A stretch of 64,000 nt of DNA from Chara braunii (lineage: Eukaryota > Plantae > Charophyceae), in the NCBI GenBank assembly GCA_003427395.1, contig BFEA01000034.1:3408125-3472124 (forward strand), written 5' to 3'. Positions within the stretch are counted from its first letter, which is position 1, and every line of letters begins with the position of its first letter. Position numbers and translations under genes: made by a program. The notes beneath the pieces are model-generated. The model saw only the letters and a program-made list of their open reading frames with translations, was not told where the DNA came from and searched no databases. Below are positions 1 to 64,000 of the stretch, in pieces.

Positions 1-75
<75 letters not shown>
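1..75. repeat. (AG)n microsatellite
   Basis: Read directly. Similar (GA/CT)n, (TA)n and (GT)n tracts lie at 1572-1636, 4358-4412, 6253-6328, 7404-7468, 27762-27812, 39220-39290, 45544-45906, 50874-51086 and 55651-55797. Confidence 0.95.
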
Positions 76-78
<3 letters not shown>

Positions 79-247
79 AATAAGGAAGTCGCCCGATATC
101 ATACAGTTACGACTGTGGCAAGTCTCTTCGAGTGTCTCCAACCACTCTTGGTAGATCTTTCTGCTCGAGCGAGCCTCTACGAAGAAATATGGCTCGAAAA
201 AGCAAGTTGGGAGTCTGGATTTCAGAACCTGGTTACCAGCCATTGCG

Positions 248-1229
248 TGCGACCGCGATCTATTTCACAGTTGGAATGATTTTTTTTAATTTATTGAGTG
301 TTGTTTTTGGAAAGATCACAACAAAAGTTGTGAGTACTCCAATTTTCAGGTTTTTTCACGCATTTTTTTTAGCGCGAAAACTCACTGAATTTGGAGTATT
401 TTTTTAGTTGGCCCACACATGGGTGAGCGGCAAAAATGGAAAATGTGTCGAATCGACGTGACGATTATTTCGCAGTTTAATCATTTTTTGAAAACGTTTT
501 AATTCACATCCCTAAGGCTGCGGTCTACCGGGGTTCGACGTCTGTGTCAAGGTGTCGCATTTTTGGCGGCGGGCGACCAGGACACAAAGTGGGTTCTTAG
601 GGGACAAAACAATTTGGGGAACCGGTCCTTGCCAAAATTGCGGACTACCTACAACTAGCTCTGGTAGAACCGGGACTTTTGGAAAAAGGAAGGACCGGTC
701 CTCAGGTGGAAGTGGACCCCCAAAAGAAATGAGGGGCGTTGGACGGGTCCTCGGGTGGAAGCGGACCCCAAAACAAAGTGAGGGCATGTGAACTGCAAAA
801 GGGCCCTCAAGCCCAGGCGTTGAGGCCCGTCTTCTCAAAACAGGGAGGTAAGGCGCAACGAAACAGGCGTTTTGCGAGAGGCACCTTTGGCGATTGTGTG
901 CTCGGAGGAACCCGCAGAAAATCTGAAATTTTTAGAATTCATAGATCAGGTCGTGTTCTTTTTAGGAAAAATATTAGAACATTTTTAAAAAATCATTTAG
1001 ATCGAGAACTCATCGTCATGCTGATTCGGCACATTTTCCATTTTTGCCACTTGGCTATGTATGGGCCAACTTAAAAAGCACTCCAAATTCAGTGAGGTTT
1101 CACTCTCAGAAGAATGCGTGAAAAAACCTGAAAATTGGAGTACTTGTAGATTTTGTTGTGACCTTTCCAGGAAAAATGCAAAAAAAAAAAAAAAAAATCA
1201 TTCCAACTGCAAAATAGATCGCGGCCGCA
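248..1229. repeat. Imperfect ~255-bp inverted repeat (248-503 versus 970-1229)
   Basis: For example, ccgcgatctattt..cagttggaatga versus tcattccaactg..aaatagatcgcgg, and agtactccaattttcaggttttttcacgcatt versus aatgcgtgaaaaaacctgaaaattggagtact. Confidence 0.8.
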
Positions 1230-1569
1230 ATTTAAACCACAGGTCCCCCCGCCATCGAAAACCCCCGGTACCGGTGAGTTAGGGGAGCGTTTTTCGGAGG
1301 TCGTCCACCCCAACTCACCGATCTCGCGAAATCCCTGGGTACTGCACCAAGGCCCCACGGTGTAGAGGGCGGCCGACGGCGGGGTTTCATCAAGCGGCAA
1401 CGAAACGGTCGGGTGGTCCAGTTATTGGGCCGCCGACAATCTGTACTGGACTTTCTCGCTGTGGCGGGAATTGAAGGCCCGCAATGAAAATGTCATTGTT
1501 ATTGGGCCCCTCGTTTCTTGTCCTCTTCTCTCTCTCTGCGTACAGTTTACCGGGCAGCTCTGTTTGTGA

Positions 1570-1639
<70 letters not shown>

Positions 1640-2690
1640 CGTCACCAGTCCGTACGTACGNNNNNNNNNNNNNNNNNNNNNNNNNNNNNNNNNNNNNNNN
1701 NNNNNNNNNNNNNNNNNNNNNNNNNNNNNNNNNNNNNNNNNNNNNNNNNNNNNNNNNNNNNNNNNNNNNNNNNNNNNNNNNNNNNNNNNNNNNNNNNNNN
1801 NNNNNNNNNNNNNNNNNNNNNNNNNNNNNNNNNNNNNNNNNNNNNNNNNNNNNNNNNNNNNNNNNNNNNNNNNNNNNNNNNNNNNNNNNNNNNNNNNNNN
1901 NNNNNNNNNNNNNNNNNNNNNNNNNNNNNNNNNNNNNNNNNNNNNNNNNNNNNNNNNNNNNNNNNNNNNNNNNNNNNNNNNNNNNNNNNNNNNNNNNNNN
2001 NNNNNNNNNNNNNNNNNNNNNNNNNNNNNNNNNNNNNNNNNNNNNNNNNNNNNNNNNNNNNNNNNNNNNNNNNNNNNNNNNNNNNNNNNNNNNNNNNNNN
2101 NNNNNNNNNNNNNNNNNNNNNNNNNNNNNNNNNNNNNNNNNNNNNNNNNNNNNNNNNNNNNNNNNNNNNNNNNNNNNNNNNNNNNNNNNNNNNNNNNNNN
2201 NNNNNNNNNNNNNNNNNNNNNNNNNNNNNNNNNNNNNNNNNNNNNNNNNNNNNNNNNNNNNNNNNNNNNNNNNNNNNNNNNNNNNNNNNNNNNNNNNNNN
2301 NACAGACCTCCGTATGTACGGCGTTCGTGGTCCCTTACGGGGTCCGAAACCCGACGCCGTTCGGCCCCCGCCTAAAATTATTTCGGGGACAAAAAAAAAT
2401 TATTTTTTTCTGAGTTTTTTTTTTTTTGCAAGTTCTCTGTGACGTGAGGTACATGCATGTAAAATGTCAAGTCATTTGGCTAAGCCAAATAAGAATTACG
2501 AATCGCCATAGATGGCGGTGTTAAAATGTGCTCGCCCACGTATTTTTTTTTGGGTCCGCGTTCGGCCCGAACGGCCGAACGCATCCCCAAAGGGTCCCGT
2601 ACGTTCGGGCGTTCCGACCTGTAAACCGTAGGCACAGAGATAGAAGAGGACATATATATATATAAACATATATACATATATATATGTATA

Positions 2691-2923
2691 CAGGGTAACC
2701 GGCGGTCTGGACGGGCCGAACGCCCGAACCTGAACGCCCGAACGTATGGGACCCCTTCGGGATGCGTTCGGCCGTCCGGGCCGAGCGCGTACCCAAAAAA
2801 AAAAAAAAAAAAAAAAAAAAACAAATCATCAAAAAACAGGTTCGGACCCCGTACGAGACCCCGAACGCCCGAACGTACGGGGGTTCGCCCGGGGGCCTTC
2901 GTACGTACGGGCTGGTAACCCTG
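2691..2923. mobile_element. Tc1/mariner-like MITE in a TA tract
   Basis: Termini CAGGGTAACCGGC / GCTGGTAACCCTG with TA on both sides. Related inverted sequence lies at about 2548-2620 and 1637-1660. Confidence 0.6.
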
Positions 2924-3038
2924 TATATATATATATATATATTACTCTACAACAGTTGGTCGGGGTCACTTGGCCGGCCGTCCTGTTTTTTTGTTTATTT
3001 TTACTTTGTTTTGGACGCCGGCCCCATTTTCATGCTTC

Positions 3039-3127
3039 GGTTCAGCCTCCTGACGAGTCGGAGAAACTCCGACGAAACAGTTAGTCACAGCCCGTCATCT
3101 GTTGTCCTCCTCTCTCTCTCTGCCAAC
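3039..3127 (+). ncRNA. Hammerhead-core repeat, copy A
   Basis: CTGACGA at 3050-3056, perfect stem GTCGGAG/AAA/CTCCGAC, GAAA at 3074-3077, then CAGTTAGTC. Confidence 0.7.
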
Positions 3128-3249
3128 ATATATCGTCACAAACAGAAGTGTCCGGTAACCGTTGGCAGAGAGAGAGAGGAGGACAACAGATGACGGGCTG
3201 TGACTAACTGTTTCGTCGGAGTTTCTCCGACTCATCAGGAGGCTGAACC
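3128..3249 (-). ncRNA. Hammerhead-core repeat, copy B, with family 3' tail ending GACGATATAT
   Basis: Minus strand: CTGATGA (3238-3232), 7-bp stem II, GAAA (3214-3211). Confidence 0.7.
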
Positions 3250-3961
3250 GAAGCATGGAAATGGGGCCGGCGTCCAAAACAAAGTAAAAATAAACAAAAA
3301 AACGGGACGACAACAGTGCTGATGGGACATAAACACGTTTCGAAACCGGGGAAAAAAAAAAGAGAAAATGACAAAAAAATAAAATAAAAAATAGTTGACG
3401 AAAAAATAAGAATAAAGAGATTGAACATAAGACACAACATATGTTCAAATTGTTTGGCACATTGGCAGGGTACCGGCAGGAATACGGATGGTTCCAGAAT
3501 AGAACAAAAACAAGAAAAAATAGGAAAAAATAAATAAATAAATAAATAAATAAATAAATCAAGATCTCCAAGAATCCCCCGGAAGTCAATATGTTATGCA
3601 GAAAATTCAACAGAACAACTTTTGCCTCACGGTGACATCAATATTCCTCACGAATTTTAGAATAAATATTGTAATATACAAAACAACTTTTTACTTTTAT
3701 TATTATTATTATTTTTTTATTTTTTTCCCACACGGCGAAGTCAACTCGGGCCTCACTCGTACCATGCGCACATGGCCATTTCGTTCACCGACTCATAGGT
3801 ATGTGCATTCGGCATTTCCAAATGATTTTTTGTTGTTTGTTTTTTGTGTTTTTTTTTTTCTTCACAGACCACTGCAATGACAAGTTTGCGGTCGTTTTTC
3901 TCCCCTTCTTTATCCGTTTTTTTTTTTTTTTTTTTTAGAGAGACAGAAGAGGAAAACAAAC

Positions 3962-4033
3962 GAGGGGCTGTGACAAACTGTTTCGTCGGACTTTGACCGA
4001 CTCATCGCGAGGCTGAACCCTCAACCACTCTGC
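3962..4033 (-). ncRNA. Hammerhead repeat, copy C (core mutated to GCGATGA; stem I GAGG/CCTC and upstream TGGTT retained)
   Basis: Minus strand: GAGTGGTT^GAGGGTTCAGCCTC-GCGATGA-GTCGG-TCAAAGT-CCGAC-GAAA-CAGTTTGTCACAGCCCCTC. Confidence 0.6.
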
Positions 4034-4290
4034 ATATATATATATATGACGATATATATATATATATATGGGAATCGTCATCCGAGATTGTCTTATCCTC
4101 TTTTATTTTTTCTTGGGTTGTCACAATGTGGATCGGAGTTTTTTTTCATGCCTTGTCTTTTGACATCCTGGCTGGTCTTGTACCGTCGTCTGGCCTGTAG
4201 TTGTCGGGGGTGGTGTTTGCATGTGGGACTTGTCATATAGGCTTCTCATTTAAGATCTTTGCAGGCGCTTATCTATTTTGTATGGGTTGT

Positions 4291-4353
4291 GACAACAAAC
4301 GATGAGATGTGACAAACTGTTTCGCCGGAGTTTCACAGACTCATCATGAGACT

Positions 4354-4416
<63 letters not shown>

Positions 4417-4559
4417 GAAAAACAAAAAAATAGAAAACAAGAGAAAAAAAAGAAAACAAAATTCAAGAAAAACAAGATAAGATATGTTGATCTGTGGGAT
4501 GTGTTATTTGCTTTGTGACAATTAGGTTCGTCGGAGTTTCAACGACTCATCAGGAGGCT
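4291..4559 (-). ncRNA. Hammerhead repeat, copies D (4291-4357) and E (4514-4559), degenerate
   Basis: D reads ATGATGA...GAAACAGTTTGTC. E reads CTGATGA-GTCG...CGAC-GAAC. Both begin directly after (TA)n. Confidence 0.55.
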
Positions 4560-6252
4560 ATATATATATATATGTATATATATGTATATATGTATATATA
4601 TATATATATATGATATATATGATAACAGATTGTCACAACCCCGTCGTTTATTATCGTCTTCTCCCTCAATCCTTATAAGCCGAAGAAGGAAACGAACGAG
4701 CAAAAAAATAAAATAAAANNNNNNNNNNNNNNNNNNNNNNNNNNNNNNNNNNNNNNNNNNNNNNNNNNNNNNNNNNNNNNNNNNNNNNNNNNNNNNNNNN
4801 NNNNNNNNNNNNNNNNNNNNNAATAATAATAATAATAATGATACAACAATCGTAACTGCGAAAAACAAAACAGGGCGTTATCATTATTTGTTGTCATCAC
4901 AAGTGTGCAGCAGGAAGTATTAACATTTTTTGACCTAAATATTTGAAATAACACAAATAAAAGTGTGAAAATATTGCAAGAACGAATTATATGTGTCCCC
5001 ATTTTCGTTCACAAATATATGTTTGTAACCTACTGTATAACTCTTCAAAAGCCACGTGGCATATATGGCTGCCTTATCCGCCGTCGCCAAACTAGCAGGC
5101 ACGGTGTCCATAATTCCTACATAAAAAGCCACGTGGCAGCTATGGCTGCCATATCATAAATTCCTACACGAAGGACGACGAAAAAAATAAACCCTGCAAT
5201 TTCTAAACAAAATATTGTTGCTACATAAAACGACCACTTCCCTCTTTACAACACACGTTGCAACAATGGCTGCCTTATACGCCGTCACGAAAATGCCGGC
5301 CACGGAAAGCACGGCCAACGAAGCCACCATCACCACCATTGCCCTTCCGTCATTTCGTAAACGAACGACGAAAAAAACAAAAAATAACCAAAAAAATATA
5401 ATTTTATACCGCCTAAAAAATCGCACCTCCAACACCGCCATCCCCTCCGTCGTCGTTTCCTCCATCTTCACCCCCTCCCCCTTCCTCATCGCCGCCATCT
5501 GCACTCCCTCCCCCCTCCTCATCGCCACCATCTTCACCCCATTCCCCTTCGTCATCGCCGCCATCGTCACCCCCTCCCCCTTCGTCATCGCTGGTGGGAA
5601 GCGACAACAGGTTACCGTCTGGCGGACGGGGGAATGTCCATGCAGGGAAGTGAGAGTACGTGGCGGCTATGGCCTCCCAACCGATCGGACCGCGCGTCGG
5701 ATCGCCCCCCCAACCACCATTTAGCTCGTGCAGACCTTGCGGAAGGTCCCCCCATCCCTCTGCATTATGCACGGCTGTGTCCGTGCTTGATTGCCCAAAC
5801 ACGACAGAGGGCGTTGATGGAGACGATGGGGAGGCGGGCGGAGGCACGGGATTCGTCATAGGAACGGGGTTCGCACCAACCCCCCCCCCCGCCATGCGCA
5901 GCTGACGAAGACAACGACGGCAATGGCGCCGTCGAACGTGGGGNNNNNNNNNNNNNNNNNNNNNNNNNNNNNNNNNNNNNNNNNNNNNNNNNNNNNNNNN
6001 NNNNNNNNNNNNNNNNNNNNNNNNNNNNNNNNNNNNNNNNNNNNNNNNNNNNNNNNNNNNNNNNNNNNNNNNNNNNNNNNNNNNNNNNNNNNNNNNNNNN
6101 NNNNNNNNNNNNNNNNNNNNNNNNNNNNNNNNNNNNNNNNNNNNNNNNNNNNNNNNNNNNNNNNNNNNNNNNNNNNNNNNNNNNNNNNNNNNNNNNNNNN
6201 NNNNNNNNNNNNNNNNNNNNNNNNNNNNNNNNNNNNNNNNNNNNNNNNNNNN

Positions 6253-6331
<79 letters not shown>

Positions 6332-6445
6332 CCTCCGCGATGCGGACACAGCGTACAGACGTCTTGGCGAAGAAATCTCTCTCTCCTTCTTTTCGAACGG
6401 GCGTACGAAACATATACATATATATATATATATATATATATTTGT

Positions 6446-6476
<31 letters not shown>

Positions 6477-7400
6477 CCACGCCAGGACTTCGTGGAATGG
6501 GGTATGCCGGGGCGATGCAGTTTTGGACACATATGTTCCACTAGGGGTTTGGGGTTGGCCGAAGGGGGGGCATACAACGGCGTAAGGGGAGGTAGGAGGT
6601 GGTGGAAGATGGGGGGGGTGAGGTTGGGGTTGTCGAACACCCCATCGAAGTGGTGTGTCCATTTGACTCACCGCGTGTCGCTGTCGTCGATGCCTGAGGT
6701 GACAGAGAGATAGATGCCTGTCGTCTAACTCCAACCTCGTAAGACATCGACGATGGCGACAACCATCGTTTTATGTTCGTCTGTCTTCCCGAGAGAGAGA
6801 GAGAGAGAGAGCAACCGTTCTGTATAGATATGCATGTCGTCGCGACATGCATATGTCAACACCGTCCCACGATGTGACGATCCCGCAGGACGTCAACCAA
6901 CTGCGACATGCGCCGCAACGTGACACGTGGGAACTCAGACTCGCATGATGACCAGGTACCGTCGCGCCCCATCTCACTGTGTAGTGGCGAAGTGACGTGG
7001 CTTGCACGAAACCACCGCGTCGTTTCAGCCGCAGTAAGCCAACGGCACGAAAAAGATGAGAATTAAAAAAAAAAAAAACATTGCAGAACGAAAGTGAAAA
7101 CACTGCGAAAAAATATGCAAACAAATACCGAAAAAACAAAACCGAAATTGAAAAAAAAAAACCAAATATTCTGTTCGTTTGTCCGGATCCGTGAACACGG
7201 ACATCGTGCTGCAACGACGTCATTCCTTACTACCGGCCCTACCGGGTCCCACATTCGAAACGGCATGTCGGGATGGGACTCGGTAGGCCGCGAAAAACCA
7301 GTCGTCCGACCAAAATACAGCAACCTCGACATACAGGTCGTCCAAGGGTTTTCCACGGCGGGGGGACCTGTGGTTTAACCCATATTTCAATTTTGCCATT

Positions 7401-7468
<68 letters not shown>

Positions 7469-7851
7469 NNNNNNNNNNNNNNNNNNNNNNNNNNNNNNNN
7501 NNNNNNNNNNNNNNNNNNNNNNNNNNNNNNNNNNNNNNNNNNNNNNNNNNNNNNNNNNNNNNNNNNNNNNNNNNNNNNNNNNNNNNNNNNNNNNNNNNNN
7601 NNNNNNNNNNNNNNNNNNNNNNNNNNNNNNNNNNNNNNNNNNNNNNNNNNNNNNNNNNNNNNNNNNNNNNNNNNNNNNNNNNNNNNNNNNNNNNNNNNNN
7701 NNNNNNNNNNNNNNNNNNNNNNNNNNNNNNNNNNNNNNNNNNNNNNNNNNNNNNNNNNNNNNNNNNNNNNNNNNNNNNNNNNNNNNNNNNNNNNNNNNNN
7801 NNNNNNNNNNNNNNNNNNNNNNNNNNNNNNNNNNNNNNNNNNNNNNNNNNN

Positions 7852-7918
<67 letters not shown>

Positions 7919-7956
7919 TGTCCGAGCTCTTAGCCTCAGTGATTTGGCTACCTTAG

Positions 7957-8447
7957 GGCTGTGTTGCCCGTGCCCACGCAGTAGACAATATTATTCCTGG
8001 AAAGAACATGACCTCATCTATGGATTCTGAAAATTTCAGATTTTTCCGCGGGTTTGTCCGAGCACAGAAAAACGCCAAAGTTGCCACTTGCAACACACTT
8101 GTTTCGTTGCGCCTAACCTCCCTGTTTTGAGAAGACGGACCTCAACGCCTAGGCCTGAGGGGCCTTTTGCCGTTCACATGCCCTCACTTTTTTTTGGTGT
8201 CCACTTTTACCCGAGGACTGGTCCATGCCCCCCACTTTTTTTTGGGGTCCTTTTCCACATGAGGAGCGGTTCTTCCTTTTTCCAAAAGTCCCGGTTCTAC
8301 CAGAGCTAGCATGTAGGTGGTCCAATTGTGCCAAGGACCGGTCCCCAAATTTGTTTTGCCTCCTAAGAACCCACTTTGCGTCCTGGTCGCCCGCCACCAA
8401 AAATGTGACACCTTGACACAGACGCCAAGGCCCACTATACCACAGCC
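7957..8447. mobile_element. MITE-like repeat (GGCTGTG...CACAGCC, TTAG on both sides); inverted homolog at about 510-975
   Basis: About 450 bp of clear inverted similarity between 510-975 and 7988-8453; short TIR and 4-bp direct flank. Confidence 0.55.
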
Positions 8448-8515
8448 TTAGGGCTGCGAACATCCCCCTATAGTGGACTTCCGGCAAAATGCCTTTTTCT
8501 GTTAGGTACTGGTGG

Positions 8516-8848
8516 GGCGCCTGAAGTACCCGGGCGACAGGCTCGTTCGACTATGCTTCCATCAGGGCGGAGTGGGGCAAGTAGGGCTCATCTTAGCCCT
8601 GGTACCTGCAACTGCGGTCTGGTGATGGTCACCCCCAGACTGGAGGGTGGCGCCCCTGACTGGTAGACACTGAGGTAGGATAGTAGGAGTAGGGGTGCGC
8701 CGGAAAGAAATACGAGAGTGGTGGGTGGGGAGGGAGTCCCATAGGAATAGGGGGGCTCAGCCACATGGCCGAGTGCCGAAGGTGACTCTCATACGTCTAG
8801 AACCCAGCCTCTACAACAACGTGGGCTTTCAAAAAAAAAAAAAAAAAA
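8516..8848 (+). mobile_element. 5'-truncated retroposed insert (LINE 3' end or SINE) with poly(A) tail
   Basis: Poly(A) at 8831-8849; 12-bp TSD AGGTACTGGTGG at 8504-8515 and 8849-8860. Confidence 0.85.
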
Positions 8849-9493
8849 AGGTACTGGTGGAAACAAAAAAAAGAAACATTTTTGCGTCCTATGGACTCAA
8901 GGCCCGGGGGCGTACGGTGGTTGGCGCGATGCGCTCTAAGCCCGTACGATCACGTAGGACTGACGTAGCCATCACCAATCGTTGTCATCATTACGTCGTA
9001 GGTGAAGTCGTTTGTCTTGCTCGGTAATATCCGAACTCTCCTCATGGGAAGTCGAGTGAATGACTGTCTCCCACTATGATGCAGAACGTGTAGTAATGAA
9101 GGCGTGGTCCTATGAGAACGTGTATGGTTGTGAGCAGAGGTGCATAATTCAGACTGATGTCGCTGGCGAGCGCCGAGAGGGCGCCCGCTTTTGATATGAA
9201 TCGTAGGACTAAGTGAAGTCGTGCTAGTGTTAGGGCTACGGGAGAAGCCACATGCTGGAGCAGGTGATCTGGAGGAAAGTAATCGCTCACAAGTCCGAGA
9301 AAAGCGTCTGGTGGATACCTTTTTAAGTCCCTTCCTTGTCGTCTTGCGTTTCGAAAGCGAGGGTTCTATCTAGGAATAGGTTGGAAGACCTACATGTTTG
9401 GGCAGGTGTCCCAATAGGCACGCAAGCGCGGAGATCTCCGGGTACAGGAGGAGGATCAAGCCTTCCTTAGGGGTTAATAAGACGAGCAAGAGC

Positions 9494-12400
9494 ATGGCGG
9501 CAAGTCAACAGCGGAGTAAGGGTCGCTCTTCTCCAGCACATACATACGTACCTCTCTCAGACGAGGATAGGATGAAGTTGCTTATTTCAAAGTGCTACGA
9601 TGATGGGATTCTGTCGGAGAAATTCCAACATGGGGAACGGGTTGTAGAAGGCGGCATCCGTACTTTTATGGTCAATACTCGGTTGGATTAGCTGACCACT
9701 AACTGGTTGAAGGAGAGGACTCTTACAATCATATTTCAAGGAGAGGCTCGAGATCTTCCTATGCGCGTGAGATAAGACTTGATCAGAGCATACGAGAACG
9801 ACTGGTATAGACAACGAATATTCGACCGGATCGTTATACGGGGAAGGGTCCACGTTGAGGGACAAAATGTGGTATCCTACGTGGCACGCTCTAAGGAAGT
9901 CGCCCAATGGCTGATTGCAAAAGTCGAGGATACGGTGATGATTAGGGGTGTTGAGTATGGTATGCTATTCAAACCCTGACTCACTCGTACCGAATTGGAG
10001 GAAAAGAGGCGATTGGAGGATGAGTCCAAGTTTTGGGTCATGGCGATCAGGGTACCTTTAAGAGGTATGTTCCATGTTGAGAGTATGGTCAAAACAGCGA
10101 TGGGGCACGTCATCAACAGTCAGCCTCCGAAGCAAGATCGGTTGAGACCGAAACTGATGAACTTAAAATTGGACTTGGTGAAAGAAGCGGAAGGGAATTT
10201 TGAGCCTGAGTTGCCAATTCGGTTGGGAAATGAGGTGCTTCGTATAAAATTTGTCTGTAAAAACACCCCGTGGTCGACAGATGCAAGTGATGGCTTCATA
10301 CTACCGAGGAAGGATCTCCCAGAGCGGAGGAGGAGGAAGGGGAGCAAAAACGGTCAGCGATTTAGAAGAAGAGAAGGAGGGACTGATCGCTCGGACCGAT
10401 CGGAGGATAACCGCTATATTCGGGCAGCGGCAAGGGACCAAACTGGGGGAGGTGGAGAAGGGGGACTTCCTCGGCCGGCGGGAGCTGAAGGTAGGAATGA
10501 GAATTCGGTTGTAGCTTAGTCATCAAGGCCTCGGGCAGCAGTTCAAACCAGTTCTACTAGAAGCAGTGGGGCTGGCATTCGGCAAGCCTCCGGGAACGCG
10601 GGAGGAGCTAGAGCCTTGCAGGTACTTGCATCAAAGGCCAGGTCTGCCCCTTTTACCCCGAGACCGCCACAACCCCCTTTCATCCAAGCCAGGGCGCCCT
10701 GCATGTATGGAAGTGAGTTGCAGCAGTACGCCCCACGATGGGGTCCTACGCAGTGGCAGGGTTTTGGATATCAGCCGATTGGTATGAATCTCATGGGTAT
10801 GGATTTATACCAACAGAGCTTTTATGGGGCAGATCGAGCTATGAACCATAGGGTGAATCACTTTAATGACAATGTCATGAGACAAGGCCACGATCAAGGA
10901 GGTTCGAGGGGAGGTCAAAGTCGTGCATTAGACCCTCCCCAAGAGGAACAGGTACCGGCTATACAAGAACAGCAGGCTACCCAAGTGGAGGACGACGCAG
11001 AAGGCTCAGAGGGCGATAGTGAAACAGGAAGCGGTCCTAGGAACGAGCTACAGGTGGAAGTCGAGGAGTTACATCCGGGAGATTTTATCCCGAACGGAGC
11101 AGAGTTACAGGGCCAAGTGGCGACAAATCGGGAAGAGCAAATGCTGCTTTCGATTGTCGTGTCTCTACAAGATCAAGTGGTCCATGTGATAGGGCTACTT
11201 GACAACAAGGAGATCATGTCTCTCCCATCCATTGCCCTGACAAAAGTTCTCACGCCTGCTATAATCACCGAGAAAGTGAAATACTTGTATGCTGATAGAT
11301 TGCATTTCAAGATCTTTCTAGAATTTTACTTGCCAAAGATGAGAGTAGTTTTAGAGGACGATTACATCATCCGTTATACTGTTGTTTTTATTGATGCGCG
11401 GTTCTCACTTGATGAGTGGGCAGGTAGGCAAAGGGTTGGTATAGGGTCTTTCTCTTTGGATGCCCTCATTCAGGCATCGGACGAAATCCTGTCACAAGTA
11501 GTGGTTGGCCCAGGCGTTTCTGCTACTTTTATAGCCAACCTGCATCCTAGCATGCCTAGAACTTGTAATCTCGCTTCCAGTCCTTTTTTCCGGTGTGTAA
11601 GCGTGAATCGGGCGGATATGGATGAGTCAGACGCAGCAGAGGGTGCGTGTGCAACAAACCCCGCTCCAGAAGGAATCCAATATGCAGACGGGTGGAAGCT
11701 CAATTAGTAGACTTTGATAGTGATGTGTGGGGTCAGTAGTGTTGAATCAGACCACAAATCGGAGATGCGACATGGGTGTTCGCCACAGTATATGTTCCGA
11801 ACGACTCGACCAGTCGGGCGGTGTTTTTTTATACCCTACCGTATATTCTGTCATGTGTTGGGAACCTGGTAATTGGCGGAGATTGAAATACCACATGCTG
11901 TCCAGGACTGGATTCAAAAGCGGGGGAAGGGATGCCTGCCGATAGAATCAGACTGATCAGGTGGATGGAACAGTGGGCGCTTAGGGATGTGTACAGAGAC
12001 CTGAACCTAACAGCCACAGGCTGTACATGGTTCGGTCCAGCCCCTCGATTGGGAGGGGTGAGGAGGAGGATCGATTTTTTCCTGGTGTCAGAGGAAGCAA
12101 AGAGTTGTGTTCTAAGCATGGAGGTGCAGAATGTCCCGCTCTCTAACCACAAACCAGTGGTGATGAAGTGTGTGGTGGCAGAGTTGGGGGATAGAGGCCC
12201 AGGGTGTTTCCGTTCAAATACGGAAGTCCTTTTAGATGCAGACATTACCTCATGGGTGGAGGGTTTCAAGGCGAGTTGGAACACAGCTAAAACATCCTTC
12301 GCCTCGTTAGCCGAGTGGATTAATGCTGGCCTGCGAATCATTTCATTGAGGTTTGACTCTTATTCAAGAATTGCTGCTTTGCTTCGGAACAAGGAGACGG

Positions 12401-14474
12401 TCCGACTTAAAAAGAGGGTAGAAAATGTTGAACAGAAACTGGGGGTGAATCCTTTGTCGGACCTCTATTGGTCAAAGGAAAGACTGGACAAACTTCGAGA
12501 TTGGGATGAACATCAGATCCAATAGCAGGAGTGGAGGGCAAAAGTGCAGGAAGTAAAGGGGATTGTCTCTGCAGACAGACTATCTAAGGAAGCATTCAGA
12601 CACCTTCTACCAAAGAATACAGCAGTGCAAATGAGAGAGTTGAAACACCACCACCTGCAGGGCCTACCAAATGCTACCTTAAATGAGGACATGTGTAAGC
12701 AGTGTCCAACTTTCAGGACATCATGACTACAAGGAGACCGTTCGACGACCTGGATGACGATATGATTGCAGAATCAACGGTATGGGACAACTTGGACTGC
12801 AGACTCCCGGAGGAAGGGAGACTCTTAATGAACCGGCCGATGACATTAGAGGAACTTACCTCCACACTCAATTGCATGGCTCGTGGAAAGACGCCAGGGG
12901 ATGACGGACTGCCAGTAGAGTTTTTTGCTGCATGCTGGGATGTCTTGGCAGCGGATCTAGTACAAATGTTTAATGAGGTTCGCGTGGGAGGAAGGCTTGG
13001 AGCAACAATGACGAGAGGCATTCATTTGGAAACCAGGTGGGGATGCAGAAAAGGGATACATCAGTAAAGTGGCGTGGGACACTTTATGCAGACCTCGTAG
13101 CGAGGGGGGGCTTGCTCTGATTGACCCTGGCGCGCAGAATACAACACTGTTGGCAAATTGGATCGTGCGGGTGGCCGAAGTCGAAGTAGATACCGATTGG
13201 GTGCTGCTGGCAGAGACCTTGCTGGCAAAAGAATGGGGCTTTTCTCGACCATCAGATATCTGGGTGACTCTGATGACTGATACCTATGCACGTAAGCGTC
13301 CCAAGTCTCGATTGTGGAATGACGTTCTCCAAGCGTGGAGGAAATGCAAACCTACTTTGAATTGGGCTCCGAAGTCCAAGACCGATGTCAAATGCCAGCA
13401 CCTGTTCGAAAACGATCAGATCAAAGGTATGAACGGGGAGTGGTTCTCATTAGAGAGGTAACCTGAATGCTTTGGACAGAGCTGAATGCAGAAAGGTGTT
13501 TGCCTGATTGGTGACCTGTGGGAGGCCAGTACCAATTGCTGGATTTCTATGGATCAGTTAAAGGAATTGTTGGGGTCAATTGCCAGATCAGCAAGCTCGG
13601 TTCACTCAATTTGTACATGCCATTTCGTCAGAGTGGAGGCAGCTCCTGGGACCTGAGGGTATCGACCCACCAGGTACATGTAACGGACATAGGCGAGGCG
13701 GAACGGTATTGCAGATTGGAGAGTTGGACGGAGGATAAATCCGGCAAGTGTTGGCTGGAGACGTACAAGCGAATGCTTCCAAACCTCCCTACGCTAGAAA
13801 GAAGTGGGATGCGGATTCAATATGGGCTGGCCGGACTAAAAGAAATTCGGGTCAGACTAAGACTTCCGAAAGAGGAAGGTCTTTCACTGATCCCCGTTTC
13901 GGTGGGGAATGGGGTAGGTTTGGATAAGCTGAAGATAGATCCGGAGAGTTGGGGTTGGCGTCTAGGTGATTTGGTGGTAATGGGGTTGGAGAAATTGGAT
14001 GCAAGCCTGATCCTTAAAATGTATATGGACTCAGAGACGGTAAGCGCAAAGACAGGCATACGGTGGGCACTGCAAGTTCCCCACCTTCAGCCACCATCAG
14101 AATCTGAACTCACCAGGTTGTGGTCGCAACTCCAAGCCCTGCCGTCACAAAAAATGGCATCCCTGTTGTGGCTGCAGTCACACCTAGTGGTTCCCACCTC
14201 CCAGTGGCTGGCAAATAAGGGAATGTTAGTGAACACAATCTGTGACCGGTGTAAGGAAGGGCCAGAGACAATGCAACATCTTTGGTGGGGCTGCCCAAGG
14301 TTGCGAAAATGGTGGAAGTGGTGGGTGTTTCACTGGAATAGATTTGCAGAGAGGAAGGAGCTGTCAGGAGAAAGGTGGGTCTTAACTGGTAGCCTACCAG
14401 CCAACATCAGCAGCACTGAAGGCTGGGGCTATGTCCAGAAAATCAGGCCGAAGATCTGTTCAAGAGTCTCTTAG
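9494..14474 (+). mobile_element. Degenerate L1-clade LINE: ORF1 (about 9494-11707) and ORF2 remnants (APE C-terminus, pre-RT region, post-RT region, zf-RVT)
   Basis: ORF1 has FKP*L, KFWVMAIRVPL and a decayed zinc knuckle. ORF2 has TWF..RRIDFFLVS..SNHKPV (APE), GKTPGDDGLPVEFF, KVAWDTLCRPRSEGGLAL and CDRCKEGPETMQHLWWGC. Multiple stops and frameshifts. Confidence 0.9.
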
Positions 14475-15103
14475 CCACAACTATAAGAGCGGACTGGGCG
14501 AGGAGACGGGGCCAGGAGGCTCACACCAGGGGGGAGGGATGGTTCCGAAGAACGTGGGGCTTGGGGTTGGCTCACATATCCCCAGAAGGGAACTTGGTGT
14601 TGGGACGATGGATTGAAAGGGGGTAGGAAGGGCAGGGAAAGTAGGATTAGAGTTAGATTTGTAGATTTAGTGGGGGTAAGTGCAGGGTAGCAAATGGGTA
14701 GGAACCAGGTGCACTTGGTTCCAGTCGGCGGTCACAGTAGGCGGCACGGGGGTGGGGGGTTTGGAGAGTGCCAGGTTACCTAAAAGGAACCAATGTTCCT
14801 CCCGACCGAGGTAGGTCGAGGCCCAGATCGCCAAATAGATCTAGTATTGGTAGCTTAGGCTAGAGTAGGTTGGATTAGGACAATTTGAGGTTGCTGTCAA
14901 GTGTTCTGATCTGGTTTTATGATAGGTTTACACAGGTATTGTTAAGGAGGTTGAAGCGAGAAGAATTCTTTTAAGCTAAACCGGCTGATGCTGCCGGGAT
15001 AACTCCGGGTTGAATTGTGAGGTTCCCGGCCTCTTTGCGAGAATTGGTATGAATGGAATGTTTTTTTTTTCTGGAAAAAAAAAAGAAACATCATCTTTCT
15101 AAT

Positions 15104-15475
15104 GGGACAATTTGCGAAATACCCCCATAGGTTGAGATATATGCCAAAATGCTCCTGTAAGATGTGGGTAGAGCGGAATGCCCTTTCGGGCCAAAATCTT
15201 TGTGTTATGCCCCTGTCAGGCAGGTGTACAAATTTGCGAGGTCCACCGTTTGGGCATGGCCTTTTGCAATTGGGCGTTAGGAAAGTTGCCAAGTTCTGGG
15301 CATTTTGCAAAGTTGGATGGTACCCAGTAGGGGTATAAAGATGGGGGGTCCAACCTACGCGAAGGGTATTTCACAAAGTTTTATTTTTGTCAGAGGGGCA
15401 TTCCGCTCTACCCATACCTTTCAGGGGCATTTTGGCACATATCCCAACTTATGGGGGTATTTCGTAATTAGTCCC
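15104..15475. mobile_element. Mutator-like MITE
   Basis: About 80-bp imperfect TIRs (GGGACAATTTGCGAAATACCCCCATA... / ...TATGGGGGTATTTCGTAATTAGTCCC) flanked by an 8-9 bp direct repeat, (C)TTTCTAAT. Confidence 0.8.
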
Positions 15476-17481
15476 TTTCTAATTCTTTCAATTAGAAAAA
15501 GAATATAGCGTAGTTAGGAACCACCCCCCCCCCCCCCCCCCCCCCNCCCCCCCCCCCCCCCCCCCTTCCTGCAGGCTGACAGCTTACAGCCTACAGGCTG
15601 CAAACATCCTGCAGCGCCTGCAGGAGCCCGAACAGAATGCATGTCCGCGGTGCTGGGCGAGTCAGCAGGTGCCCACCTTTTATGGTCATCACTCGTACCC
15701 CTCAACTTCTCTGCTCCCGTCGCCTTCTTTTCTTTTCCTTTTTTGAAAGGCCACGGTATCGTCATCGAACTGACCAGCCCCAGAGCAATTTTATTCGTTG
15801 ATTCCATAAGCCGGACTGGAGGTGGTTCCATTTTCAGTCGAAAGCTGTATTCGAAAGAAAAAGCGGCTTTCGAAAAGCGGAGATAGGGCACAATGACGAA
15901 TGATGCGCGGACGCGGGAAGATTTTCACTCAAACAAATTTCACTCGAAGGCAAAAAAATTGGGCACAAATGCGTCCCTCATGCTTCTTTTGCGCCCGCCG
16001 ACGAATTGTCGCGCACCTCCATGCCGCCGCTTTTCCCTGGGTACACGGGAATCGACCGTTGTGATGAGCGAGACACTTCGCTTCCCTTCGCGACTACCCA
16101 ACAGTAGACCTTACCACTGCACTCGATGGACCTGCAGCCAATCCGTTCTGCGCTCAGTCGCGAGATTTGCCGGGGTAGCGAGATTTCGCCAGTCCATTTC
16201 GTGCACATTGCCAACTGTCTGAGCGGCGCAAGGACGCTCTTTGTCCTTGCAGGTGGTGGTCCTGCCGCGCATCCTTCATCCCAGGGACTAATTGGTGGGC
16301 GCCCTTCTCAGTCAGGTCGCTGGATGCCGGAGGGAGGGGGAGGGCATGGTCGTAGAAGCATCGTGCTGGGCGACTTCCTGATCATCGTGCGGATGCCCGC
16401 GCGCGGGTTCGGGGTTCTCTGCTGTGTATGTGCACTCCCCGGGGTAATCAAACGTTGTATATTTCACTAAACTAAATCGTTGTTGGCCGCGCGGCCATCC
16501 CGGGTGATTGGCATTATTCGTGGCTTCGCACAGTATGGTGGCGAGTGGAAAGGGAGAAGTGTATCTGTATCTGTAGCTGTAGCCTTCCGGCCGACCAGGT
16601 TTCGTTGGGCAGAGAAGAGGAGGCGCGGTGGGAGGCGGGGAGAGGGAAAGAAACGGAAAAGTCACGGAGCTGCGTGGAACGAGAAAGGATGGTTCGGTGG
16701 TAATCGAGACCCCGAGGGCCTTGCGCGGCCTTCACTCCGCGTGGAGAATGCGCAGGCCCGAAAGGGGCAGCGCGAGCAAGCGGAACAGAAGACTCGGGAG
16801 GAGACGGAATCTACTGTTGTACCCTGCTGGCTTATTCGCTAGACCGACAGCAAAAAGACGTGGTGCGGCGTGGCAGCAGGTGGCATTTTCTTGCCTCGAT
16901 CCCATTTTTTTTCGCCGTCACGGATGTGAAGCCTTGTGACCGCTGCGAGACGACGTTCGGCGCCGTCGTTTCTTGCTCCAGCCGAGTGTAGGGAGTCGAG
17001 TCGAGTAGAGAAGAGAGCACGCAGGGCGGCGCAAAGAGGATGATAACGGACAGCGAACGCGCTTGAGGCGGCTTGCTGACGTGCATGCTTGCGTGGAGTC
17101 GGGGCGGGTGGGTGGCTCACTGACTCACCTGTCTATATAATCTGTGGGGTTGACCTCCATCGCTGCCTCTGGGTAATTGGCCATGTGGTCGCCGCTACCG
17201 GAGGGGAGTAGGAGCTCTGTAGGCGCGGAGCTTCCCGGGTGCGCGTCTCTCAGTCCTGTGGCCATCGAAGTATGCCGGAGGGATTGCGGTGGTCGTGATC
17301 GACGGTCGCGCTCACGTAGTAATCGACCGCGACCGTGACACGGAGTGGTCGCTGTAGCTGGGAGGGAGGTGTGCTGCGTGTCTCTCTGCGGACGTGGAGG
17401 CCAGGACCTTAGGCGCGGTCGGCGCTCGCCCACAACGACGACGACGACAACGATATCGCTCCCGTCGTTCTGTGATTGGGT

Positions 17482-18662
17482 ATGGAGAGCTCAGGTGGAG
17501 CTCTCTCTGTCTGCCACGTGGCCACCCGGGATTCCCTGCGCGCACACGGTGGTTGTGCTAGCTCCTCGTTGACGGTGAAAGATTGCGGAGAAGGGGGTGC
17601 GGGTGGGAAGGCAGACGAGGTGCACGCCTACACGCTGGCGCCATGCGTATCGTCGGGAGGATGCGCGCGAGCGGACCCCGTGCCGGCGCAGTCGTCGTCG
17701 TCGTCGGCGGCGACGACGGCGCCCTCGAAAGCGCAGAGCAGAGGGTCGCGCCTGCGCCGAGAGGACAAAGAAGGGCGAGACAGGGCGGCGATCGGCAGAA
17801 GTACAAAGCTGCAGTCGCGCAGGTGTCAGCAGCCAACGGAAGCAGCGCTAGATAACGAAGATGGCGTGGCCGGAGGAGGCTTACCTCTGATTGGAAGGGA
17901 GGGGAACGGTGCGCGAGTACGCGCCATTATTCCAGATGGAGGACGAAGCTCAGGGGCTGCTGAGAAACTTGCCGCGGATGGTGACGAATGCCTGTCCAGA
18001 GGGTCGCAGCGATTCAACACCATAGAAACTACCGACCTAAGGGGAGCCATGGGGGATGATGATCCGGGTGAAGTTATTGATATCTCCCCCACCGGCCATT
18101 CCGTGGGCTCTTTAGAGTGTATTTCGCGGTGCAGTGGGGGAGGGCCCGGAAAAGGGGGGGATGGCTCCAATGCGAACAGAGGGCGTAGGGAATGGAATGC
18201 CGCGCCCGACGCTCAGCCGTTGCCTTCGTCTTTGATTCGAGCTGGGGATCGTGAGTGTGGAGGAGAGGAAGGGAGGGAAGAAGAGGAGGTGCTGGTAGAT
18301 GAGGGGGAGGATGGGCTTGGCGGAGCGGAGACTGGTCCGAGGAAGATGTACGTGTACGATAACACATTCAACGTTTTGCCGTCCGAAGTGGGGTGTCTTC
18401 ATTCGTTACAAGTGCTGAAGTTTTTTTCCAACGAGGTGCGGCTCATCCCTAGAGAAATAGGCGGCATCAGCTCGCTGGAACAGCTGTACGTGAAAACTGA
18501 GCCTGTGGGGATGAGCGTGCTGCCTCCCTTAGGTCGACTCCGCTCTTTGAAAGCTCTGGAACTCCATGAGGCACCAGCTCGACCCTCTGTAAGAGCTCTG
18601 CCAAGCGACATCAGCCAGCTTGAGTCCTTGACGAGGCTCGCCGTCTGCCACTATGGAATCAC
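17482..18662 (+). CDS. Kinase exon 1: long low-complexity N-terminus plus first LRRs
   Basis: ORF with MYVYDNTFNVLPSEVGCLHSLQVLKFFSNEVRLIP; ends AC|gtaagt. Confidence 0.85.
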
Positions 18663-20703
18663 GTAAGTCTTGCATCTCCCGCCCGTGTTTCCTTCGACTT
18701 CTCGCCCGCAGTATTTCTCTGCGGCCCCCTTCTTTTCCACCGTCTCCTCTCCTCTTTTCCTTTTTTGTTCGTGTGTTCGTTTCCGCCCGTGTTCCGTCGA
18801 CTTTGGGAAGGGGTTCCAGAACGGACGCCCGGCGGGGAGGGAGCCAAGAGCGGGTAACCCTGCTCTCTGTCCCTGCGCTGTGCGCGTGTCATTCGTTAAC
18901 CAGCTGCAAGTGCGGCGGTTAGTGGTGAATTGGATTCATTAGGCTGCGCTCCGCTAGACAACATTCGAAATGTTTGTGTTCTATCCGCCATCCAGATACA
19001 TTCGGATTGAGGGAACATTTCGAGCGTATGGGGGGGCCCAATGCCAGAACCAGATGCATTTGGAGTGTTGTGTAGTGGAGTGAGGCCCATGCGCATTGGA
19101 TTGTGGGACTGTTATTGTGAATGCGAGGTGAACGTCGGGGGACTGATGAATGATCAGAAATCATTTTTTCTATGGCTCAGCGAAACTATTGGAATGCGCA
19201 CTTTTCTCCAGGCAATTATACTGTAAATCAATCTCCCCTTCTGCTACAGGGATTGGGGCCGCAACGAAGGATATGAATTACTATAATAATCTCAACATGT
19301 TGAGATACTTACATGTTGAGATTATCTCAGCAGGAAACGGCTGTTCTAATCCTCCAATACAGTAAGTATCTTTGGGGGGGCGTTTTCACTATCGCTCCCG
19401 ACTCTCGAGGCTCTCTCTTAGGGAATCAAGTCGCACAACTAAATAGCGTGTCAGAGACCTCTTTCCCTTTCGAAGTGGCAATGCACGCGTAAGCGGATGT
19501 ATTCGCCTGTTGCCTGTAATATCCATGTCTACAGACACCGTCGACTGCAAATATCATGAATCAGGGCGGAATCCTCGGACGCCAGGCTTTCCTGTCTACA
19601 CATCGTCGTGTAAAGTTGTGGGCCGCGGGAGATGATTACGCGGGCTTTGGAGCGGAGGGGGCAGGGCTTTGGGTTGAAACGGTTGGGGAAGGCGGGGGCT
19701 TGGCAGATTGGCGGGAAGGGAGGTGGGCGAGGGGAATTTTCCCCGCGCTACTCGCTCACATGAACGAGGGAGAGAGAGAGAAAGAGTGAGAGAGAGGGAG
19801 AAAGACTGAGAGAGAGAGAGAGAAAAAGTTAGAGAGAGAGAGAGAGCTGTGGGCTATATAAGTAATTGAGTCTTTTGGATGTGAAGCAACCATCTCTGCA
19901 TTGAGAGACGCAGTCATCGCCGTTGGAGATGATGCTTCTGGGACGAGAAAGCCAAGGATAGATGTCCGAATTGCTGCACTTTGTGCCTGGAGGCTCGCAA
20001 GAGTCAGTCAAGTACAAAATACAGGTAGGTCCTTGAAACAGATACGCCGAGATTTTCGACGGGCGGCTGTCTGGTACTACGGGATTTCTGCATTCTCCTT
20101 GGTATGGTACCACCGTGGAGTTGTTTCCCCAGTTCCCACGATGTCGACTTTAATTGAATTGTCTCCTCAAGGCATAGGTCCTAGGGGATCAGCCTAAACC
20201 CGTTGTGTTCCGACATACGTGACAGTTTCCTGTCACACAGCTCTCCATCGGCGTTCCATCTCGAACCGCATAACACTAAGCAGGTTTTACTCTACCACAC
20301 AGCGTGAGGGAACGAGTCCCTTGGGGATCCCGGAGTGGATGTGACCGAAAATGTACGGTATGTACGGTATGCAGTTGACTCCTACGTCTTCGTACGGTGC
20401 TTTTTTTACCTTTCTGCAGTGCTTCGCGCCTTTGAAATCGTGCCTGGCTGCGTGTGTTTAGACAAAATTTTGCCGCACACCCCGGGGACGCGTGCTGAAG
20501 GGCTCGCATTCCCAATGTGGTACTTCATGAGCTTGAGAAATTCGTCATGCGGGCGACTGAAGAGCATTCCCGATAGAGGGTCGTCGATAGAGAGCAGAGG
20601 GCAACCAACCCCCGTCGCAGGTTGCGGACAGGACGGACTGCGAAGATCCGGCGGCGATCGGAGAGCAGCCGAGGTCGAAAACTCAAATTGAATAGTGCTG
20701 CTA

Positions 20704-20747
<44 letters not shown>

Positions 20748-22139
20748 CGCTGCTAAGGTTTTCAAACGTTTCTCTTCTCCACTTTCCATTACCCGTACGG
20801 GAAAAGAGGAGGAAGTCTTTATGCTAGAGCCAGTGCAAACGCAGACATTGAAAAGCTGACGATAGAGGATTTTGGGGTGGGAGGACACAGAGGCAGTTGG
20901 CGTCTCGTCGTCCGAACGTTGACTGTAACACGATCAGGTGCATGGTTGAGTGCGGTATTGCGGCCCATGTCTCTTATTCATTCATGGGGTACCTCTTTGT
21001 AAGGGCGGAGGGAGGCAGGGGAGATGCGACCTTGGAAGGCGGGGAAAATAACAGACCAGCAATCAGGGATAAGGAGGAAGGAAAGAAGAGGAGGGGGTGG
21101 TGGTGGGGGCGTGCAGATGCGGGGAGGGTAGGGAAGCGAGGAGAAAGTGAGGGCGACGCCAGTTCATAGAACGTGGCGGCGAGGGAGAGGCGCGAAGAGA
21201 CGGAAGGTGAATTATGGGAGACATCGAGAGTGAGTGATAAGCCCAACCCGTGAGCGGGGTACGGTTGAGCGCGGGAGAGGGAAGTCTGGTAGAGCGCGCG
21301 GAAAAAGAAGAGAGAAGAGGGGGAAATACAGTACAGTATAAAAGTTTGGGCGGCGGGAGTTGGGTCTGGAGGAGGTGAGAATGTAGGAGGTTGGCGGGGA
21401 TGGAATGCCTCGTAGTTTTGGACGCATTGTGGGAGGTAATTCATGCCCGTGCCCACGTTTAGCCACATCTTTTCGGGGAAAAAAAACAGGACTAACCACA
21501 TATTTTTCGGTAGCTCATGCGTGTGCTAACGTCTAACAACGCAGCAAGGGTCAAATACGTTGTATCTGTGTATACACAAGGGGAGGGGAGGGTGGTCGAG
21601 TTGAGGACGGAAGAGATGTGGAGGAGGTTTGGCCATGTGGCAATGATGATTTGTAACATGCTTTTTCGGGCCTGGTTGACGGACTTTGTGCGGTCCTTTG
21701 AGGAAAGGGATGTTATTACGCGCGTTTAGGGGGCTGTTTCCTACTCTCACTATCAGCTAGGGGTGCCGGAGGTTCGATCTGGCTCAGAGATGAAGAAGTC
21801 TTAATTTTGAGTCTTAATTTTGAATGGATTCGCTGAGCGACAGTAATGTGTCGGTGTCGGCGTCGCTAAAGTGTGCATTTGCAGCACGGGCTTTCTGTAA
21901 GGATTGATGCCGCGATCTACGTGCTCTTTCTATTTATAATAATGATGTCTGTAGCTGGGGGGTAGAGGGAAAAAATGGTTCCATGGCGGAACTGCTCTTA
22001 CCAGAGCACTGGGACTGGAGTTTCAGGAGGGGTATTAGTTCCGCGGCGGAACTTCTCTTACCAAAGCACTGGAACTGGATTTTCAGGAGGGATGGTAGGG
22101 AGAGTGTAGAGGGTCAGAGCCATGGGAGAGGGAGGAGGG

Positions 22140-22196
<57 letters not shown>

Positions 22197-25100
22197 GGAG
22201 AGGGAGGTGGGGGTGTTGTAGAGAGAGGCGTTGAGAAAGTCGGAGAGGCGAAGATCATAAGAGGGAGGACGTTAGAAGGGAGGGAAGGGAGAGACGGAGA
22301 GCACAGGGGTACCGTCTTCAGCCGAATAGAACGTACGGTCATTATTGCTGTCTCTACGCAGAAATTGCCCCAAATACAGCTATGATGACCGAGTTGGGGA
22401 AATGAGAGAGGCAAGGATGGGGAGAGGGAAAGAGTGTGGAGGATTAAACTAGGCAGAGAGAGGAAGGTTGGAGTAGAAGTGGGAGAGAGGGGAAGGGGGA
22501 AGGGGGGAGAGTGCAGATGATCAGACTTAGGAGAGAGGGAACGGGCAAAGATCGAAGGAGAGAGAGGAAGGAGTTTAGGGAGGGAGGGAGAGAAGTGAAT
22601 GAGCCTAGGAGAGGCGTACAGGACAGGGCAAGGGCACACAAGCAGGGAAAGGAGGGAGGCAAAAAAGCGGAAAGGGAAAATACAAAGAAGGGCCCTGCTG
22701 CTGATACAAGAGGGCTCGCGGCTTTGGGAGACGAATCGGTCAATGGAATGGTTTGGGAGATTGCTAATTAAGGGGGGAAGAGGGGGGCGGGGGGGGGGGA
22801 TGGGGAAGCGAATGGGAGACCACGCGGGAAAGGGAGGGGAGGGTGTGCGCAACCTCGAGAAGATAGCGAGACTACGATGTTCCGCGGTGAGTGGGGGCCG
22901 CCACGAGCGGCGGAGCCACGAGAAGTGATGCCATATCGATTGGAGAATGGTGGGTGTAGGAGAGGAGATGCCTGCCTCTCAGGGTAATTGCTTCGCCGCC
23001 TCGATTTTTTTTTTGTCCATTTATTTTTTGAAACTGGGAGTTAGTGATGGTGCGATTTCTGGGTTCGGCAAAGAAAATCTGCAGTTCGATCCGCGATGTC
23101 CGTACAGTGTGGGGGGGAAGGAGACTGGAACCGTGGCCGCTGCCCCCTTCTATTTGGTGGCGTGAACTCCCGACTATGAGGACTGTATTAGGGGCGGGAG
23201 GTAGACGTCGGTTGATGCGGTTAGGCGTGCACGAGCGGCATATACAATGGGCTGGGGCTGTTGGGAGCTATGTATGGCTTTTTCTTTCGCGGCAACGGGG
23301 GGGGAGGAGATAGGCGGAGGGAAATATAGAGGGGGGCAGGTATGGGTTAAATATTGCGTAACCCTTGCCATTCATCTCGGTTTTGCAACCACGTGCTTTT
23401 CAAAGCATCGGCCAAAAAATAGGAATATTTGAAAAGAGATACTGGGAGTATTTGGACCGTTTATTTATGCATGCAAGATCCATCCCGGCGGTCCAAGTAT
23501 CATAGCTATAGCGATGCTTGGTGGCCCGTTTTGGACCGTTTCTGCACAGGCAGAGTCCGGCTACCGAGGCAGGTGTTTTCTTTCACTGCTACCGTCTTCA
23601 CCCGAATACAACGGCCGGTCATTACTGCTGTAGCTACCTTCTTCCCCCGAATACAACGTACGGTCATTATAGATGTATTTGAGGCATCTTTTAGTCTAGA
23701 TACAACTATAATGACCGTACGTTGTATTCGGAGGAAGAAGGTAGACTGAAAGTTGCTCCACGCACAGACAGCTGTTATGACCGGGCGTTCTATTCGGGCG
23801 AGGACCGAAGAAGGCAATATGGGCTGATGATGTTGGTTGGGCAGCTTGTGCACGATCAACGGTCCTTGGAATGTTTGATATCTGGTTTGCCGAAAAGGGT
23901 CCCGCCCAAATTTGTTGCCATCGTGAGGATTGAGTAATTAGTCAATTATTACAGTATTACGGTATTACTGTGATCAAAGTTGATGCTGGACCCGGTCTCG
24001 ATCAGGTGCGGATCCACCCGGATCCTCACCAGCAGGAAGGAGTCATCAAGCACAGTGCTGAGCTTCAATTCTGATTGCAAGGGTGCTCTTATAATCTCCT
24101 CAGAATGGAAGTCCCACCCAGCGAATGTTTCACCAAAAAAGAAAGGAAAAAAAAAAGAAAAGAAAAAGGAAGAGATCTTGTTATGCGTTGTTGCTCGTAT
24201 GCGAATGCTCTCTGAAATTTCTCTCTCTCGCTCGAACCGTCGCGTCTCATTACCCTTTTGTCAGGTCTGTTCCAGCGGACATAGGAACGCTGAAGCAACT
24301 GGAGGAGCTGGATCTGTCTTTCAATAAGATCACGCTGCTTCCCCCTGAGATTGGGGAATTGAAGTCGCTCAAGACTTTGTATGTTGCGAGCAACAAACTG
24401 AGAAGTCTGCCGATCCAGCTGTCTGATTTGGTCAGCCTGACAGATCTGGACGTCGCGCACAATAAAATAACATCTCTTTGCAATCTGCCGTTGACGTCGA
24501 TGACTGCGCTCGTCTCTCTCAATGCCAAGGTAAGCAAAGTTCCGTACAAGATGCCAATCACTTTTCTTGAACACCGAGTATCCGACCGAATGAAGAAAAG
24601 CGTCTGTTTTTTACGTCAGGTATGCAAAAGATTTTGTTCTACGAAGCGCCCAGTTGTTCTTTGTGTCCCGGCGCCGTTTGGATGTTCTTTAGTATATAAA
24701 AAAGCTTGCCTTTTGTGCCTTTTTTCTTTCTTTTCTCTCTCAGGCTCTCTCTTCAGGGCATGCTCACACTGGCTACCAAAATTCAGGGTCTGTCTTCAGG
24801 GCATGCTCACACTGGCTACTACCGAAATCCCAGATTCGTAAAAAAACATTGTGTTGCGTGGTAGTCACACGGATTGCCCATTTCCCCAAATACCTGATTC
24901 GTAGCATCATTTGTGTCAGCGGCCTGGCAAGCCGCGGGGACCATCGGGGAATTTGCGGTAAGCTCCGAAGGTTACAGCAAATTACCTTTTTTTTTTTTTT
25001 TTTTTTGGAAAGAACACACAGAAATGTTGGGAAGATAGAGGACGAAGATTGAGGCGAAGGACTGGCCCTAACATCCGGCAGAAAAAAAAAAAACTCATGA

Positions 25101-27756
25101 AACGTGGTAGGTGCCGTGTGACTGGAGGCGGCCTCAAAACGCACCACACCGGGTGCCAGTCTGCAACCGTGTCTTTTTTTAGCGATTTGGGGACATGGAC
25201 GGTGGGATCAGCAGCACCACTGTATTCGCAAATCCTCTGTCCCCGTGTTTTCTCATATTTTAGTGATTTGGGACGGCAGTGTGAGCATGCCCTCCCTCAC
25301 TCTCGCTCTTCTGTTCACTCTCTTTTTGTTCACTGTCCCTGCTTCGCCATTCACTCTCTGTTGTGTTTTATTTACTTTGGTAACTCGCATCTTTAGCACA
25401 CTTGATCTTGCCAGGCTGCCGCCAGTGGCTCACCGGACGCAGTCCAGGGCTAAGATCGGGATATGCTGTCTACGAGGCCTTTGGTTTCAATGAAACAGCG
25501 CTTTTGTTAAGTCGGCGAAAGTCTGTGCTGGTTGTAGTCATGGTGCACACTAGCGTCCTCCCCTAAACACACCGCACCCTCATCATGGATGTATCGAGCT
25601 ATTTTTTTGGTTTGATACAATCATAATGGGGGTGCGCTGTGTCGAGTGAAGAGCGCAGGGCACCAAGTAGTTGATATCCTGGTGCCCGTTGTGGGGTCCG
25701 GATTGGATCAACCGATGCAAAGCACTGCTTCGTGCACATGTGCACTGGGGACAAGGATGAGTTTTTTTTTTTCCACGTGAAAGCAGAAGTAGAGAAGTGT
25801 GTAGGCTGTCCGGTTCAGACTGTCGATGAGGCGTGAGAATCTGGATGAAAGCAAGGTCCATGTCTTTTGCTATATGATGTGTCCGTGTAGTTTGCGCTCT
25901 GTGTGGTTATGCCTAGGAAAGCTAGAGTGTATTCCTTTGTTTAATCCCTAAAGCTACTTTCGTGGTGGTGGATGATTTAGTCTCTTGTCTGACGTCATAT
26001 GCATGGTGACTCGTGTGTGCTGTTCTTAACCGTGAATTGGATTGGAATTTGGAATTTGCATTTCTGCACTCTTCGGGTCGGGGGTAGAGGTGGGAATGGC
26101 GGTGGGGGTTTGGCGATGTGGGCGTTGAAGCGTGCTCTTTTGTTTGCACCTCCGAGGCTGCTCATTGTGGTGGATGGCGCACGGATTCTCTTGTCGGATG
26201 TGATGTGGATTGTATGTGCTGTTCTTAGCAGTGTAATAGGCTGCAAGTTGCATTTCCTGTGCCAAGTTGGATTAAATGCAATCTTGAAGGGAACGAGGGT
26301 ATTGGAAGTGCTGCTCTGGACAAGGATGAAGAAGAGCGCAGAAGTGTAGACTCAGGACTGGCGTGTGCAGCGACGGATAGTCCACGTGCTTCCCTCAAAG
26401 GTGCTGCATTTCAGGCCTTGTCTCCCCTTCACCCCCTGTTCCATGTTGTTTTCCATGCCAATCTCTTTGTCTCGTCTGGCGGGGCCTTCCGCCCTTCTCT
26501 CCTGGGGTGCTTGCTGTTTTTCACGCTTCAAAATGCTTCTGCAAAACACATATTTGAGCAGGCTCTGTGGAAATTGAACCTGTGAGCGATACACATCCAG
26601 TATCCGACAATGAACTTGAGTTGGCCGTGAACATTTTCTGTGGCATTCAGATCTCCGAGGGCGCATTCTGTGGAGGGATTACAATTCATGGTCCAGAAGG
26701 GGACCAGAAGTGAATGAGGAAGGGATAACCGCGTCTGTAGGTCGGGTCCGAGTTTAGTGATAGCCGCGTCTGTAGGTCGGATCCGAGTTTAGGCAGGCGA
26801 TGAGGGCTATAGCTGCAGAATATATGGTGCCCAGGTATGGGGCACTGCAGGTCCTCATGCAGACTGGTAAGTCGGGCTTCACACAGCTGGTGGATTGAGG
26901 GTCAGTGGCACTAGCCCAAGCCCAACTACACATCTTTTGGGAAAATGCTGCTCTGCTCTGTGAGGTTACCCTCTGGCCTGGTTTGCTGCGATCTATTCCT
27001 CTGCCTTTTGCTGCTTTTCTCTCCGCCTTTACTGACGGCTGTACCTGTTGTCTTGTCCTGTAGTCCTGGCTATCTGTTTGAAACTGATCAGGCTATTTGA
27101 AAAGAAAGAATCAAGGCAGTCCCTTGGCGAATCCTGAACTTTCCTCTGACACGGAAGAAGATAGTGTCACAATTTGTCAAGAACGAGCAAGGGGGAAGAA
27201 GATAGTGTCAGAATTTGTCGAGAATGAGCAAGGGGGGCAGAGAGGTGGAACAAGAGGAAGGTAGAAAAGGAGGAGGAGGAGGAGGGGAGAGGTTCGGGAG
27301 TAGGGAGGGGGATTTGGACGTGGGCAGGTCAGGAGTGGGGGGGGAATGTTTGGTGGAATAGGAAGATAGAATGGGTGTCAGAAAAAGTTGCTGCTTGAGA
27401 AAATGAGAACAAGGGTGGAGGAGATGGGAACATAGTAAATTGCAAAGGACAATGAGGAGCGGGGAGGGAAAGGGAAGTGAAATGTGGAGGATGATGATGG
27501 TGGATGACAGGGACGAGCAGGAGGACGATGAGGACAAGAAGAAGTAGAGGTGATAAGAATAAGGAAGGTCTTGTGCGAGACTTGACCAGGCGTCATGATG
27601 TAGAGGTGAAACAAGCTGAGGTGAGGGAGCGGGAGGTGTAGGGAGTGGGGAGGTGTAGGGAAAGGAAGTTGCAGAAGGCGAACATGTTGGAGGAGGAGGA
27701 GGCAGGAGAAGAAGATAAATGATGAAATGTTAATACTGGAAGCAAGTAGAAAACAG

Positions 27757-27816
<60 letters not shown>

Positions 27817-30800
27817 CAGAAGAAACATAGTGTACGTTTTGCATAGAGGTGCACATGCGTACAAACACTTGCTGACTCATGCATGCCGGTGCCAGGCCCC
27901 TAATACACCCACAAGCACACGCATGCACAAGCCCCCTCCTCGAGCTGCGCACATCGTCACGCATGCCCGGGGAAAAAAAGAAGGGAGGCACCGTTGGACA
28001 CACACTCATTTATAGACCTAAAACTGAGACGTACAAATTTTGTATGTGAACACAGTATGTATGTCCCTATATCTACAGCTGTTGCGCAATTTACGTAGGG
28101 CTCTGTGTGTCTATCCAACACACTCTGCAAAGTTTTGGAAACTTGTTGCGCAAGAGATGCTGCATTGGGTGTAGTGGCAGGAGAGGCTCTGGGAGACTAA
28201 TAATCAGGACTAGCCGGAAGAGTACCTTCAAGTAGGGATGCTGAGAGGGGCAAGAGGTCTAATGATACGGTGGCCGCGGCGGGGAGTTTTCTCAAGTTCT
28301 GTTACCTGGAGACGGTTGCCAGCTGTGGATTCTAGGGAGAGGCAGTATGAAGTTGGTAGAATTGCACATGCGGTGAATTTGGGAGCAGGAGAAAGGTGAC
28401 CGGAAGGTGGTTTGACCATGAGTTCAATTTTGCTGCGTGTGTATCTCCTATAATTGGATCTGATTTCTGAACGCGTTTCATATAACTACTGTGCAAGTTG
28501 CGAAGGGTACTCTGTATGGCCGTGTGTGTCGTTGCCTGTGTGAAAGAAGTGGGGGTTGATTGCAGGGTGGTGTGGCATGTGGACTATTTTTTTGTTTCGT
28601 CTTGTACAAGGTCCTGTTTTCTTTTTTCACCGTGTATGCTAAGGAGATGGGGCAACGGGCATTTGGAGAGGGGTTCCTGTCCTGTTCTGTTCTGACTGCT
28701 GGAGGCAGCATCACTAGGCCATGGGAAGCTTGACTTTAGTAGCTTGCTGCTGTTATTCAACCTGTCAAATTCACACAAGTAGTTATGTATTGCATCAGTT
28801 TCTGCTGAGTGCGGCGTTCTTTATGAGATGGATCCGCCTTAGAAGTGTTTAGCGAGTTGGCACCTTGGGAGGCAGCTATGTCCTCTGGTTGTGACTCTGT
28901 GAATATAGGACATTCCTCAATCCGCGAGTGCTTTTGAGCTCTGTTGGTTTTCGTTCTGGATGCCTGCGGTAGGTTCATGATTGATTGTGATGTTTTGCAG
29001 GCGTTGTTTTCTTTGGTCAGATTACCTGTAGTTGTCCACCTGTAATATCCTGGATTGTCCTGCATGTGGATTTTTGAGTTGTCTGTGAATGAACATTGTG
29101 GCAATAATATAATATTTAAGGTTCTCCAATTGTGATGATGTCCCGCAAGATTTTGAAAGCGCACCCGAGTCTGAATGGAAGTTGAGGGGGGAACTGCGGT
29201 TCGATGGATGGTTGTATTTTTGGATGGCAGTGTAGGTAGGTGGCTGGACACTCTGGTTTTGCCTCTGGTGGTTTGAGAGTGTTCATTGGAGCCTCGTTGA
29301 TGCCATTTGGTGGTCGGCTGATTGACACTATTTTTTTTTCTATAATGCACTTGTGATGTACCACATTGGCACAATTTCATTTGTGGTTTTGTTGCTTAGG
29401 TTGTGAGCAGCATGATCGAAGTGGGAGTCGTGTAAATAAATGGGAGACAAGGAGGGAACGAGAGAACGTGACTGGCAATGCGTCCAGGGACATTGAACAG
29501 CGAGAAGAGGATGAGAACGCGAGTAGTAGGTTAGCATCTGTAGAGGGTGATGAAGAGGTAACTTGTTCAGGTAGGGGAGAAGAGGAGGGTTGTGTGGAGA
29601 GGACACAGTCTGGGGCAACTGAAGCTAGTGATGCAGAGCATGCGGGTGCTGTGAGAGTCAACTCGTCGCTGCCTTCAAGGGAGGATACAGATGCATCCGA
29701 TGTTTGTGGCAAAGTTGGCAGCTTTGCTGGAAGTCAAAGGTCTCTGGCATCGGGTGAGGGAAGGGTCACTGTCGTGGGAGTGCCCTCTACGGAGAGGGGG
29801 AATAAGGTCAGGGCATTTCGAAGTAGGATGAGGCCGTTTGAAGGCGAACTTAGGAAGGCAAGGCTGGGGGCTTTGGAAGAGCCTGACAGGAGTCCGTGTG
29901 ATGGACAACAGTGTCAAGATGGCGGACCGAACTCGTGCTCAAGCAAAGTGTACGATGGGGCGGAAGTAGCAGGCCAAGAGAATGGAAGGGACGGTGGTGA
30001 GAGTGCTGGTCCAGCTGAGGAGCAGTTGCGCCTTGGCAGACGTTCTCTGGGGAGAAACGAGGAGGCCATGATTCCAAATAAACGAATACGGCGGTCGTCA
30101 GCTGGGTTCTCCGAGGTTGCTCGAAAGTATCATCAAGAGTCTTTCTGTGGTTTTGATGATCGCTTGGAAGATGGATTTCATGATGCTGGCAGAGAACGCC
30201 CGTTCTTGTCGCTGGATGTGCTGGAGAAAGAACCTCCTTGCCTGGATTCTCGGGAAGTCATCGTGGTTGACAGGTAAGCATTAACTGATTAAAGATTGTA
30301 AGTGCTAGTCCCCACTGGTGCTATTTCCATTGCTCAGGAAGCACGCACCTGGCAGTGAGAATGGCCAGGTTATACTTTCTAGCACGGACATACCACTGAC
30401 AGGGCATGGGCCTAAGTGCAATTGCCGCACACCAAGCTCAAAGCAAATGGATGTGTGGTCGATGCCCACAGGGTGTGTATTGTTGACAGTTTGCTTTCTC
30501 GATGCATGGCATTTGAGCAAGTGTCAGCAGGCAGGTACAGGTTGAGTGCCCGTTGAGGCTGAAGGCTTGAGGTAGATACAGGTAGCCTTAGATCTTGAAA
30601 GCCTTTTTTTCTGTAATTCAGAGATGTTTCCTCAGTTCTAGGTAAATGTCAGTTTGGCACCAGGTTGAGCAAACCATGGTGTCTCAAGTGGGTTGCTACA
30701 TCGGGTCGGCAGAACAAGAAAAAAAGCTCGAGGAAAGCAAATGTGTGTTCCCTTCCTTTTTTTGCTTTTTCCTGCCCGCTGTGGTCTTGCTGGGATCTTT

Positions 30801-33800
30801 ATCTGAATCATCTGAATTGGGCTGTCATCCTTACGGGTCAGGAGCTGTGACTACAGTGGGAGAAAGAAGAGGAGGGAGGTTTTCTTCGGACTAAGGCAGC
30901 AAAACCTGTTATCAGTAGCGTGTTCGAAGTGAAATGGTATTTAAGTTACCGGAACCTCTTATTGCCTTGATGTCTTGGGTGATATAAACAGGAGGCTTGC
31001 GTCCAGGACGAGACTTGGGTCAGGGCTGGCTTAGATATAGATGAAACCCAGCTTTGGGGACTACTGAGCCTCAACTTTTCTCTGCTGTCTGTGGGGAGAA
31101 GGCATCCCCAGCAGTGGCACATGCCGCTGTTCGTCGCAACCTATGGTCTCTGAACCCTCAATGTTCTTTTTCTTTCCTGTGTCTCATGATTTGTCTCCTC
31201 TTTGCAATGGGCCGAACTTCAAACATCTCAAGCGCACCCCGGGTTGCACACCACAACACATGAAGATGAACTCCATAGACAATCTATATGAGAACTCAAG
31301 TTATCGTGAAATCAGGATCATGTACAAGTGAGTTTGTATACATCTTGCTGGGTGTCTATAGCCGCCAGTATCAACAACAAGAGGAAGAACTCTCGCACAT
31401 TGACCCTCAGGCCCCTATCTCCCCTCTATGGACGTCTTCTGTCTCTCTCTCTTTCTCTCTCTGTGCTCGCCACATGATATGCCTACTATATGGTGCCCAG
31501 CGCCTGTTCACCACTGCCTGTCTACTCTGTTTCTTCTACTTCCTGCTTCGCCAGTCGCAGGGTCACTCCTTGGGAAGCTGCGCTTCCACATACACAACTG
31601 AATGATGGGTGAGAACAACGGCTGCTGTGCTTTTTCATATGGCATTCAGCTTCTTGTCCTTGACTTTCCAGACCTGGTTCATCTGGTACCTTGCCAACTT
31701 CGGCCTCTCATCCTTTGACGTTTCAAAAAAGTCGGCTGACATGACGGGACAGAACTGGACCGCACTGGACCGCAGTGGACCCGATGGGGCCGAACGGGCT
31801 GGACTGGGCTGACACATATAGCCTCTGCTATCCCAACTTCACTTGGGACTGGCCAACGGACCCTACAGTGCCGACATTCTGAGACTCCAGGTTCCTTGCA
31901 TTTTTCCTTGTCCGTTGTCTTTTCTACTGGATTCAACTTGTGGGGATGCTGGCGGTTAAGAAAGAAAAGAGTAAACAAATGTCTAGCGAATAAGTTTTCT
32001 TTTTCAGTCTTGTTTTTGAAAGGGTGATGCCCGTGAGGTATCATTATCAAACTGACGAACCCCAGGTAATTCAGAGTTGTCTTATTCGTCCGATTCTGTC
32101 AAGATTCGTACTCATGTCTGCTTGTCGAGACTTATATGTGTACCCTTCAGCGCCATTGGTTGGGTGCAAATACGATGTGCAAATAAGATTGTGGAGCATC
32201 GTCCCAGCCAAAAGTTGCTTGAAATAAATTTTCACATCACGTTTTCTTCGGGTGTTCGTACCATGTTTGCATGTTTTCGTTCTTTTTATTTTGGAAATCT
32301 GGTGTCTTTGCACCAAGTGCGGCTTGGCTGTGCAGTGCTGGCTGGATGCCACGCATGTACACTTTGCACAAACTTGGTATGGATTATGCAGCAAATATGC
32401 TGAATGTGAAACCTGAGCTTCTGGTTGGCGGGGTCACTGCCATGCCCAGGTCTCGACCTGGTAACAGGACTAGGAAATGGCTTCTGTTGCTTAGCCACAC
32501 TGGTAATTCAGGCTAGAAAGCAGGCAAGGGTTTTGGTTGGACAGGAAGGCCGGCACATCTACTAGAGTTTGATTTCCTTCTCTTGACGTGGATGTTGGAA
32601 CTGTATGTTGGCACTGTTGTGTGAAATTATCTTAAAATGGCTATTCCTCTGCCTTTTGACTTGTTTTCTTACCAAGTTCCTTATTCTGTGCTGCAATGTT
32701 CTCCAGGGGAAAAGATGAGGATCTGGATCTGGCTCTTGGCACTGTTCGGAAACTGCTGGTGGGCCGATCTAGCACATCATGGGGGAGGAGTGAGGGCTGT
32801 GGCAAAGAGGCAAGCCAGAACAAGGAGTCGGTTTCAGCGGAGCTTGTACGGCTGCATGTGACGATCCTTGCACAGTTTGTCTCTGACTGGTTTGGTGGGA
32901 GTGATAAAGCTCAGCTGGTCATGTCGATGCGGACTGCCATGCTTGGAGGCTCGCGAGTCCCTGGATCAAAAGACTGTGCTTGTGTATGTAGTGAGTTAGG
33001 ACAGGGGTGGGGCGCTCGAGCTGTCTGTGGCAACGTCCTTTCTGATAGGCAGACAAGATTAACATATGGATTGGAAGCAGGAATTCAGCTGCCAAGCGTC
33101 CAGCTTTTGTGTGGAGAAAGTGTGAGGGTTCTGAAGGCGCAGCGGCAGTCAAACATCGTACCCATTGGAGCTCTGAAATATGGCATATGTAGGCATCGGG
33201 CAATCATGCTGAAGGTGTGTGTTGGCAGGACTCTGGAAAGCTGCTTCCAGAACATTGCCACTCTGTGTTTGCCCCCTTCCTGTTCCATCGAGTCTTTTGG
33301 TATCCAGCGTGCCTGCCTTTTCCTTACTGATCACACATAATCAGGGTGAAGCACTCGCTCAGTCCAACTCTCCTGCCTCCTTCCATAATATGCACAGAAG
33401 TATTTGGCGAACTTGTCCGTGTAGACTATAGTATCCTTCTGTTCTTTGTTCTTCTTTCTTTCTTAATTTAGTTTCTAGTGATGAATGCTTGTTGAATGCA
33501 GAGGCACTCTTTCCCATCCAAGGTCTCAAAAATGATAAGCATCCCTCTCGTCCTGGAGGACACAAGTCCCTTGATTGCTCTGATATGTCTGCTTGGTTTT
33601 CTTGATCTTCGCTTACTGTTGCCACTTCCATGGTACTTCTGTGACCTCCTTGAAGAATGTTGGACCTCACAGTGCTTGTGGCATGCATGCTTTGGAACCT
33701 GACCTGCCAAAGAAATTTGATTGCATGCGACTTTCATGATAATCACTTACCACAACAGCTAGCACCGGATGGAATTAGGGCGGAGGTGATGGCTTGATTG

Positions 33801-35826
33801 CACTGCAGTGTGTCTGGCACGAACTTGGCACGAAGAGTGTGATGTGAACACCAGATTCTTGTCAATTTAGTGTACAACGACCTCCAGAGTGCAGCTCCTT
33901 ATTTACATGAAGATAATGTGAAATGCAGACCAGACACATTCTAGTTGAGCAAATATTGAAATGCAGAGTGTGCAGGGCCTTGGCTACAACAGGCTGGTAG
34001 CTCTGGTGATCGCTGTCTCTGTAGCACTCACTGGCCTTTTCCAGGTGTGCTTGATCTGCAGTTCATGGGCTTCCCAATACTCCAAGAAGAGGGATTTGTG
34101 GCATCTCCCGCCCAACAAGTATGAAATGACAGTGCAGGAGTTGTCCGGCATTGTACTGATGCAAGTGGCCCTTGTCTCTTTGTGTGGCACTCATTTGTGC
34201 AGTACCTGTGTGATCATCTGGATCCTGCGATACCTTGTGAGCTTGTCCGAGGGTATATGGACAACATTCCACATGCATGGAATGTGGTGCTGGTGGGAGG
34301 CGTGCGAATGCTGGTGGATGCCTGCCGGCCTGCTGACATTCGACCCGAAACTAATGCTGAATACCTTTGCAGGTAATTTGGGGGAGGTGGGTCTTATGTT
34401 TTCGTGCTTGCTTTCCTCATATGTCTTGGCAGTTGCTTTTTTTCTGCTTGTTCCACCCCTCCACGCTTTACCTTCTCGTCCTTCTCTTCTAACCTCTCAG
34501 CCTCCCCAACACGCCACGAAAAATGCTTCAGTGACCATAATTCTGAGATCCTGACTTGCTTCGCTTCTTTGCATACATGTGGCAGGGAATCTGATCAAGT
34601 AGGCAGGGTTTATTGAAACATGTTGGCGCACTCTGGGTTTATTGAAGTTTCCTTTCTGATTCTTTTCTTCGTCTTTCCACCTAGTTCTGTCTCTACCTTG
34701 TTCTTGGTTCCACTGCGCAGAGGTCATGCCCCAAGCCCCCTATAGCCCACATTGTGATGACACATGCAGTCATTATTTATAGCTGCTGTTCGAGATGCAG
34801 CGTTGCTGGACACGCCGCTGAGTCATTGGGATTTGGTGGTCTTTTACATACCACTCTATGGCCATGTATTATGCTGTTTGATGTGTTGGGCGGAAGTCTC
34901 TTAGCTGTCATAATTTTTCAAGGGATTAGGAATGCAATGCTGTTGAATGCTGCTACTAGGTGCTCTTCTGCATTGGCATTTGTTTGACAAGAAGTGGAGT
35001 ATGTAGGGCTGGGAAAGCATGCATGCCGAAGGCTGCAGGTATTTTGATCCCCTGTTGGCATTTGGCAGCGAGCTGTTGTTTATTCCTCTTATGTTTCACT
35101 TTGGCTTTGCTCAAGCATCGGTGTTGTGGGTAAGGTAATCTAATATCAATTTGGCATTCGAGTGCTGTGTCTTTTTCTCCTTTCCTGATTAATGCTAGTG
35201 AACTACATTACCTTCCTGATTACCTATTACCTTCCCTGAGTTCCTGTTCGATGCTGAGGACGGTTCTGACATTGGTGGATTCTGCCTCATTGTTGTTGAA
35301 GGACTCTGGGGTTTCTGTAATTTGGATTGGGCGGGTAATGCTAACATGCTGCTGAGTAAGAAAAACGGGAAGTGATTTTGAGACATCAACAACTAAGATG
35401 GCGAGTAGGAGGAGAAGTAAAAGATGGCCGGGGGGGGGCTCGAAATTAACTAAGATGGCGAGTAGGAGGAGAAGTAAAGAAGGTGAGGAGGATATAAGCA
35501 AGAGATGGCGAGTAGGGGACGATGTAAAAGATGGCAAAAGGAGTAAAGATGCCGAGGAGGGGATAAGTAAAAGATGCAGAGGAGGAGGAGAAGTAAAAGA
35601 TGGCATTGGAGAGCTCTTGCTCGGGTCTGCCTGTTTTACTGTATGTCCAGGGACGGTTCTGCATCAGCTCAGAAAGATCTCAGTGATGAATTGGCCGGGG
35701 CAGCTCGATTGGCAACAGAAGTACCTGTGGTGGATGAACAACAGCTTATGGCTGCAATAGATTCTGTTAAACAACGGGGGGTGGGGGAAATGACGGGGTA
35801 GGAAGGAGGTTGACGGGTGAGGAGGG

Positions 35827-35870
<44 letters not shown>

Positions 35871-38800
35871 CACAGACTCACAAACACCAGTAGAAGAAGA
35901 AGAAGTTCCTGTCCCTCGCCTAATGACATGCAGGCTCAGATGGGGCGTGGCAACAAACCGACGGCAACGGCGCTTGAACAGGAGATGGCAGGCTCGCTGC
36001 TCCACGGTGAAAAAGGGGGCTTGCTCGGTGCTCGACAGTGATGTGACGGCTCACTCACTGCTCGACGGGGATGGGAGTGCTTGCTCGTGATGAGAGCACG
36101 GTAAGTAAGGGGCGTGAGGGGCAAGGCGTGTTGCTGCGAGATCCCCGCCCAAGGATTTTCAAACAGGTGGTTTATCTGGGCCGCTGATGTTTTGAGATTG
36201 ACGGCTCTGATTGGTCGCCTGAAAACATAATAAAAATGGGGCTTAGCCAGCCTGGTGTATTTTTTGCGACTCCGGCAGGGTCCTCTAGTCCGCAGGAGGC
36301 ATCCTAGGCCGGTCTTTGGGCCGGTAACCCTCCCCAGCAAAAATGCGCTGTGAACTGGGGTCCAGCCGGGCCAGTCCACCGGTCGGTCCGACTGGGACGG
36401 TGCCAGATGGAGGAGGGTCCCCCGGGCTGACCGGGGAGCAGCACTGGTCTATATTCGCTGATGCTCCCCTTGATCACCGGATCCGGTTTTCGAAAACCAC
36501 CTCAGATTTGTGCTCAATTTGACATGCAGGAAATAACCATGTAAAAAATCTGAGAAAAAAAGAAATTCTGTTGCATGAAGTTTGGGATAATCGATGCCTG
36601 GATATGTGGGCCTGGGCAGCCCCAGCAGCCAAGCCTCATATTACTAGGGGCATATGTTAAGGAAGCAGAAAGTCTTTTGGATACCCCTTTTCTTTTCATA
36701 GCACCGTGTAATGGATGGTAGAATGGCAGCATATGATGTGTGCATGGTGAAGTCGTTGTACATTATTGAATGCCTTTAAAAGGATTTCACGTGCAGACCC
36801 TCCGAAGTCCCGGTTCCAAAGTCCTGCTTGGGTCCATTCCCAGAGTCCTGGGAGGTCCCAGTCTTAGGGTTCCTGTAGCCCCTTATGTGTCTGTAGGTTC
36901 TACAAGCGAAAGGGTTACAGTCCGGTAGGGTCCAGATTCTGAAAGTTGTAGGTCAGTAGAAGGCCGGTCCGGTACCGGATAGAAAAAAGTCCAGAAGTCC
37001 CAAAGTCTAATTTTCAGCAGCATCCTGGGAAAGTCTGGAGATTTGGAACTAGCAACTGCAGCCGACAGGCTGCGAGGACCGTTATCCATCTGGAGCAGAC
37101 AAAGTACACCCAAGTGCTGCTGGTTAGAGGGAGGTTGAGGATGGCGATCGGGTGCCATAGCTAGGATTGCGGGAAGGAGAAGTCCGATGTAACCGAGTCG
37201 GGTAGTTATAGGGAGTAATGTGAGTGCATCCAGGGATAAACTGTGGCCGATCTGAGAGTTGAGAGCAAGTGTAGCATACCTAGAGCCTACTACACGAGGC
37301 GGGCTTATCTCGTTTTCAGGCAGGCAGGTACGTCTTTGGTACACAGACTTCAGGTATGTATCCGCTTTTGGTGTTTAGCTTATTTTGCGTCAGGGGGTGT
37401 CTTATCAGCATTTTGTTTAGCTTGTTTTTGAAGCCTGAATTTATTTGCGTCAGGGGGTGTCTTATCAGCATTTTGTTTAGCTTGTTTTGAAGCCTGTATT
37501 TGCTCTGCGTCAGGGGCTGTCTTACCAGCATTTTGTCCAGCTTGTTTTCTAAGCCTGACCAGTCTTCGAATGCTGGCCAGCTTGCTTTTGAAGCCTGGCC
37601 AGAGCTTGGCCACAGAGCGACTCAGCGGATACTTGGCTGATCAGACAGCCCAGATTGGAGGCCGGGTTGGATGGTGGCTGGCCCCGTAGTATATAGGAGA
37701 TGTGGACCCAGCAGTTGGCAGGTAGGTTCTGGAGGAGTCCAGCACTGGTGGAGGTAGAGGAGCAGCGCTAGAGGGAATGAGAGGTGAGGTAGAGTTCACT
37801 TTTACTGGTCAGTATCATCATTATCAGAGAGAGAGAGAGAGGTCACTGGATTCGACATCTGAGTTCATCATTGGAGGTTGAGGTGGAGGAGAGACCATTG
37901 TTATTTGACACTGCCGTACATCGAGTTATCTTCTTCTTCTCCTCCTTTTTTTCCCCCTCCACCCACGTTCAGGAATGATTTCAGCGGGGAGACTCTTCTG
38001 TGTTTGGATCGCTCCCCGCTTGATCTGATATTGTCATTTTCTGTATCGTCAGACTTTCTTGTTTGTTTCGAGTGTTCCGCTTTGTCATGTTATATCTCTT
38101 CCTCACGTTGGATGATCCTTTGGACTTTATTGCCGACGGTTCACTCTGGGCATGCATCAGCAAGAGAGGGAAAGAGAGAGGGAGACAGCGAGCAGGGAGG
38201 TTCGAGCGCCGGAAGATTGAGAGAGCATAGGGAGAGCATATATATATATAGGGTTCAGCCTCCTGATGAGTCAGTGAAACTCCGACGAAACAGTTTGTCA
38301 CAGCCCCTCATTTGTTGTCCTCTTCTCCCTCTCTGCCTACAGTTTACCGGGCAGTTCTGTTTGACGATATATGTTTTGCTGGCTTGTGATGGGGTGTGAA
38401 CCGACAGTCTGTAGAGTTTTCCATCTGGTGTGGGTGAGTGATAGTCTACTTTGATTTTGGTTAAGGTAGATTATCATTTACAGTGTAATCAGTNNNNNNN
38501 NNNNNNNNNNNNNNNNNNNNNNNNNNNNNNNNNNNNNNNNNNNNNNNNNNNNNNNNNNNNNNNNNNNNNNNNNNNNNNNNNNNNNNNNNNNNNNNNNNNN
38601 NNNNNNNNNNNNNNNNNNNNNNNNNNNNNNNNNNNNNNNNNNNNNNNNNNNNNNNNNNNNNNNNNNNNNNNNNNNNNNNNNNNNNNNNNNNNNNNNNNNN
38701 NNNNNNNNNNNNNNNNNNNNNNNNNNNNNNNNNNNNNNNNNNNNNNNNNNNNNNNNNNNNNNNNNNNNNNNNNNNNNNNNNNNNNNNNNNNNNNNNNNNN

Positions 38801-39213
38801 NNNNNNNNNNNNNNNNNNNNNNNNNNNNNNNNNNNNNNNNNNNNNNNNNNNNNNNNNNNNNNNNNNNNNNNNNNNNNNNNNNNNNNNNNNNNNNNNNNNN
38901 NNNNNNNNNNNNNNNNNNNNNNNNNNNNNNNNNNNNNNNNNNNNNNNNNNNNNNNNNNNNNNNNNNNNNNNNNNNNNNNNNNNNNNNNNNNNNNNNNNNN
39001 NNNNNNNNNNNNNNNNNNNNNNNNNNNNNNNNNNNNNNNNNNNNNNNNNNNNNNNNNNNNNNNNNNNNNNNNNNNNNNNNNNNNNNNNNNNNNNNNNNNN
39101 NNNNNNNNNNNNNNNNNNNNNNNNNNNNNNNNNNNNNNNNNNNNNNNNNNNNNNNNNNNNNNNNNNNNNNNNNNNNNNNNNNNNNNNNNNNNNNNNNNNN
39201 TTTGACGATATAT

Positions 39214-39292
<79 letters not shown>

Positions 39293-41073
39293 CCTGGTTG
39301 ATGAGACTGGTGATAGAGGCCAATGACAGCTTGTACTCCGACTCATTTCCTGCATAATAATACAGCGTTTGCATGGCTTTCATCTCAATGAGTGCTGACT
39401 TGTCATTCGTGTTGTGTGTGTTTTGAATCGTCTGTGAGGTTTCGGTGCTCTGTTAGTGAGAATCGTTGTGGAATTGAGTTGGGTTCCTTGCACCTTTGTT
39501 ATCAGGGCTTCAGGGGGACAGTAGGGTGGTCTCTAGCTGGCTTTGTGACAAAAAAATTTCGGGGTTGGTGTGAAGTCTAGGCGCGTTGTTCTCATAATAT
39601 GATTGTACCCTGTTCCTACTTGTCTTGGGTGAGTGTGTTTTCATTGCATCGGCCTGTGGGCATGGTCTTTGTTACTCTGTGTATGCAAGCCTGCTTGAAT
39701 GTCTCTTTCCCCCTCTCTTGGGTGGACGGTGGGCTGGTTTCGGGGTTGAAGGGGAGATGATTGCTGTCTGAATGAGTGTGGTTCATTTGCTTTGGGTGAT
39801 CAAATGGGAAAATGGAATGCGGGGATGCACTGCAGGTATTTGCCACTGAAACGAGTGTCTTTGCGGGCAGGTGAACGGGAGGTTCTTGATTTGCAGAGGC
39901 TTCTTCTGCATGAGGAGATTGGCCGAGGGGCCTCGGGAGCAGTTGTTTATCGATGCACATTAGGGGATGTTACCGTTGCTGCTAAAGTGAGTAAGGTGTC
40001 ATTTGATACCACTGCGTATCCAATCCTCCCAAGCATGTGAGTCAGAACAATCAAGAGGACGTTTTTTGTCACAGTGAATGAACGAGTGTAAACTGAAGGA
40101 AGGCGTTTGTAGAATAGGACCAAGAGACCTTTCGTGCTGTTTGGTAGCACACAAGCAACCAACCGGTCATGGTGTTTGGTAGAAGAGCAAGTAACTTAGT
40201 GTCATTGGGGACACTGGGACAGGTACGCTGTCTGATTAGTTGATGTGGGAGGTCTTGCTGGACTGTGTTTCAAAGTTTTCTCTCCCTTTTCTGTTCCCTG
40301 TTGAACCTGTTTGTTTTTGTTACTTGAAGCTGATTTCACTCTTTGTTTGTCTCAACGAGTGTTGCCATGGATCTTGGGACCTTCTCAGCAGCGGCTGTGT
40401 GGTTGTGCAGGTGCTCTTTGGCAGAGACCTCAGGGCATATCATGCGAACTTTGGAGGCGTCAACCGTTCTATTAAAACTTCTTTGCTGTGGTGGCTTGAC
40501 GCACCATGACAACCCTTGCACCCATAGATAGATAGTCTGACAGATGTGATTCTGCGAACTCTGGAGAATGCCAAGCATGTTGAGTGTGTAATGAAGGCCA
40601 CATTTCATGTGTTTGCTGAGAAGATGAGGACACATCTGTTTCTTCGAGTTGGCCAGCCAGGGAGCACCCTCGATTATGGAGGGGGCAAGAGTAGAAGGTG
40701 CTGTCATCTCCTGGGAGAGATGAACACTGCTCGTTGATCTGTTTGTGACTGCAATTGTGTGCTTGTTTGTGGTTGCAATGCAGGTGCATGATTGTCTGTT
40801 GTATTCGTCTTTTCCAACGGCAGCATGAACTGGCTAGTTTGTGTGGACTTGCCTTCCTGAGTGGTGCGGCTTCATGTCAAAATGCCTATACGCAACCATA
40901 CGGTGGCCTCCTGAGTGGCAGGCCATTTGTCTCAACATGCCTATATGCAGTCTAATGCTGTGATGAGATCCTGCTATGGTCTAACTCGATACTTTGTGAA
41001 CATCCTTTTTTTTTATAGAAAAAACAATTGGACCATTTCTCGATTTATGCGTGTAATCCTTTGCGCAGGGGCC

Positions 41074-41105
<32 letters not shown>

Positions 41106-44100
41106 ACGGATGTCCCGAAAGACCTTTTTGAACATTCTTAATTAGGGCTAAGCGTCATACGGATGTTGTGTGCGTATGTTATGTGCTGTATGGGCGCAGG
41201 TGATGAGGTCGACTGGAATCAATGGTTGGTTGTGTCATGGCAACAAGGAGGTGATGGGTGGGGTTGCCTGTCCGCAGAGAGATTTCACTCTGCCACTGAG
41301 TGAACTGCGCTTGTTAGCAAGCTTGCCTCGCCATCCAAGCATCGTAGAGTTCTACGGCCACCACATCTTTACTGATTATTATGGGATGACCTCGGGGCAG
41401 GAAAGGTGTAGTTCAGCACCAGAGACGCAGAACAATGGCCGAGTGGCATATGGCCTGATGTTGTTCATGGAGTATGTTGCCGGCGGGTCTTTGGAGGTAT
41501 GGTCATCTTCTTTCCTCCCGAGTGTCTTTTAGTTCCCTCTTCACCTACTGTAGGCCTTGTGTGGCTCGCTGGATGTTTCAGGACGCCTCGTCTCACAAGA
41601 CCGGAAGCTGTGATGATCATGCAGGAGATCTCTATTTTGGTCATGCGCACAGCATGAGGACCCTGAGTTTGACCAAGTCTCCAAAGCTTTATTTGGGGAT
41701 TTTTTTTGTGGGAGGTGGGAGGGGAAAGGAGGGTGCAGGGTAAAGGGACAGATAAATTCAATTCATGTCGGAGTTTCATTTCCCTCACCAATGGTTTTAG
41801 AGGGAAGTTACTCTGCGTTGGAATTAGAATGACCTGTTGACCTAGCTCAGTTGGTACACCCACAATACAGATGTGAGCTCAAATCCACATGGAACTAGAT
41901 TTAAAAAAAGAGGCAAGGAAACAAAAAAGAGAATGGCCTGCTGGCTGTTCAAGGGCTCGTGGATCTGCAAATGGCTCTGCTGAAACATATATCAGTTCAC
42001 TGCTTCTAAGTTCTCTAACCAATGCCACTGATGACCTCCCATAGTTCAACCCGCTACTTAAGGGGCGGCCTCAGCTGAGCTACGTCAAGGTCTAGGTTAT
42101 GATAACACATGGTCTTCTGACAGACCGACCGATTGTGACTGTGCCATTTGTGACAGAGAGGGGCTGCGCATTTGAACCGTAAGTGCTTATCCCATCAGTG
42201 CACCACCAGTAGTGCACCCCCTATATACAAGTGGTTAACAGGGACCCCCACTTTTCAGCTCTTGGGTAACGTTGGTCCAAAACTGAAATCAGCGTTTTGG
42301 GGTCAATCATNTTTTTTTTTTTTTTTTTTTTTTTTNTTTTNTTTTTGTGTGTGTGTGTGTGCTGTTGGTTAATATGCTCTGTCCGGTCTGTGAATCGGTG
42401 GCAAGTTTGGGGAAGAGTGCATTTGGGTTTTCTTATAAATGGGTTGAGAAATTGTCTGAAAATTTAGGTCTCAGTTAACCATCTCTCACCCTATATCAAC
42501 TGGCTGTTCGATTTAGTGAGGAGGAAGATCGTTGGGTCTTTTGGATGAACAGGTGGCATGCTTTCTGGATAGATAGAGAACTGCTTCACACAAATTCAAT
42601 GAGGGGATTATTTCTCCACTGGCTCTCATCCAGTAACAACATGCTTTTTTTTTTATCTCCAAATTTTCAAAATAAAGAAGAGCGTTTTATTGGGCGGTGA
42701 TTGCAACCGTCTGGATCAGATAGAACTGGTGTTTGAGGATGGTACACGATTCCCAGAAAGACATCCAAGTGCTCTGAATGGACCCAGGGATTTTCATGGA
42801 ACATGCTTCAGATGTGGCACATCAAACATGCTGCTTGGAAGATATCTGGAGGTAGGACAGCATCTCTGGTAGAGTTTCCTGCAAAAGTGGTGAATCCAGA
42901 ACAAAAATGGAAAGAGATTGGGTGTGGGGTTGGCAGATAGGGCACATGTGGGAAGAATCTACGATTGAATAGCATATCTTGGAGGGCAGATTTATGGGTA
43001 CATTTTTTAGGAGGAACCGTTATTCAGAATGCGAACTTTTCCAAACAGATGGCAGGGGATTGCTGAAGGGCGAGGGGATCGGCCAGATCAGATCCACTAC
43101 TGTGGCCCCCCCCCCTCCCTCCCCCTCCCCTCCTCTGTAGGGAGAAGCTGCTGAAATGAAGTTGCACGTTAAACCAGCAGTACCTCTGAGCCTCTCTTTT
43201 CCGATGTGTGATTTTGCCTGGCCCTGAAATCTCGAACTGTTGCGGGGGGTGCGATTTCCCTGGTACTGCCAACCGTTTTCCGCTGGTAGACCAAGCCTTG
43301 CAGTGGCACTGGATTAAACAGTGAGTGCACACAGGGTAGGTCGGGTGGTTGAAGCACAAACGAGCAAAGGAGGAATAGGTGCATCATATATGGGCCCAGT
43401 GGGTTGGGTTCGTTTGGTATGCTCTCTATCTTAGAGAGGTGGCATCCGCACAGGGTAGGTGGGCGAAGTAGTGTTGGTTGAAGAAGAGACGAGCAAAAGA
43501 GGAGGAACAGGTGCATCATATATGAGCCCAGTGAGTTGGGTTATTTTGGTATGTTCTCTATCTCAGAGGGGTGGCATCTGTCTGAGATCTTCCAGTTCAT
43601 TGAACATAATGCTTGCTCTTTCTTGCAAACCTTGTCCAGTTCTCAGTGTCCTTTTTTTTCAAGAAGATAGCTGGCATGCATCTTACACTTGTTTTTGATT
43701 GTGGTGGTGAACCTTTCTTATGGCCCTGTTCTTTCTTCCTTCACTCTCTCTCTCTTAGCTTCCCCTTTTCTTTTGTTTTCTTTCCTTCTTTCCTTCCTTA
43801 TTTGCTTCCTTTGTCCTGTCCTTTCTTTGGAGCAGGGTTACCTTGCAAGATGCCGTGAGCGGGGGGATCAATTGTTTCCTGTGGCGATCAGTGTCCGGAT
43901 TGCGAGAGAGGTGGCTAAAGGAATCGCGTGGCTTCACTCTCAGGGGCTGATTCACAGAGATATCAAGGTAGCCCATCATGGGGATCAGTCTCCAGCCCAT
44001 CAGATTGCTTTGTGTTCAGTATGCAGAGTAGGGGTGCTCTGGTTCACACCTGTTCACCCCAGTCCGATTACTTGTGGGGTGTGTCTCTCCCTCTGGACTG

Positions 44101-45545
44101 GGGTGAACAATGGCACACTTAAGTTTAGATGCAGGTGCCATTGTCCTGGAGTCTAGGTTTCTAAACTTAAGTGTGCAGGACAATGGCCAATGCTCCCACT
44201 TAAGTTTAGATGCAGGTGCCATTGTCCTGGAGTCTATTTATCGGAGCATTGGCTGCTCCAGTCCAATTTGAGAAGAAAGCATGATCGCAGCCAGGAGAAA
44301 TGGATAGAGAAGCCAAACGAAAACTACAAATGGAGGCCAAACGGCGTATCTCAGTTGGTTTCACACACAAGTTGCATTTAGGTGGTCGTGGGTTCAATCC
44401 CCCTCGGCTGCCTGCGGCATGCTTGGTGTTCACCACCTGAGATAGTTCGCTTGGCCACCTTAGTCGGTCTTGGTAGGGCCCTGGGTTCTCTTAGAGGCCC
44501 TAGCTCCTGCTATCCCTCTCTGGTATAGTTGGGTAGGTAATGAGGTATATTGCTACACTTATGGAAATCGCTGATGTGACAAATCTGGCATCCGGGCCAT
44601 CCGCAGTCCTTCAGGGCCGACGACCCGGATCGAGACGTGGTCTTAAGATTTTAAGATCGTGCGACGATCCATGTCGTCCGCGGTTCTACCGGGTGACAAC
44701 CAGGATCCGCGGGCGATATTACGATTTTAAGGTCACATAACGATCTGGGCCGTCAGCCCTGTACCGGTTGGCGAACGGCCCAGATTAGAAGTTCGCAACT
44801 GAAAGGCCTGGGGAAAAACTGGTTCCAGGTGGGCCGGTCCCCTATCCGTCTACGCTCAGGCTCTTCCCTCTACCCGGTAGATCAGGTTTGCACCCGTATA
44901 GATAGGTAGGTAGTGTGACGGATATCCCTACGCTTATAGAAATCACTACTGTGACAAATCTGGCATCCGGGCCATCCGCGGTCCTACCACGCCGACAACC
45001 CGGATCGTGATGTGGTCTTGAGATTTTTAGATCATGCGGCGATCTAGGTTGTCAGCGGTCCTACCAGGCTACAGCCAGGATCGACGTGCAGTTTTGAGAT
45101 TTTAAGGTCGTGCAACGATCTGGGCCGTTGGCCCAGTACCGGTTGGCCAACAGCCCAGATTCGAAGTTTGCAGCCGAAAGGAAGTTAGGGCTGCCCTGCC
45201 TGTGGAAAAACCGGTTCCATGTGGGTTGGTCCCGTCTTGGGGTGGTGGTGCATTTTTTTATTTTTTATTTTTTTGTGAGTGGTGTGTAGTTTAAGGCAAC
45301 ACACACTGGGACGGGCACAGTGTATTGTTAACGAGACAACACACTCATGCGGATGCCCGCCTGCCCACCGGCCGCAAGCACACTCTCAAACACACATGGA
45401 CGCATGCACACAAATGCATGGTAGGGAGACGGTCGTGGTGGAACCTCCTGATGAGTTGGTGAAAGTCCAATGAAACAGTCTGGCACAGTGATGTTTTTTT
45501 TGCGGAGTTCACACAAACACACGAAGAGTGGGTAAACATACAAGT

Positions 45546-45641
<96 letters not shown>

Positions 45642-45741
45642 ATGCTCTCCTCTTTCGAGTCAGTCGTTACGGAGTCTAAGAGAGAGAGAGAGGAGGGAGT
45701 TTTTTTTGGTTGTTTTCTTTCTTTTTTTTATACTGTTTCTG

Positions 45742-45834
<93 letters not shown>

Positions 45835-45835
45835 N

Positions 45836-45907
<72 letters not shown>

Positions 45908-48900
45908 AGTGGAAAGCTGGCCCGGGCTCTTTGGAGACTTGCCATTATTCATTGAACAGCTTTGTGTGTGTGCACTAAGACACACCACCTCTGATGAGTT
46001 GGTGTGGTGGCTTTAGTCGTATGTAGCAATTGTCAATCAGGACGAAATCAGCTGGCACATTAATGGCAAAAGGGAATCGCCTTCAAAGAAATTATGTTGA
46101 TGATTTGATCACACCCGCACATCGTGTCGAATCATGTCACATGTACACACCGCACAGGTGCCTCCAAACTTGCATGTGTATGCCGTCATGCTAAGGTACA
46201 CAGCATTAGGTGAGAGTATTACGACTACCTGACTTGTGTAACCAACATGTGCTTGTGCATGCATGTGCTGACTGTCAGACATGGCGCGTGTCATGTTTGT
46301 TTCAATTTATTCCGTTTTTCTGATTTTGCTTTCCATTTTTCATGTAGGGACCAGACCTAGGGCAGGGATGTGAGACACTTTGGCAATGGTGATATATATA
46401 TTCATGGTTTTCTATATGGCTGTTGAGGCGTTGCACTCATCTTCAACTGGGCCTCTTGGGATACCGAAGGGCATACTGACGGCCATGTATATTCCAGTGA
46501 GGAAGCTCATACCGTGCCCATAGTGGTGGTTAGTTTCCAGGTGTTGCAGGACATGTTTCTTTATAATTCCGGTGAGGAAGCTCATACCATGCCCATAGTG
46601 GTGGTTAGTTTCCAGTGAGGAAGCTCATACCATGTTTCTTTGTAATTCCCGCATGTTGCACCAGCACAAACTGCTCTGCTGTTGTCTAAGGCTTGTTGCC
46701 ACCTGCAGGGTGGAATATGTGCGTGCTGGGCATCAGGGCTTCATTGGTCGCTTGAGGGATTACATTATGCAGAAAGCCGTAGGCTCTTGCTCCCAGACTA
46801 TCAACTGGCAGATGCAAGAGGTCAGCTTGGCCTGCTGTTACATACTTCAATGAGTATGGGCAGAACCAAAGATAGGATGAGCATTTATGCAACGGAAGTC
46901 TGATAACGAACTGACTCACATAGACTGACTCACACCAACTGACTTACATGGCATCACTCCACACACATACAATCATGAGATGGTGGGGTCTGGGTCATTC
47001 ATAGACGATACCCAGATCCCGTACACACATACACAGATGAAAGGTGGGAGGAGAGATGAAGGAGGTGGGAGGTAGATCACACCGATAGGTCACAACGATA
47101 GAGTCTGATAGGTCTCCGAAATGGTAGTCCAGAATGTCATATAGCAAGATCAAAATGTCGAGGACCAAAGGTCACCAATGTCGGAGATAACGGAGTCCAG
47201 ATGTAACCGGTGTCCAACTGTGATGCAGCCGAGTATCAACCTCACCAATCTCCAAGTCTCCAATCAGGTAAGTACCACAGTCTCGTATCACCGAAATCCA
47301 ACTCTGATCTCTGTCCAACTGAAGAAGAAGAAGAAGAAGAAGAAGAAGAAGAAGGAGGAAGAGGAGAGAGAGAGTGAGAGGGGACTGGCGAGGGAGAGGA
47401 GGAGAGACCCTCCAAGCTCCCGATACCTCAGGCGGTAAGAACCGCCGTGCAAGCTCAGTCGCCCACTGCTGCTCCTCTCGCTGCTGCGCTATGCTGCGCT
47501 CCTGCTTCAGCCCCTGCGCTAAGTTTAGCGCATCAAAACAGTGCCCTAGCACTGACCATGCCGTGCCGGTAGAGTTCCGGTAGGCCGATCCCCCTACTGA
47601 GGCGGATACCGGTACTTATACCGGCGGGCAATGGTCTGGCCTCAATGCTGCGAGGCCAGGCCAGACCCTGGACCGTCCAGATGGACGGTTCAGCCTCAAT
47701 CGGCGGGCGGCAGCTTCAAGAGCGCCGCCAGGCCCAAACGAAGTGTCGTTTGGGCCTACCCGATGGGTGATAGTCCAAAATCAGGCCTTTAGGGCCTGTA
47801 ACCCCAAAGGTCGGGCCTTTAGGCCCTGGTGTGTCCCTCCGGCCCTAAGTCGGGTCCGGTAGGACCCGTGTGAGTCGAAGATGTAACACCTGCCTTTGGT
47901 TGCAAGCAACTATTGGGGCTGCGCTCAAGCTTTGGGCTTCTGGTTCGCTGCCTACAGGACTACCGTTGACCAATCAATTGAAAACATTTGTTATCTATCT
48001 GCCTGTATTGTTGTTTGTGGATGTGTAATGGGTTGCTTGTAGGTGGCAATCTGCATTTTTTTCCAAGTGTCAGTTAGCTCATATTATTTCTACTTGTCCG
48101 TTTCCTTTCTGTCGGGTCCTCTCCCGAAGATGGTACCGTCCAACCTTTTGACTGCAGGGTCTGCCATCTGTGAATCAATGCCGCATATGCTTTATCGATG
48201 AGTAGAAGCCATGGCATCAGAAGTCTGCCGAAAGTGTTTGCACAACTGTTAACGCCACTTGCATTATCCCTGCTTGTTATGTTATGACTTGTCTTTTCAG
48301 AGCAGCAATATTCTGGTGGACGTTGAAGGATGGGATGCAGAGGACACCATTCCTAAGGAGGAGGACAGTGAGAGCACTCTTGATGGGGATATCCAACAGG
48401 AAAAGAAGAAGAAGAACAGTACAGCTAATGATGACAAGGACGGTCAACCGAGCTCTACCAGAGGGAATGGCAGGCCTTGGGTAGTCCGTTCTGTGAAGAT
48501 TTGCGACTTCAGCACTGCAGTCCATCTTGCATCGTCATCACAGATGACGCATGCCAGAGGCAGGGAAGGAATGTGTTGTAGCAGCAGCTGTCACTGGCGA
48601 GCGCAGCTTTGTGACACTCCCCCAGCCGATAGATGTGTTGGGACACCGAGATGGATGGCTCCTGAGGTTCTGAGGGCTATGTATATGCAAAATGCGTATG
48701 GACCGGTACGCTTTCTCTCCTTGCTTCTCAACTCACCTATACACCCGACCCTGAGTGTACGAGCTTGAATTTTGAATTTTGCCGCGGCTGAAAGCCATGG
48801 GCACCAGCTCTTGGAATATTGGAGTGGTACCGGTACCGGCCTCTGTTGCTGGACCTGCTGCCAGAAGATGGAATGAAAAAGGAGGCCGCTGTTTCACTCC

Positions 48901-50869
48901 TTGGCATCCAGCAAAACACCCATAGGAGAGAAGACCTGCATGTAGCACATTTCGGGTGCCAGATGCAGGCGCATGATCATGAATGGCTGCCTGTTCGCAA
49001 AACAAGCGAGCAGTAGTATATAATTTCTCCTTACAGATGAAAAGTTGAAAATAAAATAAAGCAGAGGAACTTATTGCTCTACACGAGATTGCCTGCAAGA
49101 TCTTAGGGCACCTCGGTTAGTCCTCTGACAGCTGCGCCGCTACATGTTCCACACGAGATTCGTAGTGCGCACTTCCTGTGCCAAACACACGTGTGGATTC
49201 CCACAGGACTGCCCGTTCTCCTTGGGCAGGCACTCAAAAAAAAGTTTTTTTTGTCTTTTTCGTTTTTCCTTTCTTTTTGGTGCCAAAGAGGCAGGAGCAC
49301 TTAACTTTTCTGCGCCGGTATGCAGACACAGAACGGGCGCTGGTACGTAACCTGTGAATCACTGCATACTTGCCTACCGCGGGCGTCTCTGCGCTTTTTC
49401 CTGAAGTTTGAGGGCTTTCTGCCCTCATGTAGTGCATGCTCGGCATGTGGCGGGCATTTTGCCATTCTGTTCCTTTGTTTCAGTCGGGTTTTTTTTTTTT
49501 TTTGCGATAGCTGAACTTCGTCTGTGCATACGGGCATCTGTTTTCACATGCACGGACTGAAGCAGCGGGCAGAACAACAGTCCATTTGCGTTTTTCTGCT
49601 GGGCCCACCTCTTTCTACCCCGTTGCACTGCCTGGCGTTCCCCGAGCCCCAAATGTTTATTGTGGCGACAAGTTTATTTTTCTTCAAGGCTCGGGCCATG
49701 TACTGGTAGTTTAAATCACCCACGACAATAGATTTGACCAATCAAGGGCACGCACCGTTTTGGAAGACCATGTAGGCATGCCTTTTGAGAAATGCTGCAG
49801 GGATTGGGGATTGCTGGACTTGTGATGCCATATTCACATCATGTTTCAGCCGCATGCATCGCCGAAAGTTTGACAGGGCGCACACCATTTTGATAGATCA
49901 TGTAGGCATGCCTTTTGAGAAAAAAACTGTTGGGATTGGTTACACCATGTTTCAGCCGCATGCATCCTCTAAAAGTGTTACAAAACAGTCTGTTGCAGCC
50001 CACGATTTCTTGCCCTTTTCTCCCTTTCTGCCTATGGCTCACCTGGGATATCTTTGTCAAAATATGCGTTAATGATTTCTCTAGCTACCTGCGTCAAATC
50101 ACCGGTCAGTTTTGGAGGTGCAGGGGTTGGGCCTGTCACTAGCCAGCCATGCTGTGCCTCCAGTGGCGGCAGTGTCTGTAGTGTGTTTGTGGGTGCGGCA
50201 GAGTGACCTTTGTTTCGTGGGGGGGTTGCGGGCTCATGATCGGGTGTGTGAACCTGCAGACTGTGGAGTCTGTGGGTGGGTGATAGGCTGCGTTGATTTT
50301 TGCCAGGGGTACCCTAGAATGCAGTGCTTGGTCCTCACCGCGGGGTATTAGCTGTGGGGCAGGGGTTGGAGCGCACCTGCATCTGGGGTTGAGGTTTATA
50401 TTCACTCGCAGTATCTATGGACCCTGCAGGCTGCCAATGATTTAACCTCTTGACGTGTCGGTGAAATGACACCAAGGATGATCCATCGTAAACTTGCGAT
50501 TGTGTCATTAGTAGTTGCATGTCGATCGCCTTGCTATGACAGCTGCTGAGAGCATGCCGCATCAGGAAATGTTCCCTCATTGGAGGCATGAACTTGGACG
50601 TGGCTGCGACGGGGTTCCCTGTAGTACCACAATGATAATAAAAGGGTTTGAAAGGGAATGAAAGAAAAGAAGAAAACTGTACAGCTCTGTATAGTCTTCT
50701 CAGTGACATACTGTAAAGCAGCCTGTGATTATTGACAATCTGAAGGTCGTAGGGTTTTGCAATCGCTTTCGTCTTCCTGCACAGAGTTTGTGTAACGCTT
50801 GGTATGTTGTCACACTGTCAGCTTAAACCCGCCATCCTGCACTTTCAAGAGAGAGAGAAGGATCTGTGG

Positions 50870-50950
<81 letters not shown>

Positions 50951-51000
50951 NCCTCTCCCTCTCTCTCTCTCGTCTCCACGGATAGCATCAACAAAATCGA

Positions 51001-51089
<89 letters not shown>

Positions 51090-53264
51090 TTCTTTTGAAT
51101 TTGATGCATTTCTCGATGTTCGCGGCTCGCCCATGACGGCTGATGGAAAGACTCCTCGAACCTTTTTGAACTTTTTCGGTATGGGTGATGGAAAGAGTGT
51201 GGCTGGTGGGTGCATAGGGGCATTTGAGTATTTGTTCTGCAGGTGTATGCATGCCATTCAGTGCAACTTCCAAGGTATTTGTTTGTCGGCTGTCGAGCAG
51301 AAAGTCCGTGTCTGGTGAATTGAGCTTTTGACTCTCCCACTTCTTCCTTTTGAAGGATTGGTGAGCTCATGTGTGTGTAATCACGTAATCACGTGCATGC
51401 CATTCTACTTAACTTGAGGGAACATGTCTGTTGGTGGTCTTGCAGCAAGTCGATATCTGGTCGTTTGGCTGTCTGCTGGTGGAGCTTTTGACCCTGGCGG
51501 TTCCTTATGAAGGCTTGTCAGATGCCTGTGTCCAATCGCACATTCAGGTGAGATACTGTTACCTGATCTCCGTTGTTGCTCGTTAGCGAGTGGATGTGGA
51601 AGGTCTGCTGTCGATCTGTGCAAGAGAGTGGATGTGATGTGGTTCGCACTTTTCTATATCTGGAGCGCTAACTTCTGTGAATGCTGGCTGCAACTGATTG
51701 TTGTACATGGTAGTCGGTCACCAATGTGTCTGGTGGATAGATTTGTCAATGATGGTTTATTTTTATTATACCCCATGTCCTCCCATCCCATGTGTCAGTT
51801 GGGCAGACTGGGAACTGGCAACATTAACTGAGTGGCTTTCACAGGCTCTAGCGAGTGTGACTGATGTGTAGAAAATTGGGAAGTTAACTTAGTTAAGTGA
51901 ACAGTTTTTGGGAGGCACATGGGTCAAAACAACAGCCTTGGCCTCCCTTTCGTCCCGTCGGCTGGCAGCAGGTCCAGGACTTCCGCCGTTTCACAGAGGC
52001 TGGTTTATGGTACCACCCTCAAATTTCCACATGGTGGTATCGGTGACCGGTCACCTTCGTTTTTTGTTTTTCTCTCCTTTTCTTTCTTTTTCTTTTTCCA
52101 GTCCCTTTCAGGCTCGCGAAATGCGTTTTTTTGGTTTGGTTTGTTAATTCACCTCGAGTCGTACTGGTGGTTCAAGGACTCTGTGCATTCACATCTCTGC
52201 TGAAGTCTGTTCCAGTTCCGTGCATTGTACGGATGAACGACAGGTGTTGAATTGTACGGATGAACGACAGGTGTTGAATGTAGGAATGCATGTCAGACAT
52301 CGAAATTAGTAGTAATGTGTAGTTTCTCCGGTTAAACCACTAGTACCTTTCCCGCATGGGAAAATAGGGAAAACTGGCTGTTTTCCCAATCGCCTGAATT
52401 TTCGAAGGTTGGGCCTGACGACGACTGCCATTAATAAATCTGATCGGCAGCCGTTGTTTCGTTTCGGCCTCTGAAAAGGTCGGATGCCTACCCGAGGCCC
52501 GCTATTTTCCCAAGCGGCAAAGGTACTAGTGGTTTAAGGGAGAGAACAGGTGAATGCAGACCGGGGGAACAGAGGTGTAGAAGACAGAGAAGTGCAACCA
52601 TTGGAATTCAATTAAATTGTGAGAGGGGAATGCACTGTAACGCGCAAGATGACAGCGCCCAACTTGACTGCAGTTTAATCAAGAATGAAGAGTTGTCAAA
52701 TGAAAAGTTGAAAACAATGTGTATTGTGTCCCTTCTTCGGGGCCGTATTGTTGTAGTGTGTGTATTGTATTATTTCGGGTCGCTATTCTTGTAGTGTGTA
52801 GAGTCTGTAGACCTAAGATGAAAACGAAGGGCATCAACAGGGAGGCATTCTGTGCAAAACGACTGTCCTCGCTCCTCTTCCGGTGGTGCATTGTCGGTTA
52901 ATCTTTCATTTCTTTGGGGAATGCTTGGAATTCTACTCAGTAATCTCAATGAAGGCATTAGTTTGAGAAAGGTGGTGTCGTCCTTTAGAGACCACCTGTG
53001 TGTTCGCATTTCTGTGAGGAATGCTCAAATTTGAAATTTCCACAATCTCTGCCGAGGCGTTAGGTGCAGAAAGACGGACGGTCATTCGAGTGGGTGTCCC
53101 TCCCTAGCAGTCTTTCGATTTCTGGAGTCACGAGTGTCAAACCAGCCGCTACGGCAATACGATTATATTATGAATATCATGTCTCTGTAGTATTTGGCCA
53201 CTGAGTGATGGTTCTGGTTGTCTTCCCTGATCCGAGTTCCTTCCTTATAACTGGCCCTTGTGAG

Positions 53265-53309
<45 letters not shown>

Positions 53310-54009
53310 TATGTTCAGTATCTGATAGCTTCTCTCCTAGAGTGTCCTATGTACTGTCGGAATGCGCATTGGAAAGTGATTCTTTTCATTTCAGAGACCG
53401 CTGGGAGTGTCCGGCAGCAAGTCTGTAAGCGATTGTGTAGACTCCAGAGAATGACTGTTTCTTGTTGGTCTGAACGATGGAAAAGCGTTGACACAAACTG
53501 TGTGTGGTGCTGTTGGGATTTTCTAGTCTGGACAGCGGCCAGGCTTGCCTGTGTCTCTGCAGGAGTGGCTGCCGGGAGCTGCTGCCGAAGGAGCACCGGA
53601 TCAGATCACTGCGCTGGTGGATGGGGACGAGGAGAAGCAGGCACTTCGCACACTGATAGAGTTGTGGCATGAATGTACAAGAATGTCGCCTTCGCTTCGA
53701 CCTACCGCGGACATGATAGTGCGCAGGCTGGATGATCTGGACCTCGTCAAGAATCAGAGGGCAACAGCCACTCCCACGTGGCAGCAGGAGGAGGAGGTAT
53801 CGGGAACGGGGTCCATGGATAAGCGCGTGGAGAAGGGGGCAGAGAAGACGGGAGATGAGGTGGCAATTGTTTCGACTCAAGGCATGCGAGGACGATGTGG
53901 GACGACGGACTCGTCAGGTGGTTCTCCACGAAAGAACGAGGCGGCAGTTCCCGTGAGCGTGTTCATTTCGGACCAAGAGACCGCACAGGCAATCGAATCT
54001 GTGGCCTGA
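17482..54009 (+). CDS. LRR + EDR1-like + protein kinase gene (At1g04210-like Raf-related LRR kinase), 12 coding exons: 17482-18662, 24265-24529, 26232-26400, 29400-30273, 32707-33214, 34203-34372, 39836-39986, 41200-41496, 43836-43967, 48301-48705, 51446-51547, 53527-54009
   Basis: All junctions are GT-AG and phase-compatible; the exons total 4737 nt (1578 aa plus stop). LRRs include LKQLEELDLSFNKITLLPPEIGELKSL. EDR1-like motifs: FYDAG-like FHDAGRERPF, GICRHRAIMLK, IPCELVRG, HAWN. Kinase motifs: GRGASG, VAAK, HRDIKSSN, ICDFS, GTPRWMAPE, DIWSFG. The start codon and a possible extra exon near 26.6 kb are uncertain. Confidence 0.9.
23592..23807. mobile_element. Nested pair of same-family short MITEs (inner copy 23637-23741, TA TSD)
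   Basis: TIR CC(G/T)TCTTC.CCCGAATACAACG..CGGTCATTA occurs twice on the left and its complement twice on the right. A third copy is at about 22312-22395. Confidence 0.75.
24265..24529 (+). CDS. Kinase exon 2 (LRRs)
   Basis: tcag| acceptor, LRR consensus repeats, AAG|gtaagc donor. Confidence 0.93.
26232..26400 (+). CDS. Kinase exon 3 (LRR C-terminal cap, PSWIKCNLEGN)
   Basis: cag|TGTAAT acceptor; G|gtgctg donor, in phase with exon 4. Confidence 0.75.
29400..30273 (+). CDS. Kinase exon 4 (linker and start of EDR1-like region)
   Basis: SFCGFDDRLEDGFHDAGRERPF...REVIVVDR; ends AG|gtaagc. Confidence 0.85.
32707..33214 (+). CDS. Kinase exon 5 (EDR1-like domain)
   Basis: LAQFVSDWFGGSD and IVPIGALKYGICRHRAIMLK. 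Confidence 0.93.
34203..34372 (+). CDS. Kinase exon 6 (EDR1-like domain)
   Basis: YLCDHLDPAIPCELVRGYMDNIPHAWN; ends AG|gtaatt. Confidence 0.93.
37366..37600. repeat. ~60-bp tandem repeat, 3-4 units, probably within a retroelement remnant
   Basis: GCGTCAGGGGGTGTCTTATCAGCATTTTGTTTAGCTTGTTTTTGAAGCCTG is repeated. Confidence 0.8.
38250..38372 (+). mobile_element. Hammerhead-bearing repeat, copy F, between TA runs in kinase intron 6
   Basis: (TA)n-GGGTTCAGCCTC-CTGATGA-GTC...GAC-GAAA-CAGTTTGTCACAGCCCCTC...CTGTTTGACGATATAT. The same 3' tail occurs at 1506-1572 and in copy B. Confidence 0.7.
39836..39986 (+). CDS. Kinase exon 7 (subdomains I-II)
   Basis: RYLPLKR...EIGRGASGAVVYRCTLGDVTVAAK|gtgagt. 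Confidence 0.92.
41019..41123 (-). ncRNA. U6: U6 spliceosomal snRNA copy (probably a retroposed pseudogene)
   Basis: Minus strand reads GTCTTTCGGGACATCCGTTAAAATTGGAACGATACAGAGAAGATTAGCATGGCCCCTGCGCAAAGGATTACACGCATAAATCGAGAAATGGTCCAATTGTTTTTT. It contains the ACAGAGA box and AGC triad and is near-identical to plant U6. Confidence 0.95.
41200..41496 (+). CDS. Kinase exon 8 (subdomains III-V)
   Basis: SELRLLASLPRHPSIVEFYGH...LFMEYVAGGSLE|gtatgg. Confidence 0.92.
43836..43967 (+). CDS. Kinase exon 9 (subdomain VI)
   Basis: IAREVAKGIAWLHSQGLIHRDIK|gtagcc. Confidence 0.95.
44344..44445 (+). mobile_element. tRNA-derived SINE-like head
   Basis: A-box-like TATCTCAGTTGG and B-box GGTTCAATCC; the tail GCCTGCGG...CACCACCT is shared with the 59.1-kb copies. 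Confidence 0.6.
44564..45233. repeat. Diverged direct duplication with ~375-bp period
   Basis: TGTGACAAATCTGGCATCCGGGCCATCCGC at 44575 and 44950, with colinear similarity continuing about 270 bp. Confidence 0.85.
45427..45481 (+). ncRNA. Type III hammerhead ribozyme candidate (complete fold)
   Basis: AGACGGTC^GTGG-TGGAA-CCTC-CTGATGA-GTTGG-TGAAAGT-CCAAT-GAAA-CAGTCT. Stem III pairs 6/7, the cleavage triplet is GUC, stem I pairs 3/4, stem II has 5 pairs (one G-U), and the core is intact. Confidence 0.7.
46901..47888 (-). mobile_element. Possible solo LTR
   Basis: Bounded by TGTTACA...GTTATCA on the minus strand, about 1 kb and non-coding, but without a matching TSD. Confidence 0.35.
48301..48705 (+). 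CDS. Kinase exon 10 (subdomains VIb-VIII)
   Basis: SSNILVD...VKICDFS...GTPRWMAPEVL. Confidence 0.95.
51446..51547 (+). CDS. Kinase exon 11 (subdomain IX; not in the ORF track)
   Basis: cag|QVDIWSFGCLLVELLTLAVPYEGLSDACVQSHIQ|gtgaga. Confidence 0.93.
52336..52533. mobile_element. 198-bp MITE with TTAA flanks and ACCAC termini
   Basis: 32-bp TIR ACCACTAGTACCTTTCCCGCATGGGAAAATAG (2 mismatches); TTAA at 52332-52335 and 52534-52537. Confidence 0.85.
53527..54009 (+). CDS. Kinase exon 12 (subdomains X-XI and C-terminal tail)
   Basis: tag|SGQRPGLP...LWHECTRMSPSLRPTA; TGA ends at 54009. Confidence 0.88.
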   Translation, partial: SGQRPGLPVSLQEWLPGAAAEGAPDQITALVDGDEEKQALRTLIELWHECTRMSPSLRPTADMIVRRLDDLDLVKNQRATATPTWQQEEEVSGTGSMDKRVEKGAEKTGDEVAIVSTQGMRGRCGTTDSSGGSPRKNEAAVPVSVFISDQETAQAIESVA

Positions 54010-55646
54010 TTCCATTCCACGAGGCCCCGTCGTTGAAATTTGGGAAGAAGCCTGATGATGGAACATAAAGAAGGTGAGGGGGTGATAGCACGGGGGCTGC
54101 GTGCGCCAAGGGCGTGGAGGGAATGTTTTGTTTTGTTACTTATTTCAAGTTCATCTGACACACTCCCCCATGGTCCAGGGGGGTGCAAAATTGCAAATTA
54201 CATTAGAACGGAGAAGAGATTTGTTGCTGTTGTAGGTTGATCTTGCACGATTTAAGCTTTTTTTTTTTTTTTTTTTTTTTTTTTGGCGCAGTTTTTTTGT
54301 ACTTGCTGGAGGTGAAGACAGGCTGGCAGCCTATTGGTTTTGATGTGGGGACTGGCATGTCGCTTGTTCTTTTCGTGAGAAGGGGGCTTGGATGTAAAAG
54401 GGGGGGGTATGGTGGAAGGGGACAGACATGCCGAGGAAGGAGTCAAAACAGCCATGCTCCCACCAATATATACGTCATTGAGGAAAAAAATGGAGGGTGA
54501 GACGACCTCCGCTCAATGCAGAATCCCTTTTCTGGTTTGGGAACATGCAGAAGAAGAAAATCGTTTCATTCTTGATGAAGCAATAGTGTGGTGGATTGCT
54601 AACCTTAGTGGTAGGCAAGAGTCTGGCTTGCAACGGTTCTGAGCCACTGCCCTTTTGAGCGCTAGAAGGTTGCACATCTCATGTTTTGCTTAGCGGATGG
54701 TGAACCTGAACAGGCGAGGCCTATGACTGGAACGGGGCGCCAGGGAGAATGTTTTGAGCGCGCAGCAAATCAGGTCAGCGATTTCTCTGTCTCTTTGCAT
54801 CGTGTGTGTCTGTTGGGGCGATGCGTGCCCTCTCCCATGGTTTACATTCCAGATACGAGGACTAGGCAAACCCATGTCGAGTGTTCTCCAGCGTTGGGAG
54901 CGATATAGTGAGAGGAGATCAAGACAAGGTAAGTTTTTTCTTAGAGGTAGTTTTGTGTTTGTAAGCTGATCGATCGGCAGTGGACAGAATTTTGCAAGGA
55001 CAGCTTTCTGTGCACTGTCGAAGATTCCGGGGTCGGCCAACTTCTAGGAAGTTGGTGTTTGTTTGGTATTCCGATGCATGGGCAATATTGTGTTTCCTGT
55101 ACAATTGCAGTAGAGGACAGCAACTTCAGAAGCTCGGGTCCCTGCTATAGCCTATAGGAGCATGCGTCAATGGGCGAAAGGACGAGAAGATCACAAAAAG
55201 AGAAGGATTGTATGGCATGGGGACAGGGCTTTGCAACTCTGCAAACTTTATGAAAGGCAACAAGGTTTGTGGTCTCGGGCAGTTAGTCGCTCATGTTGTA
55301 AATAGGATTTGTGATTCCCAATTCTTACTTAGGGGGTTGTTACAGTTTTTCCCCTCTTTTTTTTTCTCAGGAACATTTGTCTAAATTAGCAGGTCATCCT
55401 TGTTTATTGGGCTTGTTTATCGGGCCTGAAGGAATGTGCCTGAGGGAGTGACACCGAGGGGGAGAGGTGGACGGGGGAGGACAACGGGTGCTTCTGTCGT
55501 AACCTACAAAGTTTCTCCTCCTTCCCTCCCTCCCTCTTTGTCTCTCTATCGACCTGCATTGCCCACCACCAGTGTGCCTGTTAGCCTGCTTGCCTTCCTG
55601 TCGTATCTCTCTTGCTCCCTCCCTCCCTTCCTCCCTTTGTCCGTCT

Positions 55647-55720
<74 letters not shown>

Positions 55721-55721
55721 N

Positions 55722-55800
<79 letters not shown>

Positions 55801-58800
55801 CCATACAGTTGGAAAATGTGCCTATGACAAACTGCATCATGAAATGTTTACCTTTGCATGGGTTGGATGCCCCTCAGCCATCCATGGCTAAATCGAGTTG
55901 AGAACGACTGGACTCTACCATCTGCCGTGTGTATCATATGTCATCAGGGGTGCTAGAGATTTCTTTTTCAGTGCCCTGTGGGTGTCGGGGTTTGTGGGTG
56001 TTGGGCATTTGCCATAAATTTTAATGGGAACAAACATCTTAAGTCTGTGGGCTCGTAAGCTATTTGAAAATTCGGAATCCTCTACTCGGATGTTGTAAAC
56101 CTTTAAAACTGTGCATTTTGCAACAGTTTTTCTTGTTTCTCTGTTTTTTTTTTTTTTTTTTTTTTTTTTAACCCCAAGGAAGAGCTGCGGACTTGATTGT
56201 TTTTGTCTGATTCGATCGGGATTCAACCTCACGCTCTGTTTATTAACAGGTACGTGTGTATACCAACTCAGACACGTAGGCGGGGTCTATTAGCTTCTGT
56301 TGGCTATGAAGCACTGCACTCCTTTTTTCTTTTTTTTAAGACATTAATAACAAAGCTGATAATATGCTACCGCATGAGGCTCTTCATGTTTTTTTTGTTT
56401 GGTTAAGCTTGCTTTTCTTTAAGTCTTTTTCTTCTGGGACTGGATGACTCTACGGGATCGATCGTAGTCCCTACCTCCCTGCAGCAAGTAAGAGGGAAAT
56501 TCGCCTCTATGCTTCCGCAAGGTCTGAATAATTATGAAGTGCTGGTGGCAGAACATGGTAGAAAAAGTCGTCTGAGCTGTGAATAATTATGAAGTGCTGG
56601 CGGCAGAACATGGTAGAAAAAGTCGTCCGACAATAGAGCCAGGATCATGAAGCACCTGGCAAAAGTGTTGCCACTTTGGCTGTTTGTCAATTTTTCTGGG
56701 AACTTGGAAAATTTCCAGAATAATAATAGAATATATCTGATTTCTAGGAAGGGTCGAAAGTGTTTTGGGAGTGCGAGTGCTGCCCGTAACTTTATTGTTC
56801 GTATGTGCTATAAGACCCTGGCGTCTTCAGAGAGGTGATTCCGTGGCACATAGCTTGCTAATGTCGCTTGCTCACAGGAGAGAAGAGTTGTGCAGGATGA
56901 TGGTCCACCCGTCACAGCTGGTGCGCAATGATGGTGGCAGAACTTTGTGTGCCTGACGAGCGGAGCTTACGGGTATTCTAATCTTTGTGGTGTTATTTCA
57001 GCTATGTATTCTTGTGGGATTTTTATGTCTCATTTGGTTGTGGTGTTTGGAAGTGTACTTCACGGCAATTCTTGTTGTTGTTGCTTAAGCTTCATCTTTC
57101 ACAGGAGGTGATCGACAACTTCTGTTTGGTTGACGCCTCGTACTCGACTCGACCCCTGGCTGACATCATTTTGCAATCAGACTCGCTTTCTTCGTCACTT
57201 CACATACATGCAAACATATGTCAATCCACGCTGGCGCTGTGCGCCCAGTCAAAGCTCAGAGATGTACAAGTTGAGAACACAGGTTGGATAAAAACTCGCT
57301 TCGAACTGGCTATGGCGCCTGAGCGCTGACACATCCTCTGTCCAACACTGTATTCACACAACCGTTTGCACGCACTCGACTCTGGATCTCCCTGGATATC
57401 CCACACACACACACTGAACTCCACCTCTAAGCTACAGCGGATATGACTGCTCTACTACTGCTGGCTATGGACGAACTATATCCCTTCAGCCCACTTCAAC
57501 CTCGGGGCTTCTGCAGACCACCTCGCACAGGACGCCTGGGCAGCGTTTCCGCACGGCTCACGCAGGAATGAATGAATGGCTGGGCGCTGCCTCTTGATTT
57601 ATACTTCTCTAAGTCGCTGGTCTGCCCTTTTCCACCGGGCCCATGGTGCACACAGACCTTAATGGTACTTGCTGACTGTACGAAGTGAGACTGGGACTGG
57701 GTACCGCTGACTAAGCGAAGTTGGACTCACCGCGTGCCCACTTGCCTCTGGTCTGCTGTGAATAACGTGAGAAAAACTTGAAAGGCCACTTCTGGGCCTT
57801 CCGGAAGTCTGTGGACTTGGCCTTTCGGGACTGTAGCAGCTACGACCTTGACCTTTCGGAATTGCTACAGCTACGGCCTCTACACAACTATGACCCCTAG
57901 TCAACAGATCTACAGATCGAACCCCTACAGCTACACAGACCTACGATAAGCAACAGTCAACTACTAAAACTCGGGTCACGGGCTCAAACACACAGGGGTC
58001 GACTCGGTACTGTACACGGGTGTGGTAAGGTCTACCTGGTCTAGGGATCGAGACCTGGGATCTGCATTGGCTACTGCTAAGGTGAAAACCGTTTCAATTT
58101 TGTTGAAGTGAATTTAATTATGGTCATCTTGTTGAGAAGACTCCGGATGTGCGACCGTGGCTGCGAGCTGGGACGATGTCAATGGTGTTTAGGTGGAATG
58201 TGAAGATAGTGCAATAAGTAAACTCCTTTGGTGCAATAAGTGGCAGCAATAAGTGAATTTAATTATGGTTTTCTTGTTGAGAAGACTCCGGATGTGCAAC
58301 CGTGGCTGGCAGCTTGTCCCTCTCTTCCCTACCAAGCCCAGACCACTGCTTTGCAGTCTTGCAAAATCTCTGCACATGTTAGTCCTATTCCTGCGTTGCT
58401 GTAAGTTTTTTACCAGCCGCGGGCTCTTTCCTTCCGATCAACTGGCACCTTCGGCCGTGCGATGTAAAACAGTAAAATTCTATTTACATGGCACGGCCAA
58501 CGTTGGGCCGCGTCGGTGTTCTCGTGGTCTGAGTCTGCCATGTTAGCAAGTTCTCGGTTGGGCAATTTTGGAGTGTGCGATGTGAATGTGGTTCTCGTAA
58601 AAGACAAATCGTACTGCACCGTCCCGCTATCCGAGGAAATTTTACGTGAGTGGCAGCTGGATTTGTTGTGCTAGGACAAACCAGGCCCGGCAACGGACCC
58701 CCCCCCCCCCCCAAAAGGGAAAAAAAAAGTAATAAAAAATATGCGCCATCTTTTGGGGAAGAGAGTACGGGCAGAGGTCATTTCGGATTTCGGCCAAAGG

Positions 58801-58947
58801 AGGGCCCCATCATTTGCTCCGTGGAGGCCACGCCTTGTCGCATTTCCACATCCCTCCTTGCTACTGGACCCTCCTTCGGTGTGGAACAAGGCGGGATACA
58901 CAAATAAGAGTAAATTTGCTAACTGTAAGTAGGGTGGGATGAGGCCC

Positions 58948-59617
58948 TAAGTGCGCCGCAGGCGGTGGTCGTGGGGCTCGAACGCAACACTGCGAATGCA
59001 ATCATGTATCTCCAAGTTGTCACCTTTACGGAAACTTTGGAAGAGTAAGTAATCCGAGTACTGTTACAAACATGAAAGGGATCTCTTTTAGGTGGTTGGT
59101 GTTAAGTGCACCGCAGGCGGTCATGGGGCTCGAACCCACAACCTCCTGAATGGCACCGACGTGCAAAAGAAATATTTGTTTTTTGGCCATTGCAATCTTT
59201 GGTGTTGGAGTGAACGAGAACAACACTACTCCTAATTATAGTCATACGGGGGACCTCATAGCAGCCAGAACCGTGTTCACGAGAGAACATGCGGGGGCTG
59301 CTCCCGACCTGCAGGTGGGTAATACCGGCCAGGGGACAGCTGGTAGCATCAGGGACTATGCCAACAGGACCAATCCATGTGCCTCCCCTCAGGTCCCCTC
59401 CCCTACGACCACCAGCAGACTGTGCTCAATGCCGATGGGGGGATCCAGTGATTTATCTCCAGGTGGCGAGCGCCAAGCATGCCCACGAAAGTACATGAGG
59501 CCAATGCGGATCGACCCGATGACCTCCTGAATTCCACTTGTGAGCCTTACCAACTGAGCTAGGCTGTGGTAGGTAGGTAGTGCGAAGTGAAAATTGAGAG
59601 AATGTAGCTTAGTTTTA

Positions 59618-59652
<35 letters not shown>

Positions 59653-59860
59653 GTGTATAAACGCAATCATGATCTCAAATTCGTCACGGCACGGTGCTTT
59701 CAGGATTTGTACAGGTTTACGGAAACTTTGTAAAGAGTAAGCAATCCGAGAACTGTTATGAACGTGAAAGGCATCTCTTTCAGGTTGGCACCAGGCGATC
59801 GTGGGCCAAGAACCCACAACCTCCTGAATGCCAGTTACATGCCTGATCCACTGTGATAGC
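58948..59860 (-). mobile_element. Cluster of tRNA-derived SINE-like fragments
   Basis: Minus strand: GCCTAGCTCAGTTGGTAAGG...AGGAGGTCATCGGGTCGATCC (59564-59503) and AGGAGGTTGTGGGTTCGAGCCCC (about 59150-59123). 59025-59094 is duplicated at 59716-59786. A related head is at about 41840 (+). Confidence 0.6.
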
Positions 59861-61384
59861 TTTGGGAAAAAAAAAAAAAAAAAAAAAAAAACTGCGAAAT
59901 CGATAGTGAAAAAAGAAAGAATTAAAATAAAACAAAGTAAATTTCTATGGAAGGAAAATTAAAAAAAGCTGCGAAATTGAAAATGCGAGGACTGAGCCCC
60001 CGCAAATGCCCTTCTCGGGCATGCAAATGTTCTCGGGCATGCAAACGTTCTGGGCTCAGGCGCCCAGCAAGCCTCTCGCACGCCCTAAGTGAAGGGGGGC
60101 CTGATTATCCAGGCGTGGCCTATTTTGGATGTTTTTTGTATGACGGGTATCAGACAGTTGCAGCATGCCTGTTGGTTACAGTGCAACGTGAGCCTTCCCT
60201 GCCTCTTTCCAGAAGCAGCAGCTGCGTCGTACAGTTGAGCCCAGGGCTCATTCGGTTGAGTCCCCGGGCACACACATCCAAAGGGCGACATGTCATGTAG
60301 CGACCGTGGACCAATGAGGAAGGAAGGAGCTCCTGCGTCACACGCACGCCTCGAGCCAATGAGATTGCAGCGAACACTCGGAGCCTGGTGGGCTACCTGG
60401 ACGTGCCCAACTGTATGGCTTCCAGGCCAGTATCTGAAACTGGGCCTGGGCGCAGATACGTGGCGCCAACCTGAAGCGACCAAGCCCCCACAAGCCAGGC
60501 CCAGAGCAGGCTGAAGGCAGGCTCAATTTCCAAAAAGGAAAGTGAATGCCCAGGGGCTCGGCATTCTGGCCTGAGCAGGCAATGCGGCCACGGTGCTGCT
60601 TTGCTGTGGCGAAGCTGTGCTAACGCCGCTAAGCAGGCAGGTTGGGGTGCACACTGGCGCTTAGAGGTGAGAGAGCGCTGCGGTGGCAGCGGGCGCACGG
60701 CGGCCATAGCCGGGCTGCGCATTCAGTGGCAGGTGACTGTGATGGTGGTCTTTGGGTAGGAGGTGAATGCAGAGGGGAGACAGGGGGTGATGAGGAGAGG
60801 TGTGAGGTACGTATCTGCTGTATGCTGCTGGTCTGCATTCGTGACGAAGTCACGTACATTGGTCTTCAACTTCGATGTTCCGGTTGCATGAAAATAGATA
60901 GGCTGGGTCGGCTGAGTAGTGTAGGCTGGGCACTGGGCGCCAGACAGTAAGAGCGACATTGGATACTGTGTTGGTGTGGCCAGAGAGCATCCACGTTGAC
61001 ATTTGAGTTTATTGTATTGCTCTTATTTGTATGGTATGTTGGTGCATTATGCTCTCTGCTTGGTACATGACTATCTGGGCTACTTCGTGATTGTGCAATT
61101 TGGATTTTTTTCTGTCTATCGCTCTCGCTCATGTTCCTTGCGAAAAGAAAACAAGAGAAAAAATTAAAATAAAGAAAAGGGAAATACAATAAATTGTGGG
61201 CTTTGCGTCCTTTGCCCTCCGACCCTGTGATCGCTTTGCCATCAAAGGAGAGAGGCTCAATTCTTGTATTGTCGCTTTGCCACCGTCCTGTGCGATGGCG
61301 TCGATATAAGCGATGCCGTCGAAGGACGAGGGAAAACAGGGAATTTTTTGAAAAGCGTGGTCGTCGATGAAAAAGAACACCGGT

Positions 61385-61920
61385 TTTCGTACGCAAAAGT
61401 CAAAGAAAAGAGAAAAGGAAAAAAAAAGAGGAAAAATAAAATAAAATTGTGGGGGGATGCTGACAAGAAAGTCGAGGAAGGGTTGGACTCACTGGAACAG
61501 TCACCGGAATTTGGGGATGGGGGCGTGTGAGAAATGATGTCGTCGAGGTAGGTAGCCCTGGAGGTTGGCGGTTCGAATTACTGTAAAGAGAAGAGAAGAA
61601 AAATAAAAAACGGGAAAAAAAAAAAAAGGAATTGTAGGGGGATGCTGAGACAAAAGTCGAGGGAAGGTTGCAGTCACCAGAATTTGGCAATGGGGGGGTG
61701 TGAGAAATGATGTCGTCGAGGGAGATAGCCCTGGAGGTCGTCGGTTCGAATTGCTGTAAAGAAAAGAGAAGAACAAAAAAAAAGAGGGAAAAAAAGAAAG
61801 AAATTGTGGGGGATGCTGACATGAAAGTCGAGGGAAGGTTGCAGTCACCAGCATTTGGGGGGAGGGGGTGTGTGAGAAATCATGTTGTTGAGGTATGTAA
61901 CCGGGGGTGATGCTGACAAG
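61385..61920. repeat. ~180-bp tandem repeat, about 3 units
   Basis: GGGGATGCTGA...AAAGTCGAGG.AAGG...CAGTCACC...GTGAGAAATGATGTCGTCGAGG is repeated. Confidence 0.85.
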
Positions 61921-64000
61921 AAATACTGGGATGTGTCAAGAATAATTCATATGGGTAATCGACCCAACTACAATTCTCACCAATCATCCAATGCACCACC
62001 GCACGCCCCAACCACTCGTCAGACCATATTCGAGCCGCGCCACTCTTCACAAAACAACGCTCGTGCACTTTCTCATCAGCCAAACACCACTGCACTCTGT
62101 ATGGGACAAACAGCAGACCAGCTTCCTGCAGCTGTTTCGCAGCTGCCCTCCTCGCACGTCAGCTCCACATCGAACGTCTCCCACGCCTGAAACAGTTGCC
62201 CTCCTCGCACGTGAGCTCCACATCGAACGTCTCCCACGCCAGAAAACTCACATTTCCCAAAGCATTACCGAACCCAATGACAAGACCACACCAGGAATCC
62301 AATCAACATTCCTTTGTGTCCCATACCGACCCGCATCATCTTGAAAGTTGAAACCCATTACACTCCCAACCAAATCCCACCTGAAACAACACCATGTCCT
62401 GCAGCAGTACGCAACGCAGTAGCTGCAACCGAAAACGTATCAAATACTGCAACAAATAGCATCACACATCACTGTGGATGGACTGGAGCAAGGCAACAAT
62501 CACTGACACGGTTTGCCATCGGATGGCGTAGCCACTACAACTAATGCTCCAACAAACCAACCATCACAGCCCGACACAGCTCATCAGCCATCCGCCCGAC
62601 CAAAAGACGACTACCAGACGCCATCCGCAGGCATTCCTGCTGGACCATCTCAACAGCTTCCAGTCCTTGTTCAGAACCCCTCACAGACAGGCCTCGGTGC
62701 CTGCATTGCCAAGGCTCTGTCATCTCAATCTCCTCAGACAGACACATAGCTTAGACCACGACCTTCGAATTCCAGTTCTTATATGCGTAACGGGGTCCTG
62801 CCAGGGGCAACAATCGTCTAGTACATCGAGTTAGCCATCTACGGTGGTTCTCTTTGGGCTGGCTGACAAACTTAAGAAAGTTGAAACAAAAGCAGTTGAC
62901 CACAACACTCGATATAAACTTCGGAATTGATGTGAGATACTGAACAAGGTCGGTAGGTCACGTATACTAAATTACATGTCGTTCCGCCGCTTCGTTGATG
63001 AACCCGGTGTCGAACCCACAGAGCACATCTAGCAGGATTTCTTGCTTGCAAGAGGAGCAATTGAAATTTGAAAAATCTTTCCGGAAGTATCCCAACAGCT
63101 TGATTCCAGATTACGGTGACCTTGGTGATGCAGACGCAGTGATACACGCCATCATCGAATCGGAATACCACATGTCTCCGCTCCCAGCCATCCAACGCAT
63201 CTGCCGAAAGTATAGGCAGTACGTCCAAGACCATGATGCTGCATTCAATCAGATATGCACGACTTGAGTTGCTTGCTGACCAACTGCCTGACAAATGGAT
63301 GGTGCAAAATCCCTACCCCGGAGCACGTAACACTGACTCTTGCCGATTGCCACTTACCCAGAGAATAAACGTTGGGTTTCTCAAGCATATATATTATATT
63401 CGCATGCGCACACGAAAAAGATCATCGGACTCTCTTGCAGCTAACACTGACTCGGCCCGATTGCCATGTACCCACAGAATAACCATTGGGTTTCTCAAGC
63501 ATACATTCGCATGCGCACACGACAGAGATGATCGGACTCTCCTGCAGCTTTCTGCCATCACGGAACCAAACTCCTCCACATTCAAAACACCAAAGCAAAA
63601 CATGATCCCAAACATGCTGTCTCCCCCTCGTGCTCGTGCTCCTCATCACGTCCCGGGCAACTGAACAAAATGCCGCAGGACCGTTTGCTATCGTCAACAG
63701 GATTGATGCTCTCCACTATAGCAAACGGAACATGTGTTTGCTATCCACAGTTGGTCAACTGACACGCATGTGTTTGGTATTTGTCACTTGCCGGTGAAAT
63801 AGGGACCGAGCTGATGCTCTCCAGAGTGCAAATGGAGCCAGGCCCATGGGACGAAACTGACACGCATGTGTTTGGTATTTGTCACTTGCAAATGGAGCCA
63901 GGCCCTTTTTTTTCTAGGGGAAAGTAGGCGGTGGTCACAAAAACAGAACGAAATTGCATTACGAACACGGTTTTTGCAGTTTAGTCAGGGCCCGAGTTTG

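Follow-up and report, generated by a model that had tools for sequence, protein, structure and literature searches.

The 64-kb stretch of Chara braunii DNA analysed here, referred to as the window, contains about fourteen broken copies of a short repeated element. They are described with their window positions, their strand and the part of the element that they cover, counted in nucleotides before (−) or after (+) the predicted cut of a hammerhead ribozyme. A 3' fragment at 1506-1579 (plus strand, +55 to +128), found by BLAST and 93% identical to the consensus, ends in TGACGA and leads into (TA)n at 1572-1636. An internal fragment at 2618-2652 (minus strand, +68 to +102; BLAST) is flanked 5' by the TA tract 2652-2685. 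Copies A and B lie in a tail-to-tail palindrome (2979-3309), one in each arm, and the arms extend for about 65 nt into flanking DNA outside the element. Copy A (3039-3127, plus strand, +4 to +92; Rfam Hammerhead_3, 19.3 bits) has an intact core but neither cut site nor 5' strand of helix III, and copy B (3128-3249, minus strand, +4 to +126; 21.4 bits) is complete to TGACGATATAT. Copy C (3937-4034, minus strand, −10 to +86) begins right after (TA)n and is cut short at its 3' end, followed by A20. It gave no Rfam match. A solo 3' end (TGACGATATATAT) was recognised by a tail-end match within a TA tract at 4047-4059 (plus strand). Copies D and E both follow (TA)n and are truncated at the 3' end. 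Copy D (4291-4353, minus strand, from about +5/+9 to +71; relaxed pattern) has a damaged stem II, and copy E (4514-4559, minus strand, +9 to +54; Rfam, 17.7 bits) has GAAA changed to GAAC. The 3' truncation of C, D and E is not explained by simple target-primed copying. Another fragment found by BLAST, at 4624-4667 (plus strand, +41 to +83), follows a TA-rich tract.

Copy F (38250-38372, plus strand, +2 to +126; BLAST and reads) is 96% identical to the family consensus and begins where a (TA)n tract ends, one base beyond the predicted cut. Head-to-tail behind it, at 38373-38493 (plus strand), the 5' arm of a longer copy was recognised by the loose-end consensus and its high read depth; it runs into an assembly gap at 38494-39200. 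The 3' end of the copy hidden by the gap (TTTGACGATATATAT, tail-end match) is found at 39201-39215 (plus strand). Copy G (45420-45510, plus strand; Rfam Hammerhead_3, 34 bits; homologue in L008) belongs to a sister family and combines the same hammerhead module, here with GUC^G, with a T-rich 3' part; it has no TA tract. Two old, diverged copies complete the inventory, a tail at 49980-50065 (plus strand, +37 to +124, 74% identity; BLAST) and a 5' arm at 50208-50300 (plus strand, 72% identity; sequence match).

The original prediction had named seven core-bearing copies and three 3' fragments. A pattern search and BLAST with copy F (query 38250-38372) found all seven at their positions, and the BLAST recovered the three fragments along with every listed copy. 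All listed pieces are real, and five more had been overlooked (4047-4059, 38373-38493, 39201-39215, 49980-50065 and 50208-50300). The relaxed pattern of core and stem II matched 8 times in the window and the strict one 3 times, against 0.07 expected by chance in each case. That complete copies end in TATATA was borne out by TGACGATATAT, which was seen 5 times when 0.02 were expected. The proposed consensus CGGTC^GAGG, on the other hand, derives only from copy G (45427), a member of the sister family with a different 3' part. The cut-site consensus of the main family, taken from the loose ends of the read pile-up, is CUGUU^GAGG.

Within the main family, no window copy contains a complete ribozyme. 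Copies F, A, B, D and E are without the 5' strand of helix III, and copy C has this strand but carries the mutated core GCGAUGA. The upstream strand missing from the window copies was supplied by the reads, with the consensus ...GCAGACUGUU^GAGG. The minimum-energy fold of the family consensus is a type III three-way junction (−22.7 kcal/mol) with a helix III of 9-10 bp and the hairpins of helices I and II around CUGAUGA...GAAA. Helices I and II are closed by loops and helix III is open; among the window copies, both strands of helix III are kept only in C and G. The type III topology claimed earlier is supported by this fold and by a sister-family copy elsewhere in the C. braunii assembly (L008:8923-8978), which scores 49.0 bits against the Rfam Hammerhead_3 cut-off of 48.5. 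The window copies score 17-34 bits, below the gathering cut-off, because they are truncated or decayed. For copy G, the minimum-energy fold was not a hammerhead. The core CUGANGA...GAAA is exact in A, B and F and decayed in C, D, E and G. In the read pile-up of the family it is invariant except for the free N position, and common variants of the ribozyme occur only there and as one change from G·U to G-C. Stem II shows three compensated double changes; covariation is sparse, since the family is young. At the cut site, the NUH triplet of copy C is GUU like that of the consensus; G, L008 and L010 have GUC, and the L007 copies a sequence of the UA[U/G]A type. The base before the predicted cut (position 17) is U, A or C and never G. 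We conclude that the consensus is predicted to fold as a textbook type III hammerhead whose cut at GUU^G lies 128 nt ahead of the TGACGA(TA)n terminus. The hammerheads of Penelope-like elements, of type I or minimal dimeric (Cervera and de la Pena 2014), would have a helix I between the strand 5' of CUGANGA and the strand 3' of a GUC located after GAAA, and a palindromic helix III of 1-2 bp. This reading was rejected: GAAAC-AGUUU-GUC^ACAG is present, but the bases adjoining the core on one side do not pair with those on the other. Only a distant GAGGG/CCCUC pairing is possible in that reading, and the type III fold is complete instead.

Copy F was covered by 11,425 DNA contigs and by 6,000-14,000 RNA reads per run. 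Assuming a stranded library of the usual type, the RNA reads favoured the ribozyme strand 3-4 fold. The family is therefore huge and transcribed. Several hundred RNA reads per run cross the predicted cut into the upstream consensus. A pile-up of RNA ends at the cut was not reported, which is a weak test with oligo-dT libraries and a copy F that does not contain the site.

The longer copies are about 210-300 nt in length and non-coding, and have neither LTR, primer binding site (PBS) nor attached ORF. In the main subfamily, the full element of about 300 nt consists of a 5' arm, the arm with the type III hammerhead and a 70-nt tail ending in TGACGA(TA)n. The 5' arm and the ribozyme arm form about 115 bp with each other, using G·U pairs that are workable only in the sense RNA; read as a reverse complement, the arm at 38373-38493 matches the ribozyme arm imperfectly. 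Such a long hairpin would sequester the ribozyme. Among the listed copies, only the long copy 38373-39215 is interrupted by an assembly gap, and this gap begins at the hairpin tip of the element. Since the gap starts at the hairpin tip in the independent copy L009 of the public assembly too, the hairpin is probably its cause and the length of 707 N is unreliable. One longer copy adjoins a host exon on the opposite strand. A SINE derived from tRNA, 5S or 7SL RNA was rejected, as ARAGORN finds no tRNA and, in the long copies, an Rfam search in E-value mode matches nothing but the hammerhead.

The (TA)n preference that had been proposed was supported. Of the 10 (TA)n tracts in the window, which together account for 0.45% of its length, 7-8 touch a copy. 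The claim of a non-autonomous retroelement is likewise supported by the non-coding longer copies of 210-300 nt, the variable 5' truncation and chimeras of the template-jump kind.

The repeats could instead be the 3' terminal module, part of the pseudo-LTR, of an autonomous Chlamys element (Chlamys-2_cBra or the endonuclease-less PLE-X type) inserted with 5' truncation. Hammerhead-bearing Chlamys Penelope-like elements with very high copy number have been described in C. braunii (Craig et al. 2021, PMC8557442), so the original statement that no such family was known in this lineage was too strong. Two Chlamys types of this alga have a canonical 3' hammerhead, and partial tandems and inverted copies occur; for the Chlamys clade in general, a bias to microsatellites and tandem or inverted insertions have been reported (PMC8557442). 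Stacked, head-to-tail and inverted arrangements are also seen among our copies. However, in the three readable longer copies the non-coding sequence extends for 100-170 nt and then meets a TA tract or the tail of another copy, and none of the three has an ORF attached. An adjacent RT, GIY-YIG or gypsy ORF had been suggested as a check; no ORF for an RT or an endonuclease lies beside any of the window copies. In addition, the described Penelope-like hammerheads are type I or minimal dimeric (PMC4209133), whereas the present one is type III, and targeting of (TA)n is reported for Naiads, the reported Chlamys targets being (CA)n and (C)n (PMC8557442). We regard an origin as a Chlamys 3' module as unlikely, although it is the strongest of the alternatives.

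The 5' ends of the copies were compared with the predicted cut. The 3' end of the element is constant and its 5' ends are variable. Among 20 truncated copies from the window and nine other loci, 9 begin at +2 to +9, as predicted originally for ends near the cut (P about 1e-6 to 1e-5 under uniform truncation). With so many starts immediately downstream of the predicted self-cut, copy length is probably determined by the ribozyme. At L006, one copy stops at +109 and is joined, with nothing in between, to base +6 of the copy that follows; a template jump at the end of an RNA should leave such a junction. Copy F and the copy L009:14044-14168 share the start at +2 and a 2-nt deletion in the tail. 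Hence a truncated source copy, and not repeated cleavage, may account for some of the identical starts.

This shared start and tail deletion would also fit a hammerhead that is an inactive relic or passenger, with a cluster of 5' ends that came from stalling of the enzyme in the structured region or from amplification of a few truncated source copies. The missing pile-up of RNA ends together with the many reads across the site, although a weak test, and the long hairpin that would hide the ribozyme point in the same direction, and Penelope-like elements that lack a hammerhead are noted to proliferate equally well or even better (Craig et al., PMC8557442). Against a relic, the starts lie inside helix I just past the cut, whereas structural stops would be expected 3' of the stems. 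They fall at +2, +3, +4, +6, +8 and +9 in copies with differing flanks and identities. The consensus also keeps the core and the stems, its common variants are confined to tolerated positions, and G is never found at the cut. An inactive hammerhead is judged still less likely than the Chlamys module.

A plant-type retrozyme, in which both LTRs of a non-autonomous element carry a hammerhead and the RNA is cut twice, circularised and copied by a Ty3/gypsy enzyme, would share the type III hammerhead (PMC4918200) and could give the 'goes back' joints seen in the RNA reads, but it is hardly credible: no direct repeats of 300-400 bp surround the copies, the tRNA-Met PBS pattern has 3 loose matches against 4.3 expected with none near a copy, and the copies end in a microsatellite and not in a 4-bp target duplication. 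Because these joints contain filler rich in TA and several of them are present in DNA contigs, they are probably stacked genomic copies and not junctions of circles, for which oligo-dT libraries are in any case unsuited. With neither LTRs nor PBS, the plant-retrozyme label given at first does not fit.

Taken together, we estimate a probability of about 0.7 that the window repeats are dead copies of a non-autonomous C. braunii retroelement, non-coding and very abundant, that uses a reverse transcriptase supplied in trans, targets (TA)n and has 5' ends set by the hammerhead cut. The family with its abundance, transcription and predicted fold, its (TA)n association and the clustering of its 5' ends are established, whereas intracellular cleavage, target-primed reverse transcription and the identity of the partner are inferred. 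The prime suspect for the reverse transcriptase would be a Chlamys-type Penelope-like element. A nick in a (TA)n microsatellite would provide the primer for copying from the (UA)n terminus of the RNA. The hammerhead would cut the RNA at GUU^G, 128 nt ahead of the 3' end, and cDNA made from the cut RNA would run off there, leaving copies of 120-127 nt that start 2-9 nt past the cut. Such copies would have lost the cut site and one strand of helix III and could not give RNA that is cut again. The rarer long copies would come from uncut RNA, and jumps of the enzyme between templates would lead to the stacked and inverted arrays.

Compared with known systems, the ribozyme resembles the type III hammerhead RF00008 of retrozymes, Avsunviroidae and satellite RNAs in its core, in the closed helices I and II and open helix III, and in the NUH triplet. 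It differs in its host, a short non-LTR, microsatellite-targeted charophyte repeat, and in the predicted cut of the main family, GUU where GUC is usual. With Chlamys-2_cBra and PLE-X (PMC8557442), the element shares the organism, the copy number, the 3' hammerhead, the insertion into microsatellites and the tandem or inverted stacking. These elements, from their published description, are coding and several kb long, whereas the present copies are non-coding and reach about 300 nt at most. The Penelope-like traits of 5' truncation, partial tandems, inverted copies and microsatellite targets are all present, and they also fit some non-LTR elements. Plant retrozymes (Cervera et al. 2016, PMC4918200) are similarly non-autonomous, non-coding, type III, transcribed and strongly paired in their predicted RNA, but have the LTRs, PBS and 4-bp target duplication that are absent here. 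The hammerhead repeats of animals such as the schistosome Sm-alpha (mentioned in PMC4918200 and PMC4209133) are also short, abundant, non-coding, retroposed and probably mobilised in trans. They are type I with a minimal helix III and act as dimers within tandem arrays, in contrast to the monomeric type III ribozyme with its 9-bp helix III. Finally, the HDV-like ribozymes at the 5' ends of R2 and other non-LTR elements (Eickbush and Eickbush 2010, cited in PMC4918200) likewise define the 5' end of the copied RNA by self-cleavage. These ribozymes cut at their own 5' edge and are retained, whereas the hammerhead of the present element is predicted to cut within itself, so that copies made from the cut RNA would be disabled.

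The window was searched with two patterns. The strict one, for the core alone (CUGANGA, stem II of any sequence, CGAAAC), matched three times with 0.07 matches expected, and a family-specific pattern with up to three mismatches matched eight times at the same expectation. When copy F (38250-38372, plus strand) was used as a BLAST query against the window, all seven core-bearing copies of the original prediction were recovered, namely A (3039-3127), F and G (45420-45510) on the plus strand and B (3128-3249), C (3937-4034), D (4291-4353) and E (4514-4559) on the minus strand, as were its three 3' fragments. With the pattern counts far over expectation, these copies and fragments are present. A diverged copy at 49980 was also among the BLAST matches. 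The 3' end TGACGATATAT occurred five times in the window against 0.02 expected, once directly behind an assembly gap at 39201. Assembly gaps interrupt no listed copy, with the sole exception of a longer copy behind F that had escaped the original prediction.

Nine Chara braunii DNA loci were compared, which were reached by an exhaustive protein search with the LINE ORF of the window. This LINE is a degenerate remnant at 13518-14474 on the plus strand, perhaps starting from about 10000, with a zf-RVT domain and 62% identity to P0001, an RT protein of 1497 aa from Chara braunii. The fetched loci include element copies 97-99% identical to those of the window, and three of the first four loci had no copy. 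The single core-pattern match in metagenomes (locus L001) was a chance match, lying inside a bacterial coding sequence and lacking stem II. Soil and rice-paddy metagenome and metatranscriptome runs held about one-fifth to one-quarter of the sampled words of 37900-38490, which is roughly the repeat's share. The element could be a sensitive Chara marker in environmental data.

The window copies of the main family scored 17.7-21.4 bits with the Rfam model Hammerhead_3, against a cut-off of 48.5, because the upstream pairing partner is absent from them. A 30-nt upstream consensus was obtained from agreeing loose read ends before 38250. It ends ...GCAGACUGUU and is directly followed by GAGG. In the main-family consensus, helix III is formed by GCAGACUGU with ACAGUUUGU after GAAA (nine pairs, two of them G·U), the helix I hairpin is GAGG-GUUCAG-CCUC and helix II is GUCGG...CCGAC. 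The minimum-energy fold of the 65-nt consensus was exactly the three-helix type III junction, at -22.7 kcal/mol. The predicted cut follows GUU, 128 nt upstream of the element's 3' end, and positions are counted from it, with +1 as the G of GAGG. The base 5' of the cut is U, A or C depending on the copy and never G. A type I reading in the Penelope style (GAAAC-AGUUU-GUC^) was discarded, since its helix I cannot form beside the core, whereas the type III fold is complete with the upstream consensus.

Reads from three oligo-dT RNA runs and one DNA run of Chara braunii were piled up on 38190-38430. Inside the ribozyme, variants above 10% were confined to the free position N of CUGANGA and to a U-to-C change, by which a G·U becomes a G-C pair; a third listed variable site, 38273, is copy F's own deviation from the family. 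The 73-nt tail had about seven variable sites. Among 14 copies, stem II carried three compensated double changes (C-G to U-A, G-C to C-G and G-C to A-U) and helix III two changes from G·U to G-C.

The same hammerhead module, cut at GUC^G, is found in a sister short repeat (window 45420-45510, copy G; locus L008, 8895-9010). This repeat begins some 24 nt before the cut and terminates in a T-rich stretch plus GYGGAGTT, and it shows no association with (TA)n. Its copy at L008 8923-8978 reached 49.0 bits, which is over the curated Rfam threshold for type III hammerheads, while copy G had 34 bits and its minimum-energy fold was not a hammerhead. The sole Rfam match above the gathering threshold in the window was a full-length U6 spliceosomal RNA gene at 41022-41123 on the minus strand (93 bits).

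Every copy was then aligned to the consensus. Wherever present, the 3' end was constant, and the 5' ends were variable. In the window, starts close to the cut were found for F (+2), A/B (+4), D (about +5 to +9) and E (+9), where A and B were scored once since they form one palindrome. Copy C started upstream of the cut at -10, and fragments started further in at +37, +41, +55, +68 and +116. The fetched loci had starts near the cut at +2, +3, +6, +8 and +9 and further in at +18, +41, +50, +55 and +76, besides long copies. Of the 20 copies truncated within the 128-nt part in window and fetched loci, nine thus start at +2 to +9. Under uniform truncation this has a probability of 1.3e-6 (8-nt window) or 8e-6 (10-nt window), and the same test on the copies of the 64-kb window alone gave P = 0.003. 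Structural stops are expected on the 3' side of stems; the clustered starts lie not there but in helix I, just beyond the cut. Some identical starts may be inherited, because copy F and a copy at L009 14044-14168 have both the +2 start and a 2-nt deletion in the tail in common. The clustering supports, without proving it, an end at the ribozyme cut for many of the template RNAs, as had been proposed for the RNA 5' ends from the window sequence. Copies whose 5' ends mark a predicted cut would be a rare genomic read-out of ribozyme action.

The element is very abundant and is transcribed. Each of the three oligo-dT runs had 6,000-14,000 RNA reads on copy F, and the DNA run had 11,425 contigs there. 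First mates of the RNA runs mapped 3-4 times more often to the minus than to the plus strand, so that the RNA is mostly sense, i.e. the ribozyme strand, provided that the libraries are of the usual stranded kind. Beyond the element's 3' end, the reads continued into (TA)n and then into heterogeneous flanks. The depth ramps of the pile-up are dominated by contig and read edges and give no basis for a 5'-end histogram. RNA ends did not pile up at the cut site and several hundred reads per run crossed it, which is a weak test with oligo-dT libraries and a copy F that lacks the site. Joints that go back in the element were considered as a sign of circular RNA and rejected, since they have TA-rich filler and some also occur in DNA contigs, which points to stacked copies.

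The window contains ten (TA)n tracts of at least five units, making up 0.45% of its bases. Seven of them abut a copy and an eighth is 13 nt away. Copies are arranged in head-to-tail stacks and in inverted arrays. A GC-rich repeat at 2300-2900, located between TA tracts, is rich in inverted CGAACG/CGTACG motifs around runs of poly(A)/poly(T) and is similar to a miniature inverted-repeat element. A 33-nt C-rich unit is present in four tandem copies at 5444-5608. Copies A and B lie tail to tail in a near-perfect palindrome (2979-3309) with about 65 nt of non-element flank in its arms. Because of this flank, the palindrome more likely arose by fold-back duplication following the insertion, or as an artefact of assembly, than as an insertion product. 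Copy C ends at +86, with a run of 20 A on its 3' side (3917-3936, minus strand), and has the look of a retro-copied, prematurely polyadenylated transcript. The 3' ends of copies D and E are truncated as well. A chimera at L006 17552-17730 joins +50 to +109 directly to +6 to +128 of a second copy, a fusion that looks like a template jump of a reverse transcriptase at an RNA end near the cut site.

Neither LTR-like direct repeats around the copies nor a tRNA-Met primer-binding site near any copy was found, and therefore the family does not have the architecture of a plant retrozyme. A Pfam search of 28 window ORFs found no RT or GIY-YIG domain near any copy and yielded only the zf-RVT remnant of the LINE, LRR exons and kinase exons. 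Word-index protein searches with the LINE ORF, an LRR ORF and the 41-residue frame across copy F gave no match. The kinase exons belong to an EDR1/CTR1-like kinase gene at about 32700-48800 on the plus strand (Pfam EDR1 at 32696-33340; kinase exons at 43689-44156 and 48259-48768), whose introns house three copies in sense orientation: F, the long copy behind F, and G.

In the pile-up, the right flank of F (38373-38493) was itself a very abundant repeat. It runs on into the upstream consensus of the ribozyme, as seen from an 8-nt overlap and the similarity to a long copy at locus L007, which makes it the 5' portion of a longer copy that follows F head to tail. This copy enters the gap 38494-39200 and its 3' end reappears at 39201-39215. 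A separate minus-strand family had been considered for the flank, which is better read as the plus-strand 5' arm of the same element. An independent copy of the 5' arm at L009 (about 2560-2706) is 98.75% identical and likewise breaks off at the hairpin tip in an assembly gap. The hairpin thus seems to be the cause of the gaps at both copies and, in practice, of assembly gaps in the Chara genome, and the stated gap lengths are probably unreliable.

A 302-nt composite was built from two read-derived consensus pieces, a window stretch and the consensus tail. Its fold was a hairpin of about 115 bp with the 70-nt tail behind it, at -144 kcal/mol overall; the hairpin part alone had -129 kcal/mol (z = -15 against shuffles). 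The 5' arm, about 115 nt in length, matches the reverse complement of the ribozyme arm imperfectly, and in the sense RNA it would pair with that arm almost exclusively by Watson-Crick and G·U pairs. Of the differences between the arms, 22 leave a G·U in the sense RNA against 2 that give A·C (two-sided binomial 3.6e-5), and the antisense RNA folded with only -64 kcal/mol compared with -129 for the sense hairpin. The reverse-read 5' arm has no CUGANGA and hence no antisense ribozyme. No tRNA and no Rfam small-RNA family was found as the origin of the 5' parts. Two older, non-coding long copies at locus L007, of about 293 and 214 nt, represent other subfamilies, and one of them adjoins a host exon on the opposite strand. 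Both folded no better than shuffles and formed no rod, and the rod is therefore limited to the main subfamily. Of all features of the family, this predicted hairpin with its sense-only wobble pairing stands out as the most novel. The complete element is roughly 300 nt long, non-coding, lodged in (TA)n and equipped with a predicted type III hammerhead.

The mechanism of the original prediction, a non-autonomous retroelement that prefers TA and whose 5' end would be set by the predicted cut, is backed by independent tests at the sequence level. A reverse transcriptase supplied in trans would prime on a nicked (TA)n tract opposite the RNA's (UA)n end. Ribozyme-cut RNA would give short, disabled copies and uncut RNA long ones. 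In the main subfamily, the hairpin would compete with the ribozyme fold and may set the ratio of short to long. With a probability of roughly 0.3, the main subfamily is a viroid-like retroelement of hairpin shape, whose RNA could switch between a closed rod and an active ribozyme. Such a switch would decide between a complete copy able to spawn further copies and a disabled 128-nt copy.

Eukaryotic genomes are known to carry hammerheads in Penelope-like elements (type I or minimal forms), in plant LTR retrozymes (type III) and in animal tandem repeats. The monomeric type III hammerhead of the short Chara family differs from the type I or minimal dimeric hammerheads of Penelope-like elements (Cervera and de la Peña 2014, PMC4209133). 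With plant retrozymes it has the type III hammerhead in common, yet those are LTR elements (PMC4918200) and the Chara family is non-LTR. Retrozymes have been proposed as descendants of Penelope-like elements (De la Peña and Cervera, PMC5680766). Craig et al. 2021 (PMC8557442) described three types of Chlamys elements in Chara braunii, of which two carry a canonical 3' hammerhead. They also reported very high copy numbers, insertion into microsatellites, tandem and inverted insertions and, in Chlamydomonas, non-autonomous relatives with a common 3' end. These findings make a Chlamys element a likely partner of the short family, and they weaken the claim that no such family had been described in this lineage. 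The literature searched contained no description of a short, hairpin-shaped, (TA)n-targeted non-LTR element that carries a monomeric type III hammerhead, as the Chara family does. If true, the family would link the hammerheads of Penelope-like elements, plant retrozymes and viroid-like RNAs as a living intermediate in a charophyte, and would bear on how the hammerhead settings relate and where viroid-like RNAs arose. Among the known systems, the Chara family sits exactly between Penelope-like elements, plant retrozymes and animal tandem repeats.
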